Shown piece by piece: positions 1 through 64,000 of a stretch of 64,000 nt of DNA. The translations under genes and the position numbers were made by a program. How positions within the stretch are numbered: the first letter of the stretch is position 1; every line of letters begins with the position of its first letter. The stretch comes from a phage. The stretch lies in the sequence record NC_135732.1; one strand, written 5' to 3'. The notes under the pieces were generated by a model that was given only the letters and a program-made list of their open reading frames with translations, had not been told where the DNA came from and searched no databases.

Positions 1-12
1 CATCAGCAAAAA

Positions 13-113
13 GGTGCTAGGTGATGGAATCGAACCACCTATGTATTCAACGACTACCTCGTCTATTTTCAGGATTAAAAATCCTCGCCCTTGCCAAAGG
101 GCTTACCTAGCTC
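13..113 (-). tRNA. tRNA-like element, atypical (about 99 nt); possible degenerate or insert-containing tRNA
   Basis: Minus-strand read: 7-bp acceptor stem GCTAGGT/ACCTAGC, D-arm GCCC-loop-GGGC, canonical T-arm GGTGG-TTCGATT-CCATC. No clean anticodon arm; best guess loop UUUUUAA (anticodon UUU) followed by a ~30-nt extra region. Confidence 0.35.
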
Positions 114-209
114 AGTATGTTGACCATGTTGCTAGTCGGCGATGACGACTGTAACATTTGATAATCCGGTTCTGCTTCCGGCTTTCGCTTAATTACAAGG
201 TCAACAATA

Positions 210-300
210 TGGCTGAGGGTAATGGAATCGAACCATCATCAAGTCATCCTCAACGGGACGGTTTTCAAGACCGCTTGAGCACCATTGCTCCCTACCCTCA
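210..300 (-). tRNA. tRNA-Ser (anticodon UGA), long variable arm, CCA encoded
   Basis: Hand-folded on minus strand: acceptor TGAGGGT/ACCCTCA, anticodon loop CTTGAAA, T-arm GATGG-TTCGATT-CCATT, 3' CCA at 210-212. Confidence 0.75.
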
Positions 301-414
301 TTTATAAACAATACTGATAATGACACTGATTTTCGAGCAGTTAGTGACTAGTATAAACGACGATAAATATCAATGCCATTATCTGTATGATTTATGCATT
401 TAAAACTATAAATT

Positions 415-501
415 TGGTGGGGAGTGGTGGAGTCGAACCACCCGAGTCGCAATGACAATAGATTTACAGTCTACACCGCTACCCCTACGGGATAACTCCC
501 C
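415..501 (-). tRNA. tRNA-Tyr (anticodon GUA), long variable arm, CCA encoded
   Basis: Acceptor GGGGAGT/ACTCCCC, anticodon stem GTAGA/TCTAT with loop CTGTAAA, T-arm GGTGG-TTCGACT-CCACC. Confidence 0.75.
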
Positions 502-505
502 AATT

Positions 506-580
506 TGGCACCCCGTACTGGACTCGAACCAGTGTCAACGGCTTAGAAGGCCGCTGCTTTATCCACTAAGCTAACAGGGC
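506..580 (-). tRNA. tRNA-Arg (anticodon UCU), CCA encoded
   Basis: Acceptor GCCCTGT/ACGGGGT (with G:U pairs), D-stem GCTT/AAGC, anticodon stem GCGGC/GCCGT with loop CTTCTAA, T-arm ACTGG-TTCGAGT-CCAGT. Confidence 0.75.
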
Positions 581-676
581 ACGGGGTGGCTTTCTTTTAC
601 ACCTTAGCCGCCAGAAAAGGTGGGAGACCATGTTTACAATATTACACTGTTAAGCAAAGTTTGTCAAGAAAATATT

Positions 677-1015
677 TTAGCTATTGCTAACAGGTTGTAT
701 TTCTGTGGTAAATGGCATAAAAGGTGCTGGTTTTTCAGCCTCTTCTACTACCACCTCTTCCTCTTCACCAAACATCTCATCATATTCTTCCTGCATTCGG
801 TCTGCCTTATCAAGAACATACTCTGCAATGCTTTGACGAATATTTTGTTTGGTTTTCGGGTCCAACATCAGCTCTCTTAAAACTTTGTGAGCTTCTGGAA
901 CCATCGCTATAAAAGATTCCTTCATATCAAGGATGTTCTTCTCTAGCTGAATGGCGTTGGACTCCTCTTTCAGAGGTCTGCCTCTACGGCGACGCTTTTT
1001 AGTTGTATCCGCCAT
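677..1015 (-). CDS. hypothetical protein, basic N-terminus and acidic C-terminus
   Basis: ORF track 677..1135 trimmed to ATG at 1015 preceded by GGAGGAAAC RBS; the earlier in-frame part overlaps a spurious plus ORF. Confidence 0.5.
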   Translation of the reverse strand: MADTTKKRRRRGRPLKEESNAIQLEKNILDMKESFIAMVPEAHKVLRELMLDPKTKQNIRQSIAEYVLDKADRMQEEYDEMFGEEEEVVVEEAEKPAPFMPFTTEIQPVSNS

Positions 1016-1359
1016 GTTTCCTCCATTATCACGTGATAGGTGGATTTTATCATAGCAAACACTGATTGTCAAGTTCGCCGCATGGTGGTATTCCATGCGA
1101 CTTGTCCAGCGTCCTGGACCAGCAAGACCCAACAAGTGGGTTACCAGAGCCCATTACCGCACTTTGGCTCGACCTTATTACAGGTTGGCTGGGGTCACAT
1201 CGTCATGTGCTGGCTGCCCCTACCATTTTAAGTGTGGTGCACTATCAAGCCCTCTAAGGGGAACTCAGCCTTCTCCGAACCCTGTTTCAAAGCATCCGGA
1301 GATAAAGCCATCAAATTCATCTTTAAATTGGATATTCATCATGATACACGAAAACAACC

Positions 1360-1602
1360 TCATTGTAAAGCACAAATAAATAAAACATACTTAATTTGTT
1401 TGTTATCAGGCTCAGGGTAGAAGTAGAAGATCTTGCTATCACCGATCTGAACACCACCATCCCAACAGCATAGCCCATAACCCGTATTCATACAAGCTAA
1501 GTCGTTGGCAAAATCTATTGCATCATCCAGTGCACGAAATTCACCTTCATCTTCTAAATAATCCTCATTCATGGAACGAAAAACGAGCTTAACCTTAAAC
1601 AT
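1360..1602 (-). CDS. hypothetical protein
   Basis: 80-aa ORF in co-directional minus-strand block. Confidence 0.45.
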   Translation of the reverse strand: MFKVKLVFRSMNEDYLEDEGEFRALDDAIDFANDLACMNTGYGLCCWDGGVQIGDSKIFYFYPEPDNKQIKYVLFICALQ

Positions 1603-1678
1603 AGCATTACCTGTAGACCTCGTAAGTTAAAATTGCATCACATCATATTGCAGATCTTATCAGGTAACACTATTTTTG

Positions 1679-1888
1679 TCAACAGATTCCGGCCTTATCC
1701 TTCCTGTCTGCGTATTCTTTAATCGCAACCTCATCTGCATTAGTGACCAGGTCTTCAAAGTAACTCTCAAGCTCCTCGTCAATGTCAGGAGACCAGCTCT
1801 TTTTCCTGTCAGTGTGAATTGCAGACTTGTTGAACTTATTACAGTTCTTTGCTACCGGGTTGTTCATTAAGCGCTCCTCAGCGTTCAT
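1679..1888 (-). CDS. hypothetical protein
   Basis: 69-aa ORF, start overlaps stop of upstream gene. Confidence 0.4.
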   Translation of the reverse strand: MNAEERLMNNPVAKNCNKFNKSAIHTDRKKSWSPDIDEELESYFEDLVTNADEVAIKEYADRKDKAGIC

Positions 1889-2456
1889 AGTAAATCTTAT
1901 TTAACATTACCTCATCCTTTGCAGAAAGGATATCAAGATATGCATCACCAAATCTTCCTGCAACAACCTCTGCATGATACATCACTTCGTTAACATCGTC
2001 AAGAGTGATAACCGGATGACCATATCTTTCTGAATATTGTCTCAGGGTGCGATGTAACGAGTCGTCATCATATGCAGACTTTTTAATATCACAAACACGA
2101 CGAATAGCCTTGATGTCGAAAAAACCTGTGCGATACCACCCAAGAAAAAGGTTTCGTGCAGTGTCAACATCTACATTGATACCATCAAGAACCTTATCTA
2201 CAAGATAGCTGTCATCCTTTGGACCAGCGTCCTTAGTGCGAATGTAGTTGCCATCTTTTCCAGGCGACATCTCCTTCTCATCCCCAACCTGCATGCCATC
2301 ATTTGGCGGTGTTAGCCACTTATCCGGATGCTTACGATCACGAGCGTTAGAATGATTACGCTGGAAACCGGGCTTCCACTTGAAAGTTTTCTCCATCTGT
2401 TCTTCATTCTGATAACGTTTTGCAATCTTTTCACGGTCATCTTTGCGTGAACCCAT
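1878..2456 (-). CDS. hypothetical protein
   Basis: 192-aa ORF; GAGGAGG RBS 7 nt upstream of ATG at 2456. Confidence 0.55.
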   Translation of the reverse strand: MGSRKDDREKIAKRYQNEEQMEKTFKWKPGFQRNHSNARDRKHPDKWLTPPNDGMQVGDEKEMSPGKDGNYIRTKDAGPKDDSYLVDKVLDGINVDVDTARNLFLGWYRTGFFDIKAIRRVCDIKKSAYDDDSLHRTLRQYSERYGHPVITLDDVNEVMYHAEVVAGRFGDAYLDILSAKDEVMLNKIYYER

Positions 2457-2959
2457 AGCTGCCTCCTCTTCAAGTTATAGAAAAACTCACTGTATCGCTT
2501 TGTAACGAGCTTTTCTATCAAACTGGTGCGATTGCATTACCTGGTATAGTTTATATAGCTGTGGAGCGATTTAGGGGCCTTCTTGTCAGTTTCCACACAT
2601 AAACTTCATCCAAGCTCGCGCGGGAGACTCTCAACCGACTCCTTACGGCGCTGGCAAGCTTTCGTCGGTGGTCCACATCAGTGCTCGGCCTTTGGCCTGC
2701 GCTATCGCTTCGCTCCCACACATGTTAACAGACCTGTATGTATGAACTTCTGTTATTGTGTGCACCAAAGAGGCCCGGCATCTCGCCCCTCGTAGGCGAG
2801 TGCCAATGAAGGGCCGACACTGCCCATAGTAAGTAATAAATTTAAAACATGGTACTTAGGATCTAGTATATTCTACATAAGTTAAGTATATGTACTTAGT
2901 ACCATAAGTACTAGATCTTTTATTTTTTATTATTTAGTTATTTTAGTTATATTCTTTAT

Positions 2960-3042
2960 GTGTCCGTATCACGGACAGTTAGTGTCCGTATTACGGGCAG
3001 ATGTGTCCGCGTGACGGACAGTAGTGTCCGTATCACGGACAG
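2960..3042. repeat. Four tandem copies of a 19-bp palindrome GTGTCCGTATCACGGACAG (period 21-22 bp)
   Basis: Copies at 2960, 2982, 3003 and 3024; each is an inverted repeat GTCCGT..ACGGAC. Lies in an AT-rich intergenic gap between two minus-strand genes. Confidence 0.8.
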
Positions 3043-3116
3043 TTAATAGTATCCGTTCCATGGCGAACATAAAACATACGAATCCTTATAGTACAGATAT
3101 TTAAGTTTTTACTGGT

Positions 3117-3467
3117 CTAACCAGTTGTTGACATCCGAATAACTTCTTCTGGTGGCAAAACTTTGGAAAATGTGCATCTTTTACCTCTCCCTTGTGTGGA
3201 TGTTTCAACCACTCCTGCACATTCTAAAGTTTTAACGCACGCTGCTGCTTTTGTTTTCTTTATCCCAACATCTGCTGCAATTTTCCTTGTGCTTGGTGTG
3301 AAGCGTGAATTTCCTCCAAGCTTATACCAGTTGTGCAGGTAGCAGTATACGATCTTGTCATACAAGTCAAGAACAACAACCTCCCCAGTTGTGTCATTCA
3401 AAACTTTTGACATAGATAGTATTTCAAGGGGGACTTTAAGATATAGCAGCTTATCCCCATCTTTCAT
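3117..3467 (-). CDS. putative helix-turn-helix DNA-binding protein
   Basis: 116-aa ORF; segment TRKIAADVGIKKTKAAACVKTLECAGVVE resembles an HTH motif. Assignment by eye only. Confidence 0.45.
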   Translation of the reverse strand: MKDGDKLLYLKVPLEILSMSKVLNDTTGEVVVLDLYDKIVYCYLHNWYKLGGNSRFTPSTRKIAADVGIKKTKAAACVKTLECAGVVETSTQGRGKRCTFSKVLPPEEVIRMSTTG

Positions 3468-3514
3468 ATCTCCTGATTCTCCTTGTGTGGCAATTTTCTT
3501 TAAAATAGCAGGGA

Positions 3515-4069
3515 TTACTCCCTGCTGTCAATATCAAAACTCATTGCAATACGGTATGCCTCTTCTAATGGTAAGAGTCTCCCCCACACATCCCAACCGA
3601 CATCAAGCTGCCTGCCAAACAACTGTTGTGTGGTTCCGTGAGCATGACCGAACAGTTGGACTGATCCGTGAGGCTTTCTGTTCCACTTTGCAAACTGGTA
3701 ATGGCTCATACAGATCAAATTCTTGTTGTGGCGAAGCTCGTAATAATCTACAACCTCATGACCGAACTCTTTCATAATTCTGACAGTCGTCCTTGTGTCA
3801 TGGTTGCCACGAACAAGAATAATATGTCCGTTCAACATATTTAGAATATCTGGAAGTAAGTTGTTGATATTCTTATCATTAGTGCACGCAATATCTCCCA
3901 AGTGGAACACAGTGTCTGCAGGTGACACAACAGAGTTCCACTCGGCGATGATTCCCGCATTCATACTGTCAAGATTGTGATCATACTGAGATCTGTGTTT
4001 TTGACATGAATCAAACTCCATGACCCGCTGGTGGAGAAAGTGTGTGTCGCTTGTTACAAAGTATTTCAT
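3515..4069 (-). CDS. calcineurin-like metallophosphoesterase; candidate RNA-end phosphatase (Pnkp-type)
   Basis: Motifs SDTHF, GDIxxxND, GNHD and GHxH. Start set to MKYF at 4069; the track start 4174 overlaps the upstream gene. Confidence 0.7.
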   Translation of the reverse strand: MKYFVTSDTHFLHQRVMEFDSCQKHRSQYDHNLDSMNAGIIAEWNSVVSPADTVFHLGDIACTNDKNINNLLPDILNMLNGHIILVRGNHDTRTTVRIMKEFGHEVVDYYELRHNKNLICMSHYQFAKWNRKPHGSVQLFGHAHGTTQQLFGRQLDVGWDVWGRLLPLEEAYRIAMSFDIDSRE

Positions 4070-4076
4070 ACATTCC

Positions 4077-4487
4077 TCATTTAAGTTTAATGCAGTTTTT
4101 AAGCTGGCGTTCCATACGATCCACAACCTTGTCTGGAACATCATGAATGCTTTTATTACCGTGGCGGTTTTCAACCACGATCACGGTATAACTATACCCA
4201 TGACTGATTGCCATGTCAACATATTCCTGCACATGTTTTTCTTTTGTAAACGTATTACTTACCACGATACGGTCGTATCCCATACGCATCATATCTTCTA
4301 CGTTATCTTTGCACCATTTTGCTGCGAGTGTTACTTTACTTGCATCCCAGTTGTAATTGCCGTCATCGTCATACCAGAACATGTCGTTCTCAAAATGTGG
4401 ATACAGACCCTCTAAAGATAGCGCATTTGCCAGTGTTGATTTGCCAGACCCTGGTAGACCACGCACGATATATAGCATTTTAGACAT
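4077..4487 (-). CDS. P-loop polynucleotide kinase-like protein
   Basis: Walker A YIVRGLPGSGKSTLA resembles the T4 Pnk kinase domain. Start at MSKM (4487) with GGAGGG RBS. Confidence 0.65.
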   Translation of the reverse strand: MSKMLYIVRGLPGSGKSTLANALSLEGLYPHFENDMFWYDDDGNYNWDASKVTLAAKWCKDNVEDMMRMGYDRIVVSNTFTKEKHVQEYVDMAISHGYSYTVIVVENRHGNKSIHDVPDKVVDRMERQLKNCIKLK

Positions 4488-4608
4488 AGTGACCCTCCGT
4501 TTTAATTTCAACGGTAGTATACCTAACTGTTTTGTTAATTTCAAGTGTTGACACTAGGTTATTTGTGTGGCAGGATAGACTGACAAAATGACAAATGAGG
4601 AACGTATA

Positions 4609-5523
4609 ATGAAGTATTTTAATGCAGACGACCTGGTTGACAAAGGTCTTGTAACCAGTAGGTATTACCCAGATCTCGGGTTAAAGATCTATAAATATGC
4701 TAGAAAAGTATTTTACAACAATTTATGGCATTTGTCCCCTCGTTTACTGGAGTGCCGAGGCATTGTTGTAGGTAATGAAGGAAATGTTGTGGCATGGCCC
4801 TTCACAAAAGTGTTTAACTTGGGAGAAAACTCCACCAACCTGCCTGACAATAAGCTTGTGACTGCGGTAGAGAAAAAGAACGGATTCCTTGGTGTGGTAT
4901 CATCTCATAAAGGTGACCTATTGTTCTCAACAACCGGGTCTCTTGATTCTCCATATTGTAACCTTGCAAAGGAAACCATCCAAGAGCAATGTGGTAATTT
5001 AGATCTTATCAAGAAGGTTATGGGCAATGAAAACATGACATTCATGTTTGAAATTTGTCACCCTTCAGATCCGCATATTGTTCAAGAAGACCATGGCGCA
5101 TATTTGATAGGTTGCAGATATAATGATTCTGGAATAATGCTACCAGAAGCAGCTTTAGATGGGATTGCCAAATACCTTGGTGCAAAACGTCCTCACACTG
5201 TGCGTGAAATCCCGTTCAGCTATGCAAAAGAATTAGCCGCAGAAACAAGGGGCGAAGGGTATATGATCCGTAAGCCTTACTACCCTTATGACCTGCAGCT
5301 GAAGATCAAGTCTCCATACTACCTGGCACGGAAGGCCGTAATGAGGGGTAAAGCTTGGAAGATTTGGGATGATGATATCTTTAAACGTGTTGACGAAGAG
5401 TTTTACGGCATGGTAAACTTCATTCGTAACAATTACACAGAAGATGTGTGGAACTGCCTCCTGGAGCAGGAACGCCGTGAGATACTTGATTACTATTTCC
5501 ACAACGAGAACTATATGCAATGA
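4609..5523 (+). CDS. RNA ligase, Rnl1 family (T4 RnlA-like)
   Basis: Recalled similarity to T4 Rnl1: LECRGIVV, KVFNLGEN, and nucleotidyltransferase motif I KKNGF (Lys ~96). Start may be 4588 or 4609 (GAGGAA RBS). Confidence 0.8.
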   Translation: MKYFNADDLVDKGLVTSRYYPDLGLKIYKYARKVFYNNLWHLSPRLLECRGIVVGNEGNVVAWPFTKVFNLGENSTNLPDNKLVTAVEKKNGFLGVVSSHKGDLLFSTTGSLDSPYCNLAKETIQEQCGNLDLIKKVMGNENMTFMFEICHPSDPHIVQEDHGAYLIGCRYNDSGIMLPEAALDGIAKYLGAKRPHTVREIPFSYAKELAAETRGEGYMIRKPYYPYDLQLKIKSPYYLARKAVMRGKAWKIWDDDIFKRVDEEFYGMVNFIRNNYTEDVWNCLLEQERREILDYYFHNENYMQ

Positions 5524-5870
5524 AGAAGTTGATTGTGTGGCTGGATGACTTGAGAGATCCGTCAAATTATGGGCTCCCAGACGCTATTTGGCTAAAGAAT
5601 TCCTCCGAGTTTATAGATTTTATTAACGATAGGGGAAAGCTCTACAGACGCGTTTCTGAGTGGCACATGGACAACGACCTTGGAGAGTTGTTCGAAGGGT
5701 ACGATTGCCTATCTATGTTGGAGGAAAAATTTGTATTTGGTAAGCCCCCTGTAGTTGACAACGTGAAGATTTTCGTGCATACTTCTAACCCATCAGCGGC
5801 TCGTAAATTCATGCTTGCAGCTGACTCGTTTAAAAAGTTTGGAATAGAGATTAAACAAAACATCTACTGA
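5520..5870 (+). CDS. hypothetical protein, 116 aa, co-operonic with RNA ligase and Sir2-like gene
   Basis: ATGA start/stop overlap with the ligase gene. No recognisable family; short N-terminal strand IVWLDD. Confidence 0.5.
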   Translation: MKKLIVWLDDLRDPSNYGLPDAIWLKNSSEFIDFINDRGKLYRRVSEWHMDNDLGELFEGYDCLSMLEEKFVFGKPPVVDNVKIFVHTSNPSAARKFMLAADSFKKFGIEIKQNIY

Positions 5871-5878
5871 GGACACTT

Positions 5879-6640
5879 ATGCGACGACTGATTATTATCT
5901 CCGGTGCTGGTTTGAGCGCTGAATCTGGTATTCCCACTTTCCGATCTGGTAGCACTGCAATGTGGGAGAATTTCAGCATCGATGAGGTGTGCAACATCCA
6001 CACCTTTGCCAAGAACTACTACAAGGTGCATGACTTTTACAATGCACGTCGTGTAGCTCTAGGCGGTGTTGAGCCTAACCTTGCACATCTTCGGATCGCT
6101 GAGTGGTATTCCCGCTGGTCTGGTCGTGTGATCAACCTTACCACCAATGTAGATGATTTGCTGGAGCGTGCTGGTGTAAAACATGAAGATATTTTACATG
6201 TTCACGGGTATTTGCCAGAAATAGTCTATGAGGACGATGAAGGAAGTGACGTCATTAAGGACATTGGATACTCTGAGGTAGATGCAGGAAAGTATACCTG
6301 GGTTAAACCTAATGTGGTGTTCTTCGGAGAAGTAGCTCCGAAGTATACAGACATGTATGACCTGTTGACTTCTCTTACAAGCAATGATATGGTTATCCTT
6401 GTAGGGTGTTCCAACACAGTTATCAATTTTAACTGGGAGCTATTCCCTGCCTGCAATAAGGGCACCAAACTGCTGATCGTTAACAAATACGACTCACAGC
6501 ATCTAGAGGAGAATGGCATTTCACGTAGTGATATTTACCAGTACGAGGATCGCGGCATCCCGGTTTGGTTTAACGGGGCGGTTGACGCTTTCTCTGATAA
6601 AACATTCATTGAGACCGTAGAAAACTTTATGGAACTTTAA
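5879..6640 (+). CDS. Sir2-family (sirtuin-like) NAD-dependent protein lacking the zinc ribbon
   Basis: Sirtuin motifs GAGLSAESGIPTFR, TTNVDDL, HVHG, VVFFGE and VGCS..VINF..LLIVN. No CxxC...CxxC module after HG. Confidence 0.8.
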   Translation: MRRLIIISGAGLSAESGIPTFRSGSTAMWENFSIDEVCNIHTFAKNYYKVHDFYNARRVALGGVEPNLAHLRIAEWYSRWSGRVINLTTNVDDLLERAGVKHEDILHVHGYLPEIVYEDDEGSDVIKDIGYSEVDAGKYTWVKPNVVFFGEVAPKYTDMYDLLTSLTSNDMVILVGCSNTVINFNWELFPACNKGTKLLIVNKYDSQHLEENGISRSDIYQYEDRGIPVWFNGAVDAFSDKTFIETVENFMEL

Positions 6641-6653
6641 AAGGAGACCTTTA

Positions 6654-7367
6654 ATGCTGAATACTAAACTGATCGACAACCTGGAAAAACTGTCTCAGCC
6701 TGAAAACTATCTTTGGTCTGCCAACTGGGTGGAAAACTGGAACCGTGTGGCAGCTAAAGTGAAAAAATCATACACACCATTCGAATTACAGCTTAGCTTC
6801 ATTGAGGAAGAGTTCAATGAGGTTTTGGAAGAGCTGGAGAAAGGTGATGGTGGAGATCACCTGCTAAAAGAGGCCTGCGATCTTCACGTTGTCACAAGTT
6901 ATGCCGCTTATCTTGTTAATGATAATCACGAAAAGTGGTCAAACCTGTTTGATAATCCACGAGGTCTTAAGTTCAAGATCGGTGAGTTCTATGATACACT
7001 GATCGCTGCGAAAAACACATCCAAGCAAAGAGCGTCAGCTTACCGCTTAGCGGAGTTGTCAACAGCTTTGCTGTTCCAGCTTCGCGGCGATGTGTGTGGG
7101 ATGATGCGGAAGGTTCTCAAATCCAATGACAGCAAGTTTGCACGGATCAACCATCTACGATATTCTCACGGTGCCAGTGCAGATATGTCTACTGAATTGC
7201 TCATAGAGTTAGAGATTGAAGATCTTGAGCGTCGTTTTGGTGGTCGCTACGAAGGTTTCGTTGCTAAAGAGGAGTTCTACAACGGTAATAAAGTTATTAT
7301 ATTCCTTGACAGTAAAGGTAAGATTATGAAGCCTTCGAGCTTCAAGGATGTAACAGAGTATATTTAA
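6654..7367 (+). CDS. hypothetical protein; possible MazG-like NTP pyrophosphohydrolase
   Basis: 237-aa ORF; segment FIEEEFNEVLEELEKGDGGDHLLKEACD resembles a MazG/all-alpha NTP-PPase EExxE helix. Weak. Confidence 0.4.
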   Translation: MLNTKLIDNLEKLSQPENYLWSANWVENWNRVAAKVKKSYTPFELQLSFIEEEFNEVLEELEKGDGGDHLLKEACDLHVVTSYAAYLVNDNHEKWSNLFDNPRGLKFKIGEFYDTLIAAKNTSKQRASAYRLAELSTALLFQLRGDVCGMMRKVLKSNDSKFARINHLRYSHGASADMSTELLIELEIEDLERRFGGRYEGFVAKEEFYNGNKVIIFLDSKGKIMKPSSFKDVTEYI

Positions 7368-7372
7368 CAACA

Positions 7373-7398
7373 TAGCCGGGATTACCCGGCTTTACTTA
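7373..7398 (+). terminator. rho-independent terminator
   Basis: Hairpin AGCCGGG-attac-CCGGCT followed by a T-rich run. Confidence 0.6.
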
Positions 7399-7429
7399 TT
7401 ATGGAAAGTATGCAGTGAGGTAGTTAGTT

Positions 7430-7738
7430 ATGTACAAGCATTCCAGAGATCTTGAAAAAGATGCTGTGTTTGGCGACCAGATGAAGGAGCTGATCAAACT
7501 TATAGGTAGAATGGAAGATAAGTTTGACACTAAAATCTACATCGATAGCAAGATCTTCAACCACAAAATATGGACAAATGTGTGTGTTGGGCTACATGGT
7601 GATAAAGATATTGTAAATTTGGTTGTAATAAAGTTCATAGTGTGGCAGAATAGGACTATACGTTATTCCGATCCACACTTACTTGTTTATCCTATAAAAG
7701 ACCTACTACAGAAGGAGGACTGCAATGCCGTTATTTAA
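7430..7738 (+). CDS. hypothetical protein
   Basis: 102-aa ORF. Confidence 0.45.
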   Translation: MYKHSRDLEKDAVFGDQMKELIKLIGRMEDKFDTKIYIDSKIFNHKIWTNVCVGLHGDKDIVNLVVIKFIVWQNRTIRYSDPHLLVYPIKDLLQKEDCNAVI

Positions 7739-7994
7739 TCTTGCTAAACCTGTAGAAGCACACCAGTTTGATGGAAGCTCTTCATCAGTATCTGATCTGC
7801 AACGGTGGATTGATACAGGTGTGTTTACATCGTCACCTGTTCGGACCAGAGATATTCGTCGCATGTGTGAGCTTGTTGAGCCGTTTGGCAACTTGGTTTT
7901 GTACCAGGGAGATTGGTTAGTTGACTTTATGGGAGACTGGTTGGTAATGAGTAAAGAAGAGATGTTTAAAATTTTTAAGGAAGAGGCCGAGTAA
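7725..7994 (+). CDS. hypothetical protein
   Basis: 89-aa ORF, overlapping stop/start with neighbours. Confidence 0.45.
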   Translation: MPLFNLAKPVEAHQFDGSSSSVSDLQRWIDTGVFTSSPVRTRDIRRMCELVEPFGNLVLYQGDWLVDFMGDWLVMSKEEMFKIFKEEAE

Positions 7995-9277
7995 TGCATC
8001 AAATCAAAACAACACTGTACGCACTGAACAAAGATGGCAGCTACCAACAGTGGAAAGTATTCACTGATGGCGAAAAGGTTATCGTAGAGTTTGGCAAGCT
8101 TGACGGTAAATTGCAGTACAAAGAGACGGTATGTACACCTAAAAACGTAGGTCGTGCCAACGAGACTACAGCTGAGCAACAGGCCGAGCTTGAGGCTATC
8201 AGCAAGTGGGAAAAACAAGTCCGTCTGGGGTATGTTGAAAACATGGAAGATTGCGAGCAGGGTGTTGATCTTTTACCTATGCTGGTGCATGACTACCTGA
8301 AGCGTGGCAAGGCACTTAAATTACCTTGCTGGATCTTGCGTAAGTTAGATGGCCTTCGTCTGCTTGTTGTTTTCCAAAATGGTGAGCCTAAATTTATTTC
8401 CCGTGGTAATAAGTCCTACCCTATTCAAGGAAAGCTTTTAGAGCAACTTCGTTCTTTCCATTCTACCACTGGGATTAAACAACTTGATGGGGAACTATAC
8501 ATTCATGGTCTTCCTTTGCAGAAAATAGTGTCTCTTGCTAAACGGTGGCGCACACAGGAAGAGATTCAGGCCGAGATCGATAAAGACTATGAGGCAGATA
8601 AAAAACGCCGTCATGCAGCAATTAAGGCAGGCTTATCAACATACAAAAACTTCAACAAGGTAGATATTCCTGTCGATGTTGAGCCTGTTCGTGATGATTT
8701 GCGTTACGGTGGATACTGTAGCTACGATCTGGAGTATCACATTTTTGATATTCCTAGCGACAAGGTGTGGTGGGATCCAGAAACAGAGTCTGGACGCTGC
8801 AAGGATCTTATGGATGCAGAGGATACCGTTACCACTCTGATGCTTGATCATATCAAGGTTGTTGACGCAGAGCTTGCGTACACAGTTGATCATTGCGAAG
8901 AATCTGTTGGTATATTCATGTCCGAAGGATATGAAGGTACTATCATGCGTAATTTCTGCGGTAAATATGAGTATGGTCAGCGAACATCTGAAGCATTGAA
9001 ATGGAAAAAGTTCAACGACGCAGAGGTGAAAGTTATTGACGTTGAGAAAGATAAGAATGATGAAGGTGTTCTTATCTGTGTTGACAAGGAAGGTGTTGTT
9101 GTTAAAATGAAGATGAAAGGCACGCACGAGGAGCGTAGCTATGACAGAATGCAGGAAATGATCGGCAAGTTTGTCACCTTCAAATATCAAGCAAGGACAG
9201 AAGACAACAACTACCAATTCCCTGTCGGTATCTGCGTCCGAAATGTTAACCCAGACACTTGGGAGGTGCTTGAATGA
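7994..9277 (+). CDS. ATP-dependent DNA ligase
   Basis: Ligase motif I RKLDGLR, motif III DGELYIHG, motif IV EGTIMR, motif V KWKK. Confidence 0.8.
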   Translation: MHQIKTTLYALNKDGSYQQWKVFTDGEKVIVEFGKLDGKLQYKETVCTPKNVGRANETTAEQQAELEAISKWEKQVRLGYVENMEDCEQGVDLLPMLVHDYLKRGKALKLPCWILRKLDGLRLLVVFQNGEPKFISRGNKSYPIQGKLLEQLRSFHSTTGIKQLDGELYIHGLPLQKIVSLAKRWRTQEEIQAEIDKDYEADKKRRHAAIKAGLSTYKNFNKVDIPVDVEPVRDDLRYGGYCSYDLEYHIFDIPSDKVWWDPETESGRCKDLMDAEDTVTTLMLDHIKVVDAELAYTVDHCEESVGIFMSEGYEGTIMRNFCGKYEYGQRTSEALKWKKFNDAEVKVIDVEKDKNDEGVLICVDKEGVVVKMKMKGTHEERSYDRMQEMIGKFVTFKYQARTEDNNYQFPVGICVRNVNPDTWEVLE

Positions 9278-9400
9278 TGTAGGAAGGTTCAGTAGGTAAC
9301 GGTAGCCAATTGAATGATGGTTTTCAATCGGCACCTACATAACCACACTGTGTAGTGTTGTTGATCGTGTTAGTTATGAGTAAACTGGAGAGTATGAAAA

Positions 9401-9871
9401 ATGAAACTTGATAAAAATGTTCAACGAAAAGCTTTCTTGGACATGATCGCATATTCGGAAGGCACAGATAATGGTAGGCAACCCACTAAGGATCGGGGAT
9501 ACGATGTCATAGTTGGTGGCAAGCTGTTTAGCGATTACAGCAAGCATCCAGGTGTGTACGTTAAGCTAAATGCTAAACTTACCTCCTCCGCTGCTGGTCG
9601 TTACCAGGTTTTGGAGAAGTTTGCTAAACACTACATGGAACAGTTAGGATTGCCAGATTTTGGCCCCGCCAGTCAGGACAAGATTGCGTTGCAACTGATC
9701 CGTGAGTGCAAGGCTCTCGCCGACATTGACGAAGGGCGTATCCACGAGGCTATCCATAAATGCCGTTCCCGCTGGGCTTCGTTACCTGGTGCTGGATATG
9801 GTCAGCATGAACAGAAGATCGAGAAGTTGATCGAGGTGTTTAAAAAGGCAGGCGGTGTTGTCCTTGATTGA
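9401..9871 (+). CDS. endolysin, lambda R-type lytic transglycosylase
   Basis: Near-colinear with recalled lambda R: RKAFLDMIAYSEGTDNGRQ, GYDVIVGG, AGRYQ, WASLPGAGYGQ. Confidence 0.9.
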   Translation: MKLDKNVQRKAFLDMIAYSEGTDNGRQPTKDRGYDVIVGGKLFSDYSKHPGVYVKLNAKLTSSAAGRYQVLEKFAKHYMEQLGLPDFGPASQDKIALQLIRECKALADIDEGRIHEAIHKCRSRWASLPGAGYGQHEQKIEKLIEVFKKAGGVVLD

Positions 9872-9934
9872 TCATTGACATAACCACACGGACGTGGTAT
9901 TGTTACCTCATAAAATGTTTAGGAGGGCTTAACC

Positions 9935-10141
9935 ATGAAAGATTTTCTGTTGGCAATTTTGTTCATGGTAGCATGTCTGTCCTGTGGTGTCGTGTTTGCA
10001 GGTGAAACAGCGTATCTTGTCGATGTATATCGGGACAATGGTAAACGTATTTGCCTTTATGAGACAAGTCAAGGTGAGCTCTACGAGCTTGTGAAACAAG
10101 GTGAGGCAGGTTCCTGCCCTCGCACCCATTTCTTTGAATGA
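9935..10141 (+). CDS. small secreted or lipoprotein-like protein
   Basis: 68 aa with N-terminal hydrophobic signal LLAILFMVACLSCGVVFA; immediately downstream of the endolysin. Confidence 0.45.
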   Translation: MKDFLLAILFMVACLSCGVVFAGETAYLVDVYRDNGKRICLYETSQGELYELVKQGEAGSCPRTHFFE

Positions 10142-10169
10142 GGGAGAACACGTGGAAGACGGACGTTTA

Positions 10170-10616
10170 ATGAAGTCTGAACGCAGGCTTATTGTGCAAC
10201 TGATCCCAGAAACAGCTTGGTATAATAACCTCCGAAACGCTGTGAAGAAGAGTGAGTGGGATAAGATACGTAAGAAGTGCTATAGAGAAGCCAACTACAC
10301 TTGTGAGGTGTGCGGCGGTAAAGGCAGCAAACACCCAGTGGAGTGTCATGAACTTTACACTTTCGAAGAGGGAGTGATCCGGCTTGTCGGACTGATAGCA
10401 CTGTGCCCGGATTGTCACACATCGGTGCATCCTGGGTTAGCAAATATCCGTGGAAAGTATGCTCAGGCAGTTAATCAGTTGGCTAAGGTGAATAAGATCA
10501 CCAAGAGTATGGCAGAGGCGTATTACCGAGACTGCTTTGCAGAGTGGCGTGAGCTTAGTAAAGTTCCAGAATGGAAGACTGACTTTTCGTGGATAGAGGG
10601 TTACCTTGATGGCTAA
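10170..10616 (+). CDS. putative HNH-type zinc-finger nuclease
   Basis: Cys/His motifs CEVCG...HPVECHELY...CPDCH. Start moved to ATG 10170; track start is GTG 10101 overlapping the upstream ORF. Confidence 0.45.
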   Translation: MKSERRLIVQLIPETAWYNNLRNAVKKSEWDKIRKKCYREANYTCEVCGGKGSKHPVECHELYTFEEGVIRLVGLIALCPDCHTSVHPGLANIRGKYAQAVNQLAKVNKITKSMAEAYYRDCFAEWRELSKVPEWKTDFSWIEGYLDG

Positions 10617-10899
10617 GAGACCTGTAAAAGAGAAATTCGATAAGACAGCTTTTGTATTCGATACACCTCTGGACGACATCATTAGAGGTATGCAATCATT
10701 GTATCGGAAGGCTGAATCTGAGCAGCTGTCGGAATCAGAACTTTACTGGCTCGGTTGGTGGGAGTTAAACCTGCCTAAAGCTGAAAGTTCTTCTCTGAGA
10801 ACTGTTAAAACGTGCGCCCAAGAAAACGCTGCACTTGGAATCTACCACAAAAGGAAAAGATCAACAAAAAGCTCTCCAAGAAAGACTAAAAAGTCTTGA
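10606..10899 (+). CDS. hypothetical protein
   Basis: 97-aa ORF with basic C-terminus. Confidence 0.4.
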   Translation: MMAKRPVKEKFDKTAFVFDTPLDDIIRGMQSLYRKAESEQLSESELYWLGWWELNLPKAESSSLRTVKTCAQENAALGIYHKRKRSTKSSPRKTKKS

Positions 10900-10925
10900 C
10901 AAAAGTGTTATTAATCTGATATTAT
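10896..10925 (+). promoter_or_regulatory. sigma70-like promoter
   Basis: TTGACA, 18-bp spacer, TG-n-TATTAT extended -10. Confidence 0.55.
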
Positions 10926-10958
10926 CGGTCAGATATCTATAAACTAGGAGAACTAGAT

Positions 10959-11267
10959 ATGCTTAAAATTTTTATTGTTGAAGATAAAGATATTGTCCAG
11001 TTGTATGCAAACGAGAATCATAAAGGTATGATTCTGAAGAAGGCAAGCAACCTTCATGAAAACACAATTCAACCTGGCGATGTAATTAAGATCTGTGGTT
11101 ATATGATACCAGACTCCTTGATGAAAATAACCCACCACTGGGGGTCTAATCCGTTCCTTTTTGAAAAGTATTGGGATGTTGAGTCACTTATTGCAGAGAG
11201 TGATGATGCATTCCATTACAGCATCCAACCATCTTGCAGAATAACTAACAGGAGGGTCTTTGAGTAG
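10959..11267 (+). CDS. hypothetical protein
   Basis: 102-aa ORF downstream of the promoter. Confidence 0.5.
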   Translation: MLKIFIVEDKDIVQLYANENHKGMILKKASNLHENTIQPGDVIKICGYMIPDSLMKITHHWGSNPFLFEKYWDVESLIAESDDAFHYSIQPSCRITNRRVFE

Positions 11268-12399
11268 AGAATATCCACTTATTGAGTCCATAGATTGTCT
11301 GGCTGATCTTCTTGAACCTGACGCTATAGTTTATTATGACTTCGATCAGGTTGCATATCAAGCTGCAGCAAGTTGTGAAAAAAGGACAATTGAGGTAACA
11401 CACAAAGCCTCCGGACGTAAGAAGATGTTTAAAACACGAACAGAGTTCTGGGGGCGGCAGAAGAACACAGTTGGTGGTTGGTTAAAAGCTGAGAATACCA
11501 ACCGTGAAGCTGCATGTAAAAAGGCTGGCAAGGAGTTTATTCCGTGGACACGAGAAGATTTCGATGTCTTGGATATCCAAACCCCTGATCCTGTAGAGAA
11601 CTGCTTGCACACAATTAAGTGTAAAGCGAATGCAGTCCTTAATTATCTCGGTATTCCGGAAGATCGGTGCGTGGGGGTACTTGGAGGCACAGGTAATTTC
11701 AGACTAGATCTTCCCATGCCGGAAAGATATAAAGCCAACCGTAACAATACTCTTCGACCACTGCTGCTTGGAGATGCAAGACAGTATCTCCAAAAGCAGT
11801 ATAATGCTCAAGTGATCAACGGTATCGAGGCTGACGACTGGTTAGCTATCCAGCAATTTGAAGGTTGGAACCACTACCAAAAAACAGGTAAGTTCAACAA
11901 GTTTATTATCTCTATTGATAAGGACCAAAGAACACTGCCGGGGCTTGTGTTCGATCCCATGCGAAACGATAAGGGAGATTTTGTAAGGGAAACCCCTATG
12001 CTGATCGATAACGGTATGGGGAACATCTTCATGAAGCCTAATGGAGAGGTTGGTGGTTACGGAATGCTGTTCTTCGGATACCAAATGCTGTGTGGTGACT
12101 CTGCCGACAATATCAAGCCGTATCAAGGACTTATCGGTAAGGGTAAGTTCGGGGATGCCTCAGCATTCTACCTACTGTCTCAGTGCAGCACTCCAAAGGA
12201 GATGTGGGTGGCTATTATTGATCAGTACAAGAAGTGGTTCCCGAAAGGTGTTGTTAAGTATACTGACTTCAATGGTGTTGATCGTAGAATTTCCGTAGGT
12301 CAATGGATGAGTATAATTTTTGACTGTTTGTATATGAAGCGAACATTCAATGATCAAACAAAACTTGTTAACGTTCTCAGAAATGTTGGAGCAATTTGA
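11260..12399 (+). CDS. 5'-3' exonuclease / flap endonuclease (T4 RNase H-like)
   Basis: Motifs YKANR and GIEADDW, N-terminal acidic YDFDQ; resembles Pol I 5' nuclease and T4 rnh. Confidence 0.7.
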   Translation: MSREYPLIESIDCLADLLEPDAIVYYDFDQVAYQAAASCEKRTIEVTHKASGRKKMFKTRTEFWGRQKNTVGGWLKAENTNREAACKKAGKEFIPWTREDFDVLDIQTPDPVENCLHTIKCKANAVLNYLGIPEDRCVGVLGGTGNFRLDLPMPERYKANRNNTLRPLLLGDARQYLQKQYNAQVINGIEADDWLAIQQFEGWNHYQKTGKFNKFIISIDKDQRTLPGLVFDPMRNDKGDFVRETPMLIDNGMGNIFMKPNGEVGGYGMLFFGYQMLCGDSADNIKPYQGLIGKGKFGDASAFYLLSQCSTPKEMWVAIIDQYKKWFPKGVVKYTDFNGVDRRISVGQWMSIIFDCLYMKRTFNDQTKLVNVLRNVGAI

Positions 12400-12731
12400 T
12401 GACTAAAAATTCTGTAGATAGTGCAATTATGGAAGCTGTTTTTGAGGATGATCATACAACAGGGACACTTAAAACAAAAAATACATTCGTTGTTGCCACA
12501 GGTATGTGGCGGTTGTATGAAGATGACACCATTTCATACATCCTGTACACTGATGATTACGCAGATGACCGTGTATGGTCTGCTGTTTTAAAAGAGGATT
12601 GTGAACTGATTGAGGGCGAGCGGTTATGCATGTTCACCAGTGTGGAAACAGATGTTAAGCTTTGCTCTCTCGTCTTGTTCAAAGATAAGGCTTATGCTCC
12701 TGATGAAGGAGAGGAGGATGAGGAAGTATGA
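12396..12731 (+). CDS. hypothetical protein, acidic C-terminus
   Basis: 111-aa ORF, ATGA overlap with upstream gene. Confidence 0.5.
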   Translation: MMTKNSVDSAIMEAVFEDDHTTGTLKTKNTFVVATGMWRLYEDDTISYILYTDDYADDRVWSAVLKEDCELIEGERLCMFTSVETDVKLCSLVLFKDKAYAPDEGEEDEEV

Positions 12732-13357
12732 GAGAGCGTCTATTATCCATAGACCAGTCGTTGACACACACAGCTTGCGTTGTATGGGACGATGGAAAGC
12801 CTGTTCATAAGGTTGTGTTACGAACTCAAAGCTCATCTGCAAAAGAGAAGAAACCAGGGACGGTTTCTTTTGCAACAGCTGCTGAGCGTATTGACTGGAT
12901 CTGCAAACAGGTCAGATATTATATCCACACGCATGGAGTTGACACCGTGGTTATGGAAGGACTTTCCTTCGGATCTCGCGGGGATGCCACACGTGAACTG
13001 GCTGGGTTGTTTTACGGTCTCGAAGTTATGCTTTGGGATGCTTTAGCTGATTGTGAAAATGACGGCCTGTTTAAGGTTCACACAGTGACACCAACAACTG
13101 CCAAAAAGTTTGCTCGTAGTCATCTTCCTGAAGAACTTGCTTTTGAGGAGAAGAAAAAGCTTGACAAAAAGACAGGTAAAGAGCATACTGTGAAGAAACC
13201 TGTTACGATGGATAAAAAGTTGATGGTTAAGGCCTGCGAAGTATCTGAACCAGGGTTCCTAGATGGGATCAATTTGGTACAAGGTAAGGCCGATCTCGCA
13301 GATGCTTATTGGATAGGCAGGGCGCATCTGGAGGGGTTATCGCAAAGCGTAAAATAA
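12728..13357 (+). CDS. RuvC-like Holliday junction resolvase
   Basis: Catalytic-style acidic motifs LSIDQS, VVMEGLSFGS, DAYWIG in RuvC order. Confidence 0.6.
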   Translation: MRERLLSIDQSLTHTACVVWDDGKPVHKVVLRTQSSSAKEKKPGTVSFATAAERIDWICKQVRYYIHTHGVDTVVMEGLSFGSRGDATRELAGLFYGLEVMLWDALADCENDGLFKVHTVTPTTAKKFARSHLPEELAFEEKKKLDKKTGKEHTVKKPVTMDKKLMVKACEVSEPGFLDGINLVQGKADLADAYWIGRAHLEGLSQSVK

Positions 13358-13914
13358 GAAAGAAAGCTGTCAAAGCCCCCGTTCATAGCGGGTGGCTAAA
13401 AGATTCTAAGGACATAGCCAACTTTCGAAAAGAATTGTCAGAGGAGCAGGATGGTCTTGATCCGATCTTGTGCGAGCCACTTCGTAAGCCTTGTTTAGAT
13501 CATGATCATCTGACTGGTCGTTGCAGGGGTGTTTTGTCTCAGTGCACTAATACCTTTGAGGGGTATGTGCTTAAATACTGGATGAAATACTGTAACGAGT
13601 ATACAGATTGCAGTTTATCAGAGGCGTTGCGCCGGATGGCTGACTATCTGGAGAAAGACTACAGCGACTTCCCGCTCCACAAAAACTACAGAGATGATAT
13701 GACAAAGTTCTTGAGGAGATGCTCTAAAGCTACGATTATTGCACGAGCAGAATCAGATCTCAATCTTGTCATTAATCCAGAGTGCACCAAGCATGAGGCT
13801 ATTGAGTCCTACATGCAGGAGTTTATAAAGAAAACTGAGGAGAGAGATTTCTATGGGGATGAAAAAGGTATTCAATCCTTGCGACTCAGTCCTGATCAGG
13901 ATGAAATACCGTAA
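13309..13914 (+). CDS. endonuclease VII (T4 gp49-like)
   Basis: CLDHDHLTGRCRGVLSQCTNTFEG matches the T4 EndoVII signature. Start uncertain; 49-nt overlap with upstream gene. Confidence 0.75.
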   Translation: MDRQGASGGVIAKRKIRKKAVKAPVHSGWLKDSKDIANFRKELSEEQDGLDPILCEPLRKPCLDHDHLTGRCRGVLSQCTNTFEGYVLKYWMKYCNEYTDCSLSEALRRMADYLEKDYSDFPLHKNYRDDMTKFLRRCSKATIIARAESDLNLVINPECTKHEAIESYMQEFIKKTEERDFYGDEKGIQSLRLSPDQDEIP

Positions 13915-14074
13915 CTGGAAAGGTGCTGTTGCAGATCGCTGCGTTACTGAGCCTAATTTATGGTTTGGCTCTACAGAGTATCATAAAGAAGAGCAGTGGT
14001 TGATGCATGCCTTTGATGTAGACAAGGGCGAATATCGTGACTTCGCTTTAAAAGACATTCTTCAGTTTTACTAA
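13901..14074 (+). CDS. hypothetical small protein
   Basis: Track ORF 13853..14074 trimmed to ATG 13901; weak RBS. Confidence 0.3.
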   Translation: MKYRNWKGAVADRCVTEPNLWFGSTEYHKEEQWLMHAFDVDKGEYRDFALKDILQFY

Positions 14075-14080
14075 GGAATT

Positions 14081-15070
14081 TTGACGATGATGACAAAGTT
14101 AACTCTTGAGCAAATTTTAACACTAAAGCAGCAGGGATACACTAATAGACAAATTGCTCGTGAATTTTTAGGCCGTGAGTCACGTGAGAGTTGGATCCGA
14201 CTACAGCTTAAACGTGCACAAGAGAATATGTCAGAGATTGTAGGAGAAGCAACGGAGCGCTTCCTTGAAGAACACAAAGGAGCTAAAGTTTGGGTGTATG
14301 ATACAGAAACATCACCAACAAACGGCTGGTTCTTTGGGCACTATAAGACCAACATTCAAACCTGCGGTATTGAAATTATGCCCTATATGCTAACTTTCGC
14401 AGGTAAGTGGTTAGACAGTCCTAGTGTGGTTGACTGCGCTCTTCCCGATTACAAAATGTGGGATGATGATATTCACAATGACCTCGAATTGATTCAGGAC
14501 TTGTGGTATTATCTTGATAAATGTGATGTCGCAGTAGCCCACAATTCAGGTTTTGACTGTGGGTGGGCAAACCAACGATTTGCATTTCACGGGTTGCCTC
14601 CAACAAGCCCATACAAAGAGGTTGACACCCTTAAAATGATCAAGAAGGCATTCCGTTTGAATGCAAACACTTTGGAGTATGCATGCAAATACTTCCAACT
14701 TGCCCGACAGAAACTGATTGACCACACATTTGAAATGTGGATCAAGTGTGTTCATGGTGATCTTGAGGCGTTTAAACAGATGCGGGAGTACAATGTTGGT
14801 GATATCCTATCTCTGGAAGGCCTGTATTTGCTGGCACGCCCGTTTGCTAAGCAGCACCCCAACATGTCATTGTACTACCAGGATGAGGAGCCAAAAGTTC
14901 GTTGCCCACGCTGCGGTGGAGAACACCTTCACGAGGAAGAAGCTTTGGCGTATACTCAACTGAGTGCATTTAAAACATATCGCTGCGAAGGTTGTGGATC
15001 TGTTGTTCGTGACCGTAACAACATCCGTACCAGAGAAGAAATGAAAAACACCCTGATTCAGATAATCTAA
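14081..15070 (+). CDS. DEDD-family 3'-5' exonuclease with N-terminal HTH and C-terminal zinc ribbon
   Basis: HTH LTLKQQGYTNRQIAREF; exo motifs VYDTETS, AHNSGFD, YNVGD; CPRCG...CEGCG. Confidence 0.65.
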   Translation: MTMMTKLTLEQILTLKQQGYTNRQIAREFLGRESRESWIRLQLKRAQENMSEIVGEATERFLEEHKGAKVWVYDTETSPTNGWFFGHYKTNIQTCGIEIMPYMLTFAGKWLDSPSVVDCALPDYKMWDDDIHNDLELIQDLWYYLDKCDVAVAHNSGFDCGWANQRFAFHGLPPTSPYKEVDTLKMIKKAFRLNANTLEYACKYFQLARQKLIDHTFEMWIKCVHGDLEAFKQMREYNVGDILSLEGLYLLARPFAKQHPNMSLYYQDEEPKVRCPRCGGEHLHEEEALAYTQLSAFKTYRCEGCGSVVRDRNNIRTREEMKNTLIQII

Positions 15071-15078
15071 TCAAGTAT

Positions 15079-15106
15079 AGGGAGGCTTGCGCCTCCCTTT
15101 TCCTTT
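15079..15106 (+). terminator. rho-independent terminator
   Basis: Perfect hairpin GGAGGC-ttgc-GCCTCC followed by CTTTTCCTTTT. Confidence 0.65.
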
Positions 15107-15116
15107 TGGAGGCACT

Positions 15117-15935
15117 TTGAGCAAGAAAGAGTCCAACGACAAATATTACACAAACCCTGAGTATGCAGAATATCTTGTTGGTAAAGTAAAAGATAAGTAT
15201 GGAAATTGTGCATACGTTGAGCCTTCTGCTGGAAGGGGTTCTTTTTCAAAACTATTTTCAGAGATACTGTCTTACGATCTAGTACCAGATCCTGAATTTG
15301 AAGGACCAACACCGTGCATTCAGGCAAACTTCTTGGAGGTGCATCCCAAGGCAGATGTCTTCATAGGTAACCCACCATTTGGCAAGAATTCATCTTTAGC
15401 TTGCAAATTCTTTAACCATTGTGCATCATTGCTAGAGCTTGGAGGGGCTATAGCCTTCATCTTGCCACGGACATTTGAAAAAATATTTTTTGCAAACAAA
15501 CTGGACATGTCGATGCACCTTGTCTACAGTGAAAGGTGCCCTAAGAACTCGTTTCTACTTAATGGCAAACCTTATGACGTGCCGTGTGTTTTCCAAATTT
15601 GGGAGAAAAAGGCGTGCAACAGGGATCCTGTAGAGATTGGGGAGAATAAGTTATTTTCTTTTAGCACTCCAGATGACTACGACTTCTGTGTAAGACGTGT
15701 TGGGTATAATGCTGGAAAAGTATTGGGGGAGGATGACCCAAAATCTGAAGAATCAACATATTTCATAAAATCTTTAGTTGACGGTGTTGACAGAGTGTTT
15801 GCTGAATGCTATTCTTCTTTTCAAGAAGAAGCAGGTAAGACTGCCGGAATGAAGAGTATAGGTAAGAAAGAACTACAATACATTTTGGAGACTAGGTATG
15901 ATCAAAAGCATAGACTTGACCAAAGAACTTACTGA
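15117..15935 (+). CDS. DNA N6-adenine methyltransferase
   Basis: Motifs VEPSAGRGSF (AdoMet binding) and NPPFG (motif IV). Track start TTG 15087 lies inside the terminator hairpin, so the in-frame TTG at 15117 after GGAGG is preferred; uncertain. Confidence 0.65.
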   Translation: MSKKESNDKYYTNPEYAEYLVGKVKDKYGNCAYVEPSAGRGSFSKLFSEILSYDLVPDPEFEGPTPCIQANFLEVHPKADVFIGNPPFGKNSSLACKFFNHCASLLELGGAIAFILPRTFEKIFFANKLDMSMHLVYSERCPKNSFLLNGKPYDVPCVFQIWEKKACNRDPVEIGENKLFSFSTPDDYDFCVRRVGYNAGKVLGEDDPKSEESTYFIKSLVDGVDRVFAECYSSFQEEAGKTAGMKSIGKKELQYILETRYDQKHRLDQRTY

Positions 15936-16356
15936 TGCAAAAGCTTTTGGTGAGACAGCGGTACAAAGGGGGCAGGCGATGGGACTGGCACTACCTTTCG
16001 TATTAAAAGAGCACTTTACAGATTTTCAACTTATCAAGGGTGATAAGGGAATGCTTATCCTGGAGCATAAGTTGAGTAAGAAACGCTATAAAGTTGTTTT
16101 TAATTCTAAAGCTCCAACAAAACTGGGATTCAGAACTTACAATCTTAACCCATCCTACACTAAGGGTGTTGGAAGGGTAGAACAACAGCATTTCAGTGCC
16201 AGAGCTTCTTTAGCCCCTTTGATGCTAAATTTCTCAGGGGTGGCTTTAGGATACCTTGATAAGAAAAGAGTTCTTCATGTCCGTTTCACAGACTTTGTAA
16301 CGCTTCTAGCCAACAACGAGGTTGATGAAAAGGGACGTGTAAAAACAAACTTCTAA
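15898..16356 (+). CDS. hypothetical protein
   Basis: 152-aa ORF. Confidence 0.45.
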   Translation: MIKSIDLTKELTDAKAFGETAVQRGQAMGLALPFVLKEHFTDFQLIKGDKGMLILEHKLSKKRYKVVFNSKAPTKLGFRTYNLNPSYTKGVGRVEQQHFSARASLAPLMLNFSGVALGYLDKKRVLHVRFTDFVTLLANNEVDEKGRVKTNF

Positions 16357-16383
16357 TAACGCATAGTATGATTGGAGAACGCA

Positions 16384-16575
16384 ATGACACTAAAGTTAAC
16401 AATTCCAGACAGCTTTTCAGAAGACTTTATCCCAGAAATGATGGGTAAGATGCGATCATTGCTTGATCAGATCGAGGAAGCTGTTTGGGAAGACGATGCT
16501 GTAGTGGCTAACGAGCTGGTAGATAAGTGTAAAAGTATTATTGATGCAGTTGAAGAATACCACGGAGGTTTTTGA
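16384..16575 (+). CDS. hypothetical acidic protein
   Basis: Start at ATG 16384 after GGAGAA RBS. Confidence 0.4.
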   Translation: MTLKLTIPDSFSEDFIPEMMGKMRSLLDQIEEAVWEDDAVVANELVDKCKSIIDAVEEYHGGF

Positions 16576-17189
16576 TGGATATTATTGTTCTTAACGCCCC
16601 ACCCAGCAGTGGTAAGGATCACATTGCAGATCTCTTGTTGGAAGCTATTCCTAACTCACACCACCGTGAGGTTAAGGAGATGCTCTTCAGTGTGGCAATT
16701 AAGGCAGCTGGTGTAACTCCTCAACTCTGGAATGCACTTTATGACCGCCACTACAAAGAAGAGCCTTGCCCTTTCTTAATGATAGACGGCAAGCATGTTT
16801 CTCCGCGAGAATGGATGATCCATTGTAGTGAAAATCTGATTAAACCTATCTTTGGTGAAGATGCTTTCGGTAAAGCCGCAGTCGCATCTTTGAAGAAAGA
16901 TTTCCCTAAAGGTAAAGGGGTTGTTGTTTACTCTGATGGTGGATTCAAAGAGGAGCTGGCATGCCTTAGCGAGTACGCGTACAGCACAGGTGGAGATCTG
17001 TTGTTGTTCCGTATTCACCGTGTCGGATATGACTGGGGAAATGATTCCAGAACCTATCTAAGTCTGGAAAAGAACGGAATAAAAGGAATTGAGTTCGATG
17101 TTGTAAACCCTGAAGGTGCACCTTGGGAATGTGCATCGGAGATTGTGTGCAAGTATATTGATGCTAAAGAGGCCCAAGAAGAATGTTAA
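16572..17189 (+). CDS. deoxynucleoside monophosphate kinase
   Basis: N-terminal P-loop variant IIVLNAPPSSGKDH typical of phage dNMP kinases (T4 gp1-like). Confidence 0.6.
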   Translation: MMDIIVLNAPPSSGKDHIADLLLEAIPNSHHREVKEMLFSVAIKAAGVTPQLWNALYDRHYKEEPCPFLMIDGKHVSPREWMIHCSENLIKPIFGEDAFGKAAVASLKKDFPKGKGVVVYSDGGFKEELACLSEYAYSTGGDLLLFRIHRVGYDWGNDSRTYLSLEKNGIKGIEFDVVNPEGAPWECASEIVCKYIDAKEAQEEC

Positions 17190-17776
17190 TCGGTATTGAT
17201 GTAGATTTGACACTGGTAGATTCAGGAACAGCATGGTGGGAGTGGTTGGAGCGTTTATATGGTCCAGCCAGTAAGACAGTCACTAAACCTTCTAATGGGT
17301 TAATGTATTACGATCTGTCAAAGTATTGGCCTGATCGCCCCAAAGAAAACATCATAGGGCCTTTTGATTTCTGGAGTGACCCGTTCCTCTACGACTTTCT
17401 TAAGCCTGAAGAGGGGGCTATTGAGGTTATGAAAGATTTGGTGGCTCGTGGTCACAAGCTTGCATTTATCTCGGTATGCAAGAAAGGTCACCTTGCATCT
17501 AAATCAAGGTTCTTAAAGCGTTGGACTAGTGATTTTATGGATCTGGACGATCACACCCAGGGTCACGGCTTCTACGCCACGCATTTCAAGGGAAATGTGG
17601 CTGTAGATGTTATAATTGACGACAGGCATGAATACCTGAACCAATTCGCTTCACGCCCTGAAGTTATTAAAATCCTAAAAGATACGCCTTATGAGCAATT
17701 TGAGGAGTTAAAGGTCAGTGTTGACTATACCGCTAATAGCTGGTATAAAATAGGAAAGTTTTTAGAAGGTATTTGA
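17183..17776 (+). CDS. HAD-family 5'(3')-deoxyribonucleotidase
   Basis: HAD motif I IGIDVDLTL and motif IV VIIDD. Confidence 0.65.
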   Translation: MLIGIDVDLTLVDSGTAWWEWLERLYGPASKTVTKPSNGLMYYDLSKYWPDRPKENIIGPFDFWSDPFLYDFLKPEEGAIEVMKDLVARGHKLAFISVCKKGHLASKSRFLKRWTSDFMDLDDHTQGHGFYATHFKGNVAVDVIIDDRHEYLNQFASRPEVIKILKDTPYEQFEELKVSVDYTANSWYKIGKFLEGI

Positions 17777-17777
17777 A

Positions 17778-17978
17778 ATGGGCAGATGTTCTAAAGGTGG
17801 CGATCCTGTAGTCAGATACGGTGACTGGCTAGAGGTGTATGATCTGGGAGGTAAGCTGGTGTATGCCTCCAGGATCACCCAAGACATGTGCTCCGATATG
17901 TTCAACAGATACCTTGCATTTAAGGCCAACATAAACCCAGACGAAATTTCCAAAATTAAAACAAGGAGAGCTAAATAA
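17778..17978 (+). CDS. hypothetical protein
   Basis: 66-aa ORF. Confidence 0.4.
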   Translation: MGRCSKGGDPVVRYGDWLEVYDLGGKLVYASRITQDMCSDMFNRYLAFKANINPDEISKIKTRRAK

Positions 17979-18961
17979 TGCTAAAACTGTGCACTGCAAA
18001 GATCATTGCTGACAGCATTTCCGAGAAAGGTAAGCGCATCACAACTTTTGAGCTAGAGTATCCTCGAATTATTCACTCAGAGCTTATGACGCACCGAGTG
18101 TTCAGCCGAAACGCCATGTCTTCCCGTGCAGTGCCTGTCGGAAAGATGCTGCAACAGATTGTGGAGAATCCGGCAATGCCAGTTCGCTTCGGTGTAAATA
18201 AGCGAGGAATGGAAGATGGTGGGGAACACGATCAAAAGATCCGTGTAGAGTACACTGATATGGAGCTAACTCCGGAAGAGTTTTGGAAAGAAGCTGCAAA
18301 AAACGCCGCTTGGCATGCAGAGAAGTTTGCCCTTGCTGGTTACCATAAGCAAGTATGTAACCGCTTAGTGGAGCCTTTTCAGCGCATGAAAACAGTTGTA
18401 ACAAGCACCGAGTGGAATAATTTTTTCCACCTCCGTTGCTGGCACGATGCGGATCCTACGATTCAGATGTTAGCTAATTGTATGTGGGAGGCTCTTGTGA
18501 ATAGCACTCCTGAAATCCTTAAACCGGGTCAATGGCACACTCCATATGTAGAGCACGTTTATTTGGACGGGGAGTTTAACTACGCTGTACGTGACACAGA
18601 AGGAAAGCTCTGCATTCTCGATACTAAAGAAGCTCTGTCTATCAGTGCTAGTTGCTGTGCACAAGTATCTTATCGAAATATTGACAGCACGTTTGAAAAG
18701 GCAGACAGTGTGGCTAAAAAATTGATTGGTGGGGATCGTATTCATGCAAGCCCTTACGAGCACCAGGCAACACCTATGGATCACGATAACGCAATGGAAC
18801 GTTTAAACTACTACCTGTCTTCATGTGAAATCACACAAGACATCAGTACTTGGCAGGAAGGTGTAACCCATCAAGACCGTGATGGTAAATTCTGGTCTGC
18901 CAACTTTTGTGGGTGGGTTCAGCACAGACAACTGCTTAATAACCACTTCGTGAAAGGTTAA
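17978..18961 (+). CDS. thyX: flavin-dependent thymidylate synthase ThyX
   Basis: ThyX signature HSELMTHRVFSRNAMSSRA (RHR...S..SxR). Confidence 0.85.
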   Translation: MLKLCTAKIIADSISEKGKRITTFELEYPRIIHSELMTHRVFSRNAMSSRAVPVGKMLQQIVENPAMPVRFGVNKRGMEDGGEHDQKIRVEYTDMELTPEEFWKEAAKNAAWHAEKFALAGYHKQVCNRLVEPFQRMKTVVTSTEWNNFFHLRCWHDADPTIQMLANCMWEALVNSTPEILKPGQWHTPYVEHVYLDGEFNYAVRDTEGKLCILDTKEALSISASCCAQVSYRNIDSTFEKADSVAKKLIGGDRIHASPYEHQATPMDHDNAMERLNYYLSSCEITQDISTWQEGVTHQDRDGKFWSANFCGWVQHRQLLNNHFVKG

Positions 18962-18962
18962 T

Positions 18963-18988
18963 CCTATCACAGCGATAGGTAACTTTTG
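18963..18988 (+). terminator. putative terminator hairpin
   Basis: CCTATC-acagc-GATAGG then T-rich run. Confidence 0.45.
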
Positions 18989-18990
18989 TG

Positions 18991-19019
18991 TTGACTAATA
19001 GTATTAGATAATCTATAAT
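18991..19019 (+). promoter_or_regulatory. strong sigma70-like promoter
   Basis: TTGACT, 17-bp spacer, TATAAT. Confidence 0.7.
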
Positions 19020-19059
19020 AATGGCTCACTTTGTTGGTGAGCCAGAAATGGAGACAGAT

Positions 19060-19521
19060 ATGAGTAATGTTATGATTCCTAAAAAGACATTTATTTCAGT
19101 TACTTTGGATTTCCTATCTACCGTTCCCGGGTTTAACGTTCGCACACGAAACGGTCTCCGAGCTGCACTCTTTGCCGTAGGGTTTGATTTAAAAAGTATT
19201 GATGTTCTTCGTGGAAAAAACGTTCGATGCAAAAATAAGCCAACACATTATCGAAAGGCAGATGTATTTGCTGGTGTCATGCGTGCAGACTTTAGATACC
19301 CGCAAATGTATAACGGTGTAGATATTTTAGATGTGGATAAAGCACCTGGTGAGGCAATGCTTGTTCAAGATCTTCCGTATGATATTCCTGTAGAGGATCG
19401 TGTTAATGTAAGAAAGTATACAAAACAATCTGAAAAGGCTGAAGATATTCATATTGTTGATGAACCTTTCAATTTTGAAGATCTGCATCGCCTGGAAAAA
19501 TTATTCGGTATTGAAAGCTAA
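19060..19521 (+). CDS. hypothetical protein
   Basis: Track start 19021 lies inside the promoter -10; ATG 19060 with GGAGA RBS preferred. Confidence 0.5.
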   Translation: MSNVMIPKKTFISVTLDFLSTVPGFNVRTRNGLRAALFAVGFDLKSIDVLRGKNVRCKNKPTHYRKADVFAGVMRADFRYPQMYNGVDILDVDKAPGEAMLVQDLPYDIPVEDRVNVRKYTKQSEKAEDIHIVDEPFNFEDLHRLEKLFGIES

Positions 19522-19531
19522 GGTGGTGAAG

Positions 19532-19762
19532 ATGAGTCATAACTCCAAGTGGAAGGATCTTGGTTTTGCAAGTCGGTCAGAGTATGTTGGTTGGCTTTGG
19601 TTCAACGGCCTGACAAACGATATTAAAATGTATGATGATGTTTATTATGACGAGTATACAGGCAAAATTATAAATATCTCTGTAGAAGAGGATACCTTTA
19701 TCCAGCAAGATACTGATACCTGCCTTGATAAATACGTTGATGAAGTGGAGGAAGCAAATTGA
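19532..19762 (+). CDS. hypothetical protein
   Basis: Start ATG 19532 after AAGGTGGTG RBS. Confidence 0.4.
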   Translation: MSHNSKWKDLGFASRSEYVGWLWFNGLTNDIKMYDDVYYDEYTGKIINISVEEDTFIQQDTDTCLDKYVDEVEEAN

Positions 19763-22074
19763 TCACCAAGGTAATTAAAAGCAACGGATGTGAAGTGGCA
19801 TTCGATCCAGAACGTTTAAATAAGGCAGCTATTTTCGGTGACGACGGTAACGGCAATTGGTCACATATTGCACTGGATGCATACAAACGACTGTATGATG
19901 GATGTACAACCAAAGAAGTTAACCAAGCTATCATAGACTCCTGTGTTAGCCGTAAAGACGAAGCACATTCCCGTATGGCTGGTCGTGTTCTTATTGGTCA
20001 GATTTATAAAGAGGCTTTTGGAGGGTTTACAAAGATCCCTTCCTTACCATCATTTTACAACGACATGGTTGAGAAAGGGTATTGGGAGGATATGGGATAT
20101 AGCTTTACCGAGCTAAACACTTTAGACGCTGTTATTGACCACAGTAAAGATCTCGGTTATGGCTATGCAGTCCTTAAACAGTTTCGCGACAAATACGGGA
20201 TCAAGGATACTCTTAAAGACACCTTGTTTGAATCTCCCCAGATGATGTTTATGGGGATAGCAATGGCTGTCATGAAGAATATGCCGAAAGAACGTCGTAT
20301 CAACGATGTTGTAAAATTATACACTTATCTGTCCGACTTAAAGATCAATGCCCCGACACCGTACTTAAACGGGCTGCGCACAGGTAAGACAGGGTATGCA
20401 TCTTGTTGTGTAATAAAAGCTGACGATACAGCAAAATCTATTGGTGTGGCACGTGAAGTTGCGTACACAATGACGGTTAACCAAGCAGGTATCGGCTACT
20501 ATTTATCATCAAGATCTGCAGGTGATGGTGTTCGCGGTAACACTATTAAACACATGGGTAAGATTCCATATTATCGAGGTATTGATGCTGGTGTTAAGGA
20601 GAACAGACAACAATCACGTGGCGGTTCTGCAACAGTATCATTCCTTGCACTGGACCCGCAGATTGATGAGCTAATCCGTTTGAGAAACCCTATGACTGTT
20701 GCTTCAAAAAGAATCAACACCATGGACTACTCCATCGGTATTAATAGGTCGTTTATCAACCGTGTGGCTAAGAATTTAGATTGGATGCTTGTTTCTTATA
20801 AGCACGCTCCTCAACTGCATGAGGGTATCTTCACCATGTCTATGGAGGAGTTTGATGCAGAGGTTGATCGTATTGCTAAAGATGACAGTATCCCTAAAAC
20901 ATGGATCCGAGCCAGAGATCTTGCTGTTGAACTGATCACGCAGCGTACTGAGGTGGGAAGGCTGTATGTATACTGGACAGATGAGATGAATAGACATACA
21001 CCTTTTAAAGATGTGATCTATTCAAGTAACCTGTGTGCAGAAATAGCCCTCCCTACAAAAGGCTATTCAGATATGCGTAATATCTTCAAGTACGATGCTG
21101 ATGATGGAGAGGTTGCATTGTGCTTCCTGTCATCTCTTGTAGCTGGAAGGGTTACTCCAGAGGAGTATGAGGATGTTGCATACTACACGGTGCTTATGAT
21201 TGACAATGTTATGGAAATCATGACATATCCGTATGAAAATATGGAAAGCACAGTTAAAAAACGCAGATCCATCGGGGTTGGCCTTACCAATGTTGCACAT
21301 TTTATTGCCAGCCACAAGGTTACTTACGGATCTCCTGAAAGTAAACAGCTTGTTCACGATCTTGCAGAACTTCACAGCTACAGCTTGCATAAGGCAAGTT
21401 TACGGTTGGCAAAAGAGCGTGGTGTCTGCGAGTGGATGCATAAAACAAAATATCCAGAAGGTTGGTTACCAATCGACACCTATAACAAAGAGGTCGATAG
21501 CGTGGTGAAAGATCCTTCTCTTAAACAGGATTGGGAAGGGTTACGTAAAGAAATTATTGAAAATGGTGGGCTACGTAATAGCGTTCTTGAAGCATATATG
21601 CCTAATGAAAGCTCTTCGCTGGCAACAGACACCACTAACGGGGTTTATCCTGTCCGTGAGCACATTATCTTTAAAAAGTCGCCACAAGGGCAGGTGCTGT
21701 TTATCGTTCCTGACTATGATGAGTTGAAAGAGTATTACACCTCGGCTTGGGACGTTGATACTAACGACATGATCGATATGTATGCTGTGATTCAAAAATT
21801 TACAGGTCAGGCAATCAGCGCGGATTTATACATAGACTACACCAAGTTGAAAGATGGTAAAATTTCAATGAAGGAGCAGCTAGGGTACCTTATCCGTGCC
21901 ACTAAATTCGGGATGAAGACATGGTATTATTTAAACTCCAGGGTTGGTGCTGGTGACTCATTGGCAGAGGAACTTCATGCCAAGAAACAGGCTGAAGATG
22001 AAACCAGAAAGAACTACCCTTTGATTGCAGATAGTTCGGTTGAAGATCCGTATTGCGAAAGTTGTGCACTATAA
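19759..22074 (+). CDS. nrdA: ribonucleotide reductase class Ia large subunit
   Basis: 771 aa; N-terminal ATP-cone-like start MITKVIKSNGCEVAFDPERL; TTG start after GGAGGAAG RBS; followed by nrdB. Confidence 0.9.
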   Translation: MITKVIKSNGCEVAFDPERLNKAAIFGDDGNGNWSHIALDAYKRLYDGCTTKEVNQAIIDSCVSRKDEAHSRMAGRVLIGQIYKEAFGGFTKIPSLPSFYNDMVEKGYWEDMGYSFTELNTLDAVIDHSKDLGYGYAVLKQFRDKYGIKDTLKDTLFESPQMMFMGIAMAVMKNMPKERRINDVVKLYTYLSDLKINAPTPYLNGLRTGKTGYASCCVIKADDTAKSIGVAREVAYTMTVNQAGIGYYLSSRSAGDGVRGNTIKHMGKIPYYRGIDAGVKENRQQSRGGSATVSFLALDPQIDELIRLRNPMTVASKRINTMDYSIGINRSFINRVAKNLDWMLVSYKHAPQLHEGIFTMSMEEFDAEVDRIAKDDSIPKTWIRARDLAVELITQRTEVGRLYVYWTDEMNRHTPFKDVIYSSNLCAEIALPTKGYSDMRNIFKYDADDGEVALCFLSSLVAGRVTPEEYEDVAYYTVLMIDNVMEIMTYPYENMESTVKKRRSIGVGLTNVAHFIASHKVTYGSPESKQLVHDLAELHSYSLHKASLRLAKERGVCEWMHKTKYPEGWLPIDTYNKEVDSVVKDPSLKQDWEGLRKEIIENGGLRNSVLEAYMPNESSSLATDTTNGVYPVREHIIFKKSPQGQVLFIVPDYDELKEYYTSAWDVDTNDMIDMYAVIQKFTGQAISADLYIDYTKLKDGKISMKEQLGYLIRATKFGMKTWYYLNSRVGAGDSLAEELHAKKQAEDETRKNYPLIADSSVEDPYCESCAL

Positions 22075-22079
22075 TTTTA

Positions 22080-22100
22080 AAGGGGCTTCGGCCCCATTTT
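22080..22100 (+). terminator. rho-independent terminator
   Basis: GGGGC-ttcg-GCCCC followed by ATTTT. Confidence 0.6.
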
Positions 22101-22113
22101 AGAGGTTAGAATA

Positions 22114-23202
22114 ATGGCTGTATTTAATGCTGAGAACACCGCTCATAAAACTGGTGACTATCCGCTGTTTCTAGGACAGCAAATGGGTATGTATGACTCT
22201 ATCAACAAAAAATATCCACAACTGTTTGAACTATACAAAAAACAAAAAGAGCAAGATTGGGCAGAGGATGAAGTGGATTTGTCGCAATCTATTTCAGATT
22301 TTGTAACATGCTCCAAGTCAACTTATGACGTGATGGTGCAGACCTTGATGTGGCAATGGGAGGCTGATAGCGTTGCGGCAAGATCGATCATCTGCCTCTT
22401 TTCACCATTCATCACTAATAGTGAGCTTTTCACTCTATTGATGAAACAGTCAGAGATTGAAGTTCTTCACGCACTAACTTACTCAGAGATTGTTAGACAA
22501 TGCCTCCCCAATGCCCGTGAGATTATAGAAGAGATTCAGGAAAACCAAAACGTTCTGAGCAGATCTGGCGTTATTGTCAAATACATGCAAGAGCTTGAGG
22601 TTATTGGTGCAAAATACCGACTGGATCCTTCTAGTGTTGAAGAAGATATTGTGCGGAAATGCATTCTTAGAGCGCTTTTTGCACTTTTAGCCCTGGAAAG
22701 TATTGAGTTTATTGCAAGTTTTGCATGCACTTTCGCAGTAGCTGAACAGGGTATTTTTGTTCAGGTGGCGCAGCTTGTTCAAAAAATCATGCTTGACGAA
22801 ATGCTACACTCGAAAGGTGATTTTGCCATCATTGATATCCTGCTTAATGATCCCACATGGGAGAAAAGCTTCCTTGAGATAAAGGGGGAGTTAAAAGAGA
22901 TTCTTGATGAAGTACGAACCAAAGAGTACGGTTGGAGTGACTATATTTTCAGCGAAGGAAGGGCGATTATAGGTCTTAACTCACCGTTGCTTAAAGAATG
23001 GGTTGACTATAACTGCTCACCGATTTATGATTACTACGACATCGACAAAGACTTTGTGCCGCCAACAAAGGACCCGCTACCGTTTATGCAGGTGTGGATG
23101 AAACCTTCATTGCAACAGACGGCGAACCAAGAAATGTCGAACACTGACTACCGCGTCAACACAACTGTTAACGACGCTGAAGAAGAAATTTGGGAGTTTT
23201 AA
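22114..23202 (+). CDS. nrdB: ribonucleotide reductase class Ia small subunit
   Basis: 362 aa directly after nrdA; diiron ligand-type glutamate/histidine spacing (EDEV..., EIEVLH...). Confidence 0.85.
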   Translation: MAVFNAENTAHKTGDYPLFLGQQMGMYDSINKKYPQLFELYKKQKEQDWAEDEVDLSQSISDFVTCSKSTYDVMVQTLMWQWEADSVAARSIICLFSPFITNSELFTLLMKQSEIEVLHALTYSEIVRQCLPNAREIIEEIQENQNVLSRSGVIVKYMQELEVIGAKYRLDPSSVEEDIVRKCILRALFALLALESIEFIASFACTFAVAEQGIFVQVAQLVQKIMLDEMLHSKGDFAIIDILLNDPTWEKSFLEIKGELKEILDEVRTKEYGWSDYIFSEGRAIIGLNSPLLKEWVDYNCSPIYDYYDIDKDFVPPTKDPLPFMQVWMKPSLQQTANQEMSNTDYRVNTTVNDAEEEIWEF

Positions 23203-23205
23203 TAT

Positions 23206-23484
23206 ATGAGCTGCGAAAAATCTTTTTTCATCATCATTTACGGTAAGGATAACTGCCCACATTGTGTCAGAGCAAAAGAATTTGCAATCAGCAAAGGTCT
23301 GCCTTTTGTATATAAGACACTTGGCGAGGGCTACACAAAAGAAGAGCTTATTGAGAAGTGTAGTCCAATCGTCCCCCGAACGTTGCCGCAGATCTTCTTA
23401 GAAAGCGATCTTGACAGTATCCATATAGGCGGTGCCGACGATTTCATCTCTTTTGTTAAGAATGGTTTTGGAGAGAAAAAGTGA
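23206..23484 (+). CDS. glutaredoxin-like protein
   Basis: Active-site CPHC in IIYGKDNCPHCVRAKEF; located between nrdB and nrdD. Confidence 0.8.
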   Translation: MSCEKSFFIIIYGKDNCPHCVRAKEFAISKGLPFVYKTLGEGYTKEELIEKCSPIVPRTLPQIFLESDLDSIHIGGADDFISFVKNGFGEKK

Positions 23485-24334
23485 AAGTTGTAAAACGGGA
23501 CGGTAGAGAAGAGTTCTATAACGGAATTAAGGTGATCAAGGCGGCAGAGTCCGCCTTACTTGAGTCTGGACATACTGAAGAAGAAGCTTACCGGATCGCC
23601 TGCGCGGTTAATGAAGTTGTTGCTAACAATCTACCAACCGACCAGTGCACAATCTCTGTAAAAAATATCCATATCCTTGTTGAAGATGCTCTTATGGATA
23701 TGGGTTTAAAATGTGCAGCCAGAGAATACATCCAGTATAGACAGACAAGAGATAATAACAGAGAGGCAGGTGGAAAACTGCTTGCAGATATTAGTGGCTT
23801 CTTGGATCGAACTTGTGATGAATTTACAAAAGAAAACGCAAATAAGCCTACTAATCATGTACACACTCATCGCGACCTGCTTGCAGGTATTCTTAGCAAA
23901 CACCTTGCATCAACACAGATCCTGCCAGACCGTGTCTCCGAAGAGCACAATAAAGGCTTCATCCATGTGCATGATCTTGACTACTTGATCAGTCCGTTAA
24001 CAAACTGTTGTTTGGTAAATTATCCAGATATGTTGGAAAACGGATTCAACATTGGTAACGCCCATGTCAGTAAGCCGAAGTCAATAGGGGTTGCAACAAC
24101 AATCCTTAGCCAAATCTCTAGTGCGGTAGCTAGTGCTCAATATGGGGGTCAGACTATGAGCCATATTGATCATTATCTGGCACAGTATGCTGAAGCGACC
24201 TATGAGAAGAACCTTAAATTTTGCCAGGAACATTGGTTGCCAGATGCTGAGACTGTTGCAATGCAAATGACAGATAAAGACGTATTTGACAGCATGCAGA
24301 CTTTGCTCTATCAAATCAATACATTAACTTCTGT
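23481..24334 (+). CDS. nrdD: anaerobic ribonucleotide reductase NrdD, exon 1 (3' boundary approximate)
   Basis: Exon ends in the conserved block YQINTLTS; ORF then hits a stop at 24342 inside the putative intron. Confidence 0.8.
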
Positions 24335-25128
24335 CAACGGTTAACAAACTGGCCGTTGTAAAACTCTCCTAACCTCATAAGAGGGGTCGGTAAATCCGGC
24401 TAACGGGGAACGCTAAGGCGAAAGCTATGCCAATCCCGTGACTAGTTCTTACAGGAGTTGGAACGGTTGTAACGACTAACGAAAGGCAGAAATGCTTGAC
24501 AAACATTTCTGAACCAAGTAGTGTAGGGGTTAGTTGAAATACTAACTTCGAAATGGAGAGGCTCTATGAAAAAGATCATTCTTAATGGTGAAGAATCAAA
24601 CTATGTGATTGATGAGGTTGGAAACGTATACGGAAAACGTGGAATGCTACACCCAATATTGTGGGGAGGTTATGGAAAAGGTAACAAGCATGTTAAACGC
24701 CGTTATATGTACTCTTTCGACCACAAAGGTAAAAAGATTCGAATCCAAACCTCAAGGATTGTTGCCTTGTATTGTTTGCCGGATGTCCCAGAAGACCCTG
24801 AAAACTGGGAAGTGAATCATAAAGATGGCAATACATTGAATGATCATCCGTCTAACCTAGAGTGGGTTTTGCCGGAAGATAATAAGAGACATGCTTTCCG
24901 AACAGGACTTTGTCCAGGTAAGTGCTATAGGAAAGTGCAGGCATACAAAGGGAAAACCTTGGTGGGTGAATATCCTTCACTCTATGCCTGTGCAAAAGCC
25001 TTAAATTTGAACGTAGGTAACGTTCATAGGGCTATTGAAGGAAATGCCGAAGGTAAGCATCTCACAATAAAGGGTTATTATCTTATTGAAGTAGAGTAAG
25101 AGATAGTCTGGCCCTGTGGAAACACAGG
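24335..25128 (+). mobile_element. putative group I intron in nrdD carrying an HNH homing-endonuclease ORF (boundaries +/- 3 nt)
   Basis: Conserved NrdD sequence resumes in frame at QQTPFITLSLGLDTS...ITPVFPKVLFFLEEGVN; exon 1 ends with U and the intervening sequence ends with G. Confidence 0.6.
24566..25099 (+). CDS. HNH homing endonuclease (intron-encoded)
   Basis: HNH core WEVNHKDGNTLNDHPSNLEWVLPEDN; RBS GGAGAGG before the ATG. Confidence 0.8.
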   Translation: MKKIILNGEESNYVIDEVGNVYGKRGMLHPILWGGYGKGNKHVKRRYMYSFDHKGKKIRIQTSRIVALYCLPDVPEDPENWEVNHKDGNTLNDHPSNLEWVLPEDNKRHAFRTGLCPGKCYRKVQAYKGKTLVGEYPSLYACAKALNLNVGNVHRAIEGNAEGKHLTIKGYYLIEVE

Positions 25129-26401
25129 GAGGAGACAGCAGACTCCATTCATCACATTAAGTTTAGGACTGGATACCTCGGTCTTTGGTAGAATGATTAC
25201 CAAAAATTACTTGAAAGTCCACAAAATGGGTCTTGGTGAAGAACGGATCACACCTGTGTTCCCTAAAGTGCTGTTCTTCCTAGAAGAGGGTGTCAACATG
25301 AACCCTGGAGATCCTAACTATGATTTGAAACGATTAGCTCTGGAATGCTGTGCAGAACGTATCTATCCTGACTTCGTATCTGTACCACTAAATAGGAAAG
25401 TGACAGGCTCGACAGATGGCAAAGTAACGAGCATGGGTTGCCGGAGTTTTCTTAGCAAATACAATGACTTGGAAACAGGCGAGGAGAAATACCTTGGCAG
25501 ATTTAACTTAGGCGTTGTTAGCCTTAACCTGCCAATGATTGCGGCAAAAGCTAAGACGGAAGGTGTTGATTTCTTTGCAGTTCTTGACGAATACTTGGAT
25601 CTTGCATACGAGGCTCACCTTGTAAGGGTTAACCGTCTAAAAGGAACAAAGGCAGGGCAGAACCCCATCATGTGGTGTGAAGGCGCTCTTGCTCGCCTGG
25701 ATCCTGAAGAAAGTATTGATAAACTCTTCTATGATGGGTACGCTTCCATCAGCATTGGGTATATTGGTGTGTATGAAACCTGTCAGATTTTGGGCAGAGA
25801 AGGTGACAAGGCTTTAGCTCTTGGAATCCTTCAGCACATGAGAGATGCTTGTGAGCGGTACAAGAAGGAAAGTAGACTAGCATTTAGCTTGTACGGCACT
25901 CCTTCTGAGAGTCTATGCTATAAAGCTGCAACCTGTCTGGATCGTGAATATCCTGAAGTGTTGAAGCACGAGCATGAATATCTCACCAACAGTTTCCATC
26001 AGCCAGTATGGATAAATAGCTCTCCTTTTGATAAGTGGGAGTATGAGGAAGGTTTTGCTATGATCTCCTCTGGTGGCAACATCGGATACGTAGAAACACC
26101 TAACCTGAAAAACAACCTGGATGCTTTAGAGGCTCTTGTTGACTTCGGGTATAAACACATTATGTATTTTGGTATTAACCAACCTGTGGATAAATGTCTC
26201 AAGTGTGGTTTCTCTGGTGAGTTCAGTGCAACAGCTAAAGGCTTTGTATGCCCAGAGTGTGGAAACCATGAAGAGGGAACGATCAGTGTAATTCGACGTG
26301 TGTCTGGATACCTTTCCAGTCCTAACTCCCGTCCTTACAATAAAGGTAAGCAAGCGGAAGTTATCGAGCGAGTTAAGCACTACGGAAGTTGTGGTTGCTG
26401 A
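25129..26401 (+). CDS. nrdD: anaerobic ribonucleotide reductase NrdD, exon 2
   Basis: DPNYDLKRLALECC block, C-terminal zinc ribbon CLKCG...CPECG and glycyl-radical motif RRVSGYL. Confidence 0.8.
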
Positions 26402-26464
26402 TTCTTGACAAAAGCCACAAGGATGTGGCATATTATTGACACACAGTGAGCTAGGAGGTGTAGT

Positions 26465-26581
26465 ATGTCATCAGGTATTTATAAAATTTGCAAGTGCGGC
26501 TGTAGTTGTAATCTTCGTTGGTGCAAGGCACTAGACGATTTTATTTGGCATTGCCCTAAATGTGATGCGGAGTATCTATGA
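26465..26581 (+). CDS. small Cys-rich (zinc-ribbon-like) protein, 38 aa
   Basis: Not in ORF track (<60 aa). GGAGGTG RBS; CxC..C...HCPKC pattern; ATGA overlap with nrdG start. Confidence 0.45.
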   Translation: MSSGIYKICKCGCSCNLRWCKALDDFIWHCPKCDAEYL

Positions 26582-27051
26582 ACATTGCTGGATACACAGA
26601 AATATCTTACACCGAAGGACCAGGTATTAGAACTGCCTTGTGGGTATCTGGGTGCCCACACGCTTGCCCTGGTTGCTTTAATCAGGCATTTTGGTCAAAA
26701 GATAAGGGGAGGGAGTTCACTGAAGAAGACTTGCAAAAAATCTTGTCAGATTTAGATAACCCGTCTGTGTGCGGTATCTCTCTACTGGGTGGAGAACCCT
26801 TAGCATACTATAATGAGCCAGATATTATTAGCCTGATGGAGAAAATTAAGGAAAAATTTGGTGACAAGAAAACTATTCTTGTATATACTGGGTTCACATT
26901 TGACCATATCTCTAGTGATGTTCTTAAACTGGCTGATATCATCATTGACGGTAAGTATGTAAAAGATTTACCAACCAAGAAACCGTTCCGAGGCAGTGAT
27001 AACCAAAGAATGTTTAAAAAAGTATCAGGCGGTTGGGTTCAGGTAGACTAG
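26578..27051 (+). CDS. nrdG: anaerobic ribonucleotide reductase activating protein (radical SAM)
   Basis: Radical-SAM cluster motif CPHACPGCFN; immediately downstream of nrdD. Confidence 0.85.
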   Translation: MNIAGYTEISYTEGPGIRTALWVSGCPHACPGCFNQAFWSKDKGREFTEEDLQKILSDLDNPSVCGISLLGGEPLAYYNEPDIISLMEKIKEKFGDKKTILVYTGFTFDHISSDVLKLADIIIDGKYVKDLPTKKPFRGSDNQRMFKKVSGGWVQVD

Positions 27052-27054
27052 TTG

Positions 27055-27084
27055 TTGACAAAGCTTTGTTGAGTTGGTTATAAT
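27055..27084 (+). promoter_or_regulatory. sigma70-like promoter
   Basis: TTGACA, 18-bp spacer, TATAAT. Confidence 0.65.
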
Positions 27085-27113
27085 TGCCGTAATGAAAGCA
27101 GAGGAGGTGCCAA

Positions 27114-27227
27114 ATGGCTAAAAAAGCCTTGAAGAAGGCGTACAAGAAAGAGATTGCGCTTGAGCTTAAGAAAAAACACAAGCGTGAAAAGAAACATCAT
27201 GAAGATGAAGAGGGGGTGCAACAGTGA
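27114..27227 (+). CDS. small lysine-rich basic protein, 37 aa
   Basis: Not in ORF track. Strong RBS AGAGGAGG; overlaps the GTG start of the next gene. Confidence 0.4.
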   Translation: MAKKALKKAYKKEIALELKKKHKREKKHHEDEEGVQQ

Positions 27228-27574
27228 CACAAGAACGTATCGATTTGGCTAATAAGTTTGTAGACCTCATTTTGCCACGGTTAGTTACTCAACATGCAGA
27301 TGCTATTTCTACTAATCTTGATGGCTTACGCCTAATGCTGAATCGCACAGATGACCCTCGTATTCGGGCTGATTTAGAAGCCTCTGCCAACAAACTGGAA
27401 AAGTTCTTGCAAGTAGACACGCAAGAAGCCTTGCACAAGATTATGGTGGAAGGTTTCTCTAAAGAATTTACCATTAAAGAGCTTAAGGAGCTGATCCACC
27501 AAGAAGAGATGAATATCCGAGTTCAGGCTGTTGCAAGCAGCATGGAAGCGGCTATTGAAAAACTGTTGCAGTAA
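27224..27574 (+). CDS. hypothetical protein
   Basis: 116-aa ORF with GTG start. Confidence 0.45.
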   Translation: MTQERIDLANKFVDLILPRLVTQHADAISTNLDGLRLMLNRTDDPRIRADLEASANKLEKFLQVDTQEALHKIMVEGFSKEFTIKELKELIHQEEMNIRVQAVASSMEAAIEKLLQ

Positions 27575-27612
27575 AAGTACTTGGCACATCTCAATCTGAA
27601 AGGAGTCCCAAC

Positions 27613-28401
27613 ATGGGTCGAGCTAAAGAAACAAAACGCATGCGTGATGAAGCTAGAGAGGCTCGCAAATCTGATCGCCTGCGTAAGGCTGCTGAGAAAT
27701 TTGCTGACGAAAGAGAGCACACCGCTCCAGCTCTCCGACCAATGAATAAGAAGCAGCAAAAGTATCTTGATTATCTAGGGTCACGTAAGATTATTATTGT
27801 AAACGGTGTGTTTGGATCCGGTAAGACATTCATGGCATCTGCATATGCAGGTGATCTTCTGCGTAAGAACGAGATTGATAAGATTATTGTTGCACGTCCT
27901 TACGTTCAGACAGGAAAGACTTCAGGATTTAAACCTGGAAATGCAATGCAGAAACTGTGGCCCTATCTTCGAAGCATGATGGACACGATTTGTCGTCGTG
28001 TTGGCAAAGGTGCTTTTGCCGCAATGCTGGGAGACGGTCAGAACAGCCGTATCGAGATTTGTGAAGTTGAAAGCATTCGTGGTCGTAGTTTCGATGAGCG
28101 ATGCTTTGTCCTGATTGACGAGGCACAGCAAACTAACCCTGAAGAAATGTTGTCAATTATCACAAGGATCTCTGATCAAGCCACCCTTGTAATTATGGGT
28201 GATAATAGCCAACGTGACATCCCTGGTAAATCTGGCCTTGCATGGGTGACGGATTTCTTTACTCGTCATCCAGATCCTGAGGTTGGAATGATCAGCTTTG
28301 ATAGTCCAGACGATGTCGTTCGTTCTGGGTTGGGCCGTCAGATCGCACTCAATCTTATTGAGGATCGTGCAAATCATATTTGGACCCCTGTTTCCGAGTA
28401 A
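27613..28401 (+). CDS. phoH: PhoH-like ATPase
   Basis: Walker A GVFGSGKTF and Walker B CFVLIDEAQ; RBS AAAGGAG. Confidence 0.85.
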   Translation: MGRAKETKRMRDEAREARKSDRLRKAAEKFADEREHTAPALRPMNKKQQKYLDYLGSRKIIIVNGVFGSGKTFMASAYAGDLLRKNEIDKIIVARPYVQTGKTSGFKPGNAMQKLWPYLRSMMDTICRRVGKGAFAAMLGDGQNSRIEICEVESIRGRSFDERCFVLIDEAQQTNPEEMLSIITRISDQATLVIMGDNSQRDIPGKSGLAWVTDFFTRHPDPEVGMISFDSPDDVVRSGLGRQIALNLIEDRANHIWTPVSE

Positions 28402-28445
28402 TACAGAAGGGTGGTTATTCCACCCTTAAATATCTAAAACAGTTG

Positions 28446-28474
28446 TTGACAAATAGGTAAGCTTTAGATATTAT
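28446..28474 (+). promoter_or_regulatory. sigma70-like promoter
   Basis: TTGACA, 17-bp spacer, TATTAT. Confidence 0.65.
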
Positions 28475-28502
28475 TATCGGACAAAACAGAGAGAAGGACA
28501 GT

Positions 28503-28814
28503 ATGGCTACAATACAAGAGAAACTGAATAAAATATACTGCCTGTTTGTCTATAACGGCGAGACAATTTTGGCAAATAAAGGATCCAAGAATGTGTGGAT
28601 CAAGGACAGCGGTGGTAACATAATCAACTTAGCGTTGCTACGTGAGCGCCGACACAGATTCTTTATCGAGTCTCGAATTATTGAAAGCAGCATCTGCTAC
28701 AGAACAGGCGATAAAGTAATTGTTGACAATGATACGTGGTATGTGGTAGACTGGCAATCATTGAGTTGTGATGCTTCTGACAATCGTAAGTATTCCATAG
28801 TAATTGCTAAATAA
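28503..28814 (+). CDS. hypothetical protein
   Basis: 103-aa ORF after promoter. Confidence 0.5.
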   Translation: MATIQEKLNKIYCLFVYNGETILANKGSKNVWIKDSGGNIINLALLRERRHRFFIESRIIESSICYRTGDKVIVDNDTWYVVDWQSLSCDASDNRKYSIVIAK

Positions 28815-28874
28815 AGGTAAATGTGAATCAGGTTTAAATAAATAGCTTTCAACTTCCAATATTAAGGATTTCTC

Positions 28875-29924
28875 ATGAATTTAACACCTCGCAGCACCAT
28901 GGTACACGGCATGAAAGAAAAACAGAACGGTTTCGAACCTATGAGTAATAAAATGTTTGGTATGCCGGGTGGTATTATGGAAACATACAGCTACCCAACA
29001 CCTGTTGTTGACCACGTTCTTTATATCGACGATTTGGAGGACCTGCAGGATCATATGTCTCGTCTGCAGACGATCCGTATGGCTCAGCCGGAAGAAAGCA
29101 TTCGTGTGATCATCAATAGCCCTGGGGGTTGCGTGCACATTGCAATGGCTTATCTACAGGCATTCCGCGAGTCTCAGGCAAGCGTTGTTGCACATGCTGA
29201 AGGGATGTGCTGCTCTGCTGGAACAATCCTATGGCTGGGTTGCAAAGAACGCACTGTGGCTCCGGACACAGAGTTTATGTTCCACTACTATCAAGGCGGC
29301 ACTTATGGCAATGGTGTGAACATGAATACTCAGGTCAGCTACTGGAAAAAACGTTTCGAACGCCTGATCGAAAAATACTACGGTTGGGTGCTGACAGAAG
29401 ATGAGATCGCATCCATCACAGCGGGTGGCGAAGTGTGGTTGGACGGAGAGGAGCTGGCAGCTCGAACTGGAGCTATCATTCTGGATGAAGGCAACATACA
29501 ACGCATCCAGAACGGACAAAAACCTAAAAAGCTTTTGGCAAAAGGTGATGAAGAAGGTGTGCTAGGTGAAGCAGGTCTTCCGGAGATTCACCAGTGCACC
29601 TCTTTAGATGAGCTAGTTCATGCTGTTGAATCTGCAAAAGCGGGTGGTTCGAAAGGTGATGTTCACACTGTGTTCCTGAACCTGCAGATGGAAAGTGGTG
29701 AGACCGTTAAGATTGCCTTAGGCGAGATTACCTCAGAAGATCTGCAGCGATTCTCTGTCGTTGAACTTCAAGACATTCTGTCCCAATTGAAGACAACCCT
29801 GAACGGCGGTGAAGAGGTTAAGGTAAAAGATAAGACTCGCAAGCGTCTGGTGGACAATATTATTAAAACAGCAAAAGAGCTCAATGAAAAAATCCTGGGT
29901 GCAGGAATTGTCGAAGAAGCTTAA
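28875..29924 (+). CDS. ClpP-like serine protease with ~170-aa C-terminal extension
   Basis: ClpP core INSPGG...GMCCSAGT (Ser)...FMFHYYQ (His). Confidence 0.7.
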   Translation: MNLTPRSTMVHGMKEKQNGFEPMSNKMFGMPGGIMETYSYPTPVVDHVLYIDDLEDLQDHMSRLQTIRMAQPEESIRVIINSPGGCVHIAMAYLQAFRESQASVVAHAEGMCCSAGTILWLGCKERTVAPDTEFMFHYYQGGTYGNGVNMNTQVSYWKKRFERLIEKYYGWVLTEDEIASITAGGEVWLDGEELAARTGAIILDEGNIQRIQNGQKPKKLLAKGDEEGVLGEAGLPEIHQCTSLDELVHAVESAKAGGSKGDVHTVFLNLQMESGETVKIALGEITSEDLQRFSVVELQDILSQLKTTLNGGEEVKVKDKTRKRLVDNIIKTAKELNEKILGAGIVEEA

Positions 29925-29936
29925 ACATTAATTCTA

Positions 29937-29960
29937 AAGCCCTCTTCGGAGGGCTTTTAT
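29937..29960 (+). terminator. rho-independent terminator
   Basis: AGCCCTC-ttcg-GAGGGCT followed by TTTT. Confidence 0.65.
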
Positions 29961-29975
29961 GATCTGGAGATTTGC

Positions 29976-30509
29976 ATGACTTGTGCTCGAAAACCTGATG
30001 AACAACGTAACGCCTACGATGAGTATGTGACACCGGAGTGGTGTGCAGAAGGGCTGTATGACCTTATTCCGTTCCCAGAAGACTGGACCTACTTAGAGCC
30101 TTGCAGGAATAGTGCCTCAGGTGTGTTCTACTCCCGTATGCCGTTAGGATCTGCATGGGGAGAAATCCAAGAAGGTGTTGACTATCTGAATACAGAATAC
30201 AACCATGTTGACTGTATTATCACCAACCCACCATACAGTTTGGCTCGTGAGTTTGTAGACAAGGCGTTGAAAGATGCTGACGTAGTTATTATGCTTTTGC
30301 GTCTTAATTTTCTGGAAAGCAAAGCCAGATTTGAATGGTGGCTTGATAATGCACCTACCACTGTGATCACAATATCTAAGCGTCCATCTTTTCAATCAAA
30401 TGGCAGAACTGACGGGCAAGCATATGCATATTTTGTGTGGGATAAGAAAAACCGTTTAGGCTTGCCGCCATTTATGTGGTTGGCACCACCAGAGGTAGAC
30501 CTGAAATGA
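29976..30509 (+). CDS. small phage-type DNA N6-adenine methyltransferase (Dam-like)
   Basis: Motifs YVTPEW and ITNPPYS in a ~177-aa protein. Confidence 0.65.
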   Translation: MTCARKPDEQRNAYDEYVTPEWCAEGLYDLIPFPEDWTYLEPCRNSASGVFYSRMPLGSAWGEIQEGVDYLNTEYNHVDCIITNPPYSLAREFVDKALKDADVVIMLLRLNFLESKARFEWWLDNAPTTVITISKRPSFQSNGRTDGQAYAYFVWDKKNRLGLPPFMWLAPPEVDLK

Positions 30510-30790
30510 AAATGAGTGCTAAGGACAAATTACACCAGTTAGCGCTAAAACGTCCTGTAACGCTCCCTGACGAGCTTAACTCCATTTATGATGCGATTGT
30601 AGGGGAGATACAAAATAAAGCGTTAGCAGGCTTTCTGGGGTGCGGATTTTCGATAAATCTACCCTCGCATCTCTCAGATTACTTCCCGCACATTGTTGGA
30701 GATTTAAGGGCAGGAGGTCTGCAGGTAGATGTTGTTGGCATCTCCCCAGAGAAAAATAATACGGTTGCCTACTTGACAGTAACCTGGTAG
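30506..30790 (+). CDS. hypothetical protein
   Basis: ATGA overlap with the MTase stop. Confidence 0.45.
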   Translation: MKMSAKDKLHQLALKRPVTLPDELNSIYDAIVGEIQNKALAGFLGCGFSINLPSHLSDYFPHIVGDLRAGGLQVDVVGISPEKNNTVAYLTVTW

Positions 30791-30826
30791 TTGTGTATTG
30801 TTGTTTTCAACAAGAGGGGGTCATTT

Positions 30827-31066
30827 ATGTACAAGTCATTTTCAATCTACTCAAGACAGGCGAAACACTACACAGAGATCCTGATCACTCAGAAAAAATC
30901 TGTGGAAGGTGAGTGGGAATATCACCATAAAATGTTGCGTCCAGACTGGGTTTTTGATAGACTTATTGCTATGATCCCTCTCGGAGAAGTATACCCTCTG
31001 ACAGCCCATCGCGATGCTTGGGATTTAATTGATTACATAGATTCATTTAAGGAGCCTAGATTATGA
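30827..31066 (+). CDS. hypothetical protein
   Basis: Start ATG 30827 after AGAGGGGG RBS. Confidence 0.45.
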   Translation: MYKSFSIYSRQAKHYTEILITQKKSVEGEWEYHHKMLRPDWVFDRLIAMIPLGEVYPLTAHRDAWDLIDYIDSFKEPRL

Positions 31067-31461
31067 AGATTGAGATTACTAAAGAAGGTAAGAAAGTGTC
31101 CGGCAACTATGCAACAGTAATTCGGGATTTAATGTTTGAAGCCACCAAGATCGGTACATCTAAAGTTGGTCAAACTGTTAGTGTGAAAAGTAATATCGCC
31201 ACAGGAGAGAAGGTATTCATTGTGGTCAAAGGGCAGGATCCCGTGGAAGGAACAGTGGGCCGAGGTGGCTACCTGTGCATTTCTGAAGAGCCGCGTATGT
31301 TAGTGGCTGACGCTACTATGGGTGGGAAACGTGTGTGCGAGGCGGATGAGGTAATGATTATCCAACCTGTTGATCCAGATGACCCAGCAACTTGGGTGGT
31401 AGGAAATGAAATCTTCTCTTTAGAAGAGTTATCCTTCCCAGCACCGCGCTCTGTTCAGTAA
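31063..31461 (+). CDS. hypothetical protein (starts MKIEIT)
   Basis: 132-aa ORF. Confidence 0.5.
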   Translation: MKIEITKEGKKVSGNYATVIRDLMFEATKIGTSKVGQTVSVKSNIATGEKVFIVVKGQDPVEGTVGRGGYLCISEEPRMLVADATMGGKRVCEADEVMIIQPVDPDDPATWVVGNEIFSLEELSFPAPRSVQ

Positions 31462-31498
31462 TAATTTATCTTACCAGGGACGGTAGGTAGGAGGTAGC

Positions 31499-31732
31499 AT
31501 GAAAGTTAAATTTCTTACAGATTTAGGGTACCCTTCCTTGGTTGACTGTGTTGGTAAAATTGTGGAAGCAAAACGGCTATCTGCAAACGAGAATGTTGTC
31601 CTGGTTAAAGGGAAGGATTTACTAGCTGCAGGTGCAGAGTCTGGCAGGATCTCTCCTGATTATATGTATTACCTATCTTTAAGTAATCTGCCAGAGCGAG
31701 GCGGTAAAGGCCTTGAAGTTGTGGAGGAGTGA
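31499..31732 (+). CDS. small acidic protein, MKVK-paralog family
   Basis: MKVKFLTDLGYPSLV...KGKDLLAAGA...LEVVEE; paralog of 35155 and 35372 genes. Confidence 0.5.
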   Translation: MKVKFLTDLGYPSLVDCVGKIVEAKRLSANENVVLVKGKDLLAAGAESGRISPDYMYYLSLSNLPERGGKGLEVVEE

Positions 31733-32262
31733 CAGGTATGCTTCTGATTAACTGGGAAGACCTCTATGGGGACAAAGACCCTGTTGCGTTTGTTGATCGT
31801 AGGTGGAGATACACTGAAGAACAACTGGCGGCAAAAAATTTAACTGCAAAACGCAGAAAGATCATCCAGTGCAAGTACAAATACGCACAGTTTGCTGCAA
31901 AAGTGTCTCCACAAATCGAGAGCTTTGTGCTTAAATTGTATGACGAGTACCTCAAATTCAAATTGGATTTTGTGCAGGTGTACCGTGCACAGGTACGACC
32001 AGATACCAACATATGTAGATGGGAGGTTGTTTGTGAAGGTAAAGATTTGCCGCTCAGCTTGACAATTGAGTGGCGTTATGGGTATCATGAGTGTGGTCTG
32101 TATGATATTTGGGATGTCATTGTAGATCCTGCTAAGCATCTGAACACAGAGGAGCTGGAATATATCAATAAGGTTATTCTCGATATGTTTTTCAGCTACA
32201 CACATGAAAACTCTGAGAAAGAACGGGATAATTTTCTTGACACCCTCAGCGACCATTTGTAG
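31729..32262 (+). CDS. hypothetical protein
   Basis: 177-aa ORF. Confidence 0.5.
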   Translation: MTGMLLINWEDLYGDKDPVAFVDRRWRYTEEQLAAKNLTAKRRKIIQCKYKYAQFAAKVSPQIESFVLKLYDEYLKFKLDFVQVYRAQVRPDTNICRWEVVCEGKDLPLSLTIEWRYGYHECGLYDIWDVIVDPAKHLNTEELEYINKVILDMFFSYTHENSEKERDNFLDTLSDHL

Positions 32263-32292
32263 TATACAATTTAACCTACAAAGGGAGGACCA

Positions 32293-32520
32293 ATGAGTAT
32301 AAATGTTGTGCTAATAGGTTACCTGGTAATGTCCGTTATAACAGCGGTATTCTTGACAGGTGTATGCATCGTGTCCAGACGAAGGGTGAAGTTTGATGAT
32401 TTTATCACCATCATCACTGCTGCACCTTTTTGGCCTGTTGTTATCTTCATCGTAATAATGTGCCTAGTTGATTACTACAAGAATATCAGGAAGGAGAGTA
32501 GGGATGGAGACCGCACCTAA
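32293..32520 (+). CDS. small membrane protein (two predicted TM helices)
   Basis: Hydrophobic stretches VLIGYLVMSVITAVFLTGVCIV and ITAAPFWPVVIFIVIMCLV. Confidence 0.45.
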   Translation: MSINVVLIGYLVMSVITAVFLTGVCIVSRRRVKFDDFITIITAAPFWPVVIFIVIMCLVDYYKNIRKESRDGDRT

Positions 32521-32739
32521 AACTATCTATACTGTTCTTAAAGAGATTGCGTTCTACGCAGATCTTAGCCAGGCACCTTTATGGGAAAAGAGCATGTATT
32601 TAAAATGGTGCGTTAATTTAGGGAGACCTTCCAGTGTTTCAAGCCATGTTTATTGAGATGCTATCTGGGATATTGTTACTGGTAGCCATCTTAGGTGGTG
32701 CAGTTCTGATGTATAACTATCTTGAAAAAGGAGACAGCA

Positions 32740-32925
32740 ATGGTAAAAAATAAATCTTTAGAGCAGGCTGAAAACCTTCTCCACGAGCTGGTAAAGGAGT
32801 GGAAAGTTGAATACTCAGATTTTAATGCACGAGAGGGTGAAGATTATTGGCCTACGGAGCGCTCAGAGGGCGAATGGTATCAAGATTTTATAGAGTGGTT
32901 ATATCAGACGTGCGATGAGGGGTGA
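32740..32925 (+). CDS. hypothetical protein
   Basis: Start ATG 32740 after AAAGGAGA RBS. Confidence 0.4.
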   Translation: MVKNKSLEQAENLLHELVKEWKVEYSDFNAREGEDYWPTERSEGEWYQDFIEWLYQTCDEG

Positions 32926-33392
32926 CGATGTTTGTTAAATATGTAAAAACGTGCCTCAACAGTCTTGGCAGAGAGCATTGGTACACCTTGCTTGAAAAAG
33001 GGGAAATTTTAACAAAATCTGGAAAGATAACTTTGATACCTCTTGATAGTAAAGGTAAAGACCCGTCACGACTTGTTATAGATGATTACGTTACAGGTGT
33101 GACGTTCGAGGTCTCTGTGGAGAGGTTAATACGCAGAGCTGGCGGCCCTTATGACCGAAGAGAGTATGTTTTCGATTCCGTTACAGAGATGGGGGAGCAT
33201 CCGTCTTTAATGTTCAGGATGGTAATCAGAGATATGAGGTCATCTATAGATAGGATCGTAAAGGACATTAAGGAACCTTTTAGAGTAAAAGTTAAGAAGT
33301 TTTTCGATTCTAAGATTAACATACTCGCCGTTGCACTAGGTGTAGTTCAACTTCTGTTAATTTTGCACTATTTTGAACTACTATTTAAGTAG
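32922..33392 (+). CDS. hypothetical protein, C-terminal TM helix
   Basis: 156-aa ORF. Confidence 0.5.
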   Translation: MTMFVKYVKTCLNSLGREHWYTLLEKGEILTKSGKITLIPLDSKGKDPSRLVIDDYVTGVTFEVSVERLIRRAGGPYDRREYVFDSVTEMGEHPSLMFRMVIRDMRSSIDRIVKDIKEPFRVKVKKFFDSKINILAVALGVVQLLLILHYFELLFK

Positions 33393-33454
33393 TAGTTGAG
33401 ATATGGCACAAAGGATGTGCCATAGTGAAATAAACTAAGAAAGAGGTAGAGAGA

Positions 33455-33802
33455 ATGCCAAAGATTAAAACGTTATTACTGTGGGTAGCTGTTTTAGCTT
33501 TTATAGGGTACTGGACTTGGGAAACTGAATTAAAAGATATCGGATATACCAGTCTTGAGAGCAAGGCGTGCATTGGCATAACCGATGCGTTCAGGCAAAA
33601 TGCTCTGGATCACGAATGTGTTGATGCAGATATAGATGAGAAACTGTCTAAGGACAAAGATTTTTACCATGGGCATGCTTTACTTGATAGTGGTGACACT
33701 GTAGAGTTCTGGTCGTGGTTTCGTGAAGATGGAACAATAAAAACAGCAGTAAAGATCTCTAACAAAGAGTTAATGCTGTTGCAGCAAAAGGAGGCTCAAT
33801 GA
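33455..33802 (+). CDS. hypothetical protein with N-terminal signal/TM segment
   Basis: 115-aa ORF. Confidence 0.5.
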   Translation: MPKIKTLLLWVAVLAFIGYWTWETELKDIGYTSLESKACIGITDAFRQNALDHECVDADIDEKLSKDKDFYHGHALLDSGDTVEFWSWFREDGTIKTAVKISNKELMLLQQKEAQ

Positions 33803-34086
33803 TCTGGATATCCTATGCTGATGGCACCATGCTGTATACTGCAGGTACCAGATATGAAGTTCAGGAGAACGATAAAAAATTTATCGTAAAAACATTTGAC
33901 AAGGACGACAACCTTTTGCTAGAATTGACTTACAAAGTTGGAGAGGTATCCAATATCCAGTTGGATTGTGGTCATAAAGATAATCCACTCAAAAAACCTG
34001 GAGTAGGTAAGGCTTCAGAAGAACGTCTGTCTCGTATTGCAGAAAGCGTTTCTCCCCAAAAATCTAAGAAGAGGACTAGAAAATGA
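33799..34086 (+). CDS. hypothetical protein
   Basis: 95-aa ORF. Confidence 0.5.
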   Translation: MIWISYADGTMLYTAGTRYEVQENDKKFIVKTFDKDDNLLLELTYKVGEVSNIQLDCGHKDNPLKKPGVGKASEERLSRIAESVSPQKSKKRTRK

Positions 34087-34277
34087 AAAACTTACGTTTT
34101 AACACTTATTACTACAACACATTGAATGATTTGTATTATATTGTTCGAAGTAAAAGTCCTGAAACAGTCCTATTCTGCCGCGAACCTTTCAAAGGGGAGG
34201 AAGTAGAGTCTGAGATGAATGTTAGCCAGATCACCTCTTTGTTGCTCTCAGGCGCAATGGAAGAAGCAATATTCTAA
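34083..34277 (+). CDS. hypothetical protein
   Basis: 64-aa ORF. Confidence 0.4.
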   Translation: MKNLRFNTYYYNTLNDLYYIVRSKSPETVLFCREPFKGEEVESEMNVSQITSLLLSGAMEEAIF

Positions 34278-34296
34278 ACCGGGCGGGAGGGTTTTT

Positions 34297-34482
34297 ATGA
34301 AGCACTATTGTCTGTCTGGTAGAATGGGTGCAGATTGTGATTGGGTTTTCTTAAAACTTGTCAGTATTCGAGAGTTCATCCCAGAGGAAGAGCAAGAAAG
34401 TGAGCTGATGTCATGGATCAACCATTACGGTAACACTTTTCGGCATGTTAAGGTAGAAGAGTTGCCAGGCGAGGCTGATTGA
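34297..34482 (+). CDS. hypothetical protein
   Basis: Track ORF trimmed to ATG 34297 after GGGAGGG. Confidence 0.4.
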   Translation: MKHYCLSGRMGADCDWVFLKLVSIREFIPEEEQESELMSWINHYGNTFRHVKVEELPGEAD

Positions 34483-34577
34483 CTATGATTGCATCAATAT
34501 TAACGTTTATGGGTGGCGTGTCATTCGGATTCATTGTTTGCCTATTTATAGTGATTATGTCTATGCGGGGCTGAATT

Positions 34578-34874
34578 ATGAAACTTTTTGAGTGGTTTAA
34601 AAAGTTTAAATATAAAGCTGTAGCCATCGTGCCGTGGTCAATTCAGTGGGTTGATGAAGGTGGTCTACCGATACCTGGTGACAAAGATACTGGGTACTGG
34701 ATTATGATGGAGAACGGGTTTGGAAAGCGAAAGTATACGTGCACAAACTCTACTCGATCTGCACTTAATAGAGTGCCTGGTTATAAACTTATGGTTGTGT
34801 GGAAAATGTCAGGCGTGCCTCCAGCCAATGCTCAATTTCTTACTGACAATCCGACCACGGTAGAGGGAGATTGA
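34578..34874 (+). CDS. hypothetical protein
   Basis: 98-aa ORF. Confidence 0.5.
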   Translation: MKLFEWFKKFKYKAVAIVPWSIQWVDEGGLPIPGDKDTGYWIMMENGFGKRKYTCTNSTRSALNRVPGYKLMVVWKMSGVPPANAQFLTDNPTTVEGD

Positions 34875-35158
34875 TAATGAAAAAGATTAACAGTAGTGAA
34901 GTAGAGTTTAAACTTGTCGGAAAAGGCACTTACTGGGAAGTTCGTCAAAAGGTATATTTGTTCGGTCTTATTCCCTACTGGTCTAAATTCTACTGGGGAG
35001 CTAACGAGTGGGGAAGATACGCCACCAAATCAATGGCACTTGTTGGTATAGCAGAGTACATTGCAGCCCGAGATAGGGTTGGAACCACTTATTACTACAC
35101 TGCTGACGATATTCGTAACAGTGTTTACGTCCCACAACCGCCTGAGGGAGACCGTTGA
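34871..35158 (+). CDS. hypothetical protein
   Basis: 95-aa ORF. Confidence 0.5.
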   Translation: MIMKKINSSEVEFKLVGKGTYWEVRQKVYLFGLIPYWSKFYWGANEWGRYATKSMALVGIAEYIAARDRVGTTYYYTADDIRNSVYVPQPPEGDR

Positions 35159-35382
35159 TGAAAGTTAAAGTTTTAGATTCAAGCTTCTATATTGGTCAGG
35201 AGCCCTTAGTGGGGAAAGTGTTTACCGCTATCCCTAACGAAGATTATCCTGACCTTTTAAAAATAAAAGGTGCAGATCTTATTGCCGCTGGTGCATCTCA
35301 GGACTGCTTTGACAGCCAGTGGACCTACAACTTTGCCCTTGGTGAGGATGTAGAGATAGTGGAGGACGAGAATGAAGGTTAA
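35155..35382 (+). CDS. small acidic protein, MKVK-paralog family
   Basis: MKVKVLDSSFYIGQEPLVGKV...KGADLIAAGA...DVEIVEDENEG. Confidence 0.5.
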   Translation: MMKVKVLDSSFYIGQEPLVGKVFTAIPNEDYPDLLKIKGADLIAAGASQDCFDSQWTYNFALGEDVEIVEDENEG

Positions 35383-35626
35383 AATTCTTGATTCTAACGT
35401 CTACTTGGGACAATCCTTCCTGAAGGGAAAGGTTGTACCTGCGGTGTACTTTGAATGGTTGCCTGACAACGATCCTGTGCGTCAGAAGCATTCCACTGTA
35501 TCACACGGTGTGGTATTTATTCGCGGGTTAGATCTGATCAAAGCGGGTGTCCCCAAGTATTACTTTGGGGAAGAACATTACTATGCCTTCGGTGTAGGAA
35601 CAGACGTAGAGATTGTAGAGCGGTAG
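35372..35626 (+). CDS. small protein, MKVK-paralog family
   Basis: MKVKILDSNVYLGQSFLKGKV...RGLDLIKAGV...DVEIVER. Confidence 0.5.
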   Translation: MKVKILDSNVYLGQSFLKGKVVPAVYFEWLPDNDPVRQKHSTVSHGVVFIRGLDLIKAGVPKYYFGEEHYYAFGVGTDVEIVER

Positions 35627-35627
35627 T

Positions 35628-36026
35628 ATGAAGAACAAGCTTTTCAAAGTAACAATGAAAATTCGCGGAGCTTGGAGCGTAAAGCAAGGGCGTATTCCGG
35701 AATTTGAGAAAGACTTCTACGTAGTCTCCACCTCGGAGGAGGCTGCATGCTGGCAGGCTGGCTATGCCTATGCAAGAACCTGGTACGAAGGATACCAGAC
35801 TGGGGGCTATGACGGAGAAATTATCAGCAAGGGTGTAGAAGAAATTAATGTGTTGACAAGTGAAAAAGTTTTTGTTATAGTGCATCCAGATTCCAGAGTG
35901 AAGCATTACTGGAATGCCAGAACAAAAACTTGGACACCGTTTGCAGATTCTGCTACGCCACTTTTAAACCAGAAAGCTCTTGACTCTGCCCCAAGTTATG
36001 GGGTTGTTGAAGAAAAGCTAAACTGA
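35628..36026 (+). CDS. hypothetical protein
   Basis: 132-aa ORF. Confidence 0.5.
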   Translation: MKNKLFKVTMKIRGAWSVKQGRIPEFEKDFYVVSTSEEAACWQAGYAYARTWYEGYQTGGYDGEIISKGVEEINVLTSEKVFVIVHPDSRVKHYWNARTKTWTPFADSATPLLNQKALDSAPSYGVVEEKLN

Positions 36027-36043
36027 AACAGTGAGGTGTCACC

Positions 36044-36334
36044 ATGATGGATTTAATTCTAAATATTGATAACGCAGAAGAGTTTAAAGACGATGGTGTA
36101 ACAAGCATGGACAAACCCTGCTCTGCTAAGGTTGACTCAAAATGGACCTACAAGTTTGACGGAGAGATCTTCGCAAATGATGAGAAGGTTGTAGATGCTG
36201 CAGCCATTTTAAACGCTCTAGGGTACGACCCTGTGAATTCTTTGATCAAGGATCCTGTTGAGTTTGCAGAGTATGTTCGAAAAATGGCAGATCTTGCTGT
36301 GGATATTTTAAAAACTATCGACAACAAGCTGTAA
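36044..36334 (+). CDS. hypothetical acidic protein
   Basis: 96-aa ORF. Confidence 0.5.
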   Translation: MMDLILNIDNAEEFKDDGVTSMDKPCSAKVDSKWTYKFDGEIFANDEKVVDAAAILNALGYDPVNSLIKDPVEFAEYVRKMADLAVDILKTIDNKL

Positions 36335-36340
36335 AAACTG

Positions 36341-36369
36341 TTGACACAACGCTTCAGATTTAGTATCAT
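36341..36369 (+). promoter_or_regulatory. sigma70-like promoter upstream of the HPF homolog
   Basis: TTGACA, 17-bp spacer, TATCAT. Confidence 0.6.
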
Positions 36370-36418
36370 TGTTTTCAAAGAGAGATAGTTATTCCCTCTT
36401 CCTTAAAAGGAACACGTT

Positions 36419-36739
36419 ATGCAAATTGAAATCACTGGCAACAATGTAGAAATCACAGAAGGTATGGTATCTTTTATTTCCCGCAAAATGTCCAAGCTGG
36501 AGCGTTTACATCCCTCTGTTAACTATGCACGTGTGAGTGTAAAAGTTGAAAATGATCACCAGGAAGTTATGGCGTTCATTTTTGACAATTCTGGAAAAGA
36601 AGTTATTGCCAAGGCTAAAGGCAGTGATGCTTACGAGGCAACTGACCGTATGGTAGATGTTGCAGCACGTCAGCTGGCTAAATGCGGTGGAAAGAAAGGT
36701 AAGGGGAAAGGCAAAGTAAAGATTGACTTTGGAGAATGA
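36419..36739 (+). CDS. hpf: ribosome hibernation promoting factor / RaiA-family protein
   Basis: N-terminus MQIEITGNNVEITEGM almost identical to recalled E. coli HPF (MQLNITGNNVEITEAL); further KLE, VKVE and AARQLAK blocks in register. Confidence 0.8.
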   Translation: MQIEITGNNVEITEGMVSFISRKMSKLERLHPSVNYARVSVKVENDHQEVMAFIFDNSGKEVIAKAKGSDAYEATDRMVDVAARQLAKCGGKKGKGKGKVKIDFGE

Positions 36740-36876
36740 GGTGCTACAATGGGTGTGATTAAGAAATTAGTCCCAAATGTAGAGATTGCATGCTTTGAAA
36801 TTATGTTTGCAATCGCAGTTGTAGTTAATGTGTTAGGTTACGGCTATTAATATCAAATAATTGAGGAGACCTCTAA

Positions 36877-37146
36877 ATGAAAATTAAATTATTCAAAACT
36901 GAGCTGGCAGACAAAAATTGTGGTCTGGTTGAAGGCATGATTGTTGAAGCACAACCAGTGGACTATATGAAGGTGGTTCGTGATGCCCTGGGTGAAGGTT
37001 TTGATCTGATGGAGCCAGCTCTGCGAGAAGATGTTATCGAGATGGCTAAAAAGCACACACCTGAGGGTTTGGTGGTGTTTGTTGCACCTGGTAATGGAGA
37101 AGAGTTGATTGTAACTCCTGATGTGTATGAGATTGTAGAGGAATAA
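36877..37146 (+). CDS. small acidic protein, paralog family (ends YEIVEE)
   Basis: 89-aa ORF starting MKIKLF. Confidence 0.5.
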   Translation: MKIKLFKTELADKNCGLVEGMIVEAQPVDYMKVVRDALGEGFDLMEPALREDVIEMAKKHTPEGLVVFVAPGNGEELIVTPDVYEIVEE

Positions 37147-37237
37147 TCCTGCTTGGATTAGCATACTTCCTCGCTAAGGAAGATTTGTAATTATTTGTGG
37201 GAAAGGAATCCCAATATCTTACCAGAGGTGATATTAT

Positions 37238-37501
37238 ATGATTGTTTATTTTAAAACTTCAGGTGGATACCCTGATTCTCAAAGCTTGATCGGAAAAACG
37301 TGCACAGCATACTCACCTCTTGATGAGGAGGTAAGTGATATTCTACGAAATATGTATCGGATTGACCCCCAAGAAGCTTTTGATCAAAACCTTGTATTTG
37401 TCAAGGGCTCAGACATGAAGTCTTTGGGAGCATTCCCTGAAGCAGATGATGATGCCGTTTATTCGTTCATGACTCCTTTTGAAGCTATGGTTGTTGGGTG
37501 A
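37238..37501 (+). CDS. small acidic protein, paralog family
   Basis: 87-aa ORF. Confidence 0.45.
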   Translation: MIVYFKTSGGYPDSQSLIGKTCTAYSPLDEEVSDILRNMYRIDPQEAFDQNLVFVKGSDMKSLGAFPEADDDAVYSFMTPFEAMVVG

Positions 37502-37505
37502 TAAT

Positions 37506-37838
37506 ATGAAAGTACGCTTTATTGGTGAAACAATTCCTGTGCATCTCCGGTCTCCTGAGGATTCTGCAGATCTTGCATCTCAAAAGGCGAGAGGTTATGA
37601 TAAGAAAGTAACCTCAACCGATGTAGTGCTTGAGGCTACTAGTCTACCTGACCCTGCTGCATTCTTTAATCATTATGGGTACTATTTCAGCAATCTGATG
37701 AATATCGGTGAGCTTGTGTTTATTAGTGGTGGAGAAATTGTTAGCAAGCTTGGCGGAGATCCGGATGTCTTTCATGAAACCTGTCCTTTTGCATTTGTGG
37801 TGGGTTCAGATGTGGAAGTTATTGAGGAGGTGCGGTAA
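37506..37838 (+). CDS. small acidic protein, paralog family (ends DVEVIEEVR)
   Basis: Start ATG 37506 (MKVRFIG). Confidence 0.5.
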   Translation: MKVRFIGETIPVHLRSPEDSADLASQKARGYDKKVTSTDVVLEATSLPDPAAFFNHYGYYFSNLMNIGELVFISGGEIVSKLGGDPDVFHETCPFAFVVGSDVEVIEEVR

Positions 37839-38233
37839 TGGTAAGCCTATACCGTGTTGAGTATAGCTCAGATACTGTATACAACGTAAGAAGCAAAGAT
37901 CGCAGCGACAGAGTGCAAGAAATGTACGTTCTTGCCGACAGTCCGTTATCTGCAGCGTTCAAGGCAGGGGCTCTTGCATCTCGTTGGAAATTTGAAGGTG
38001 GATCTTTCTATGAAGAAACCCTTGAAGATTCTGTTGTTATTTCTTCTGTAGAGGTTTCAGATGACTACGAAGGGAAAAAGTTCGTAATGCGGCACCCACA
38101 CAGCAATATTGCGTACTACTGGGATGTTCTGAACAACGAGTGGACCCCAGATCTTCAGAAGGCTACTGTGCTAACACCGTTTTTGGCAGATAAGTTCCCA
38201 CCAGAAGGTAATTTATCTGCACTGTTTCAGTAA
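37838..38233 (+). CDS. hypothetical protein
   Basis: 131-aa ORF. Confidence 0.5.
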   Translation: MVSLYRVEYSSDTVYNVRSKDRSDRVQEMYVLADSPLSAAFKAGALASRWKFEGGSFYEETLEDSVVISSVEVSDDYEGKKFVMRHPHSNIAYYWDVLNNEWTPDLQKATVLTPFLADKFPPEGNLSALFQ

Positions 38234-38309
38234 TTTTCTTGCACACAGGTGTTGACAACGCCAACCCTGTGTGAAATAATACCTTCATCTTAACAAGACA
38301 GGAGACCGA

Positions 38310-38570
38310 TTGATGAAGATTAAATTGAAAAACCTTGAAACGGCAGAGATTCAGGACGGTGTTGATTTCCGTTCTAAAGATGGTGACATCTTAGAGGTAA
38401 ATATTCCAACCTACGAGCTGATCAAAGGTTTTGGCAACGTCCCCGAGGAAGGTATCGCAGACGTTCTTCTAATGTTAATCGTTAGTGGGACAGTGTTCTT
38501 GGGTGAAGGTGAGAACGCTATTGCAATCCCAAGCCATTTTTATGAAGTAGTTGACGAAGAGGTGCTGTAA
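38310..38570 (+). CDS. small acidic protein, paralog family (ends YEVVDEEVL)
   Basis: Promoter-like TTGACA-17-AATAAT at 38252-38280 upstream. Confidence 0.5.
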   Translation: MMKIKLKNLETAEIQDGVDFRSKDGDILEVNIPTYELIKGFGNVPEEGIADVLLMLIVSGTVFLGEGENAIAIPSHFYEVVDEEVL

Positions 38571-38921
38571 ATGAAAGTAGAAATTACTGGTTTTGATGTG
38601 AATGTGGTTCCGGAAGATATTTTAGCTAAACTCCCGGAAGGTTTTGGTAACGGTGTTGTGGTGGATGCTGTTCCTCCTACCAAAGACATTCTGCTGCAGT
38701 ATGGTGTAGCAGAGGAAGATGTCGATAAAGTTCTTACAATGATGGCAATCGATCGTGTTGTCGTTGTTAAAGGTCTCGATAATTTTGAGAGTGATCCCCT
38801 GATTATTCGTGGAGATGACTATAAAATCATCGATAATGAAGGCCAAGAGTTCTATGAGCCTTGTGCAGAAGATATTCTTAGCTTATTACTGGAAGCAGGT
38901 ACCGAAGAGGAGGACGAATAA
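38571..38921 (+). CDS. small acidic protein (starts MKVEITGFDV)
   Basis: 116-aa ORF. Confidence 0.5.
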   Translation: MKVEITGFDVNVVPEDILAKLPEGFGNGVVVDAVPPTKDILLQYGVAEEDVDKVLTMMAIDRVVVVKGLDNFESDPLIIRGDDYKIIDNEGQEFYEPCAEDILSLLLEAGTEEEDE

Positions 38922-39250
38922 TGAAGATTGACCCGTTACTGAAGGCTCGTGCAGAAAAAGCGTACACCATTAAGCTGACCAACCTGGTTCCTACTTGTCA
39001 TCCAGATGTAGGTTGGCCTGAAGGTCTGGTAGAGGGGACTGTAACAGCTGCATACCTCCCTAACATCAAATACCTTATGGAAATCTTGGAGCTGGATGAG
39101 GAAACGGCAGAAGAGTTCCAGTTGGACATGAAACAAAGTGGGACTCTGGTTATTCACGGGTGGTATAATACTAAAGACGCAGAAGACCCTCTTGTAACTT
39201 CTAATCTGGCATATGAAATCTTAGGACCTTTGAACCTGGGGGAAGACTAA
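38921..39250 (+). CDS. small acidic protein
   Basis: 109-aa ORF. Confidence 0.5.
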   Translation: MKIDPLLKARAEKAYTIKLTNLVPTCHPDVGWPEGLVEGTVTAAYLPNIKYLMEILELDEETAEEFQLDMKQSGTLVIHGWYNTKDAEDPLVTSNLAYEILGPLNLGED

Positions 39251-39537
39251 TGAAAGATCTGGTTAAGATTAAGATTAAAGATACCAACGGCGAACTCAGC
39301 CATTTTGGAATTAATGATGGTGACGAGCTGATCGCACACCTGCCTACCAAGGAAGTTGTAAGCAAAGCAGTTGCCGGAGAAGAAGATGCAATGCAGGCTG
39401 CAGGTGTGGATGAAAACTATGTAGCCATGTGCATGTGCCGAGACCAGGTTGTTCTGTATAAAGCGTATCGACCAAACGGAGCCACGGAGTGGCTTGTATT
39501 CCGACCCGAAGGATATGAAATCTTAGAGGCACTATGA
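39250..39537 (+). CDS. small acidic protein
   Basis: 95-aa ORF. Confidence 0.5.
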   Translation: MKDLVKIKIKDTNGELSHFGINDGDELIAHLPTKEVVSKAVAGEEDAMQAAGVDENYVAMCMCRDQVVLYKAYRPNGATEWLVFRPEGYEILEAL

Positions 39538-39626
39538 TAAATCTTGCCAAGGTTGCAACGGTACTGTTAATTATTTGCTGGTCAGTAACCTTAACACTGT
39601 GTCTTGTATTTCAGTAAGGTGCTTAT

Positions 39627-39890
39627 ATGAACATCCTGATGTGGGTTGTAGCAGTGGCGTTTGTTGCATGTTTTTGCTGCTGGGTTGCGGTGAGGATTTC
39701 TGTAGCTACCCTTCGGAAGTTGGGGTTCTCAGAGTGGGATATTAATATCCTTTCTTTTCGCAATGAAACAATCTCAGCCGCCCTGCTCTGTAAGAAATTC
39801 AAGTGGGAACCTTGCGAGGTCATGAACTATCTAAGAACGGGAGATATCCCTGAAAGATTTAAAAAAGTTCTTGACGACAAGGATAAATGA
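39627..39890 (+). CDS. small membrane protein
   Basis: N-terminal TM helix WVVAVAFVACFCCWVAV. Confidence 0.45.
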   Translation: MNILMWVVAVAFVACFCCWVAVRISVATLRKLGFSEWDINILSFRNETISAALLCKKFKWEPCEVMNYLRTGDIPERFKKVLDDKDK

Positions 39891-40045
39891 TAGTATAGTG
39901 ACTAACAAGAGGTGAGGAATGACTGATTTTACTGAAGCTTTAATGATGGCCTTGTCTGTTTTAGCGCTATCGGTGTGTTTTGGGGCGTTATTCACATCTC
40001 TGGTTAAAGTTTTACATACAGTATTATTACCCAAGGAGCGCAGTA

Positions 40046-40297
40046 ATGACGAAGATTGACTTGAATGCTGGCGATCATGTTGTTGTCAAATGCATTGGAG
40101 ATTATCTTGGATTCACAATCGGCAATACTTACGAGGCGGTAGTGGCGAAGGTTTACTATGATAAAGTCCTCAGTCTTGTATTTGACTGCGATGATGATGG
40201 GGATGACCGATACGTCTGTGAGGTGCTGGCACGAGACGATAGTGAAGACCAGAAATTCCTGGTTATTGAACTGAACGGTATTTTTGTAGAACGTTAA
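40046..40297 (+). CDS. hypothetical acidic protein
   Basis: Start ATG 40046 after AAGGAG RBS. Confidence 0.45.
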   Translation: MTKIDLNAGDHVVVKCIGDYLGFTIGNTYEAVVAKVYYDKVLSLVFDCDDDGDDRYVCEVLARDDSEDQKFLVIELNGIFVER

Positions 40298-40325
40298 TTT
40301 AAAACAACATAAGGAGACTCTTACT

Positions 40326-40631
40326 ATGGCTAAATCTAAAGTTGAACTGTTCACCTCTCTTCCTTCTGACACTGCAGAGCGTGATCGCCTTCGCAAAACA
40401 ATCGAAGAACTGGTAGAACTCCAACTTCAGATTAAAGATCTGAAAGATGCCATTAAGGATATCATTCTCGTTGAGAAGCAGGATCACCTGTATTCTCCTA
40501 AATTCATCAAATCTCTGGTGGCTACCGAGTTCGATATTCGCTATGAGGCTGAAAAACGTCGCGCTAAAATCGAAGAAGAGGTTGAGCACATGTCTGAGGC
40601 AGACATTCTGTTCAAACGCTCTGTAGAATAA
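40326..40631 (+). CDS. hypothetical coiled-coil protein
   Basis: 101-aa ORF followed by a strong terminator. Confidence 0.5.
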   Translation: MAKSKVELFTSLPSDTAERDRLRKTIEELVELQLQIKDLKDAIKDIILVEKQDHLYSPKFIKSLVATEFDIRYEAEKRRAKIEEEVEHMSEADILFKRSVE

Positions 40632-40635
40632 TGAC

Positions 40636-40663
40636 AAAGAGGGGGGCTTGGGCCCCTCTTTTT
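40636..40663 (+). terminator. rho-independent terminator
   Basis: AGAGGGGGGC-ttg-GGCCCCTCT followed by TTTTTT. Confidence 0.7.
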
Positions 40664-40686
40664 TCTATCTATGAAGGAGATTTGAG

Positions 40687-41013
40687 ATGGGTATACCGAT
40701 TACTGTAAAAGAGCTAAATGAACGTGATGCAGGTGGTCTATGGCCTGCACGAAAAATCCGCTGCGTCTATATGAAAGAGAATCTTGAACATCTTGATCAA
40801 CAGATAAAGGTCGGCGATATTTTCGAGGTCTTCTATTCCAATCGTCGCAACTGGGAAACCATTCAACCTTCCGGTTTTGTTCTTGCTAAGCTCGACACTG
40901 GAGAAGTGATTATCCCAGGGTTGGATATTGTCTTCGAAATTATCCAGGAGTGGGATCCGGATAAGATTAGATACGAAGAGTTATTCGGTAAAGGTATTAT
41001 CAAACCTGTGTGA
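40687..41013 (+). CDS. hypothetical protein
   Basis: 108-aa ORF with GGAGA RBS. Confidence 0.5.
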   Translation: MGIPITVKELNERDAGGLWPARKIRCVYMKENLEHLDQQIKVGDIFEVFYSNRRNWETIQPSGFVLAKLDTGEVIIPGLDIVFEIIQEWDPDKIRYEELFGKGIIKPV

Positions 41014-41321
41014 GGTGGATTATGTCTACAAAGGCGGCTAAATACTCTTACATGCCATCAACCTCTGCAGAGGTAGACTTTAGTTTCGATGTGTTTCCAC
41101 TGTTTGAGGTGGTTCTGGCATACCCAACAATACTATCTACTCCTGAATCACTTGTGCCTGTTAAATTGCAGAACGCTATGCATTCTATGCACTACAACAA
41201 TAAATGTAGGCACAGATGGTGTCAGGACGAGGAAAAAGATTTAGATAGTTTGAGAGATTTTGACAGTCACCTTTTGACACCTTTCAGCTACTCCAACCTT
41301 GATAAGCCCTCATGGGTATAG
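41010..41321 (+). CDS. hypothetical protein
   Basis: 103-aa ORF. Confidence 0.45.
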   Translation: MRWIMSTKAAKYSYMPSTSAEVDFSFDVFPLFEVVLAYPTILSTPESLVPVKLQNAMHSMHYNNKCRHRWCQDEEKDLDSLRDFDSHLLTPFSYSNLDKPSWV

Positions 41322-41345
41322 CAAAATATCAAATTTAAGACACCT

Positions 41346-41372
41346 AGGACGCTCTGTGGCGTCCTTTTCTTT
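41346..41372 (+). terminator. rho-independent terminator
   Basis: AGGACGC-tctgt-GGCGTCCT followed by TTTCTTT. Confidence 0.6.
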
Positions 41373-41534
41373 ATCTGGTGCACGATTGCATACCTTGGAC
41401 AGATAATCTCATTACAGAGCGTTTAAGAGCTTCCTACAAACAAATCTCTCTTTCGAGCGTAGCGAGAACGCACGTCCGTTTTGACCCAAATCACCATACG
41501 CTCGGATTTTAACCAAACCCTCGCGGCGTTTCTG

Positions 41535-41563
41535 TTGACACATTACCGCTCTCGTGATAGTAT
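41535..41563 (+). promoter_or_regulatory. sigma70-like promoter
   Basis: TTGACA, 17-bp spacer, TAGTAT. Confidence 0.55.
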
Positions 41564-41583
41564 CCACACATCGTTTGGAGAAT

Positions 41584-41685
41584 ATGGAATACACAATGAG
41601 AACATTGTCTGAAGTTTTAGTGGTGATCCTGATGATCATTACATCCATAGCGGCTGTTGCCGGAATACTCACAGGTGGAACATGA
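41584..41685 (+). CDS. small hydrophobic protein, 33 aa
   Basis: Not in ORF track. GGAGAA RBS; ATGA overlap with the next ORF. Confidence 0.35.
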   Translation: MEYTMRTLSEVLVVILMIITSIAAVAGILTGGT

Positions 41686-41897
41686 TCAACACACATGCAT
41701 CTGAAGAGACATCCGAAGGAGTGACGACCATATGTAACCTGGCTGAGCCAGTGAAAGAGGAAAACTTCGATTCTGAAGATTCTCCATCTTCGCTCCAGGT
41801 AGACCCTGAGGCTGATGACCTGACGTGGGAGGACATCGTAGACATCTGGTTCTCTATTATGCCTGAGCACGAAGAGTTCAGAGGTGGTAGACTATGA
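41682..41897 (+). CDS. hypothetical acidic protein
   Basis: 71-aa ORF. Confidence 0.4.
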   Translation: MINTHASEETSEGVTTICNLAEPVKEENFDSEDSPSSLQVDPEADDLTWEDIVDIWFSIMPEHEEFRGGRL

Positions 41898-42017
41898 AGC
41901 ACCGAGCCCACACAGGTTCCTCATGCTAAAGCATGACCTGAAGAGGCAAACGTGCATAATTCCTGTGCATTGAAACGTATAAACCCTGTTCACACTCTCA
42001 TTCACAGAGGAGATTTC

Positions 42018-42233
42018 ATGAAGATAGAAATATTTGGTGGGGCTGACAACACTCGTGGCCTGATTTACCTTGAATTCGATGAATCATACCTGCCAGAGGT
42101 GTTAAATATAGACTCTGTTGCTGAGGCTTTGGGAGTAAACCCTAAAGAACTCCACTCTTGTGCTGAGATCGATGGTTGGGAAGAGACCATGAACATTGAT
42201 TTCAGTGAAGTAGAGGATGAACCGCTGGACTGA
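42018..42233 (+). CDS. small acidic protein (starts MKIEIFGG)
   Basis: Start ATG 42018 after GAGGAGA RBS. Confidence 0.45.
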   Translation: MKIEIFGGADNTRGLIYLEFDESYLPEVLNIDSVAEALGVNPKELHSCAEIDGWEETMNIDFSEVEDEPLD

Positions 42234-43699
42234 CACACAATTAGCTGCCCGGCTAAAGTGCTGGAAGCGCACCTATAACACATATTTCAACTAAATTTCC
42301 CACCACCACAATCACTTACCTACCACACGTGACTGTTTGCTTGTTTAGTGAGCAGTCATGCCTTGACATTCTTGCCTATCCTGATAAAATTAAGTTCTTC
42401 TCTTTTCTTTTACCGAGTAATTCGGGTTTTCTGTTCTCTTCGGTTTGAAGGGGTATGGAGATACACCTGAGTGAACAGGGTGAACAACCGAACCATTAGC
42501 TATGGCATTAGCATGGCGAAGCGGACGGGTGACGAAAGAGGGGCCGGAGGACACCAGTCACTGCCATATGATATATGGGTGATAACCTGAAGAGTCTGAA
42601 TAAGTGTTTAAGTACCAGTCAGAGGAAAAGGTGAATGGTAGCCGAAGGGGGAGGGGGGGTTTCTTGTATCTTTAATTTGTATATTATGTATACACTTGTA
42701 AACCAATTTCATATGAATCTGTTTACCACACAAAGTGGATTGAGACAAATATTACCTATTAAACTTGAATTATTTATAGAAAATACCACAACACACCTTA
42801 AGTCTTTGATTTTACACATAAATCTTACAGATATTCAACCTCCATATTTAACATACTTGTAACATATCCTATACCACACCTGCCTGATCAATTCCCCCAA
42901 CTACATCCTCTATATTTTCCCTGTCTGTACTACCCCATCCCCGCCGGGAGTCCCGTCATATCTGGCTTTCCAGCAAATATCACACCCACAAATATCATTG
43001 CCTGAAGAGGGTTTCATCCTCTAATACCTGCCTTACCTGAAGAGCGCTTCATACACCACGTAAATTTTTTAATTGACCTGCAATTTTCCCGTCATGACCC
43101 CCTGCCCCGCCGGAGAGGTTGGCTTTTCCCACACAGACCTGAAGAGTCAGCCAGAAATATCTGAACAGGCCCAATTCTACCACGATTTTGACCTGACCTA
43201 CAGGAGTGCTGCCAGGCGGACGAAATGGGAATACTTCTCATTCTTATAATAATTCTCAAATATCGAGGCAGTGAAGCAAATTAATAGGTGAGGCCGTTCA
43301 CATAGTGGCACAACATTTGCAATCTATTTTGTGTGGGGGAATGAGAATACCTATCATTGTGAGAACTGTTATCATTACGGGCAATTTAACATAATACCCA
43401 TTATGCGCACCACTGGCGATACATACAGGGATTGATAACATGAGTTACTGTTTACGCATATAACAATTATATTTATTACTATTTGTGTGGGATATAGTTA
43501 GCAGCCGATAGATTAGATATTGACCTGCGGACTTCTGACCGTCTAGACGTCTAAACGCCCACACAGCAAGAGTTATACATACATCGCTGAATGTAAACAG
43601 GGCCGCAAAAATGCTACCATACCAGTTTGTAAATTTTTCATGCAGCACTTGACAAAGAGGAGAAAAACTTGTCTGACATAATGTGACCTAACTGACACA

Positions 43700-43800
43700 A
43701 CATGACACTTTTACACACCTATTAGTTTACACACTGGATTGTTTACATTCCTGATTGTTCACATGCTAACCATTTACATGATTGACTGTTTACACACCGA
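43700..43800. repeat. Cluster of short direct repeats (iteron-like): TGTTTACA(C) and CATGACA
   Basis: Six or more copies of GTTTACA/TTTACAC within ~100 bp; further copies at ~44216 and ~44259. Confidence 0.7.
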
Positions 43801-43807
43801 TAATCAG

Positions 43808-44060
43808 CCATGCCATTCGTTTGCATGACAATAATTATACATGACAATAATCGCACTGATTATAATTAGCATGACATAATATAAAAGCAGGGCAACTATT
43901 AGCAGATCTATAGTTGCCTTGCTTGTTATGTCATGATTAACTAAATACAAGGCAACTATGATCTGATTAATAGTTTGCAGACAAACTATCACGGGGGTGA
44001 TGGTTACTGCTTTTATATTATGTCGCGACTCCGTCGCGCCATGCCATTCGTTTGCATAGT
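43808..44060. repeat. Composite element: 20-bp direct repeats flanking a 16-bp perfect inverted repeat and nested palindromes
   Basis: GCCATGCCATTCGTTTGCAT at 43808 and 44040; CATAATATAAAAGCAG (43875-43890) with its exact reverse complement at 44007-44022; palindrome GGCAACTAT...ATAGTTGCC at ~43891-43919. Confidence 0.75.
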
Positions 44061-44659
44061 TGCCTTATTGTTACAGATAAAATAATTGTATTGTTAATTA
44101 TTTCTTATCTTTCTATTAGTCATCTAATGATTTCAGTTAATATAGTAACGTACAGTAAACATTAGACGACTAAAGATTTCTCTGCTTATGGTAACCTAAC
44201 GTGACAATTCCAGACTGTTTACGAAAAATGTTGACACCTGGGCCGATTTATGTTATGCAGTTTACACGAATAATTATTTTATGCAGGTATTGACTATTCC
44301 GTTATTCTACGGTTGGAATAAATGCTTAGCAGGCTATAGAATGGCGAGCGTACGTAAATTCTGAGATCTGGCGGCTATAGTTATACTCGATTTTTCACGT
44401 AGAAAACGCTTTTGTAGTTATGTAAGTGTATGACTTATAAGAATTTTTAGTTGTTGACAAGCTATTGAAGATATGCATCAGGTTAAATTTTGTGCAAATG
44501 CTGCATTACGTGCAATTTTGGAAGGAAAAACGTGTAAAAATGGCCCTGCTACCACACAATGAAAAATTATGCAATAGTTATTTTATATGTATGTTTGTAC
44601 AGTGGGGTTAATTGCTGGCTTGTTGATTATTCCATTTGCCAGGCGGGGCCATTTGTGGT

Positions 44660-44700
44660 AGGAAAAGAGGAGACAAAAAGAAAGGGGCTTTAAGCCCCTG
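44660..44700 (-). terminator. terminator for the minus-strand block
   Basis: AGGGGCT-ttaa-AGCCCCT with a T-rich run on the minus strand. Confidence 0.55.
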
Positions 44701-44718
44701 ACCGTGCACCTTGTTGTA

Positions 44719-44931
44719 TTATTTGTTGCTCATCCAGTTTTCCCAAGCTGCCTGATAATCTGCCTCACTACGGCGGATCTCTTCTTGCTCTTCAAGGCGG
44801 ATCTCTTCTTCCAGGTACCCCAAGATGTCAGCCTTTTTGGTCTGGCGTAACATCCAATCATCTTTTTTTACGAGTGAAGATCTTATAAGCTTTCTCGCAA
44901 ACCTCTTTTTTGCTACCTTTCTGGACTTCAA
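44719..44931 (-). CDS. hypothetical protein
   Basis: 70-aa ORF. Confidence 0.4.
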   Translation of the reverse strand: MKSRKVAKKRFARKLIRSSLVKKDDWMLRQTKKADILGYLEEEIRLEEQEEIRRSEADYQAAWENWMSNK

Positions 44932-45060
44932 GAATTCTGTAGGCCATGTACTGAACTAATTTAAGCTGATCCAGACGTTTCATGATGTTTCCTCTTTATG
45001 TGGTTCGTTTTGATTAGTTGATAATACAGCAGTTCGCAGATCAGTCTTTAGCAATTCATG

Positions 45061-45279
45061 CTATTTACTCACAACGGTGTCGAAAACAAATTTTTCTTTA
45101 TTGTCTAAACTCACGTATCCGATTCGACCACGCAAGCCGCAAGTAGTGCCGTACTCGTAACCATTAAGGCCTTTAACCTTCCAATCCGTACCCATTAAAA
45201 CCGCATTATATTCCTGACCAACTACAAAAGCGCCCCCAGTCGATTCAATGCAAACAACTTTAATTTTACGGGTTGTCAT
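45061..45279 (-). CDS. hypothetical protein
   Basis: 72-aa ORF. Confidence 0.45.
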   Translation of the reverse strand: MTTRKIKVVCIESTGGAFVVGQEYNAVLMGTDWKVKGLNGYEYGTTCGLRGRIGYVSLDNKEKFVFDTVVSK

Positions 45280-45339
45280 TTTCTTTCTCTCTTTGTGTGG
45301 TTCTGATTAGTGGGCCTTTTGGCCCGTGTCATTATCTTA

Positions 45340-45612
45340 TTACTTACGGCGGCAGAATTCAAGCGTTTTTAATTGATAATCTTCCTCAGCCTGGAGTACA
45401 ACCGCCTCGATCATTTCGTTGGCATTGTTGAAGCCATACCCTTTAGCGAACTCATCCGCACCACCTTCGTGATCATGTTCTGCGTTCATCGCTTCCACGA
45501 AATGGAATTCAAGATTATTGAGATAAGGGCTTGATGTTCCGTCCTCTTTTTCGATGAGATCCCAAATAGCATTAAAACGTGATTCGACTTCTTGATTAAT
45601 CCAGCTTGACAT
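45340..45612 (-). CDS. hypothetical protein
   Basis: 90-aa ORF. Confidence 0.45.
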   Translation of the reverse strand: MSSWINQEVESRFNAIWDLIEKEDGTSSPYLNNLEFHFVEAMNAEHDHEGGADEFAKGYGFNNANEMIEAVVLQAEEDYQLKTLEFCRRK

Positions 45613-45865
45613 AATGTTTTCCTCTCTTCTGGTTGTTGTGTGGGCACTTTTGCCCCTTCAAGATAAATGTTACCCCACCCCATGGCAGATGTCAACGGTT
45701 TTTATAGTTCTTATATGACAGGCAGGCCCGGTGATTTGCGATCATAGTGATTCCTCCAGATCTTCCCGAACCTTTTCGGTTTATTCAGTTTATTGTTACG
45801 CTGGCGGCGTTCTGGCAGCTCTTCGGAATCGTGGGGGCGCTTTACAATTTTTTCGAAATTAATTT

Positions 45866-46213
45866 TCATAAATTTCCCCCTTTACTAATTTCAATATTTG
45901 CCTGAATCGCCCGGATACGACGTTTTATGACCTCCTGATCCTTGCAATCATATCCCCAAAAGTCTACGATCTTTGCGCCTCCGGCCTTTAGGCGGTATAG
46001 TGTTTCCTGCATCTTGTAAGCTGGGATCGGTCGCGGTGTTACCTGGTCGCCTCTCTCATCTTTGTACTTGATTATGTAGTCTTCGTTGTCGTTGAATACC
46101 CAAAATGGGTATTCTGTGAGCGCGTTGCTATCTTTTTCGTTTTTAGATTGGATCTTGTTTACAATTAAAGCCGTAGCAATAGCGCCAATAATAAAACTTG
46201 CCCCGCTGATCAT
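45866..46213 (-). CDS. hypothetical membrane-anchored protein
   Basis: N-terminal TM helix ISGASFIIGAIATALIV. Confidence 0.45.
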   Translation of the reverse strand: MISGASFIIGAIATALIVNKIQSKNEKDSNALTEYPFWVFNDNEDYIIKYKDERGDQVTPRPIPAYKMQETLYRLKAGGAKIVDFWGYDCKDQEVIKRRIRAIQANIEISKGGNL

Positions 46214-46287
46214 GTACTTTCTCCTTTCATGGTGTTAATAAATTATCTTTATAGATGGCCCTGCAACCAGGACCACCGAAAAAATAA

Positions 46288-46533
46288 CTATTTCACAATG
46301 CCTACAAAACAGATCCCGCCTTCACCTATATAAGCAATATCGGTCACTTTATAACTTGTCAAGATCTGCTTATTTAGTTCATTAATAAAATCGGTCATTG
46401 CGTTGGTGTAGTTGTCTTCCGTGTCTAAGGCATAATCCCAAGTGTACACCTTTTTACGTCCGAAGCCTTTTACCATGATACGGGCGCTTTTGGTGTTGGT
46501 AGGGGCATAATATTTGGTGATTAGTGCTGCCAT
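46288..46533 (-). CDS. hypothetical protein
   Basis: 81-aa ORF. Confidence 0.45.
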   Translation of the reverse strand: MAALITKYYAPTNTKSARIMVKGFGRKKVYTWDYALDTEDNYTNAMTDFINELNKQILTSYKVTDIAYIGEGGICFVGIVK

Positions 46534-46622
46534 GGTTTTAACTCCTATGCATTAGTTCAGTGTTAACAGTATAAAGTTTACTTTATTGATGGCCCTGGTG
46601 TCAAGGCCATCTAAAAATAAGC

Positions 46623-46964
46623 TTACTCGTTTTCTTCCAGCTCCGCAAGCTCTTCTTTTGCTTCTTCTAACTCTGTCTGTAATTCCTGGTATTCTTCATC
46701 GTCCTCAATATCCAGGCTGTCGATGTAGTCGCTAAATCCGCAGCGGTAAGCGATAGGATCTAGCTCCTTGAGGATACGCGACGGAAGAAAAGAAATGTTT
46801 CCGATCATAATTTCGCCGTAGATCTCGTCTAACCATTCATCATAGTTTTCGTCGTACTTGTCCTCGTCGATTTCAAAGTTATCGATCTTATTCTCAAGGT
46901 CTGCGATCTGTTTTTTCAGTTCAGCGATCTGCATAGCTTTTTCTGAGGCGGTCATAGTAGTCAT
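46623..46964 (-). CDS. hypothetical acidic coiled-coil protein
   Basis: 113-aa ORF. Confidence 0.5.
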   Translation of the reverse strand: MTTMTASEKAMQIAELKKQIADLENKIDNFEIDEDKYDENYDEWLDEIYGEIMIGNISFLPSRILKELDPIAYRCGFSDYIDSLDIEDDEEYQELQTELEEAKEELAELEENE

Positions 46965-47043
46965 GGTGTTTTTCTCCTTTTGTGTGTTCTGGGAAGTTTT
47001 CCCGTTTATGTGCTTATTATATCGATTTAAGTTAGCTTGTCAA

Positions 47044-47226
47044 TTAAAAGTTTAAGAAAAATTTTGCGACACCGTTGGCGCTACCCATCAACATTTGCGC
47101 CAGGATGTACCCAATGATGCAAACGATGATGGTTACCTTTGTGTGCTGGCGGGAAACATTCCCGCCTTTTGTGTCTAGTTTACTTAAATTTTGCAGCGTG
47201 TCAATGATTTTTATTCGTGGGCGCAT
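47044..47226 (-). CDS. small membrane protein
   Basis: 60-aa ORF with a hydrophobic helix. Confidence 0.35.
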   Translation of the reverse strand: MRPRIKIIDTLQNLSKLDTKGGNVSRQHTKVTIIVCIIGYILAQMLMGSANGVAKFFLNF

Positions 47227-47609
47227 GTTACAATGTGCTTTTTATAGCCCAGGTGGTCAGCAAGTGCCGACAAAAACTCTTCTTCGTAGATCCAGCCGTC
47301 GGCAGTGATCCCCATAGCATTTAATGCGCTCTCAAGTGCTGCGTTAGCTTTATCATAACCGTGACCGCTCGCCTTGCCGCCAGTATAGCCGTACTTATTG
47401 TTCTTGTTGTCGTGAATCCAAAACACGCAGTAGTGAGTGTTCCCGCTGGCGGCGGCATAATACCGGATCTCAGCTACTTCGTGCAAATTATTGTCATCGT
47501 CCAGGCCCACCAGATTATAAGCCTTGTAAAATCCACGATCACGGCGGCAGTTCTTGACATCAGAAAAAGAAAAGTCCGCATTATCAAAATTAAAGGTAGT
47601 GGTTTTCAT
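47211..47609 (-). CDS. hypothetical protein
   Basis: 132-aa ORF; no recognisable family. Confidence 0.5.
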   Translation of the reverse strand: MKTTTFNFDNADFSFSDVKNCRRDRGFYKAYNLVGLDDDNNLHEVAEIRYYAAASGNTHYCVFWIHDNKNNKYGYTGGKASGHGYDKANAALESALNAMGITADGWIYEEEFLSALADHLGYKKHIVTCAHE

Positions 47610-47673
47610 GATTTTATCCTCTTAGTGTCTTTTGTGCTTTTAGTGTATTTGGTGTCGGACTATATGTCAATAC

Positions 47674-47871
47674 TTATTTTTTATTAAACCAGTGGTTGAT
47701 CTGTCCTTTTGTCAGGGCGCAACGATTAAGCTGTTGCCGGGTATAGCTCTGACCGCGACGGAATTTATAAAGGCCTTGCCCGTTGTTGATGGTTACGTCC
47801 ACCTGGCAAACCATTTGATCGGTGACCACCTGGCGAGTGTTGCGACGTACTTTGATCCCGTATGCGTTCAT
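47674..47871 (-). CDS. hypothetical basic protein
   Basis: Track ORF trimmed to ATG 47871 after AAGAGGA RBS. Confidence 0.4.
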   Translation of the reverse strand: MNAYGIKVRRNTRQVVTDQMVCQVDVTINNGQGLYKFRRGQSYTRQQLNRCALTKGQINHWFNKK

Positions 47872-48289
47872 AAATTTATCCTCTTTACTGGTTAGTGCGG
47901 TGTTGTTCACCTTGTAGGGTAATAATACCATGATTAACCTTGTTGTCAACGATTATTTTAAATTATTTTTATGATAGAATCCACCTGCCGCCCCCGCCAG
48001 GTTAACCACCATTTTTCGTACTCTTCTTTATGTTCCCGCGCTTCTGTATCATTAATCACTACATTTCCCAGGTGAGTAGCATTACCTTTCATTTTTGTAC
48101 CTCCTCTTCAATTGTTTACCCTACAGCATGGGCCTACCAGGTTTGCAAGATTTCACCCTCTCCCACCTGGTCAGTTAGGTCCTGCCAGGCTGGCCCCGCC
48201 AGGTTGCAACGGTTAGCGCATCAGGTTAGAAAAATTTTTTGAAAAGGTGTTGACAGCGGCCCCGCCAGGGGGCACAATATACCTATCGA

Positions 48290-48520
48290 AAGGACGGCAG
48301 GCACCGGTGACGGGGGAGACAACCACCGGGGATGGGCGCTGCATAAAATGAGAACGGTTATCATTATCATTTAAAAATTTATGCAAAAAATCCTTGCCTT
48401 CTTTGTCCTGTGTGATACTATAATAACAAGCCGGGGCAACAGGGGCCGGGAGACAATCACCGGGCCTGCCCGTTATTCTGCAAACGAGAATGATTATCAT
48501 TCAAAATTCTAAATGAGAAC
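48290..48520 (+). repeat. Two ~90-bp imperfect direct repeats, each with a GC-rich hairpin and a shared GAGAAxGxTTATCATT box
   Basis: Unit 1 ~48291-48380, unit 2 ~48423-48520; shared core GGGAGACAA(C/T)CACCGGG. A TTGACA promoter-like site lies at 48250. Confidence 0.55.
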
Positions 48521-48628
48521 TCCTCGCATTTAATAAATTTAATTAGCATGCTAATTACCCTCCGTAACAATTTCCTATAAAACAGTATCCCATAAAATAT
48601 TCCCATATAGAAATTTTAAAAATCCATT

Positions 48629-48801
48629 TCTGAAAACGAAAAATCGATTTCGTCCCCAAAAATTTCAGGTCGAGAGCTGGAACGATTTCCAGAAAATCCG
48701 ATTCAGAAAACGAAAAACAGATCGAGTACTTGGAAATTTATCGAGAAAAATTTTCAGAAAATTCAATCTTTGAAACGAAAAACAGATCGAGTACTTGGAA
48801 A
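48629..48801 (+). repeat. Tandem direct repeats, three copies with period ~66-74 bp
   Basis: GAAA(A)CGAAAAACAGATCGAGTACTTGGAAA at ~48706 and ~48772 (about 30 nt nearly identical), plus a degenerate copy at ~48632. Confidence 0.7.
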
Positions 48802-49106
48802 GCTGTACCGCAACTTCAAGATAGTGGTTAGATTATTACCATAAAAGGTCAAGGGTAAGTGGAGGAAGTTCTAGTAGAAGGATGTGAGCATGTGCGGGAA
48901 ATCTGTAATGGTGGTCTGGAATATGGTGCAAACGATAGGATGAGCGATTCAGCTTGTCGCGCCTACTCTGAAAAATCCATTTTAGTTTTCGATCCATTTT
49001 CTGATTTTCTAAGAATTTTAAAATATCTGGTCCGGTTAAATATCAAAAGGAGGAAATCCATTTTAGAAATCCTCCTGATCTCTAGCAACCTGATAACTTA
49101 AAAATA

Positions 49107-49439
49107 TCAGGTGCCCAGTTTGTTCTTTCCTTTATACAACCGTAAGGGTATAGTTTTTGTAACAGTCCATCTCCCCAGCCCTTCCCAGTTCCAGTTGTAG
49201 GCATGGTACCCGGTTACGCATGCACTGCTAGAGTGGTCATAGGCATAAGAGAACGCTATACGCACCAAATGGAACCAGTCTTTCCACGGTTGTGGTCCGT
49301 AAGCTTTTCTCCAACACCGACACAAACTAAATGTCTCAAGAATAGGCAGGATAACAAATCCATACACCGCCACCAGAATAGCCAACGCAATGATTGTCAG
49401 GAATACATACCCTGCAGTTGAAACGATGATCTCTGTCAT
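49107..49439 (-). CDS. hypothetical membrane protein
   Basis: N-terminal TM segment VFLTIIALAILVAVYGFVILPIL. Confidence 0.45.
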   Translation of the reverse strand: MTEIIVSTAGYVFLTIIALAILVAVYGFVILPILETFSLCRCWRKAYGPQPWKDWFHLVRIAFSYAYDHSSSACVTGYHAYNWNWEGLGRWTVTKTIPLRLYKGKNKLGT

Positions 49440-49639
49440 TTGTCGTCCCCTTTCTTACGGATATAGATGTGAGAGCCTGCCTGTATATAAATTTCTCGAC
49501 CATCTTCTGCAAAGATATGAAATACACGATCACCTTCATACTCGATACGTGATATCTTCATAATGGTCTTTCCACCTGGGATGCGGATCTCGTCCCCCAC
49601 AGCGATGTTCCATGCAGATTTAAGCTTAAACATCTGCAC
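49436..49639 (-). CDS. hypothetical protein
   Basis: 67-aa ORF. Confidence 0.45.
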   Translation of the reverse strand: MQMFKLKSAWNIAVGDEIRIPGGKTIMKISRIEYEGDRVFHIFAEDGREIYIQAGSHIYIRKKGDDK

Positions 49640-49871
49640 CCTCCTTTGGGAGCTCTAACTCTGGCATAGCCATATACGCCACAACAGGGTTGTAATCAAA
49701 GTAGAAATGGCCGTTAATTATCCCAGTTTTGTGAGCATAGTCACCAGATCCTGCAAGAACAACCTCGCAAACTCCGAAATCCACCTTGCCATTCTCATCT
49801 GCCATGGCTACAATATACTTTCCTAGAGGCATGTTTTCAACGCCGTCTACAAATGTCCACCCTTTGTTCAT
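49626..49871 (-). CDS. hypothetical protein
   Basis: 81-aa ORF. Confidence 0.45.
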   Translation of the reverse strand: MNKGWTFVDGVENMPLGKYIVAMADENGKVDFGVCEVVLAGSGDYAHKTGIINGHFYFDYNPVVAYMAMPELELPKEGADV

Positions 49872-49891
49872 ACTTTATCTCCTGCATTCTC

Positions 49892-50224
49892 TTAAGGTAA
49901 CCAGTAAACAATCTCGCCTTTCAGCTTCATGTCGTTTCCAACATAAATTTGCCAGCCATCCATCTTAGCAGCTGCAGGCCCAAAGTCATCCGCACCCCTT
50001 ACCTCTTTCCAGGCCCAGTAGTCAGGCTGCCAGATGTAAAATCCACCTTCTTTGTCCCATGCTCCATACACTACGTTTAACAAGTTTCCCATTGCAACAA
50101 TAGTGGGCCGTGGGAACAATGCATCTACAGATGCGCCACAATTTCTGGTATCTTTTAAGTTGCAATCCCAAAAGATGTCTGCCAGTGTGGCGGCGATAGC
50201 TTTACGTCTTTCCAATGTTACCAT
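49892..50224 (-). CDS. hypothetical protein
   Basis: 110-aa ORF. Confidence 0.45.
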   Translation of the reverse strand: MVTLERRKAIAATLADIFWDCNLKDTRNCGASVDALFPRPTIVAMGNLLNVVYGAWDKEGGFYIWQPDYWAWKEVRGADDFGPAAAKMDGWQIYVGNDMKLKGEIVYWLP

Positions 50225-50231
50225 ATCATAC

Positions 50232-50423
50232 TCACTTGTTGTTAATAAGTTCTAAAACTTTCTGTCTTACTTTGTCAAGGTCTGTGGATTCAAAAACTGT
50301 ACGGTATCCCCAACTTTGCCCATAGGAGTGACTGCAATCCCCGTAGCACCATTGCTCAATTTGATAGTATTCAAGGAACGGGTGCTGTCTAACTATGATA
50401 CTATCCCGGTTAAAAATTACCAT
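50232..50423 (-). CDS. hypothetical protein
   Basis: 63-aa ORF. Confidence 0.4.
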   Translation of the reverse strand: MVIFNRDSIIVRQHPFLEYYQIEQWCYGDCSHSYGQSWGYRTVFESTDLDKVRQKVLELINNK

Positions 50424-50486
50424 AATACATCGCTCTCTGTTAGTTTATGCGTATATTATACACTGCAGTTTTCAGATGTCAACCTC

Positions 50487-50681
50487 TTACAGATTGCTCC
50501 AGTACAATCGGCATTTACATTTTGGGCAATGAGGTTCTTTTATGTAATAACCATCAGTCTTTGGAACACTTTTTGGTGCAGTTTTAAGATTGTACCTGGT
50601 AAAACATCGGAAGCAGGTTACCTCTCCCACCTGTTGATCGTTGATCCACTCACCAGAGTAAAGCTCTTTCTTGTTTCTCAT
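50487..50681 (-). CDS. small zinc-ribbon protein
   Basis: CFRC...CPKC; start ATG 50681 after GGGAGAG RBS. Confidence 0.4.
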   Translation of the reverse strand: MRNKKELYSGEWINDQQVGEVTCFRCFTRYNLKTAPKSVPKTDGYYIKEPHCPKCKCRLYWSNL

Positions 50682-50932
50682 AATTCTCTCCCAAATCATC
50701 TGCAATCTTATACCAAAATCTCCAGCCAGAAAGCACACGGGAACACTTTGAGGATTGAATCTTTACTTGGCTCGGAAGTTCTTTTTCCGTATGGTAGGTA
50801 GAAATACCCTCCTGCAGATTCGAATATAGCTCCTTCGGTTGTATCTACCACAGCAAGAATTAAGATTTTAGTCTCCACAGTGCTCTCCTCTCTTAGTTGT
50901 TGTGGAAACTATATCACCTCAGAAGATGGTCG

Positions 50933-51391
50933 TCAACACTTTTTGTACTCCACCACGATAATATCCATATCAAAAGTGGCAAGGTTAATAACGTCCTCTA
51001 CGTGCTCCCACTTCAAACCGCCTATGCCGCACCCGATCTTAGGGATGTAGAATGGTAAAGTCGATCCACCGAATACCTCGTTGACTAGCTCAAAGCCTTT
51101 CAGGATTGAGAAATATTCAGCATTAGGTCCTGGGTAGAACTGAGTATACAGATTGATTCCGTAGACAATACCTCTCGGAGATAAGTGCTCCCATCGGGAG
51201 AATGCACCCAGTTTACTTAGGCAACCGTGTCTAGTCTCTTTGTCGGCTGACAATGCTTGAGGGAACTCACGGGCAATATCTTTCGCTATGCCTGCACCCA
51301 TTGTGTGAAAGCAGTTACAACCGTGGATCATGTGTCCTGCCCCTTTCTTGAAAAGGGAGATTAGATCTCCTTCTACAGTATCAATAATCAC
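50933..51391 (-). CDS. macro-domain protein (ADP-ribose binding/processing)
   Basis: Segment GDLISLF...HMIHGCNCFHTMGAGIAKDI aligns by eye with the macro-domain GDIT...VNAAN..GGGV block; C-terminal GCGIGG. Start uncertain (GTG 51391, or ATG 51472/51490 with long overlap). Confidence 0.65.
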   Translation of the reverse strand: MIIDTVEGDLISLFKKGAGHMIHGCNCFHTMGAGIAKDIAREFPQALSADKETRHGCLSKLGAFSRWEHLSPRGIVYGINLYTQFYPGPNAEYFSILKGFELVNEVFGGSTLPFYIPKIGCGIGGLKWEHVEDVINLATFDMDIIVVEYKKC

Positions 51392-51806
51392 GGTATGCCA
51401 GCTCCTCTTCCGCAATTTCAAAAAACTCAGTCCAGCACTGTGGCATATTGGAGTTACCGAAGTGGCTTTCATAGTAAAGGTTCTCACCACTCGGGAGATA
51501 GAAATCTGTTACCTCATAGAATCCACAATCGTCGCACTCACCTTCTTCAAACTTGGCCTCGACCTTAATACCGAGGAAGGTGAAAAGTTTATGGATATCT
51601 TCAGTTTCGAACTCCCAGTGAATGTTGTTTTCCGCATCGGTGTAGAACTGGATCAGCAGACCATTGTCCAGTTTACCAAAATACTCTGTGAAGTAACTTC
51701 CTTCCCAGAAATCTTTATGACAAATAATATCCATGCGTTTGCCCATAATAATGGTGTGAGCGTTTTGGGCATCATCACGAATCAGTTTTGGCATTTCATA
51801 GATCAT
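51381..51806 (-). CDS. hypothetical protein
   Basis: 141-aa ORF. Confidence 0.45.
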   Translation of the reverse strand: MIYEMPKLIRDDAQNAHTIIMGKRMDIICHKDFWEGSYFTEYFGKLDNGLLIQFYTDAENNIHWEFETEDIHKLFTFLGIKVEAKFEEGECDDCGFYEVTDFYLPSGENLYYESHFGNSNMPQCWTEFFEIAEEELAYRDY

Positions 51807-51874
51807 CTTAGTTCTCCGGGTTCAACAGGTGGTGGTGCTACAGGAAGATCATAAAACATGGCTATCACAGTCTC

Positions 51875-52072
51875 TTACACAGGAATTGCTTCAAATAGAC
51901 CGTTATCTATACCGTCCTTCAGATAGAGATTATATTCTATATCGGTATCTGTATAAAGGGCAGCATCCAGCATTCTATCTGTGAGTCCATCCATCGGGTG
52001 GAGAAACCACCACCCACGCCAGTCAAAGTAACAGCCTGGTGCATCTTCTCTTACACGGATTCTATAAATCAT
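51875..52072 (-). CDS. hypothetical protein
   Basis: 65-aa ORF. Confidence 0.4.
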   Translation of the reverse strand: MIYRIRVREDAPGCYFDWRGWWFLHPMDGLTDRMLDAALYTDTDIEYNLYLKDGIDNGLFEAIPV

Positions 52073-52168
52073 GGGCAGTGGCCTCCTGTTAGTTATACAT
52101 CCCAGTTTTCTTCGTTCATCACGTCCTCCCGTTCTATGAAGTTATAATTACACACCTTTCAACTTGTG

Positions 52169-52585
52169 TCAACAGAAAACTTCAACAAATTCTTCCACAG
52201 TTTTAATGTCGTGTGAAAAAGGTTTACGGCTATAACGGGCAATAGCACTATCAACCACCGCCCGGTACTCCAAATCTTCAGAATATTTCATGAAGCATTG
52301 CAGCGTCTCTGGGCAGATAGCTAAATAGCTCCACCACCCCTCTTCAGATTGGTAGTCGAATCCCATACTCTCCAACCATGAAGCATATACGCCTGCACCC
52401 TCAAGCCAGTGAGTATTTTCATCCAGAAACTTGTTAATAGACATGTGAGCTTCTAAGCATTTATCCAGCTCTTTTCCGTTAACCAGCCACGCACTGACCG
52501 TGGCGCATCCAAAGTCTACAGATTGAGTTGACAGGTTGTATTGGTCATAGTTCTCAGGTTTAACAATGATATCTTCTAATGTCAT
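52169..52585 (-). CDS. hypothetical protein
   Basis: 138-aa ORF. Confidence 0.45.
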   Translation of the reverse strand: MTLEDIIVKPENYDQYNLSTQSVDFGCATVSAWLVNGKELDKCLEAHMSINKFLDENTHWLEGAGVYASWLESMGFDYQSEEGWWSYLAICPETLQCFMKYSEDLEYRAVVDSAIARYSRKPFSHDIKTVEEFVEVFC

Positions 52586-52599
52586 TTTTCAGATCTCCT

Positions 52600-52632
52600 T
52601 ATACAAAAATGCCCCACCCTTTCGGGCAGGGC
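52600..52632 (-). terminator. terminator; same 22-bp sequence as at 63599-63620
   Basis: GCCCCACCCTTTCGGGCAGGGC forms a GAAA-looped hairpin on the minus strand, followed by a T-run. Confidence 0.55.
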
Positions 52633-52647
52633 TATGTTAACTAGATG

Positions 52648-53874
52648 TTAGAATGGGATGTCATCATCAAAGGCGTACTGTGCTGGATTCTGATCCATCG
52701 GGTCATCTTCCTCGTCATTTACAGGAGGAGCGTCTACAGTATTTTGCTGTGAAGCAGCTTCCTGTTTGGCAGCTTGAGGTTCTTGATGGTCAGTGGACCC
52801 AGCACCGTTCTTGATCCAATCGTACAACGGCTCAGCCAGATTAGTCAAGACATCTTTTGCTTCTGCAGTAATTGCCGCTGCAAAATCATCAACTTTCGTT
52901 TTCTTGTCAATACGGCGACAAGCGTTCAACACCGCATTACCGACACTGGCACCTACTTCATCTTCAGTTCGGTTGGTGGCTTGAGCATACTCTTTCTTAA
53001 GCTCAATAGTGACTACGTGCAGTGTTTTAGCCACACCTAGTGGGTCGTCTACCTTAAACCCGCGATCCAGGATGATTTGCAACGCATTGATGCTATGTCC
53101 CGTCTCCACACCAATAGGGTCGTAAGAGGATTTACGCTTGCCACCAGAGCCTTGAGTGCCGTTCTCTGCCTTAGGTGGATAGGCTTTGAAACCACTGATA
53201 ATGTTTCCGGTGTCTTTGTCAACAATGGCTGCAACACGACCACCTACCACCAGGTCTTTAAGCTGCTCATCAGTAACAACCATGGCACCTTCGCCAATCT
53301 TGTGGTCATTAACAGTAACCACGTTGCCAACAATCTGAGTCACATCGCCATAGATGCGTAAAACGTCCTGATTGGCATTCTGCTGAGGTTTCTGCTTCTG
53401 GCCTTGTGATTGTGCACCTTGTTGCTGTTTTTGCTGCTGAGTCGCTGCTGGAGCCTCTCCTGCACCCAGCTTGACCATCTTAGCCAGTGAGCCTTTGTAA
53501 TAGGTCTTACCGTTATGCTCGTTTGCCTTCAAAGGGATATTTACGATCCATCCCGGCGTTACGGTTTCCCACTTGTCATCAATCTTAACAGAGACAGAGT
53601 CTTGATGACCAGGTTTAAGCAGCTTATCACCCATACTGATCCAAACTTCTTCACCACCTTGAAGCAGGTTATCAGAGGAATCCAGTTCAGAAATCAGTAA
53701 AGAGATGGTGTGGCTGGATTCAATTTTCTTACCTTGCCACACAGTGGTTTTAATACCTGTTGTAGGATCAGCACCTTTGATAGGTTTGATGCTGACACGT
53801 TTAATCATGCCGTGAGCCAGTAAAACAGTTTCACGCGGATTCATCGGGTTAGCGAATTGTTGAATAACGCTCAT
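52648..53874 (-). CDS. putative single-stranded DNA-binding protein with SSB-type acidic C-terminal tail
   Basis: Ends ...NPAQYAFDDDIPF (E. coli SSB ends DDDIPF); Gln-rich linker. No OB-fold alignment done. Confidence 0.5.
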   Translation of the reverse strand: MSVIQQFANPMNPRETVLLAHGMIKRVSIKPIKGADPTTGIKTTVWQGKKIESSHTISLLISELDSSDNLLQGGEEVWISMGDKLLKPGHQDSVSVKIDDKWETVTPGWIVNIPLKANEHNGKTYYKGSLAKMVKLGAGEAPAATQQQKQQQGAQSQGQKQKPQQNANQDVLRIYGDVTQIVGNVVTVNDHKIGEGAMVVTDEQLKDLVVGGRVAAIVDKDTGNIISGFKAYPPKAENGTQGSGGKRKSSYDPIGVETGHSINALQIILDRGFKVDDPLGVAKTLHVVTIELKKEYAQATNRTEDEVGASVGNAVLNACRRIDKKTKVDDFAAAITAEAKDVLTNLAEPLYDWIKNGAGSTDHQEPQAAKQEAASQQNTVDAPPVNDEEDDPMDQNPAQYAFDDDIPF

Positions 53875-54239
53875 TATTTGTCTCCTTGTTCTTCGTTAGT
53901 GTTTGCCGTGTGTGCAAACCCTGCTTGAATTAATTTGTCCTGAACTTGAGCCAACAGGCCCATTGCAAAACTTGTGGTCCCAGAGAGGGCCATCAACATA
54001 TCTCGTTGTTGAGCTACCCAACCTAAGGCATAGTCCAAACGACGATATTTTTCTTCTTCACGCAGAGCCTGAAATAATTGTTCAGCCTCCGGTTGTTGTG
54101 TGAGCTCCTGAAGTCTTCCCATGAAAGAAGAAAGCACTAGCAAAAGAGACACTTGATCTTTACTTAACCCTAAGAAAAATTCTTGAGGTTGTTCTTGCTC
54201 GTTCATCGCAACCGACGCTTGATCGTTCATTTGTTCCAT
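53874..54239 (-). CDS. hypothetical protein
   Basis: 121-aa ORF. Confidence 0.45.
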   Translation of the reverse strand: MEQMNDQASVAMNEQEQPQEFFLGLSKDQVSLLLVLSSFMGRLQELTQQPEAEQLFQALREEEKYRRLDYALGWVAQQRDMLMALSGTTSFAMGLLAQVQDKLIQAGFAHTANTNEEQGDK

Positions 54240-54322
54240 TATGGAATCTCCGATTTTATTTGAACAACATAGAAGGAGACACTATTTTAGCATCCCCTTC
54301 TGTAAATTACAATAGATATTTG

Positions 54323-54568
54323 TTAGCCAATCACTTCAAAAGTTCCCCAATTCCCGTCCAGCAGGCAGGTGATCGGATCCCCATCGTCGTCAAAGATTTC
54401 AAAGTTTTCAGCATCCAGGATGTGGCCCTCGAACACAATACTTTCGTCGCCACCACCAGAAATAACAGCGTATTCCTTACCTTGAGTCAAGTTTTGACAC
54501 CCTTTGCCACCAAAACCTACTTCAACACAACGTACTTTCTGTCCTGCGCGAGCAACTACTCCAGTCAT
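54323..54568 (-). CDS. hypothetical protein
   Basis: 81-aa ORF. Confidence 0.4.
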   Translation of the reverse strand: MTGVVARAGQKVRCVEVGFGGKGCQNLTQGKEYAVISGGGDESIVFEGHILDAENFEIFDDDGDPITCLLDGNWGTFEVIG

Positions 54569-54585
54569 CTTAAGGTCTCCTGATA

Positions 54586-54906
54586 TTAATCGTCAAGTTC
54601 AAAATAGATTTTAACAGCTTCATCAAAGATTGGAATCCCGATGTTGTTGATAAGCTGCCAAACTACCATATCTTTACCTGGGTCTGGGAGAATGTCAACC
54701 TTTCTCCATGCGCTGTATATCCAGTTCGGACCACCTTCTGCACTAACTGGCAGATTTTCACCAGCCTCCTGCAGATACTTATACAGCAAAAGATATTCTG
54801 GATACTCTAGAACACTGTCCTCTGTAGTATATAGCAGTTCACGGTATACTTTTAAGAACCCTGCGGGGGTGATGTTTTCAGTCTTCATTTGCTGCTTCTC
54901 CTGCAT
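54586..54906 (-). CDS. hypothetical protein
   Basis: 106-aa ORF. Confidence 0.45.
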   Translation of the reverse strand: MQEKQQMKTENITPAGFLKVYRELLYTTEDSVLEYPEYLLLYKYLQEAGENLPVSAEGGPNWIYSAWRKVDILPDPGKDMVVWQLINNIGIPIFDEAVKIYFELDD

Positions 54907-55267
54907 TCATCAGATCTGCCATAGCGTCACCCACGAAGAGAACAACCACATCGTTGATCGCGTCAGCATCATCTTTGTTGACGTTGCTGAATTTAGGACA
55001 CACAGCAATGATCATATAGACACCGTTACCAACCTGGACTGTCCGTGTGGTGCACATCATGGCGGTATTTGTGCCTTCTTTGAAGGCGAAGCCTTGAAGA
55101 CGCTCCTCTAAAGTGTTACCGGTAGATTTCAGAAGCGCCAGCTCGTCCAAGGCATAGATGATATCTCCGGAAGTTAGTGTTGCCTTGCCATCAGACACCA
55201 TAATCACTCCATCAGCACCGTCAAGCTTAGAGGCTTCAAAGATATCAATATCCCAAATATTTTTCAT
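54878..55267 (-). CDS. hypothetical protein
   Basis: 129-aa ORF. Confidence 0.45.
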   Translation of the reverse strand: MKNIWDIDIFEASKLDGADGVIMVSDGKATLTSGDIIYALDELALLKSTGNTLEERLQGFAFKEGTNTAMMCTTRTVQVGNGVYMIIAVCPKFSNVNKDDADAINDVVVLFVGDAMADLMNAGEAANED

Positions 55268-55599
55268 TACGCTTCCTCGTCGTCTAAGTAATCATCAAGA
55301 GAGGTGAAGATTTCACCGAAGTATTCTAAGATTGCTAGCTCACGTGTGGTGCAGCAAACATAATCGCCTTGGTCGTCCTTAATAGTGGCCTCTTTACCCA
55401 GAACATGCACTTCAAATTCATCGTTCAGCAGGACGGCCCCTGTGTAAACTTTGTCAGCTGTGCAGTCCCGAAAAGCAGAGTCCTTTTCCAGATAGTCTGG
55501 CTTAACCTTGGCTTTAATTCGTTGATATTGTTTGGTCATTGCTGTGGTCCCCTTTCGTTTTGATAGGGCCATTATATTAGGCCCTATCACTGTTGTCAA
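55267..55599 (-). CDS. hypothetical protein, paralog of 55603..55857
   Basis: Shared blocks AFRDCTADKVY/AFKDCTIGVVY and KDDQGDYVCCTTRE/KDDEGDSVWCTVNE. Confidence 0.45.
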   Translation of the reverse strand: MTTVIGPNIMALSKRKGTTAMTKQYQRIKAKVKPDYLEKDSAFRDCTADKVYTGAVLLNDEFEVHVLGKEATIKDDQGDYVCCTTRELAILEYFGEIFTSLDDYLDDEEA

Positions 55600-55602
55600 G
55601 TA

Positions 55603-55857
55603 TTAATGTTCAGGTTTTACAAAAACTACTTCATTAACAGTGCACCAGACAGAGTCTCCTTCGTCATCTTTAAAGGTAAGGCACTGTGCTGAGTTTTCCA
55701 GCTCATCAATCTCTTCTTGTGATAAAGGAGCCCCTTCTTCCAGAAGGGCTTTTACCAAAGGGTTCTCACAAAACTCTGCTTCATAAACTACACCGATTGT
55801 GCAATCTTTAAAAGCTCGGTCATTTTCAACGCATTCTGGCTTCAGAGTAATTTTCAT
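55603..55857 (-). CDS. hypothetical protein, paralog of 55267..55599
   Basis: See paired gene. Confidence 0.45.
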   Translation of the reverse strand: MKITLKPECVENDRAFKDCTIGVVYEAEFCENPLVKALLEEGAPLSQEEIDELENSAQCLTFKDDEGDSVWCTVNEVVFVKPEH

Positions 55858-55933
55858 CTTGGCAGTCTCCTTAATTATTTAAAAATCAACTCTTTGTTTG
55901 TGTGAAACATCTTATACCTAATCTTACTTCTTG

Positions 55934-56332
55934 TCAACGACTATTTTCAATCATCCACCAAGGATCAAGGTAGGTTTGTTGACTTTTTGCCCACTGGCAA
56001 ACATCTTCGTACATCTGAACTTCGTTTTCAGTCAGTTCGCGAATAGGCTCATCTATACCCTCATTTTTGTGGTAATCCCAGCTGGCATCGATTTCCCATA
56101 GCCACGGTTTGTTATTTCCACGTTTACGTACACAGAAGTCACCGGGACGGCCTGCCAATGCATTTAAGAACTCGTTCTCCGCTCGCTCCTGAAGAATACT
56201 AAGGAGCAAAACGTTGGAGCATGACCGTAAAATATGCTTCAGCTCACAATCATCAATCTCAACTTCAATACGTTGTTTGACTGTGTGGGTACCTTTTACT
56301 AACATCCTACCTCCTCTAAACGAACTCTGCAA
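55934..56332 (-). CDS. hypothetical protein
   Basis: 132-aa ORF. Confidence 0.45.
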   Translation of the reverse strand: MQSSFRGGRMLVKGTHTVKQRIEVEIDDCELKHILRSCSNVLLLSILQERAENEFLNALAGRPGDFCVRKRGNNKPWLWEIDASWDYHKNEGIDEPIRELTENEVQMYEDVCQWAKSQQTYLDPWWMIENSR

Positions 56333-56510
56333 GGGTTGTGTTGTTCACTGCACCGCAGTAAATGGAGTATCCCAGCCCATTAGAGTGCAGAAACCACGGC
56401 GTGCCGAAATTATCTTTCACGTAGACATCGCCGTTGCTTGTAAAGGGCCAATATTCTTCACCAAGGGTGAAATACCTACTCATACCCTCAGCCAGATACT
56501 TTACTTTCAT
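56316..56510 (-). CDS. hypothetical protein, three-member paralog family
   Basis: Motif DNFGTPWFLHSNGLGYSIYCG. Confidence 0.4.
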   Translation of the reverse strand: MKVKYLAEGMSRYFTLGEEYWPFTSNGDVYVKDNFGTPWFLHSNGLGYSIYCGAVNNTTLAEFV

Positions 56511-56734
56511 AGGTCCTCTTCAACAGCTACAAACTTGGCAAGCAGGGTGGTTCCGTAGATATGATACTCACCGTTTGCCAGATGGGAGATAAACCAGGCA
56601 ATCCCTTCCTCGTCTTTAATCATCTTGTTTGCACGATTTTTATCGTAATAAACCTCGTAGGTCTTTCCTTCTTTAAAGAAGGACAGGTCTGTCATCTTTT
56701 CTTCTACAAAAGTAGCTTTAACCAAAGTTGTCAT
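56507..56734 (-). CDS. hypothetical protein, three-member paralog family
   Basis: Motif DEEGIAWFISHLANGEYHIYG. Confidence 0.4.
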   Translation of the reverse strand: MTTLVKATFVEEKMTDLSFFKEGKTYEVYYDKNRANKMIKDEEGIAWFISHLANGEYHIYGTTLLAKFVAVEEDL

Positions 56735-57048
56735 TGATCGGTCTCCTTCTTGTTAAGTCTGAATACTGCAATAATAGCATTCCCAAGGTGCAGTGTCAAA
56801 TCATTTCCAAGATACCACAGCATCCCACGGTCATCTTTAATGAAAGGGTGACAATCTGGTGCCTTCCAGACATTGTACACTTTCCCAACCTGAAAGAAAT
56901 CAGGCCCTGTCGGGATTTTGGTGCCTGGCCACACTTGAGATACCTGAACACACTCCACCTGCATAATAACAGGGATAGTCATGGATGTAAATGTTTTTGT
57001 TGGCTCTACTACCATAAAAGTCTCCTCTTTGCTCAACAACACTTCCAT
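56731..57048 (-). CDS. hypothetical protein, three-member paralog family (start uncertain)
   Basis: Motif DDRGMLWYLGNDLTLHLGN; track start 57105 overlaps the polymerase exon 2. Confidence 0.35.
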   Translation of the reverse strand: MEVLLSKEETFMVVEPTKTFTSMTIPVIMQVECVQVSQVWPGTKIPTGPDFFQVGKVYNVWKAPDCHPFIKDDRGMLWYLGNDLTLHLGNAIIAVFRLNKKETDQ

Positions 57049-57064
57049 GTGTTGATAGTTTACA

Positions 57065-57418
57065 TTAGTGACAATCACCCCAATTACGACCACACAAGTA
57101 TTCACCTGTGATCTGGAACGGGACTCCCATCATTTTAGAAGCTTGCCAGAAGCAATGCACCACCATTTCACCCACCGGGCTCCAGATAAGTTCAAGCTTC
57201 CCGTCATCGTTCAGGATAGGATCGTACACCGTGTTTCCGTCTCTGTCAACCACTTCGTTTCCGTTCTCATCCTTGCGTGCCTTTTTGTACTTATGACCGT
57301 CAAACACATGAAGTTTGGCTTCCTGCTCTGCCTTAAATGCTTCCAATTCTTCAATTGTGTCGAAGGTGTACACAGTCTTATACTTAGGCGTGTCAGGGAC
57401 CTGAAGTTGGTACTCATC
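57065..57418 (-). CDS. DNA polymerase (family A), exon 2 (C-terminal part)
   Basis: Begins DEYQLQV, completing motif C (...IIYYH|DE) when joined to exon 1; ends LCGRNWGDCH like Pol I (GENWDQAH) and T7 (GPNWAICH). Confidence 0.6.
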   Translation of the reverse strand, partial: DEYQLQVPDTPKYKTVYTFDTIEELEAFKAEQEAKLHVFDGHKYKKARKDENGNEVVDRDGNTVYDPILNDDGKLELIWSPVGEMVVHCFWQASKMMGVPFQITGEYLCGRNWGDCH

Positions 57419-58260
57419 CAATAGTTCAGGTAGGTCGTTAAGCTACCCCGCACCATTACGTGCACAGCCATACGGTTTCCTGTATGGATCGGACTATCTC
57501 ACTACCTTGTTACCAAGGCACCTCTCATTTCGACCGCACTTGCTGGCCTACTCTACTCGCTTCTTCACACCAAACTATGTTGGAGCTATGCTTTCGATAG
57601 TCTCTGAACGTTACTACCAGGTGTAGTTTTTAGAGATATGTTTCCACTGTCTTCTTTGCTTTATGGCTCTGACCGTCTCATAAGGATACCCAAGATCCCT
57701 AATCTCGCATTGTCGTAGACCACTCTGCAACAGTTCGCAAATCTCCGTTACCTCATCCTCGGTCAGCACAGCGTTGGCATTATACTCACCGACTGGCCTT
57801 ACTCTGAGTTCATTATCGTAGGCGTGTTTGATATTTCCACCAGGGGTAGTCCATTCCAGGTTCCAGTGTGCATTGTTGTACTTATTTCCATCCTTATGGT
57901 TCACCCATGTGAGCTTTTCAGGATCAGGGTTCGGTACAAAGCATTCAGCAACCAAGTGGTGGACACCTTTTGTGCACTGCTTCCCCTCGATGAGCATGGT
58001 TACGCAAAGGTAACCTCTACCATTATCAAAACAAAACATTGTTGTATGATCACGTTTCGATAAAGGTATTGTTCCATCATCAAACACGGTATACCCGTGA
58101 TAATCAGCTGATCTAGCCATTTTAACTACACCCCTTTAGTCTTCGCTGCGGATTAGCATATTAAGCTTTTACCATGTTCAGGTGTAAAAGTCAACTTAGC
58201 CTTCCCGTCAATTAAAGAGGTTTTCGACGTGCATCACTGCACGAAGCCACAATGTTATTT
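57419..58260 (-). mobile_element. putative group I intron interrupting the DNA polymerase at motif C, carrying an HNH ORF
   Basis: Exon 1 ends ...TAC CAT (last nt U); the 842-nt intervening sequence ends with G; splicing restores YYHDEY. Confidence 0.55.
57614..58120 (-). CDS. HNH homing endonuclease
   Basis: HNH core LTWVNHKDGNKYNNAHWNLEWTT; same subfamily as the nrdD intron ORF. Confidence 0.8.
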   Translation of the reverse strand: MARSADYHGYTVFDDGTIPLSKRDHTTMFCFDNGRGYLCVTMLIEGKQCTKGVHHLVAECFVPNPDPEKLTWVNHKDGNKYNNAHWNLEWTTPGGNIKHAYDNELRVRPVGEYNANAVLTEDEVTEICELLQSGLRQCEIRDLGYPYETVRAIKQRRQWKHISKNYTW

Positions 58261-60684
58261 ATGGTAATAAATAATACGACGAACACCTTCATCGTACCAC
58301 CCGCGCTTCACCATTTGGTGGTGCATGAGTATCCCAACTAAGTCACACAACGATGCACCACCATTCTGTTGGTATGCATTAAGTAAAGAGTGTTTAGATC
58401 GGGTCCAGATAGCATGACCATCAAAAGAGTAGATAAACTTCTTACCCGTTGCTTCCCAGAATTTCTCCAGATCTTCTTTACGCCCCTTAAGACCGGGGTT
58501 GGCATCCCAAAGTGCATCGATTACCCTTTGTCCCAACTCTGGGGAGATATCCAGCATGTCTGCAACTTTGTCTTTTTGTGCCCCATACATAACCCCATAC
58601 GTGATAGGTTTACCGTCGTTACGAGACACCTCTCTGCCTGCTACTTTTGTATATGCCTCAGCATTGTTTTGGTGTGCGTCCCCGTTACTTACAACATCAT
58701 AATACAAGCCGTTGTCGAACTCAAAGGCACCCCAAGCCCCGATAAGCTGCTCTAAGTTGGACCCGTCAATACCGATCTCAAAGTATCCCGGAGGAACACC
58801 CCACAGACTACGCATCTCTTTACCCATAACAACTTTAGGAGATGGTTTAGGCATGTTTGCACAAATACTGTGTTTCTGTCTGGAAGTGTTTGTTAATCCA
58901 GAGCTTTTAGCAGGAAGCTTATGGTCAATCTTCAAACGTGGGTGATTAAGAAGACCAGTGTCAACCTTATCCTCCTTGATTGGATCAAGTACCGATCTGC
59001 GGTTTCGCAATGATAACCACAAGACGATATCTTTAGCCATCTCTCCGTTCAATTTTTCAAGATTCGGGCACAGGTGTCCAAACGTATCTTTCAGTTGCGG
59101 AGAAGTAATAAGTGCCCTAGCTTTTCTACGTATTTTCCCGAATACTTCCTTTTTAATCCTTTCGGAGTTAGGAAAGCTTCGGAACTTGTGCACGGTTGTC
59201 TGGAACTTAGCATCAGTTTTGTTCCAGAAGTTGATAATTAGATCACAATACTCTGACTCTAAAAGCTCGTCCATATATGCATATACTCGTGCATCAACAT
59301 CTGCATCAGGTAGAGCTTTCTTCTTGCTGTCTTTAGTTACATCCTTAGTTCTCCACATTGTCGGAAGCCAACCAGCACTGATCAGATACCGCTTAATGTC
59401 GTCCTGATTGCTGATTTTCATAGGTATCTTGCAGTCCGGCATTCGCTTCTGCTGTAGATCACTTATTGCCTGATCCATTAGCTCTTTAGGTAAAGGTTGT
59501 GGTGTGGAGGTGCCCTTAATATAGCCTCTCAAGAAATCAGCCATCTTATCTGGGTCTTTGCAGCCCATCTCTTCACACCATTTTATCCCCATCTTACTGA
59601 CATCTCCTGTGGAGGTAAATGCTCGCTTAGGCGGGGCTTTGAACTCTAAAGCACTCATGTCTACAGGATAGCCAAGCTTATCTTTTAACCATTTCCAACC
59701 ATTATTGGAAATTGTCCCATCTTGGTTAAATGGCTTTTCAGGGAACTTGGGCCGCTGAGACATTGACAGCTCTTTTAAAGGTAGTTGTGGTTCAACACGA
59801 TCAGCGATTTCTTTCATCCACGCATCGCAACGGTCACGTAAAGCAATAGCTCCATCTATGTCAAAATACACACCCTGACGGGCCTGCAGCTCCATCAGGA
59901 AGTGCTGCAGCATGCCTCGGCGCAATGCGTTCTTCCAGGTGATTTTCTTGAACCCTTTCGGCTTCTCTTTGGCTGGATCGTACATAAAGTTCTGCATGTC
60001 AGATTTGCCGTAGAATACACCTTTTGATTCCGCTACCAGCTCTTTCCAGAGCAGCTCCTGGATGATAACGTCCTCGAATACACGATCCACATACTTCCAC
60101 AACGGAAGATCGCGCCAGTCATCAATTTGAACTTTCTGGTTACCAAGGGCGTAGCCCCATGCCATAAGGCCGTGAGGACCAACAGGCTGCATTTTCTTAG
60201 TAACCGGGTTGAATACAGAGTCCGGACAACCTTTTGGTAAAGGGCGATCAGGCCACAAGATTCTGCTCATCGCCAACGTATCAAACAGGTTAACCTGGTG
60301 GTCGTTGATAGTCCCCATGCATTTAGGATCACGGAACATATCAAAATGAATACCGGATAATCTTTCCATCAGCATAAAGTCATAACTGTAGCAGTTATGG
60401 CAGTTCAAAGCTGTTGGTGACCAGTCGGAATTGCCTGTAAGCCAACCTTCCAACTCCGAAAAATCTGCTATGCGAACTTCAAAATCTTTATGAAGAGTTT
60501 TCTTTGCCAGAATAAAGTTCTTAGCCTTCTCTATATCCTCTTCGGAGTAGTGTGTGCGGTCATTTAGAGGAAGGAACAGCATAAAACGGTTCTTATTCAG
60601 CTCTTTAAACAGGCCGCAGTGATAATAAAGATCTGGATCTTCCAGCAAACCGGATGACTCAAAGTCGAACGACCACATGCTCAT
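58261..60684 (-). CDS. DNA polymerase (family A, T7-like), exon 1
   Basis: 3'-5' exo motif FDFESSG; motif A IGIDGSNLE; motif B RNDGKPITYGVMYG; track ORF reads through into the intron (H-K-stop). Confidence 0.8.
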
Positions 60685-60742
60685 ATACAGTTCTCCTTAA
60701 AGGGGAGGCGGTTGTACTACCCCTCCCACTCTTTGTTAAACA

Positions 60743-62821
60743 TTAAAAAGGTGTTTCATCATCCTCAAAACCAGGGACCGGATCAGAGGATGGATCATCG
60801 TATTGGAGGTCTTCCTGCGTGTCAATAGGCTTGACAGTGGGTGTTACAACCTTATCAGCCACAACCTTGCCCATAGGTGTTTCTACAACTGCATGCTCCT
60901 GATCCTCAAACATAGCCTGAGGTCTCCAAACAACCTCCCCACCTTCTCCGTCTGTAAACATCTGCATTTCTTTGTCCCAGTACCAATTACTGGCATCATG
61001 GAACTTACCTGTATGCGGATCCATAACTAAAGTGTCAGCAATACCTAAAGTTTTTGCTGGACGGTTTTTAAGACCTACCAGACGGACACGTCCACGAGAA
61101 CGATCCACCATTTCTTCGGCCTCGACACCTATGACTACCCAACTCAACTGTTCAAGCCCAGCCGATCCTCGCAAATTCTCTTTTCGCACAGGATACCAGA
61201 AAGGTAATGGGTTACCATCCTTGTCCTTAGGGGGCACAATCTCTGTACGTTTGAGGTGAGCGATCACCAAGATAAACACGTTAAACTGCTTACAAAACGC
61301 AGCCAGTTGGGTCATAGCCATGTCCAGTTCTTTTCGCTCATCCTTAACATTAAGCCCTGAAATTACCATGGACAGGTGATCCAGCACAATATAACGACAA
61401 TGGTACAGGCAAACCATTTGCTTAAGCTTGGTAATCAACTCGTCCACTGGAATAGACCCGAAATGTTTGAACACTTTGATTTTTCCAGCTTTTGCCCATG
61501 ATTGGTGAATCTCTGCGTGTTCTTGATCAGTTAAAAACTGGCTAGGATCTTCAACAAACTCTTTAACATCAAACCCTAACTGGTTTGCATACAAGGAGTT
61601 AATTGCTTCCTCTGGGTCCTCCTCAAGATGGATCATACATAGACGATCATCCTCTTCATAGTCATCAGCCTTCGGGCATGTTGGGTCCATTAGGTATCTT
61701 GCAATACAATGTTCCAGTTTTTTAGCTACGGTTGTTTTACCGCCACCTGATGGGCCTGTAAGCATTACAAGTGTCCCCTTGTGCAAGCCTTTTAACATTT
61801 TTTGCAGTTTTGGGAACTCTGCACTGATATCTACCCCGTTGGAAGTCTTTTTCCGCAAAGACTCGATAGAGAAGTCTTCTAAGTCCGACACAGCATCAGG
61901 CACATATTTAACAGGATGCCGGAACATGTTGACAATATCTTCCAGCTTTTTAGCCTTCAGCATGTCACGGATATCTTTTACCCCGTCAGGGTCATTTACT
62001 TCACCAGGGTATTCTACGTGGTAAACGTTATCAGCCATCAAAAATGCTGCGATATTGTGCGTGGCCTCAACACCTTTAATGACGTGTTTTTGCTTCTCTA
62101 CCTCGTTGGCTGCATCGTTATCCATTGCCAGCACAACTGTTCCATAGCTACGGATAAACTTCTCATTGTTTGCAAAAGTATCTACTGCGTTTGCACATCC
62201 ACAGTTAATTCCAACAAAAGGTAGGCAGGGTTTTCCTGCCAGATCACCACCGTTGATAACTGCATCGATCCCGTCCTGGACCTCTTTAGCCCACTGTTTC
62301 ACCTTTGCCGGGGCTTTAGCATTGGTGAGAATCCCTTTTACTTGTATCTGATATGCAGCCTGCCATGCTGCAATAACATCGCCTTCCCCCTCACAAACGT
62401 TAATCTGCTTACGGTTGTTAGAAGATGCACACAGCTTTTGCCCAAACATTTGGGAGTTAGCCTTTACGATCCCAACCGTCGTAAAGTGCCCACGTTGCTC
62501 TTTGGGGATCGTCCAGTCACGCTTTTTGAAACCGGACAGATTCCCGTAGCGGTCGTAATATGGGAAATATGTTGCAGTAACTGTCACACCGTCTTCTTGG
62601 GACAATGCTGATCGCACACCAAAATATTGTGCAGCCATCAGACCGATATTTTGTTGTGGGACAGGGACAATTTTAGTATTTTCTAAAACAGTCTCTACAG
62701 TTTCAACTTCTTTTTCATCACGATAGTCTCGTTTCACACTTCCCCCACTTTTATACTTAGTTGCTTTCGGGTTTGGCTCACCGAAACGGTTGTATGCAGA
62801 TGCCATAAATTTACTTCCCAT
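60743..62821 (-). CDS. primase-helicase (T7 gp4-like: TOPRIM plus DnaB-type helicase)
   Basis: TOPRIM CEGEGD and LAMDNDAAN; Walker A LTGPSGGGKTT; acidic C-terminal tail ...FEDDETPF. Confidence 0.8.
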   Translation of the reverse strand: MGSKFMASAYNRFGEPNPKATKYKSGGSVKRDYRDEKEVETVETVLENTKIVPVPQQNIGLMAAQYFGVRSALSQEDGVTVTATYFPYYDRYGNLSGFKKRDWTIPKEQRGHFTTVGIVKANSQMFGQKLCASSNNRKQINVCEGEGDVIAAWQAAYQIQVKGILTNAKAPAKVKQWAKEVQDGIDAVINGGDLAGKPCLPFVGINCGCANAVDTFANNEKFIRSYGTVVLAMDNDAANEVEKQKHVIKGVEATHNIAAFLMADNVYHVEYPGEVNDPDGVKDIRDMLKAKKLEDIVNMFRHPVKYVPDAVSDLEDFSIESLRKKTSNGVDISAEFPKLQKMLKGLHKGTLVMLTGPSGGGKTTVAKKLEHCIARYLMDPTCPKADDYEEDDRLCMIHLEEDPEEAINSLYANQLGFDVKEFVEDPSQFLTDQEHAEIHQSWAKAGKIKVFKHFGSIPVDELITKLKQMVCLYHCRYIVLDHLSMVISGLNVKDERKELDMAMTQLAAFCKQFNVFILVIAHLKRTEIVPPKDKDGNPLPFWYPVRKENLRGSAGLEQLSWVVIGVEAEEMVDRSRGRVRLVGLKNRPAKTLGIADTLVMDPHTGKFHDASNWYWDKEMQMFTDGEGGEVVWRPQAMFEDQEHAVVETPMGKVVADKVVTPTVKPIDTQEDLQYDDPSSDPVPGFEDDETPF

Positions 62822-63605
62822 TAATTCTGCTCCTTACTACAGGCTCGTTTGCTAAGAATACGGCTTTTGCCCAGCCACGTGGTGTGAGGCTTCGGATCAT
62901 CTTCGTTCTTGCACTCTTCCCACCCAGCTTGGCGTGTTGCATGGAATACCCGCTAACCGCGTCAACTATTTGCGGGACAGGTTTTGTGGCCGGGATTATA
63001 AATCCATTACCTATCCAGCCGCAAGTTATTTTTGGATAGGCATCACGTGGAGCTATAAATTCAGGAAACCAGGGGTTTACATCATCCTCCGGTAAATACC
63101 CGCCATAGTCAGAAGGATGAAAACGGTAATCAGGTTTGCGCCACAGTGTGGACATAACACCAACAGGATTCTCTACATGCCACGGGCAATCGTAAATCTC
63201 TCCCAGCTCTTCCGCAACCCGAGCATCCTTTACAGCATTAATTTGGATCAAAGGATCCTTAGCCAGCTTTTTCTTAAAATGTGCAGCACCTGATACCGCT
63301 AAATGCGTGCACGGAGGAAATGCAAGAATAAAGTCTGGAGCTGGATACATGCAAAAAGTTTCCTGAGGGAACCATGGGTCAATCCAATAATCCACATAGT
63401 GAATGTTAGGATGATCGGTTATCACCTCTGCATAACTGCCGTGGTCAGCACCTTCTGCATTAAAGCACAGGCACAGGTACCCAGCTTTTGCCCAGTCAAT
63501 AACTGCACCACCAGACCCGTCAAATAGACTCCACACAACACCTTTGTGGTAGTGTTCTTTGTAGATGAATTTCAATTTGCTGTCTCCTAATGCAAAAAGC
63601 CCCAC
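62811..63605 (-). CDS. DNA cytosine-5 methyltransferase-like protein
   Basis: Motif I LFDGSGG, PC-type motif IV FPPCTHL, ENV-type motif HVENPVG; short (264 aa) for a C5-MTase. Confidence 0.5.
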   Translation of the reverse strand: MGLFALGDSKLKFIYKEHYHKGVVWSLFDGSGGAVIDWAKAGYLCLCFNAEGADHGSYAEVITDHPNIHYVDYWIDPWFPQETFCMYPAPDFILAFPPCTHLAVSGAAHFKKKLAKDPLIQINAVKDARVAEELGEIYDCPWHVENPVGVMSTLWRKPDYRFHPSDYGGYLPEDDVNPWFPEFIAPRDAYPKITCGWIGNGFIIPATKPVPQIVDAVSGYSMQHAKLGGKSARTKMIRSLTPRGWAKAVFLANEPVVRSRINGK

Positions 63606-63620
63606 CCTTTCGGGCAGGGC
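63599..63620 (-). terminator. terminator; same sequence as at 52611-52632
   Basis: GCCCCACCCTTTCGGGCAGGGC with an adjacent A/T run. Confidence 0.5.
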
Positions 63621-63626
63621 CTAGTG

Positions 63627-63998
63627 TTAAACCCGGATACCTATTGTATACTCGGTGGATACCAATGTCAAATCTAAATTTAAAATTTCTTGCATCTCAT
63701 AATATGCGTCCAGGGTTAGATACATTTCCCCATCCTTTTCTACATACTTGTCCAAGTGCTTGAGGCATTTCGGATAACTATCAAGTGCAGCTTTCAGGCA
63801 CTCAAACTCTGTGCTGTTGATGAATCCTTCCATCTTGGCTACCCGTTCTGGGGTAATGATAGCACTGTAGTGAGATTTAGCTTCCTGAATGCAATGGGTC
63901 CAAGCATCAACCTTCTCTTCGAAAAGTCCAAAGAACTTCTTTTTGGTGAGCTTCAGATTCTTTAAGTGCTTAAGCACTCGGTTGCCGATTACAGCCAC
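63627..63998 (-). CDS. hypothetical protein (start at window edge)
   Basis: 123-aa ORF whose ATG is the last codon of the window. Confidence 0.4.
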   Translation of the reverse strand: MAVIGNRVLKHLKNLKLTKKKFFGLFEEKVDAWTHCIQEAKSHYSAIITPERVAKMEGFINSTEFECLKAALDSYPKCLKHLDKYVEKDGEMYLTLDAYYEMQEILNLDLTLVSTEYTIGIRV

Positions 63999-64000
63999 AT

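Follow-up and report, generated by a model that had tools for sequence, protein, structure and literature searches.

Positions 24342-25138 of the analysed stretch of DNA (hereafter the window; 64,000 nt, sequence record NC_135732.1), which belongs to a Vequintavirus (rV5-like) phage, very probably constitute a mobile group I intron in the phage nrdD gene, with proposed self-splicing and HNH homing. According to its modelled structure, the intron belongs to subgroup IA2 and has the architecture of the td and nrdD (sunY) introns of T4. As a mobile element it is an ordinary one, and GenBank records of close relatives already annotate an intron. Splicing, nicking, homing and endonuclease activity are what we infer for this element from sequence comparison. 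The features are compiled in Table 1.

The boundaries were obtained from the intron-less Vequintavirus alleles of rV5_ev158 and Murica, in which nrdD runs unbroken as TCTGTCAACGGG/CAAACTCC, encoding TSVNG/QTPF; the rV5 and Murica nrdD fragment across the insertion point reads TCTGTCAACGGG/CAAACTCCATTC. As an 881-nt query (24300-25180) matched only 84 nt in these genomes, 797 nt are absent from them. Excision of 24342-25138 restores the reading frame, creating the exact TSVNG/QTPF junction and a full-length NrdD of 707 aa. The joined protein matches NF006732 in one stretch over residues 2-702 (824.8 bits; cut-off 657), which corresponds to a full-length equivalog, and TIGR02487 with 534.7 bits, and both the ATP-cone and Gly_radical domains were found. 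In a Pfam-type domain search, the exon-1 ORF (23481-24344), whose GTG start overlaps the stop codon of the glutaredoxin gene upstream, contained the ATP-cone and NRDD profile positions 1-154, and the C-terminal NrdD ORF ending at 26401 contained NRDD profile positions 180-562 and the Gly_radical domain. Thus, the layout described in the first-pass annotation (an exon-1 ORF, an HNH ORF at 24566-25099 and a C-terminal NrdD ORF) is present in full, and its proposal of a group I intron in nrdD is borne out by the boundaries from intron-less alleles and by a core with strong covariation. The expected exon-terminal U and intron-terminal G are also found (U24341 and G25138), but the splice sites had been placed 6-10 nt away. 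NrdD homology, which had been thought to end at NTLTS, runs on through VNG to the last exon-1 codon, GGT 24339-24341; VNG is regarded as coding because its codons show synonymous changes in relatives. Exon 2 starts at CAG 25139 (QTPF) instead of the preceding CAG (QQTPF). Intron-less and intron-bearing alleles differ beside the junction by GGG versus GGT at -1 and by CAA versus CAG at +3. The first intron bases, UAA, form a stop codon for exon-1 translation directly at the 5′ splice site.

The nrdD intron displays the full group I layout, consisting of P1 with U24341·G24352, P10, P3-P9, P7.1-GUA-P7.2, the J8/7-P7 string AAGAGAUAGUC and a terminal G. P1 is CAACGGU/GCCGUUG in the window and, with a compensating change, AAACGGU/GCCGUUU in the ORF-less allele of relatives, while P10 can be read straight off the sequence as CUG 24349-51 with CAG 25139-41, the first bases of exon 2. 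P3 has its counterparts in UCUGCC/GGCAGA of T4 sunY, UCUAUC/GAUAGA of td and CUCUGC/GCAGGG of the ORF-less allele; in the family alignment described below, it is 99.3% paired, and all six pairs have changed on both sides. GGCAG 24485-89, which immediately follows P7, was considered as the 3′ strand of P3 in the window and was dropped because it has no complementary 5′ strand. The H1/H2 region carries a near-invariant AGGGGU motif, and T4 td and sunY have no H1/H2. P7 is part of the guanosine-binding helix in group I introns. Downstream of it, P7.2 is followed by GAAAU and then by the 3′ strand of P3. As quoted in PMC3428280, subgroup IA2 is defined by the presence of P7.1 and P7.2, joined by a G-U-A linker, between the 5′ strand of P7 and the 3′ strand of P3, and this placement of P7.1-GUA-P7.2 is found in the nrdD intron. 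P8 of the ORF-less allele (GUCUGA/UCAGGC) differs by three double compensatory changes. J8/7-P7 is the most conserved core motif of group I introns, and ATAGTC is invariant across relatives. An overlap of the 3′ core with the ORF had been anticipated and is present, as GUA GAG U 25091-25097 forms the 3′ strand of P8 and the remaining bases of the HNH ORF stop codon begin J8/7. The distance between this stop codon (25097-25099) and the 3′ splice site is 39 nt, and not approximately 30 nt as first estimated. The ORF was also said to be in frame with exon 2, which is true in the window but without significance: in phage FV3, the intron tail contains one additional nucleotide, which places the ORF and exon 2 out of frame, and the frame match is therefore a coincidence.

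The ORF-deleted intron folds with -102.8 kcal/mol, compared with -71.8 ± 5.1 kcal/mol for shuffled sequences (z = -6.1; none of 200 shuffles was as good), and its unconstrained minimum-energy fold recovers P1, P3, P4-P6, P7.1, P7.2, P8 and P9. When the ORF (530 nt) is kept, the minimum-energy fold of the full 797-nt intron is without the long-range P3 and P8, which have an ensemble probability of about 0.25. With the ORF-less allele as the starting point, a covariance model retrieved at least 20 related phage introns, which were then aligned. In this family alignment, 91.6% of the cells are paired (57.8% when shuffled), both sides have changed in 52 of the 58 pairs, and the covariation score amounts to 0.534, compared with 0.126 for shuffled alignments (0/500 reach the observed value) and 0.04-0.10 for slid controls, all on an alignment fitted to, and hence biased toward, the model structure. 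The covariance-model alignment was used instead of MAFFT, which misplaced the 3′ half both for the window against the ORF-less allele and for 11 family members. The few substitutions among ORF-carrying alleles are structure-neutral, replacing A-U pairs by G·U pairs in P7.1 and P9.

An Rfam scan of the window at the gathering threshold called no intron. The group I model RF00028, with which a search had been recommended, does match at the nrdD intron, but with only 27.7 bits (E=8e-5) against a gathering score of 50; ORF-less alleles score 29-30 bits (E ~1e-4) over their full length, also below 50. The alignments of the window in E-value mode are forced-global and credible at the 3′ end only. 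The low score, and with it the miss at the gathering threshold, is explained by the 530-nt ORF in P8 and by a mis-assignment of P3, which is due to the missing P2 and to the extra hairpins H1/H2 inserted between P3 and P4. The P3 assigned by Rfam to the ORF-less allele (CGCUG-G-CU/CG-CAGGG) includes non-canonical pairs and was replaced by CUCUGC/GCAGGG on the basis of the T4 comparison and covariation.

Table 1. Features of the interrupted nrdD locus in the window.
Feature	Position	Strand	Description and basis
nrdD exon 1	23481-24341	+	GTG start; residues 1-287; C-terminal TSVNG
Group I (IA2-type) intron	24342-25138	+	797 nt; exact presence/absence against intron-less alleles, fold
P1 5′ strand CAACGGU	24335-24341	+	Last 7 nt of exon 1; U24341 is the U of the splice-site U·G pair
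Internal guide sequence	24349-24358	+	GCCGUUG 24352-58 pairs with exon 1 (P1); CUG 24349-51 in P10
P3 5′ strand CUCUCC	24364-24369	+	Joined to P1 by GUAAAA; no P2, as in T4 sunY
Hairpins H1 (24373-84) and H2 (24386-400)	24373-24400	+	Between P3 5′ strand and J3/4; in fold and covariance alignment
P4 (ACGGGG/UCCCGU) around P5	24403-24439	+	GAAA tetraloop caps P5; fold, RF00028 alignment, covariance alignment
P6/P6a	24440-24470	+	P6a hairpin 24445-24464; fold, compensatory changes against ORF-less allele, covariance alignment
P7 5′ strand GACUA	24474-24478	+	Pairs with UAGUC 25104-25108; aligned to RF00028 consensus GACUA...AUAGUC
P7.1 (24488-24510), GUA linker (24523-25), P7.2 (24526-24549)	24488-24549	+	Fold, covariance alignment
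P3 3′ strand GGAGAG	24555-24560	+	Also core of HNH ORF Shine-Dalgarno GGAGAGG 24555-61
P8 5′ strand GCUCUAU	24561-24567	+	Includes the first two bases of the ORF start codon AUG 24566-68; fold, covariance alignment
I-HmuI-like HNH homing-endonuclease ORF	24566-25099	+	177 aa and stop codon; in P8 loop
P8 3′ strand GUAGAGU	25091-25097	+	Last two ORF codons and first base of stop codon
J8/7 AAGAGA and P7 3′ strand UAGUC	25098-25108	+	Aligned to RF00028 consensus AAGAUAUAGUC with high posterior
P9 hairpin CCCUGUG-GAAA-CACAGGG (25112-29), 9-nt tail, terminal G25138	25112-25138	+	Fold; 3′ boundary from intron-less alleles
nrdD exon 2	25139-26401	+	Residues 288-707; N-terminal QTPFITLS; contains glycine-radical domain

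The helices of the window intron match those of T4 sunY and td one to one, including P7.2-GAAAY-P3′-P8. The T4 nrdD (sunY) intron interrupts the same conserved stretch of the same host gene and has the same IA2 layout. Both nrdD introns start with UAAC, have no P2, join P1 to P3 by GUAAAA and contain a P9 hairpin, and the string P7.1-(A)GUA-P7.2-GAAAC-P3′-P8-AAGAUAUAGUCU is common to them. They differ in the insertion site, as the T4 intron is located 32 nt upstream in homologous coordinates, in the codon equivalent to Y277 of the window (24309-11), whereas the window intron follows G287. The T4 sunY endonuclease is the GIY-YIG enzyme I-TevII, encoded downstream of the core after P9, with 21 nt between the end of its ORF and the 3′ splice site; the window endonuclease is an HNH enzyme encoded in the P8 loop and is thus unlike I-TevII in both family and ORF position. 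The T4 td intron (IA2, I-TevI) is very similar in P3-J3/4-P4-P5-P6 (CUAAACGGGGAAC...CAAUCCCGUGCUAAAU versus CUAACGGGGAAC...CAAUCCCGUGACUAG) and shares P7.1/P7.2-GAAAC-P3′-P8 and an in-frame stop codon at the intron start. In contrast to the window intron, td resides in a different gene, has P2 and no H1/H2, and carries its GIY-YIG ORF from after P6 to just before P7 instead of in P8.

The first-pass annotation assigned the intron ORF to the HNH type, different from the homing endonuclease of the T4 nrdD intron, and the matches to HNH_3 and I-HmuI agree with this. The ORF scores 29.3 bits with Pfam HNH_3 (cut-off 24.8) and matches phrog_59 (E=3.9e-26). Its only PDB match by phmmer is 1U3E, the HNH nicking enzyme I-HmuI from the DNA polymerase intron of Bacillus phage SPO1 (residues 8-160 against 8-159); the match is a weak one (23.8 bits, E=2.7e-4), and the host gene and target differ. 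The two proteins, both encoded within phage group I introns, are collinear over almost the whole window protein and have in common the HKDGN...NL.WV...N motif. NHKDGN...NLEWV...N of the window ORF aligns with the catalytic H...N...N motif of I-HmuI. The C-terminal segment, a candidate helix-turn-helix-like module, which phmmer places collinear with the I-HmuI C-terminus, scores 18.4 bits as I-HmuI_NUMOD-like, below the cut-off of 27. The ORF is intact and has a Shine-Dalgarno sequence, and its protein is 98-99% identical across 27 Vequintavirus genomes. A scan for promoters and terminators found nothing relevant to the HNH ORF above background.

In the proposed mechanism, the nrdD transcript would self-splice via the usual two guanosine-initiated transesterifications, and the guide sequence CUG-GCCGUUG would align both exons to generate the mRNA for the 707-aa NrdD. 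The UAA after the 5′ splice site would stop ribosomes arriving from exon 1. The ribosome-binding site of the HNH ORF would be the 3′ strand of P3, with the AUG inside the 5′ strand of P8. As the Shine-Dalgarno sequence is in P3 and the AUG is in P8, ribozyme folding and ORF translation should be mutually exclusive, and we infer a coupling of translation and folding via these two helices. Such an exclusion would hold endonuclease expression low, or would tie it to unfolded or late transcripts. In a co-infection, the HNH enzyme would nick a relative's intron-less nrdD near TCAACGGG/CAAACTCC, and recombinational repair after the nick would then copy the intron into the empty allele.

Among approximately 115 Vequintavirus records, the nrdD site carries the intron with the ORF in 27, an ORF-less intron in 14 and nothing in about 70 or more. 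The ORF-less intron is 257 nt in length, non-coding and identical in its junctions to the ORF-carrying form. This presence/absence polymorphism, which concerns one exact site in genomes with 94-99% identity, provides indirect evidence for nicking and homing, and three allelic states at one site in one genus fit a mobile element. Another reading of this patchiness, which we regard as rather unlikely, is that the element is decaying: the intron would still splice, the HNH protein would no longer be active in homing, as with I-TevIII, a defective enzyme of T4, and the pattern would reflect ancestry and recombination instead of ongoing homing. The occurrence of ORF-less introns in the genus and the sub-threshold NUMOD-like match are consistent with decay, whereas the full length of the ORF relative to I-HmuI, its intact catalytic motif, the near identity of the protein in 27 genomes and the retention of a good Shine-Dalgarno sequence argue against it.

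Most deposited Vequintavirus genomes, including the closest match, phage nomo, present nrdD as two genes and an HNH gene. These records would suit a split gene without splicing, in which a free-standing HNH gene has been inserted and NrdD assembles from two separately translated halves. Such an assembly has been reported for the NrdA of Aeromonas phage Aeh1, which is split by mobE. Functional split RNRs exist in phages (cited in PMC7344957 and PMC3653736), and the RF00028 score is below threshold. Such an arrangement is nonetheless very unlikely here. A complete, covarying group I core lies on both sides of the ORF, and the 14 relatives with the 257-nt non-coding intron, the same junctions and no endonuclease gene are left unexplained. 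Separate translation of exon 2, the frame of which has no start codon before ATG 25193, would also lose the conserved QTPFITLSLGLDTSVFGR. Furthermore, the last exon-1 base is U solely in intron-bearing alleles and G in intron-less alleles, which fits the requirement of P1 for U. That nrdD is a pseudogene inactivated by a mobile HNH cassette, as the stop codons in its reading frame could suggest, is scarcely credible, since both exons are intact and join into the full-length NrdD equivalog (824.8 bits), the nrdG activase gene beside nrdD is intact, and the split arrangement is kept in 27 genomes, in which additional lesions are absent.

The intron reading agrees with the BASEL records, in which the nrdD CDS is joined from two pieces around a "putative homing endonuclease" and for which intron boundaries were set via comparative genomics (PMC8594841). 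WalterGehring (MZ501111) contains the same element, 98.7% identical over the whole locus, with a joined nrdD CDS, and HeinrichReichert (MZ501073) contains its ORF-less form, likewise annotated as a join. These records give coordinates only, and their CDS starts 213 nt downstream of GTG 23481, which would remove most of the ATP-cone (residues 1-91). The rV5 paper reported introns in the terminase only, and a literature search retrieved no published structure, subgroup assignment, splicing experiment or description for the rV5-like nrdD intron.

The finding alters no concept and is one more documented example of a phage ribonucleotide reductase gene that contains a homing-endonuclease intron. 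Its main value is practical and lies in the exact coordinates (exon 1 ending at 24341 and exon 2 starting at 25139), which permit correct annotation of nrdD. It is doubtful, though conceivable, that the H1/H2 module and the use of P3/P8 as a switch on the endonuclease Shine-Dalgarno and start codon are undescribed, and that one ribozyme lineage has been re-targeted by endonuclease swap. Many introns of uncultured phages also contain the H1/H2 module, which covaries among them. If the P3/P8 strands do serve as Shine-Dalgarno sequence and start codon, the intron would contain its own folding/translation switch. The presence of similar IA2 ribozymes 32 nt apart in nrdD of T4 and rV5-like phages, with unrelated endonucleases, would fit re-targeting by endonuclease swap. 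As the empty, ORF-less and ORF-carrying states occur in one genus, these phages would lend themselves well, as a natural system, to studies of how introns are gained and lost and of how co-infecting phages compete.

In a nucleotide comparison with databases, 23481-26401 shares 99.8% identity with Escherichia phage nomo and 94-99% with about 120 further records, nearly all Vequintavirus (rV5-like myophages). The gene order at the locus is nrdB, glutaredoxin, nrdD and nrdG, with the glutaredoxin stop and the nrdD GTG start overlapping (GTGA, 23481-23484). Read from this GTG, nrdD encodes a full ATP-cone (residues 1-91), whereas in the BASEL records the start is annotated 213 nt further downstream (locus position 714 versus 501), so that most of the ATP-cone would be lost. 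The three ORFs described in the first-pass annotation are all present where it placed them, with the expected domain matches (table below). In the intron-less rV5_ev158 and Murica, nrdD is uninterrupted and reads ...ACTTCTGTCAACGGG CAAACTCCATTC..., encoding TSVNG-QTPF. As a query of 24300-25180 matched only 84 nt in intron-less genomes, the window has exactly 797 nt extra, and this difference together with the intron-less junctions places the intron at 24342-25138. Exon 1 ends with the codon GGU (U24341) and the intron with G25138. The proposed length of ~795 nt and the proposal that the exon ends in U and the intron in G both survive, whereas the proposed breaks (after ...TS and before QQTPF) lie 6-10 nt off on each side relative to the intron-less alleles. 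The 707-aa protein encoded by 23481-24341 joined to 25139-26401 matches the NrdD equivalog NF006732 in one stretch over residues 2-702 (824.8 bits; cut-off 657).

ORFs at the nrdD locus and their domain matches (plus strand)
Feature	Position	Domain match
ORF	23481-24344	ATP-cone + NRDD profile positions 1-154
ORF	24566-25099	HNH_3
ORF	ends 26401	NRDD profile positions 180-562 + Gly_radical domain

Side-by-side comparison revealed a common architecture for the window intron, the ORF-less allele (an intron form at the same junctions that lacks the endonuclease gene) and the sunY and td introns of T4. At the splice site, P1 (CAACGGU/GCCGUUG) has a U·G pair; P2 is absent, and the joiner GUAAAA leads to P3 (CUCUCC/GGAGAG). 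P4-P5 with a GAAA loop precedes P6/P6a, P7 is GACUA/UAGUC, and P7.1-GUA-P7.2, quoted as the IA2 signature in PMC3428280, is present. The string P7.2-GAAAY-P3'-P8 is conserved and is followed by J8/7 AAGAGA, P9 and a 9-nt tail with a terminal G. P10 is possible, as CUG directly 5' of the P1 guide pairs with CAG, the first three bases of exon 2. Between the window and the ORF-less allele, compensatory changes are found in P1, P3, H2 (a hairpin described below), P6a, P7.2 and P8. An Rfam scan at the gathering threshold found no intron in the window; a group I match was obtained only in E-value mode (RF00028, 27.7 bits; E = 8e-5 in the local search, 0.005 over the whole window), and its alignment is convincing at the 3' end only, at AAGAGAUAGUCU and a GAAA-capped hairpin. 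The ORF-less alleles align with RF00028 over the full length (~30 bits, E ~1e-4).

When the ORF was swapped for a GAAA loop, unconstrained folding recovered all the listed helices, and the ORF-deleted intron folded at -102.8 kcal/mol versus -71.8 +/- 5.1 for shuffles (z = -6.1); with the full ORF kept, the long-range P3 and P8 helices reached an ensemble probability of only ~0.25. A covariance model built from the ORF-less allele with the proposed structure scored 110.8 bits on the window and also retrieved more than 20 related introns from IMG/VR contigs, these scoring 30-56 bits. In the family alignment, which was fitted to the model structure itself, standard pairs occupy 91.6% of cells versus 57.8% in shuffles, and both sides change in 52 of the 58 pairs. 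The covariation score from this structure-fitted alignment is 0.534 versus 0.126 for shuffles (0/500 reach 0.534) and falls to 0.04-0.10 with partners slid; P3 is 99.3% paired in it, and most P3 positions show four pair types.

The segment between the P3 5' strand and J3/4 forms two small hairpins, H1 and H2 (24373-24400), which carry a near-invariant AGGGGU. Hairpins of this type also occur in loci of other phages (L008, L017, L019, L021, L027, L033 and L049) and are both conserved and covarying in a broader phage intron family, whereas the T4 td and sunY introns are without them; in relatives of L008 (L010 and L012-L016), J3/4 directly follows P3. No name for this module was found in the literature searched, and it may be a structural detail worth specialist attention. 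Directly after the P7 5' strand, 24481-24514 comprises ~34 nt extra relative to the ORF-less allele. Within this segment, GAAAGGCAG is almost identical to the GAAAC-GCAG / GAAAC-GGCAG junction usually found before P3' in both the ORF-less allele and T4 sunY, and GAAAGGCAG is followed by a 7-bp hairpin, here called P7.1. Recombination between introns may have left the segment behind.

The 177-aa product of the internal ORF matches HNH_3 above the Pfam threshold and is assigned to phrog_59. Of the solved structures, it matches I-HmuI (1U3E) alone, in a collinear alignment that spans residues 8-160 and takes in the catalytic H/N/N positions. Conservation of the protein among the 27 ORF-bearing Vequintavirus genomes is 98-99%, and its next relatives, in Gram-positive and Vibrio phages, share <42% identity. 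The ORF is placed in the P8 loop, where GCUCUAU (24561-67), which takes in the start-codon A and U, is base-paired with GUAGAGU (25091-97), the last two codons and first stop base. The suggestion that the 3' intron core overlaps the ORF is thus borne out, and the 5' side overlaps too. The P3 3' strand doubles as the Shine-Dalgarno sequence, GGAGAGG; since the start and this element lie within P8 and P3 strands, ribozyme folding and ORF translation would be mutually exclusive. That the ORF is in frame with exon 2 is true of the window, but in FV3 one extra nucleotide in the tail of the intron puts the two out of frame; therefore, the shared frame is a coincidence.

In homologous coordinates, the T4 nrdD intron is inserted 32 nt further upstream, within the codon that corresponds to Y277, and carries, downstream of the core, the GIY-YIG enzyme I-TevII, a type other than HNH, as had been noted. 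Given the differing site and enzyme, the window intron is a different insertion with a similar ribozyme. Further elements with a group I signal were observed. A second sub-threshold RF00028 match (57469-58270, minus strand, 33.2 bits, E=1.1e-4) is flanked by an 809-aa family-A DNA polymerase ORF (58255-60684) and, downstream, by a 118-aa ORF, and encloses a 168-aa HNH ORF (57614-58120, VNHKDGNKYNNAHWNLEW; region 57065-60684, minus strand). In phita32, C2 and JEP1, nrdD exon 2 carries a second insertion of ~760 nt with a 170-aa ORF (2468-3217 in the phita32 locus, L003, equivalent to ~25438-25474 in the window, which is without it); a group I core close to that of T4 sunY forms the 3' end of this insertion (GAAGAUAUAGUCUGAUCUGCAUGGGAACAUGCAG; RF00028 35.3 bits, E=1.8e-6). 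Elsewhere, a minus-strand tRNA cluster (13-580) comprises Arg(tct), Tyr(gta), Ser(tga) and an odd 99-nt tRNA-like gene (13-111), to which ARAGORN gives no type (4-base 'anticodon') and which aligns with the Rfam tRNA model at 35.5 bits with a 26-nt insertion.

Within one genus, the nrdD site exists in three states: 27 records have the intron with the ORF, 14 relatives, such as HeinrichReichert, have the 257-nt ORF-less intron at the same junctions, and the rest are empty. At position -1, intron-bearing alleles have GGU in place of GGG, and at +3, ORF-bearing alleles have CAG in place of CAA. In LL12 (MH491969) and C9 (MG065661), also Vequintavirus, the match covers query bases 1-41 only, on the exon-1 side of the splice junction, and the nrdD site may have yet another arrangement. 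In GenBank, BASEL WalterGehring (98.7% identity) annotates nrdD as a joined CDS in two pieces that encloses a putative homing endonuclease, and HeinrichReichert also has a two-piece joined CDS, whereas most other records list two nrdD genes. According to the BASEL paper (PMC8594841), intron boundaries were set by comparative genomics; the rV5 paper mentions terminase introns only, and our literature search found no paper describing the nrdD intron structure or testing splicing. The group I intron in nrdD is real, and its first interpretation was correct except for the exact junctions and the irrelevant frame match. As read from the compared alleles, the three-state distribution and flanking base changes are the usual footprint of a homing intron, and the nrdD intron is an unremarkable member of a familiar class of elements, which public annotations already recognise at this site.

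Follow-up and report, generated by a model that had tools for sequence, protein, structure and literature searches.

Nine short reading frames in a Vequintavirus genome

The window, a stretch of 64,000 nucleotides (NC_135732.1), belongs to a Vequintavirus, an rV5-like myophage of E. coli, and is 98% identical to phage nomo. Nine short open reading frames, c1 to c9 (Table 1), had been singled out from its sequence in an initial annotation as candidates with good ribosome-binding sites. All nine are present, seven of them exactly where they had been placed; the limits of the other two were off by 1–2 nt, c4 having been given as 34484–34576, which is out of frame, and c8 as 45712–45869. In all, 323 ORFs with 25 aa or more overlap the region, so that an ORF by itself is no evidence of a gene.

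Table 1. Short reading frames and the conserved block, in window coordinates
Feature	Coordinates	Strand	Description
c1	26465–26581	+	38-aa Cys-rich protein (7 Cys + His); stop overlaps nrdG start (ATGA)
c2	27114–27227	+	37-aa basic Lys-rich protein; GTGA coupling to next gene
c3	32634–32753	+	39-aa single-helix membrane peptide; start moved from 32646
c4	34485–34574	+	29-aa membrane peptide MIASILTFMGGVSFGFIVCLFIVIMSMRG; fits exactly into the 95-nt gap separating two genes
c5	36749–36850	+	33-codon ORF, coding status doubtful; rV5 gp140, phrog_15151
Invariant block	36778–36890	+	~115 nt; c5 3' part, spacer, RBS, and first codons of gene 36877–37146
Unlisted ORF	39534–39617	+	27-aa hydrophobic peptide; ATGA coupling to upstream gene
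c6	39919–40059	+	46-aa membrane peptide, acidic C-terminus; rV5 gp151, phrog_16755
c7	41584–41685	+	33-aa membrane peptide; ATGA coupling to ORF 41682–41897; bas50_0136, phrog_34195
c8	45711–45869	−	Truncated T7 gp1.1-like gene, 52 aa
c9	47958–48092	−	44-aa ORF, fast-changing early gene, frame-variable tail

Public records already carry most of the candidates as hypothetical proteins, and PHROG families exist for eight of the nine. The products gp113, gp126, gp140, gp151, gp184, and gp192 of rV5 (PMC3606486), together with BASEL phage genes such as bas50_0160, bas50_0136, and bas50_0152, occupy the same loci and frames and are near-identical. These rV5 and BASEL counterparts nevertheless differ from the window in that its c8 is truncated, its c9 ends in another tail frame, and c7 is read in another frame in rV5. 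The rV5 paper notes "88 mainly small ORFs" in the corresponding part of the genome; c1–c7 fall within the transcription unit of genes 82–163, home of the nucleotide-metabolism genes, and c8 and c9 within unit 10-1-238-164 (PMC3606486). The literature searched for this genus yielded no data on expression, ribosome profiling, or proteomics of these ORFs.

Ribosome-binding sites were measured as anti-Shine–Dalgarno (SD) duplex energies against a baseline of all 353 ATGs on the given strand (median −2.9 kcal/mol, 15% at or below −7). The good sites that had been claimed are strong at c1 (−11.5 kcal/mol), c2 (−13.0), c8 (−10.7), and c9 (−13.0) and moderate at c4 (−7.2), c5 (−6.9), c6 (−7.1), and c7 (−6.4), and there is none at ATG 32646, initially taken as the start of c3. 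Twelve nucleotides upstream of it, a GTG at 32634, which four relatives replace by ATG, has an SD of −8.9. Since the SD precedes only 32634 and GTG or ATG stands there among relatives, the start of c3 is better placed at this position; public records vary in their choice and give it 35, 39, 42, or 57 aa. The proposed ATGA start/stop coupling is seen between c1 and nrdG (26578–26581), between c7 and the next ORF (41682–41685), and between the upstream gene and c8 (45869–45866, minus strand), and the overlap of c2 with the next gene reads GTGA (27224–27227). The real genes among the candidates would be packed in polycistronic units, mostly translationally coupled to their neighbours.

Coding signatures and the c5 block

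Selection was assessed by codon-level comparison of dN/dS in 11–17 related genomes. Purifying selection is clear for c1, c2, c3, c4, c6, and c7, with dN/dS values of 0.06–0.28 that rest on 13–37 substitution events in 90–140 nt and on relatives whose shared kinship makes these events partly non-independent. In all six, the synonymous excess is limited to the ORF's own frame. As a control for chance, 23 small ORFs in gaps on the coding strand were tested for synonymous excess: significance was reached only by c1, c2, c4, c7, and c8, the unlisted ORF at 39534–39617 was borderline, and the other 14 non-candidate gap ORFs showed no excess (all P > 0.07). Tested separately from this set, c3 and c6 also pass, and c5 and c9 fail. 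The annotated small ORF at 41378–41512 has no coding signature either. Conservation of the reading frame among relatives, proposed as a check on the candidates, holds for c1, c2, c3, c4, c6, and c7 and fails for c9, whose tail varies in frame.

Among the membrane peptides, c3 (rV5 gp126, phrog_15251) has a dN/dS of 0.06 (P=8e-11). Intact in 17 of 17 genomes with ATG or GTG as start, c6 has a dN/dS of 0.28 (P=3e-4). The same value is found for c7 (P=9e-4) in its own frame and not in the rV5-annotated gp157 frame; this ORF is intact in 13 of 16 genomes and is broken by a 70-nt insertion in ECP32 and by a 5' deletion in B9-1 and S127. The unlisted ORF, intact in 16 of 16 (dN/dS 0.33, P=0.013), carries no annotation in the record tables examined.

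Two of the constrained genes encode proteins that are not membrane peptides. The first, c1, is intact in 11 of 11 relatives (dN/dS 0.14, P=1e-5) and keeps its full length in all but one of 121 phage records, every one of them rV5-like (Vequintavirus). It belongs to phrog_20137 and has no Pfam match. It would be a genus-specific Cys-rich mini-protein, probably metal-binding, that is co-expressed with NrdD and NrdG. The label "anaerobic ribonucleotide reductase" borne by phrog_20137 and nomo_131 appears to come from gene proximity. An NrdD fragment was considered for c1 and rejected: NrdD of the window ends with its own zinc ribbon (CLKCG…CPECG) and glycyl-radical motif (RVSGY). The second, c2 (rV5 gp113; dN/dS 0.06, P=3e-6), belongs to phrog_7670, as judged by a profile match (E=2e-20), a conserved N-terminal motif, and its syntenic position. 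Homologues 53–56% identical to it are found in synteny in two other phages, a PVP-SE1-like one of Salmonella and a Mydovirus, where they precede the same neighbour and PhoH. The motif M..L.KAY.KE.A..L is invariant across 27 metagenomic clusters of homologues, the invariant residues being M1, L6, K8, A9, Y10, K12, E13, A15, and L18. Judged by these sequence comparisons, c2 is a basic, probably helical protein kept across the genera of the subfamily Vequintavirinae.

Could the short ORFs be chance frames in intergenic spacers, gene-like only through annotators' calls? The abundance of overlapping ORFs speaks for this, as do PHROG membership, which reflects annotation only, and the lack of a coding signature in c5, in the tail of c9, and in ORF 41378–41512. 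The idea is very improbable, however, and codon-level tests largely refute it for six of the nine candidates: in these, the synonymous excess is confined to their own frames, the frames are preserved across 11–17 genomes, and conservation of c2 and c4 reaches to far more distant genomes. The case of c5 is different, and it could equally well be no gene at all, its ORF riding on a cis-acting element, either the 5' leader of gene 36877–37146 or a protein-binding site. It shows no synonymous excess (dN/dS 0.6, P=0.26), and its codons 11–33 hold a single synonymous event against 12.3 expected. The block that covers them has 8 variable sites in 113, against 27 expected from a background of 0.24 (P=2e-6), and stays invariant where the start codon of c5 is lost (ATG to ATA in D1 and S127, 2 of 17 genomes, on two different sequence backgrounds). 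A conserved sigma-70-like site (TTGACT-16-TACAAT, 36723–36750) overlaps the ATG of c5 with its −10 element, so that its transcripts would be without the start codon, and the block has a 7-bp inverted repeat (GATTGCA-N17-TGCAATC). On the other side, the ORF is open in 17 of 17 genomes, has a moderate SD, and is annotated in many records, so that it could still be translated; the predicted RNA fold is no better than that of shuffled sequences (z = −1.27), and in a whole-window scan with Rfam covariance models no family reached its gathering score in the c5 region. Overall, a functional peptide is the less likely reading of c5, and a share in a conserved cis-acting leader or operator that precedes 36877–37146 the likelier one; the block may be a new cis-regulatory leader of that gene. 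Gene 36877–37146 follows the phage's homologue of a ribosome-hibernation factor.

A deletion remnant and a frame-variable gene

Residues 2–35 of c8 match PF08200, the T7 gene 1.1 family (E=4.5e-11; 43.5 bits, the cut-off being 21), with which c8 shares its small size and very basic character. The Vequintavirus protein differs from that family in its length of 65 aa and in an additional stretch at the C-terminus, and the copy in the window has lost the last ~16 residues. The 65-aa version (phrog_8176) is found in 10 of 10 relatives and is strongly constrained (dN/dS 0.08, P=1e-12). In the window, the first 49 or so of the 65 residues are native, apart from L46S across the junction repeat, and a new 3-residue tail follows. 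The junction lies within an imperfect repeat of ~15 nt (45722–45736), where 6.39 kb has been removed relative to nomo, and is spanned by none of the 117 records searched. The ORF c8 is the 5' remnant of a conserved T7 gp1.1-like gene, left by a deletion between short imperfect repeats.

The Trp-rich character originally ascribed to c9 does not hold for the gene as such: its tail is read in at least three alternative frames among relatives, the Trp-rich one being one of these, through indels in an A-run (A5/A6/A7) and a G-run, and sequencing error in public records could explain some of this homopolymer variation. The ORF is truncated in rV5 and has lost its start in S127. Its dN/dS is 0.47 in the N-terminal part (P=0.06) and 2.4 in the tail, and the same peptide, without a difference, is present in phage rV5_ev146 and one metagenome scaffold. 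This pattern suggests a weakly constrained gene in which homopolymer indels shift the frame of the tail.

Single-helix membrane peptides and the c4 family

The hydrophobic nature attributed to c3–c7 is confirmed by 19-residue Kyte–Doolittle means of 2.27–2.95, consistent with one membrane helix; each peptide has a single hydrophobic segment some 19 residues long and none has two. The idea of membrane peptides was not borne out for c1 (Cys-rich), c2 (basic), c8, and c9. Bacteria have small membrane proteins by which larger complexes are modulated, with AcrZ, MgrB, KdpF, CydX, and PmrR as examples. The phage peptides resemble them in size (~29–49 aa), single helix, and operon encoding; they share no sequence similarity with them, so that the likeness is one of analogy, not of membership. 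By this analogy, c3, c4, c6, c7, and the ORF at 39534–39617 would be single-pass inner-membrane microproteins that bind and modulate larger host or phage membrane proteins, as AcrZ, MgrB, and KdpF do. Since some relatives lack c4 or c7 or have them disrupted, the microproteins would be accessory and not essential. We consider it probable that c1, c2, c3, c4, c6, and c7 are genuine genes, with the microproteins acting as modulators, c8 being a remnant, c9 weakly constrained, and c5 likelier a cis element. The value of such a sorting lies mainly in annotation quality, as it tells apart, among the many tiny ORFs of a widely used group of E. coli phages for therapy and biocontrol, those with evolutionary support and those that lack it. 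Three of the nine do not deserve treatment as ordinary genes, namely the deletion stump c8, the frame-unstable c9, and c5 on its conserved, non-coding-like element.

Holin or antiholin functions had been proposed for these peptides, and a role of the hydrophobic ones, especially c3 and c4, in lysis control, as holin partners, antiholins, or timing modulators, has some contextual appeal. Lambda S105/S107, T4 T and RI, and the pinholins are likewise small phage inner-membrane proteins, and c3 and c4 are near lysis genes in some genomes: c3 lies in an overlapping operon two genes downstream of a putative holin (32293–32520), and the homologues of c4 in five E. coli prophages always come after a holin-lysozyme-Rz cassette and a 180-aa gene, ~0.9 kb downstream of the cassette. 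Holins, however, usually have a charged C-terminal domain, are usually longer, and usually stand beside the endolysin. None of the candidates has such a neighbour or belongs to a lysis cassette, the endolysin (9401–9868) being ~17–38 kb away from every one of them. The C-termini of c4 (…MSMRG), c5 (…LGYGY), and c7 (…LTGGT) lack a charged tail, and those of c3 (EKGDSNGKK) and c6 (PKERSNDED) are short charged tails. Antiholins of the dual-start or RI type are not matched either: the candidates are separate ORFs of 29–46 aa with almost nothing outside the helix, and no dual-start motif was noted. In prophages, moreover, the stretch that separates lysis from terminase genes commonly holds unrelated accessory genes. 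According to the rV5 paper, holins usually have 2–3 helices, and the protein it proposed as holin (window 32293–32520) has two transmembrane domains (PMC3606486); that gp129 is a holin is no more than a prediction. None of the hydrophobic candidates, with one helix and 29–46 aa each, fits the usual picture of a holin or antiholin. Lysis control is unlikely. Still less probable is that the peptides are akin to type I toxins (Hok, Ibs, TisB) and depolarise the inner membrane early to kill or shut off the host. Their size, hydrophobicity, single helix, and the accessory distribution of c4 and c7 would suit such toxins, yet they have normal SDs and coupling within long operons with metabolic genes, unlike tightly repressed toxins, and no similarity to known toxin families in Pfam.

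As a whole, the set is ordinary, with two modest leads, the c4 family and the c5 block. It is doubtful that c4 is a mobile 29-codon minigene of a new microprotein class and the c5 block, in addition, a new cis-regulatory leader. Were it so, c4-type minigenes would form a class of phage microproteins that has escaped notice and that controls the timing of lysis or superinfection exclusion. Lytic phages of Vequintavirus and temperate prophages of E. coli may have exchanged the c4 minigene together with its SD and stop–start junctions; in the prophages it heads arrays of 3–5 tiny membrane-peptide genes adjoining the lysis cassette. The family is a small, concrete lead, missed by standard pipelines yet shared by lytic and temperate coliphages in conserved form. 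Carried by 12 of 17 genomes, c4 has a dN/dS of 0.24 (P=0.005) and 7/0/9 variable sites at the three codon positions; it occurs in 90 phage records, unannotated in most, and its annotation is restricted to BASEL phages, e.g. bas50_0160. Window segments 30450–34449 and 36200–42400 gave no match to E. coli comparable to that of c4, which alone is common to the window and to the prophage arrays, these lying in temperate prophages and in another genomic context. The prophage homologues always have 29 codons (pN/pS 0.06–0.68) and are the first ORF in an array of tiny hydrophobic ORFs that lies between the lysis cassette and terS. These arrays consist of tightly packed single-helix peptides of 20–36 aa under purifying selection, and the tiny ORFs adjoining the c4 homologues are also constrained (pN/pS 0.23 and 0.05).

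Coding evidence for the nine short ORFs

When the part of the window carrying the nine candidates (26000-48500) was searched by megablast, it matched 158 phage records, nearly all from Escherichia Vequintavirus (rV5-like myophages), with nomo as the best match (98.3%). The same part of the genome was described for rV5 as '88 mainly small ORFs' together with an ORF-free stretch (PMC3606486). Every candidate was aligned across the syntenic region of 16 Vequintavirus genomes (86-99% identity); annotated GenBank records were used for relatives, a scan of IMG/VR using a neighbouring protein having turned up just one related locus. Substitution events were scored as synonymous or nonsynonymous in all three frames and tested against Nei-Gojobori site counts, and the orthologous ORF of each candidate was also checked genome by genome. 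Long flanking genes gave dN/dS values of 0.08-0.34, and did so in no frame but their own. As a control, the same codon test was applied to 23 small coding-strand ORFs within gaps, among which it picked out c1, c2, c4, c7, c8 and one unlisted ORF, the other 14 non-candidate ORFs having P > 0.07. No transcriptome, ribosome-profiling or small-protein proteomics data for Vequintavirus came up in the literature searches. About 20 GenBank 'Campylobacter phage' records (MG0656xx) are Vequintavirus genomes with 95-98% identity to the window phage and were probably assigned the wrong host; MG065646 (D1), the only one of them fetched, carries an UNVERIFIED flag.

Short ORFs of the window and their reading after comparison with relatives
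Feature	Coordinates	Strand	Length	dN/dS (P)	State in relatives	Reading from sequence comparison
c1	26465-26581	+	38 aa	0.14 (1e-5)	intact 11/11	real gene
c2	27114-27227	+	37 aa	0.06 (3e-6)	intact 11/11	real gene
c3	32634-32753	+	39 aa (probable)	0.06 (8e-11)	intact 12/12 (ECP32 tail altered)	real gene, start corrected
c4	34485-34574	+	29 aa	0.24 (0.005)	intact 12/17	real gene, under-annotated
c5	36749-36850	+	33 codons	0.6 (0.26)	ORF open 17/17, start lost in 2	peptide or cis-element
c6	39919-40059	+	46 aa	0.28 (3e-4)	intact 17/17	real gene
c7	41584-41685	+	33 aa	0.28 (9e-4)	intact 13/16	real but dispensable
c8	45711-45869	-	52 aa	0.08 (1e-12), parent gene	parent 65 aa in 10/10	deletion stump
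c9	47958-48092	-	44 aa	0.47 (0.06) N-terminus; 2.4 tail	frame varies	apparently weakly constrained, unstable
Unlisted ORF	39534-39617	+	27 aa	0.33 (0.013)	intact 16/16	predicted membrane peptide

All nine ORFs of the initial annotation are present in the window, and their coordinates stand except for two that were off by 1-2 nt: c4, placed at 34484-34576, where the translation is out of frame (the true ORF, 34485-34574, encodes the hydrophobic peptide MIASILTFMGGVSFGFIVCLFIVIMSMRG), and c8, whose end at 45712 should be 45711. Measured as anti-SD duplex energy, the good ribosome-binding sites ascribed to them proved strong for c1, c2, c8 and c9 (-10.7 to -13.0 kcal/mol) and moderate for c4-c7 (-6.4 to -7.2), the median over all ATGs on the c1-c7 strand being -2.9. 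The exception is c3, for which the ATG at 32646 gives nil, compared with -8.9 for a GTG at 32634; since the latter codon is GTG or ATG depending on the genome and the four codons that it adds are conserved, the c3 product is probably 39 aa long. The start/stop coupling reported for several candidates is borne out by ATGA or GTGA overlaps at c1/nrdG, c2/next gene, c7/next ORF and upstream gene/c8. Frame conservation in relatives, which had been named as a check, was found for c1, c2, c3, c4, c6 and c7 (the last disrupted in three genomes), not for c9, and c5 has lost its start in two genomes.

Eight of the nine candidates matched PHROG families at E <= 1e-10, c4 matching none, and identical or nearly identical products are already deposited as hypothetical proteins; the finding is thus known at the annotation level and ordinary in kind. 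What is new is the sorting of the nine ORFs by evolutionary evidence, the correction of the c3 start, the recognition of c8 as a deletion stump, the frame instability of c9, the link between c4 and prophage arrays, and the invariant block around c5.

The deepest conservation among the nine is that of c2, which has syntenic 46-aa homologues in two other phages, a PVP-SE1-like Salmonella phage and a Mydovirus; with the Salmonella phage homologue as query, a further 27 metagenomic clusters were found, sharing an invariant N-terminal motif. When the nine peptides were searched by tblastn against these Salmonella-phage and Mydovirus loci, c2 alone was found. The c1 peptide, which tblastn recovers at full length in 120 of 121 records, exclusively rV5-like ones, carries seven cysteines, all conserved. 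The NrdD encoded upstream is complete and has both a Zn ribbon and an RVSGY glycyl-radical motif of its own, so the 'ribonucleotide reductase' label of c1 appears to stem from proximity; the idea of c1 as a zinc ribbon split off from NrdD was rejected on the same evidence. A single-sequence AlphaFold2 model of c1 was unusable (pLDDT 58). In the window, at 24566-25099 and 25193-26401, nrdD is split by an HNH homing-endonuclease ORF, as in FV3 and WM; it is uninterrupted in rV5, ECP32 and S127.

Predicted single-helix membrane peptides and prophage arrays

The candidates c3-c7 and the unlisted ORF at 39534-39617 are each predicted to encode a single-helix membrane peptide. The product of c6 combines one hydrophobic helix with an acidic tail, and its start is ATG or GTG among relatives. 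For c7, the longer gp157 frame of rV5 was rejected as the coding frame, the coding signal lying in the c7 frame instead; its disruption in three genomes indicates that c7 is dispensable. The unlisted ORF, whose product is the hydrophobic MINLAKVATVLLIICWSVTLTLCLVFQ, is ATGA-coupled to the stop of 39250-39537, occupies the gap before 39627 and is annotated in none of the record tables examined. A further ORF on the plus strand (41378-41512; 44 aa, GTG start) has no coding signature (17 synonymous versus 56 nonsynonymous events, P=0.48); judging by position and length, it appears to be the counterpart of 135-nt ORFs annotated there in FV3 and BASEL phages.

The initial annotation had proposed such small membrane peptides as holin or antiholin candidates. 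Judged by the criteria for either, c3-c7 and the unlisted peptide fit neither, and the endolysin lies at 9401-9868. The c3 gene belongs to an overlapping operon, two genes downstream of a 2-TMD protein (32293-32520) put forward as the holin by the rV5 authors (PMC3606486); the contexts of c3 and c4 are a weak hint of a relation to lysis. By analogy with bacterial small membrane proteins, these six peptides are inferred to modulate larger membrane proteins.

Of c3-c7, tested by DNA search of E. coli genomes, c4 alone is shared with prophages. It exactly fills a gap, with 2 nt between the upstream stop and its ATG and 3 nt between its own stop and the next start, and is replaced in the five genomes lacking it. 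Variable sites among carriers are distributed 7/0/9 over the three codon positions. It is full-length in 90 phage records, all rV5-like (tblastn); the locus is unannotated in most records listed, and the BASEL collection alone annotates it among those examined. Unexpectedly, c4 together with its junctions forms a 110-nt island that has matches in 10 of 5426 complete E. coli chromosomes (75-86% identity), and DNA searches with 30450-34449, 36200-40199 and 40200-42400 gave nothing comparable. In the five prophage loci studied, the order is holin-lysozyme-Rz, a 180-aa gene whose product carries HExxH, the c4 homologue (29 codons in all five), a tiny-ORF array and terS/terL. The homologue stands first in an array of 3-5 tightly packed hydrophobic ORFs of 20-36 aa (6012-6348 in L024, about 2506-2880 in L025-L028), which are unannotated in these RefSeq loci. 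Pairwise comparison of the homologues gave pS up to 0.61 and pN of 0.03-0.21, and two neighbouring array ORFs gave pN/pS of 0.23 and 0.05, and the array ORFs are under purifying selection. In strain PAR, the SD-stop-start junction creates a perfect 14-nt direct repeat on either side of c4, suggesting a possible route for gain or loss of such a minigene. Taken together, these observations argue that c4 is a real, mobile and under-annotated membrane microprotein.

An invariant block, a deletion stump and an unstable frame

Open in all genomes compared, c5 could encode a translated peptide or be a passenger ORF on a cis-element. It has no excess of synonymous change; its changes are concentrated in codons 2-10, and codons 11-33 show one synonymous event versus 12.3 expected. 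Two genomes whose sequence backgrounds differ, D1 and S127, have ATA in place of its ATG. A block of ~115 nt (36778-36890) is almost invariant, with 8 of 113 sites variable versus a background of 0.24 (P=2e-6), and extends beyond the c5 stop, via the spacer and RBS, into the first codons of 36877-37146. These features argue against a functional c5 peptide. A conserved sigma-70-like site (36723-36750) has its -10 element over the c5 ATG. Searches for a recognisable element gave no identification: folding of the region as RNA was no better than shuffles, the inverted-repeat motif of the block occurs once in the window, no paralogue of the block was found in the window or in other genera, and Rfam, run on the whole window, returned only tRNAs at the gathering threshold, leaving the block without a match. 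The balance between translated peptide and cis-element is about even. The downstream gene (36877-37146, plus strand) has no Pfam match, though several records label it 'sigma 54 modulation factor'; the S30AE/HPF homologue (PF02482) is 36419-36739 only.

The first ~148 nt of c8 are the start of a 65-aa gene of the relatives (nomo_69 / rV5 gp184) belonging to PF08200, the T7 gene 1.1 protein family. An imperfect ~15-nt repeat at 45722-45736 marks the changeover to sequence found at a distance of 6.39 kb in nomo, upstream of nomo_86 and its promoter. What is missing amounts to about 6.39 kb of small genes on the minus strand (19979-26354 of the nomo locus), which every relative examined possesses, and c8 is therefore a deletion stump keeping about 49 of 65 residues. 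The junction is spanned by none of 117 matching records, and the loss fits the small genome of Escherichia phage rV5_ev146 (131,919 bp). The exact c9 peptide is on record for that phage and also for a single metagenome scaffold, which shows 100% identity over 601 nt. Differences among relatives in an A-run (A5, A6 or A7) and a G-rich run of c9 give at least three tails: the Trp-rich one, which the window shares with Alma and typing phage 5; MMVNLAGAAAGEF…, carried by most other relatives; and additional variants seen in nomo, nomine, V18 and B9-1. The gene is truncated in rV5, stops early in EmilHeitz and has lost its start in S127, and the window lineage lacks ~33 nt; c9 thus reads as weakly constrained and unstable.

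Within the 24 kb surveyed, conservation is highest in stretches of the ORF-free region (42340-42660 and 43873-44073; 0-5% variable sites), which also has clustered direct and inverted, iteron-like copies of GGCAACTAT/ATAGTTGCC and may on these grounds serve as a replication origin or a control region; a permissive Rfam search of it gave no match. At the edge of the window (13-111, minus strand) lies a 99-nt tRNA-like gene, a weak tRNA by Rfam (35.5 bits) with a four-base anticodon (atcc) that ARAGORN did not resolve, adjoining tRNA-Ser, tRNA-Tyr and tRNA-Arg.

Follow-up and report, generated by a model that had tools for sequence, protein, structure and literature searches.

The gene at 28875..29924 (+) of the 64,000-nucleotide stretch of phage DNA analysed here (NC_135732.1; hereafter the window) encodes a ClpP-like protein that we regard, on balance, as a catalytically competent serine peptidase of ClpP fold, non-structural and independent of any ATPase, from the rV5/ICP1-like virulent myophage supergroup. 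The same genomes also encode an XkdF/S78 prohead protease, making this a second, distinct protease, and one that is probably not a head-maturation enzyme. The gene and its family are already known, being catalogued in databases and in the 2013 rV5 paper. What is added here is the recognition of a second protease beside the XkdF-type enzyme, its failure at both curated thresholds (for bona fide ClpP and for the named head-maturation subfamily), the absence of ATPase-docking features and an orphan C-terminal domain.

Gene, transcription unit and neighbourhood

In the list of open reading frames of the window, the gene is an ATG-initiated frame of 349 codons occupying exactly 28875..29924 (+), with an AAGGA ribosome-binding site 7-11 nt 5' of the ATG. 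The window belongs to Vequintavirus, the rV5-like myophages of E. coli. Over a 3-kb stretch around the gene, phage nomo is 99.8% identical and about 100 further records are at least 95% identical, while the ClpP-like protein of phage APECc02 is 100% identical to the 349-aa product of the window. The counterpart in the type phage rV5 is ORF122 / rv5_gp117 (349 aa, 38.5 kDa), annotated as 'ClpP (ATP-dependent) protease subunit'; the family is PHROG 5410. Nineteen GenBank records named 'Campylobacter phage', with Campylobacter jejuni given as the host, match positions 28000-31000 with an identity of at least 90-95%, which suggests mis-assigned hosts or contaminating coliphages.

Four parts of the protein can be delimited. 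An N-terminal tail (residues 1-44; 28875..29006, +) was set from pLDDT, conservation and the start of the alignments, and is followed by the ClpP-fold catalytic core (residues 45-208; 29007..29498, +). Alignment and pLDDT define a variable linker (residues 209-262; 29499..29660, +), after which comes a conserved C-terminal domain private to the family (residues 263-345; 29661..29909, +). The sequence-only reading of a ClpP-like serine protease in a metabolic region was borne out by the profile match, the fold, the invariant Ser and His and the neighbouring genes. It had also described a C-terminal extension of ~170 aa; the extension is real, but its length is about 141 aa, as the ClpP fold ends near residue 208.

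Upstream lie a gene for a PhoH-like ATPase (262 aa; 27613..28401, +), identified from the reading frame list and the PhoH-like annotation in relatives, and a small 103-aa ORF (28503..28814, +) equivalent to rV5 ORF121 (phrog_5456). A consensus scan placed a predicted sigma70-type promoter-like sequence, TTGACA-17-TATTAT (11/12 consensus; 28446..28474, +), in the gap between PhoH and ORF121. A terminator-like hairpin, GCCCTC-TTCG-GAGGGC followed by TTTTAT (29939..29961, +), lies 14 nt past the stop codon of the ClpP-like gene; the stricter T-run criterion of the scan did not flag it. These elements correspond to 'P121' and 't122', both predicted in Table S4 of the rV5 paper, and together they bracket ORF121 and ORF122 as one predicted transcription unit. 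A perfect 9-bp hairpin, GAAGGGTGG-TTAT-TCCACCCTT (28404..28431, +), follows the PhoH stop codon just upstream of the promoter. It lacks a T-run and may act between the PhoH and ORF121/ClpP-like units as a weak terminator or as a site of RNA processing.

The rV5 paper limits its proposed late-promoter motif to structural genes. Near the ClpP-like gene the only match to this motif carries one mismatch and lies inside ORF121, and the window-wide count is barely above chance. In ICP1, the long ClpP-like protein gp211 is classed as 'Middle-late' together with PhoH (gp208) and gp205-210, and expression of the capsid genes peaks late. By this reckoning the protein would be made in the replication (middle) phase by the host RNA polymerase; for rV5-like phages this timing is inferred, because the transcript classes come from ICP1.

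The long ClpP-like gene is found within a recurring gene order, namely NrdA, NrdB, glutaredoxin, optionally an endolysin, PhoH, one to four variable ORFs and the protease, often with a DNA methyltransferase gene next. This arrangement was found in Vequintavirus, Seunavirus (EC152), Certrevirus (CR8), ICP1 and two divergent metagenomic lineages, and the PhoH and Clp protease genes adjoin in Alteromonas phage V22. At the position of ORF121, Seunavirus and Certrevirus carry a phrog_7224 member and ICP1 carries a phrog_8141 member, families unrelated to phrog_5456. A conserved small partner encoded upstream of the protease was considered and rejected, because the ORFs that precede it after PhoH belong to unrelated PHROGs in the different genera and lineages. 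PADLOC matched neither the protease nor ORF121 to a defence system, and for PhoH it gave only weak helicase-type matches. Elsewhere in this block, rV5 has three extra small ORFs between NrdD and NrdG (26401..26578 of the window against 87773..88342 of rV5), one of them annotated 'putative minor capsid protein'. Since all three are absent from the window and from its relative EduardKellenberger, this part of the anaerobic RNR operon is a small indel hotspot.

Family, active site and flanking regions

Pfam PF00574 (CLP_protease) matches residues 59-168 with 47.6 bits against a cutoff of 20.2 (E = 2.3e-12) and is present in 26 of 26 homologs; the protein has a ClpP-type three-dimensional fold. 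The long-form profile PHROG 5410, labelled 'ATP-dependent protease', aligns residues 24-345 with profile positions 4-322 of 323 (E = 7.7e-155). The bona fide ClpP equivalog model TIGR00493, however, has a cutoff of 308.6 and gives 33.2 bits, and the remaining curated ClpP models likewise stay far under their own cutoffs. NF045542, the model for ClpP-related head-maturation proteases, gives 60.3 bits (2e-16) and does not reach its cutoff of 120 either, and NF045540 (protease-MCP fusion) matches at 8e-14. After the protein's own PHROGs, the best profiles are the head-maturation PHROGs 1684 (77 bits), 94, 2976 and 133. Cellular ClpP profiles score 33-48 bits, under the 60 bits of NF045542 and the 77 bits of PHROG 1684. 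Judged from these profile scores, the head-protease branch of phages is somewhat closer to the clade than cellular ClpP is, and at curated cutoffs the protein is neither a bona fide ClpP nor a member of the named head-maturation subfamily.

The core is also matched by PHROG 1827 (E = 1e-39), which comprises short phage ClpP-like proteins of about 180-245 aa. These share a related core, an invariant Ser and His and a location among DNA/nucleotide-metabolism or early genes; they are without a conserved C-terminal domain and without PhoH linkage. No match to Peptidase_S49 (Pfam) was obtained at E <= 1. The S49 peptidases, including SppA, and the lambda gpC-type enzymes use a Ser-Lys dyad, in contrast to the invariant Ser-His arrangement of the phage ClpP-like protein. 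Between the S14, S49 and prohead protease families, which the sequence-only reading had left side by side, the protein thus shows an S14-type fold and a Ser-His arrangement, and it forms a clade of its own.

An alignment of 16 long-form homologs (39-69% identity) was used to assess the active site. Ser114 of the CSAGT motif (29214-29216, +) and His137 of the MFH motif (29283-29285, +) are invariant in all 16, and remain so in a 12-sequence alignment with E. coli ClpP and four unrelated phage lineages. The position of ClpP Asp171 is occupied by Glu in three of the long-form proteins (Glu186 in the window; 29430-29432, +) and by Gln in the other 13; ICP1 gp211 retains Asp at this third triad position, unlike the window protein. 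This conservation leads us to infer a catalytically competent serine peptidase, and the Gln found in most relatives could reduce or alter catalysis. It is therefore highly improbable, in our estimate, that the ClpP fold serves structure or binding here in a protein devoid of catalytic activity: the replacement of the triad Asp by Gln in 13/16 relatives would fit such a role, but Gln or Glu is still able to orient the His, and without catalysis it would be difficult to account for the invariance of Ser114, His137 and the GxxCSAG and MFH motifs over deep divergence.

Identity to E. coli ClpP is about 22%. Helix B of the phage protein is five residues shorter, Asp171 is replaced as described, and E. 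coli ClpP has neither the 44-aa N-terminal tail nor the 141-aa C-terminal extension. Alignments to E. coli ClpP begin at residue 40, equivalent to residue 34 of the E. coli precursor. The tail is predicted to be disordered (residues 1-43 have pLDDT <50), is unrelated in sequence to the axial pore loops and helix A of ClpP and holds no counterpart of them. It does carry a conserved motif, N25...FGMPGG...Y40-P41, which across homologs reads N-x-[FM]-[FG]-[MFYL]-x-P-G ... Y-P (residues 25-41). The hydrophobic-Gly-hydrophobic tripeptide within it is superficially like the IGF/IGL loops of Clp ATPases, possibly by chance.

The C-terminal extension consists of the linker, with pLDDT 33-61 and variable among long-form homologs, and the conserved domain. 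A Vequintavirus-specific insertion in the linker includes one helix (residues 244-256). In the domain, F293, E297 and R322 are invariant; modelled alone, it forms a beta-hairpin and three helices (pLDDT 81.6, pTM 0.70). Only six proteins reached E <= 0.001 when 1.84 billion representatives were searched with a profile of the domain. Three of them are long ClpP-like proteins, two are short members or fragments of the family, and one is a weak match. A scaffold-like identity was rejected, there being no similarity to the scaffold of the phage (hhalign probability <1%). ICP1 gp211, described as a 'ClpP ATP-dependent protease subunit', has a core 36% identical to that of the window protein and likewise lies downstream of NrdAB and PhoH. 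Its C-terminal extension is also about 140 aa and has no detectable similarity to that of the window protein (hhalign probability <1%). The domain is an orphan, private to the family. It may be SAP-like, the SAP / HeH / Rho_N helix-extended-helix motif being the candidate match.

A second protease beside the head-maturation enzyme

The head module was located in phage EduardKellenberger, which is 98% identical to the window. It occupies 0.7-6.8 kb of that genome, the ClpP-like gene lies at 101.0-102.1 kb, and the two are separated by about 32 kb around the genome. The module runs terminase, portal, a 139-aa 'prohead protease', scaffold, decoration protein and major capsid protein. This 139-aa protein is a Peptidase_S78_2/XkdF enzyme (Pfam 65 bits against a cutoff of 24) and matches PHROG 3017, 'head maturation protease'. 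In rV5-like GenBank records the XkdF/S78-type prohead protease is often annotated 'DNA methyltransferase', 'DNA-binding protein' or 'hypothetical protein'. For the enzyme of the relative (L002:3957-4376, outside the window) the best PHROG is phrog_1530, whose label 'DNA methyltransferase' looks like an annotation error spread from fusion proteins.

ICP1 has a homolog of the XkdF-type protease with 40% identity, annotated as a capsid protease; the ICP1 RNA-seq paper assigns it to the late capsid cluster gp122-126 as its predicted protease. The long ClpP-like protein of ICP1, gp211 (326 aa), is encoded elsewhere in the genome. As rV5-like phages and ICP1 each have both proteases, two deeply diverged lineages retain the pair.

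The sequence-only reading was right that no capsid genes adjoin the ClpP-like gene: the portal and capsid module is about 32 kb away in the relative, and no head genes were found beside the ClpP-like gene in the roughly ten genomic contexts examined. We disfavour its suggestion that a prohead protease is encoded here, outside the head module, given the XkdF/Peptidase_S78_2 protease between portal and scaffold. The same guess fits poorly with a location in a sigma70-type unit, not behind the late-promoter motif, and with an ICP1 counterpart transcribed with PhoH and nucleotide-metabolism genes, not with the late capsid cluster.

Prohead proteases usually exit the capsid. The 19 proteins in the MS table of the rV5 virion include no 349-aa / 38.5-kDa locus and no peptide of the ClpP-like protein, an absence that also speaks against a prohead protease and is weak evidence for the reason just given. 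Map position alone is not decisive, because an abundant virion protein comes from the same block: according to the MS data of the rV5 paper, ORF133 is among the predominant virion proteins although it is encoded in the non-structural block. Its counterpart in the window is a 156-aa protein with a hydrophobic C-terminal helix (32922..33392, +; 'virion structural protein', phrog_7821). An identity of the ClpP-like protein with the predominant rV5 virion protein gp133 was rejected, as gp133 is ORF133 / rv5_gp128, a protein of 151 aa encoded ~3 kb downstream.

A capsid role could nevertheless take another form. The ClpP-like protein might be a second capsid-associated protease, a relic of or co-opted from a ClpP-type prohead protease-scaffold fusion, which aids the XkdF protease on internal or minor head proteins and which the C-terminal domain would bring into procapsids. 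ClpP-related head-maturation proteases are likewise phage-encoded ClpP-fold serine proteases that need no ATPase and often bear C-terminal extensions. The head-maturation families NF045542 and NF045540 and PHROGs 1684, 94, 2976 and 133 are the best curated matches. Protease, linker and helical C-terminal module together resemble a protease-scaffold fusion, an arrangement known from lambda C/Nu3-type genes. The same block includes, 3 kb further downstream, the gene of the virion protein ORF133, and a 'Middle-late' timing as in ICP1 overlaps assembly, so that the protein would be present while heads form. We nonetheless consider this role unlikely. The NF045542 score is half of the cutoff (60 against 120), and, unlike head-maturation proteases, the ClpP-like protein is encoded, and would be expressed, with metabolism genes. 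In every lineage examined, a complete head module supplies a protease and a scaffold of its own, and in none of the about ten contexts is the gene near it. Finally, the C-terminal domain is unlike the scaffold of the phage and the protein was not detected in rV5 virions.

ATPase docking, proposed mode of action and significance

In the ClpAP cryo-EM paper, the IGL-loop pocket of E. coli ClpP is formed by L48, F49, A52 and F82 of one protomer and L23, Y60, Y62, I90, M92, F112, L114 and L189 of its neighbour. We mapped these residues onto the phage protein by sequence alignment, the equivalents of L189 and R192 by ungapped extrapolation only. In the profile alignment to E. coli ClpP, L48, F49 and A52 are lost in the five-residue deletion of helix B. 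The replacements Y60 to R77, F82 to E99, I90 to H107, M92 to E109 and F112 to T127 are each found in 16/16 family members, and L114 is replaced by Ala or Ser. In short phage ClpP-like proteins the equivalents of the pocket residues are polar as well.

Because the hydrophobic IGF/IGL pocket is swapped for invariant polar residues, canonical docking of ClpX or ClpA is, as far as the alignment allows, very unlikely. The name 'ATP-dependent protease' used in databases probably misdescribes the protein, having been taken over from the fold only, and the label 'ATP-dependent Clp protease subunit' would mislead, since the ATPase-docking features are absent. The invariance of R77, E99, H107, E109 and T127 (29103..29255) suggests a new conserved role for this surface, and these residues may form a polar site for a partner or a metal. 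A Keio screen with the V5-like phage LL12 reported LPS genes only as required host factors and never mentions Clp, a result that agrees, as weak evidence, with independence from host Clp ATPases.

The non-structural peptidase that we favour would work as follows. The monomer model contains the handle strand and helix of ClpP (residues about 138-169), and with this handle retained the protein would probably assemble into a ring-shaped chamber. It would act without a Clp ATPase, given that the N-terminal gating loops and the hydrophobic IGF/IGL pocket are both missing, and its cytoplasmic substrates would be peptides or loosely folded proteins of host or phage. The C-terminal domain tethered to it may select a substrate or partner, or gate access to the chamber. 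Literature searches returned no functional study of the protein, its orthologs or any non-structural phage ClpP-like protein.

Two further alternatives were weighed. In the first, already raised by the sequence-only reading, it would interfere with host Clp, either by forming mixed, altered rings with host ClpP or by plugging the docking pockets with its FGM/FGF/FGY motif. The handle region and the ring-forming core are indeed kept, and the conserved [FM]-G-[MFYL] in the disordered tail superficially resembles the ClpP-binding IGF/IGL tripeptide. Such a likeness is short and common by chance, however, and about 22% identity to E. coli ClpP together with the helix B deletion makes mixed rings unlikely. 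On the pocket mapping the protein should itself be unable to dock ClpX/ClpA canonically, a pure inhibitor would not need an intact, invariant active site, and the LL12 screen found no host Clp dependence. Interference with host Clp is accordingly something we rate as improbable.

In the second, the protein would be the proteolytic half of a phage-specific ATP-dependent protease, with a phage unfoldase seated on the polar apical cluster or the C-terminal domain and the PhoH-like ATPase as the candidate. In its favour, every long-form context has PhoH 1-4 genes upstream of the protease, the two genes adjoin in V22, PhoH and gp211 share an expression class in ICP1, and the invariant R77/E99/H107/E109 surface, where the docking site used to be, implies that some interaction has been conserved. 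PhoH proteins, on the other hand, resemble SF1-helicase-type P-loop ATPases, not ring AAA+ unfoldases (the matches obtained being weak and of helicase type only). The intervening genes vary by lineage, and the predicted promoter separates PhoH from ORF121 and the protease. In KVP40-like, Pakpunavirus, T5-like and Barbavirus phages, the short ClpP-like genes lie among DNA/nucleotide-metabolism genes and not beside PhoH. We therefore rejected PhoH linkage as a general rule, since it holds in the rV5/ICP1/V22 supergroup and fails for the short genes. This makes inherited gene order, which explains the linkage equally well, the simpler explanation, and the linkage is then not evidence of a functional pair. 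We place little credence in a phage-specific ATP-dependent protease driven by PhoH or another phage ATPase.

A more specific version of the non-structural peptidase can be put forward as a tentative proposal that we ourselves hold doubtful. Here, the ClpP-fold protease of rV5/ICP1-like phages would be an ATPase-independent effector of host takeover or anti-defence, neither capsid enzyme nor Clp partner, whose polar apical site and possibly SAP-like C-terminal domain direct it in the replication phase to specific host proteins, perhaps nucleoid, defence or stress-response factors.

The main outcome is a correction to the idea of the ClpP-like gene as a head protease, leaving a catalogued gene with a plausible putative role. 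It seems never to have been asked why many large virulent phages maintain, next to genes of nucleotide metabolism, a second protease that has a ClpP fold and is not a capsid enzyme. Among the carriers are the Vibrio cholerae phage ICP1, phages of the KVP40-like, T5-like and Pakpunavirus groups, and the rV5-like phages, which serve in O157 typing and therapy. Should specific host or phage proteins prove to be degraded, the protease would represent a new kind of host-takeover or regulatory activity.

Follow-up and report, generated by a model that had tools for sequence, protein, structure and literature searches.

The 106-residue open reading frame at positions 36419..36739 of the window (the whole stretch of phage DNA that was analysed, 64,000 nucleotides of sequence record NC_135732.1) is, with near certainty, a full-length HPF/RaiA-family homologue of rV5-like coliphages. 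The protein is HPF-like in sequence and RaiA-like in architecture, and it passes neither of the equivalog models for these two factors. Judged from its sequence, its most likely role, which we rate slightly better than even, would be to occupy the HPF/RaiA site of idle host ribosomes in a salt-labile manner, with an effect closer to that of RaiA than to the promotion of 100S particles.

The existence of the gene is no discovery, and the gene, its family assignment and its promoter were all previously known. It is ORF144/gp139 of phage rV5, has been annotated since the publication of the rV5 genome, and was the subject of a 2019 study that also expressed the protein. Annotations of it appear in over 100 GenBank records, under names that include ‘sigma 54 modulation factor’, ‘ribosome hibernation promoting factor’ and ‘ribosome-associated translation inhibitor RaiA’. 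What the present analysis adds are the dN/dS values, the conservation of promoter and synteny in a sister lineage, the mapping of ribosome-contact residues, the charge comparison and the equivalog scores.

The original prediction placed the locus at 36341-36739. This is accurate: the interval starts exactly at the -35 hexamer and ends exactly with the stop codon. The features are:

36341..36346, + strand: -35 hexamer TTGACA of the hpf promoter (rV5 ‘P144’), invariant in 10/10 relatives including the sister lineage
36364..36369, + strand: -10 hexamer TATCAT, after a 17-nt spacer; TATCAT or TATTAT in Vequintavirus relatives
36407..36412, + strand: Shine-Dalgarno sequence AAGGAA, 6 nt 5' of the ATG, kept in Vequintavirus relatives
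36419..36739, + strand: open reading frame of 106 aa, with its ATG at 36419 and a stop codon that ends at 36739
36419..36688, + strand: HPF/RaiA (Ribosomal_S30AE) core, residues 1-90, recognised by Pfam, TIGR00741, phmmer, AF2 and Foldseek
36689..36736, + strand: basic Gly/Lys-rich tail, residues 91-106, GKKGKGKGKVKIDFGE, lineage-specific and predicted to be disordered
36737..36739, + strand: stop codon TGA, from reading of the sequence

The family assignment draws on the whole domain. Pfam PF02482 (Ribosomal_S30AE) matches residues 3-89 (4.2e-15, 56.7 bits against a gathering cut-off of 23.7), and the HPF/YfiA family model TIGR00741 is also exceeded (56.8 bits against a cut-off of 40.9). BLASTP aligns residues 1-92 with E. 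coli HPF at 40/92 identities (43%, E=1e-21), which excludes a similarity limited to the N-terminal peptide and bears out the claim that it continues along the protein. The accompanying statement that the first 16 residues are nearly identical to E. coli HPF was slightly overstated, with 12/16 matching overall and 10/10 over residues 5-14 (ITGNNVEITE). At the level of individual factors, the protein falls below both cut-offs, with 65.2 bits against 125 for the short-HPF equivalog NF007780 and 22.8 bits against 158 for the RaiA/YfiA equivalog NF007654. Identity to E. coli RaiA is 25%; because of this value and the latter score, we read the RefSeq name ‘ribosome-associated translation inhibitor RaiA’ as a family-level label and not as a statement of orthology. 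The E. coli HPF and RaiA reference sequences used here were checked against PDB chains.

Structure prediction points the same way. A phmmer search of the PDB finds E. coli HPF as the best match over residues 1-90 (2RQL, 4V8H and 6H4N, about 1e-15 to 4e-15), and RaiA entries appear only at ~0.02. The AF2 model, built from an 81-sequence alignment, has a mean pLDDT of 85 (core ~85-96) and a beta-alpha-beta-beta-beta-alpha topology (E2-8, H14-30, E34-43, E48-56, E61-68, H71-90). It lies at an rmsd of 1.1 A from both ribosome-bound E. coli HPF (6h4n_x) and V. cholerae HPF (4hei_A), and the top 35 Foldseek matches in the PDB are all HPF, RaiA or protein Y. In PHROGs, the rV5 clade forms its own family, 12469 (function unknown), and the match to phrog_8990 is weak (1e-07).

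The residues that contact the ribosome are retained in part. In a family alignment of 142 sequences, with columns taken as conserved at about 70% or more, the phage protein mostly keeps the conserved positions (G7, T13, K23, K26, L27, R29, V39, E44, G59, A64, D70, Y72, D76, D80, R84, Q85, K88 and K92). A structural survey lists K80, R83, K87, K89 and K91 (E. coli numbering) as strictly conserved helix-2 contacts, with additional contacts by K26/Q29, T53/H62 and H55/E60 (bioRxiv 10.1101/2025.10.07.680626). Three of the five basic contacts in helix alpha2 are kept (R83 as phage R84, K87 as K88 and K91 as K92), and two are lost (K80 to V81 and K89 to G90). Helix alpha1 keeps K23, K26 (K26 in both proteins) and R29, the last a basic residue in place of E. 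coli Q29, and has lost the basic residue at position 17 (R/K17 to V). Among the remaining contacts, T53, H55 and H62 have become F53, F55 and I63, and E60 is kept as E61. The losses are common to both phage lineages. The original prediction had named the loss of conserved ribosome contacts as one ground for its refutation, and the loss is partial: K80, K89 and R/K17 are gone, and R83, K87, K91 and K26 remain.

The charge of the protein has shifted as well. Its pI is 9.0, compared with 6.5 for E. coli HPF and about 6 for RaiA, and its core carries 12 Lys/Arg residues against 9 in HPF (9-10 in the host factors); beta4 has gained lysines. Together with the lysines of the tail, which adds +4, these may compensate for the lost contacts.

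Might the protein have kept its fold, given up ribosome binding and taken on another RNA or protein partner? The loss of three conserved basic positions and the altered beta-sheet contact residues would fit such a change, as would the long isolation of the clade (the nearest cellular representative is 44% identical), the two missed equivalog cut-offs, the separate PHROGs family and the published negative result on ribosome association (PMC6375957). However, most family-invariant residues persist, including R83, K87, K91 and K26, the model superimposes on ribosome-bound HPF at 1.1 A, and strong selection acts on exactly these positions across two phage lineages. We regard neofunctionalisation as quite unlikely.

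The Lys/Gly-rich C-terminal tail described in the original prediction is present (GGKKGKGKGKVKIDFGE). Helix alpha2 ends at Gly90-Gly91, followed by KKGKGKGKVKIDFGE, and residues 92-101 have AF2 pLDDT values under 50. From residue 89 on (CGGKKGKGKGKVKIDFGE), the tail has a net charge of +4, and no other tail of similar length in the 142 family sequences is as rich in Lys and Gly. The K87 equivalent is followed by 18 residues, compared with 8 in E. coli HPF. Tail length varies among isolates through indels of GK units (103-106 aa in total), and in APCEc02 and one metagenomic cluster the tail is frameshifted to ...GRKKGKGERQSKD. The tail of the sister lineage differs, yet is still basic (YSKSKGIDKRTAKWDY). 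[quoted passage not shown] In comparison with this extension, the phage tail is shorter, basic instead of acidic, unrelated in sequence and predicted to be disordered.

The protein has been put to an experimental test once. Mizuno et al. 2019 listed the HPFs of the rV5 group, placed them among gammaproteobacterial sequences, called HPF conservation high and proposed that a viral HPF may compete with the cellular factor and so prevent ribosome dimerisation (PMC6375957). They expressed rV5 HPF from pBAD24 in E. coli NM522, harvested at OD600 = 1 and pelleted ribosomes through 500 mM NH4Cl; the protein was found in the crude extract and was absent from the 70S and 100S fractions, and 100S particles were unchanged (PMC6375957). 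Of the suggestion that a phage HPF could silence host ribosomes, the family membership holds, and the silencing is at present a conjecture that these data do not support. The negative is not decisive, since, as the authors point out, the experiment used salt-washed ribosomes from cells outside stationary phase; they themselves term the ribosome-association test inconclusive (PMC6375957). The harvest came as exponential growth was ending, a stage with little 100S (PMC6375957). Beyond this paper, our literature search on Vequintavirus hpf function, expression timing and transcriptomes returned only a repetition of the HPF annotation for five further rV5-like isolates (PMC6969025).

The supplementary lists of the 2019 study also report on the host factors. 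RaiA is listed in washed ribosomes from cells that expressed phage bS21 and bL12 and is missing from those of the rV5 HPF expressors, whose crude extract contains RaiA, HPF and RMF (PMC6375957 Supplementary Data 2-5). Since host RaiA survived the wash in other samples, the wash alone may not explain the absence of the phage protein; a 500 mM NH4Cl wash that spares some RaiA implies that any binding by the phage protein is looser than that of RaiA. The phage protein may also have displaced RaiA from the ribosomes. This possibility bears on an anti-hibernation reading, in which the protein binds the HPF/RaiA site only for a short time, evicts host RaiA, HPF and RMF, dissociates easily and frees stationary-phase ribosomes for phage mRNAs. 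The idea was raised in the 2019 study (PMC6375957), weakened binding would be in keeping with the loss of two conserved contact lysines, and the phage protein and RaiA are both absent from the same washed ribosomes, with RaiA found in two other preparations and in the extract. However, the RaiA comparison is a single unquantified MS list with 1-2 RaiA peptides in the positive samples (PMC6375957), which makes the absence only a lead for this reading. The phage protein is also more basic than host HPF, contrary to weak RNA binding, and 100S was unchanged, albeit in cells at the end of exponential phase with little 100S. We consider an anti-hibernation decoy unlikely. In a more specific form, a fast-exchanging, HPF-shaped decoy would strip RaiA, HPF and RMF from the ribosome as its Lys/Gly tail invades the RMF/mRNA-exit site. 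The sole empirical hint for this form is again the absence of host RaiA from ribosomes of phage-HPF expressors (PMC6375957), and we give this form a similarly low probability.

The gene has its own promoter, as had been proposed. The intergenic gap upstream of the open reading frame (36335-36418, 84 nt) holds TTGACA-17-TATCAT, which agrees with consensus at 11/12 positions, has the orientation of the gene and is separated from the ATG by 49 nt, close to the original estimate of 50 bp. Its hexamers, its spacing within 16-18 nt, its intergenic location and its gene orientation are those of a sigma-70 promoter. Among ten aligned relatives, the spacer bases vary while TTGACA stays invariant. In the sister lineage, the promoter reads TTGACA-17-AATTAT with an extended-10 TG, so that the 17-nt spacing is the same and the spacer sequence is different. 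The rV5 RefSeq record, NC_011041, annotates the element as ‘Sigma70-type promoter; P144’, consistent with the count of 33 sigma-70 promoters in the rV5 genome publication (PMC3606486).

The same pattern recurs widely. TTGACA-N17-TANNNT occurs 21 times in the 64,000-nt window, compared with 1.07 expected, and 0/100 shuffles reach 21; the -35/-10 element of hpf thus belongs to a genuine promoter class. All 21 copies are oriented along the local coding strand, on the - strand to ~4.2 kb, the + strand at 9.9-41.6 kb and the - strand from 45.7 kb, gene block by gene block. This distribution fits transcription of most of the window by unmodified host sigma-70 polymerase. The hpf promoter is one of about a dozen similar sites within a 14-kb small-gene block. 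A second promoter-like site (TTGACT-16-TACAAT with TG, 36723..36750, + strand) overlaps the end of hpf, and a strong TTGACA-18-TAAAAT site lies inside the 3' part of hpf in the sister lineage (L005 6233..6262). The promoter-like sites at the 3' end of hpf may be drivers of the downstream small genes. A 5' UTR hairpin that would sequester the Shine-Dalgarno sequence (UUCCUU/AAGGAA) was considered and rejected, as its stability is unexceptional against shuffles (z = -0.57) and it is absent in the sister lineage. No Rfam family matched within or near the hpf locus.

A near-consensus host-type promoter suggests early, strong expression, which would suit a host shut-off factor, that is, a strong HPF/RaiA-type inhibitor that stops initiation on host ribosomes early in infection. 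Members of the HPF/RaiA family do block the A and P sites and translation initiation. However, such a block does not discriminate between mRNAs and would impair phage translation to the same degree, and cultures under continuous arabinose-induced expression reached OD 1 with normal ribosome profiles and with the protein absent from ribosomes (PMC6375957). Global shut-off is therefore very unlikely, given the lack of mRNA selectivity and the tolerance of continuous expression.

The window belongs to a Vequintavirus, and hpf is a core gene of this group, located in a long block of small genes with many host-type promoters. The 2-kb surroundings are 99.8% identical to those in Escherichia phage naswa and at least 90% identical to 118 phage records. 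All 117 related phage records encode the protein with at least 93% identity, and tblastn (E<=1e-3) found no homologue in phages outside the rV5 group. Eighteen GenBank MG0656xx ‘Campylobacter phage’ records (host C. jejuni) contain a 97-99% identical region with the same hpf; the C. jejuni host assignment of these records looks doubtful on this basis. Comparison of Vequintavirus alleles gives dN/dS values of 0.03-0.06, at dS values that reach 0.74, which indicates that hpf is functional and under strong purifying selection. The same values led us to reject the possibility that hpf is a pseudogene or decaying passenger.

When 1.84 billion cluster representatives were searched exhaustively with HMMER, one further member of the phage clade (P0004) emerged, 64-66% identical. 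The next match, which is the nearest cellular representative, is 44% identical and enterobacterial-HPF-like. A word-indexed protein search returned the phage clade alone; the cellular relatives appeared only with the exhaustive search. The additional member is encoded on ~125-137 kb phage contigs in the same syntenic slot, downstream of ClpP and in the same small-gene array, in a phage that shares 10-13% of the region with known Vequintaviruses at 81-88% nucleotide identity. An IMG/VR scan found 2 loci only. Recent capture from E. coli was rejected, as host HPF is 43% and the nearest cellular cluster representative 44% identical. The synteny and the 64-66% identity of the additional member indicate that capture predates the split between Vequintavirus and the sister lineage. 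We infer that a gammaproteobacterial host was the probable source, that capture preceded the separation of Vequintavirus from this undescribed sister lineage, and that the C-terminus was probably remodelled later, from a K-x-K-x-K helix end to Gly-Gly and a flexible Lys-rich tail.

So, what does the phage gain from this protein? Under the reading that we favour, a salt-labile occupant of idle ribosomes, host RNA polymerase would transcribe hpf, and the product would bind non-translating ribosomes at the HPF/RaiA site, the A/P-site channel of the 30S subunit, in competition with host HPF and RaiA. We put binding at this site at about even. Lacking two conserved contact lysines, the protein would bind less strongly than the host factors and be more easily removed by salt. 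The tail would project toward the mRNA-exit/RMF site, as is thought for the extension of RaiA, and with the tail in this position 70S monomers would be favoured over 100S dimers of the RMF/HPF type. A RaiA-like rather than HPF-like outcome is a more tentative proposition than binding itself, and we treat it as possible. The benefit to the phage would be control of the pool of idle ribosomes in slow-growing or starved hosts, via protection from RNases or quick re-use. The reading draws on the retained contact residues, on the high pI and basic tail, on the proposed reach of the RaiA extension to the RMF site and on the absence of host RaiA from washed ribosomes of rV5 HPF expressors whose extract contained it (PMC6375957). 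Several observations count against this reading: the replacements R/K17 to V, K80 to V, K89 to G, and T53, H55 and H62 to F, F and I; the failure to reach either equivalog cut-off; a disordered tail unlike that of RaiA in sequence and charge; and the absence of rV5 HPF peptides from 70S and 100S fractions, with 100S unaffected (PMC6375957).

Several neighbouring features deserve mention. Two genes downstream of hpf, an 89-aa open reading frame (36877..37146, + strand) is annotated as ‘sigma 54 modulation factor’ in naswa, nom, APCEc02 and others. It was rejected as a second HPF gene, as it has no Pfam match and no HPF similarity, and the label is an annotation error. The genuine HPF homologue of APCEc02 carries the label ‘hypothetical protein’. 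The label on the 89-aa frame looks like an off-by-one error that then spread by similarity. Two sets of small paralogues flank hpf. One (family A) has four copies at 31499..31732, 35158..35382, 35372..35626 and 37506..37838, with 30-42% identity and often ending in ...VEIVE; the other (family B) has copies of about 131 aa at 35628..36026 and 37838..38233, with 28% identity. Neither has a Pfam match, and their arrangement suggests local duplications within the small-gene block.

Further away, an ORF-poor region of ~2.7 kb (~42300..45000), where + and - strand genes meet, matches the box marked ‘non-coding’ in the rV5 paper (PMC3606486). A perfect inverted repeat of 18 nt (43873-43890 / 44007-44024) lies within it, along with several short repeats, both direct and inverted, and it had no Rfam match. 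A cluster of four tRNA genes (13..580, - strand) comprises Arg-TCT, Tyr-GTA, Ser-TGA and a 99-nt gene (13..111) that ARAGORN left untyped, calling a 4-base anticodon, and that scores 35.5 bits in Rfam, just above the tRNA threshold.

The strict conservation of hpf (dN/dS about 0.05) is found in very commonly isolated E. coli phages, including candidates for therapy and biocontrol. If the protein manipulates ribosome dormancy, this would be relevant to the ways in which lytic phages deal with slow-growing or stationary hosts, and would provide a natural variant for dissecting 70S (RaiA-type) from 100S (HPF-type) outcomes. Should the anti-hibernation reading be true, rV5-like phages could replicate in starved or stationary-phase E. 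coli of the gut.

Comparison with known systems begins with gp139 of rV5 (YP_002003641, ABI79209; Nat Commun 10:752), which is the same gene, 97% identical and with the same neighbours, position and promoter P144. The rV5 protein has a single Asn and 105 aa where the window allele has Asn-Asn at positions 8-9 and 106 aa, and there are three more substitutions; E. coli HPF also has Asn-Asn at these positions, like the window allele. The closest solved relative is E. coli short HPF (YhbH, P0AFX0; PDB 2RQL, 6H4N chain x), with 43% identity and the same fold. The two proteins have the contacts K26, R83, K87 and K91 in common. Unlike E. coli HPF (about 95 aa, with no extension much beyond helix alpha2), the phage protein has lost K80, K89 and R17, has a one-residue insertion in the beta3-beta4 loop and has a GG helix end followed by an 11-residue-longer Lys/Gly tail. 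Short HPFs are characterised by conversion of RMF-induced 90S dimers to 100S; rV5 HPF left 100S without discernible change upon expression, in cells outside stationary phase (PMC6375957). HPF-family genes of other large myoviruses, such as that of Cronobacter phage GAP32 (AFC21633; PHROG 8990), are separate acquisitions. E. coli RaiA (YfiA, protein Y, P0AD49) shares the fold and family at 25% identity and, like the phage protein, extends C-terminally past the length of HPF, but its tail is longer and net acidic, whereas that of the phage is shorter and net basic (+4).
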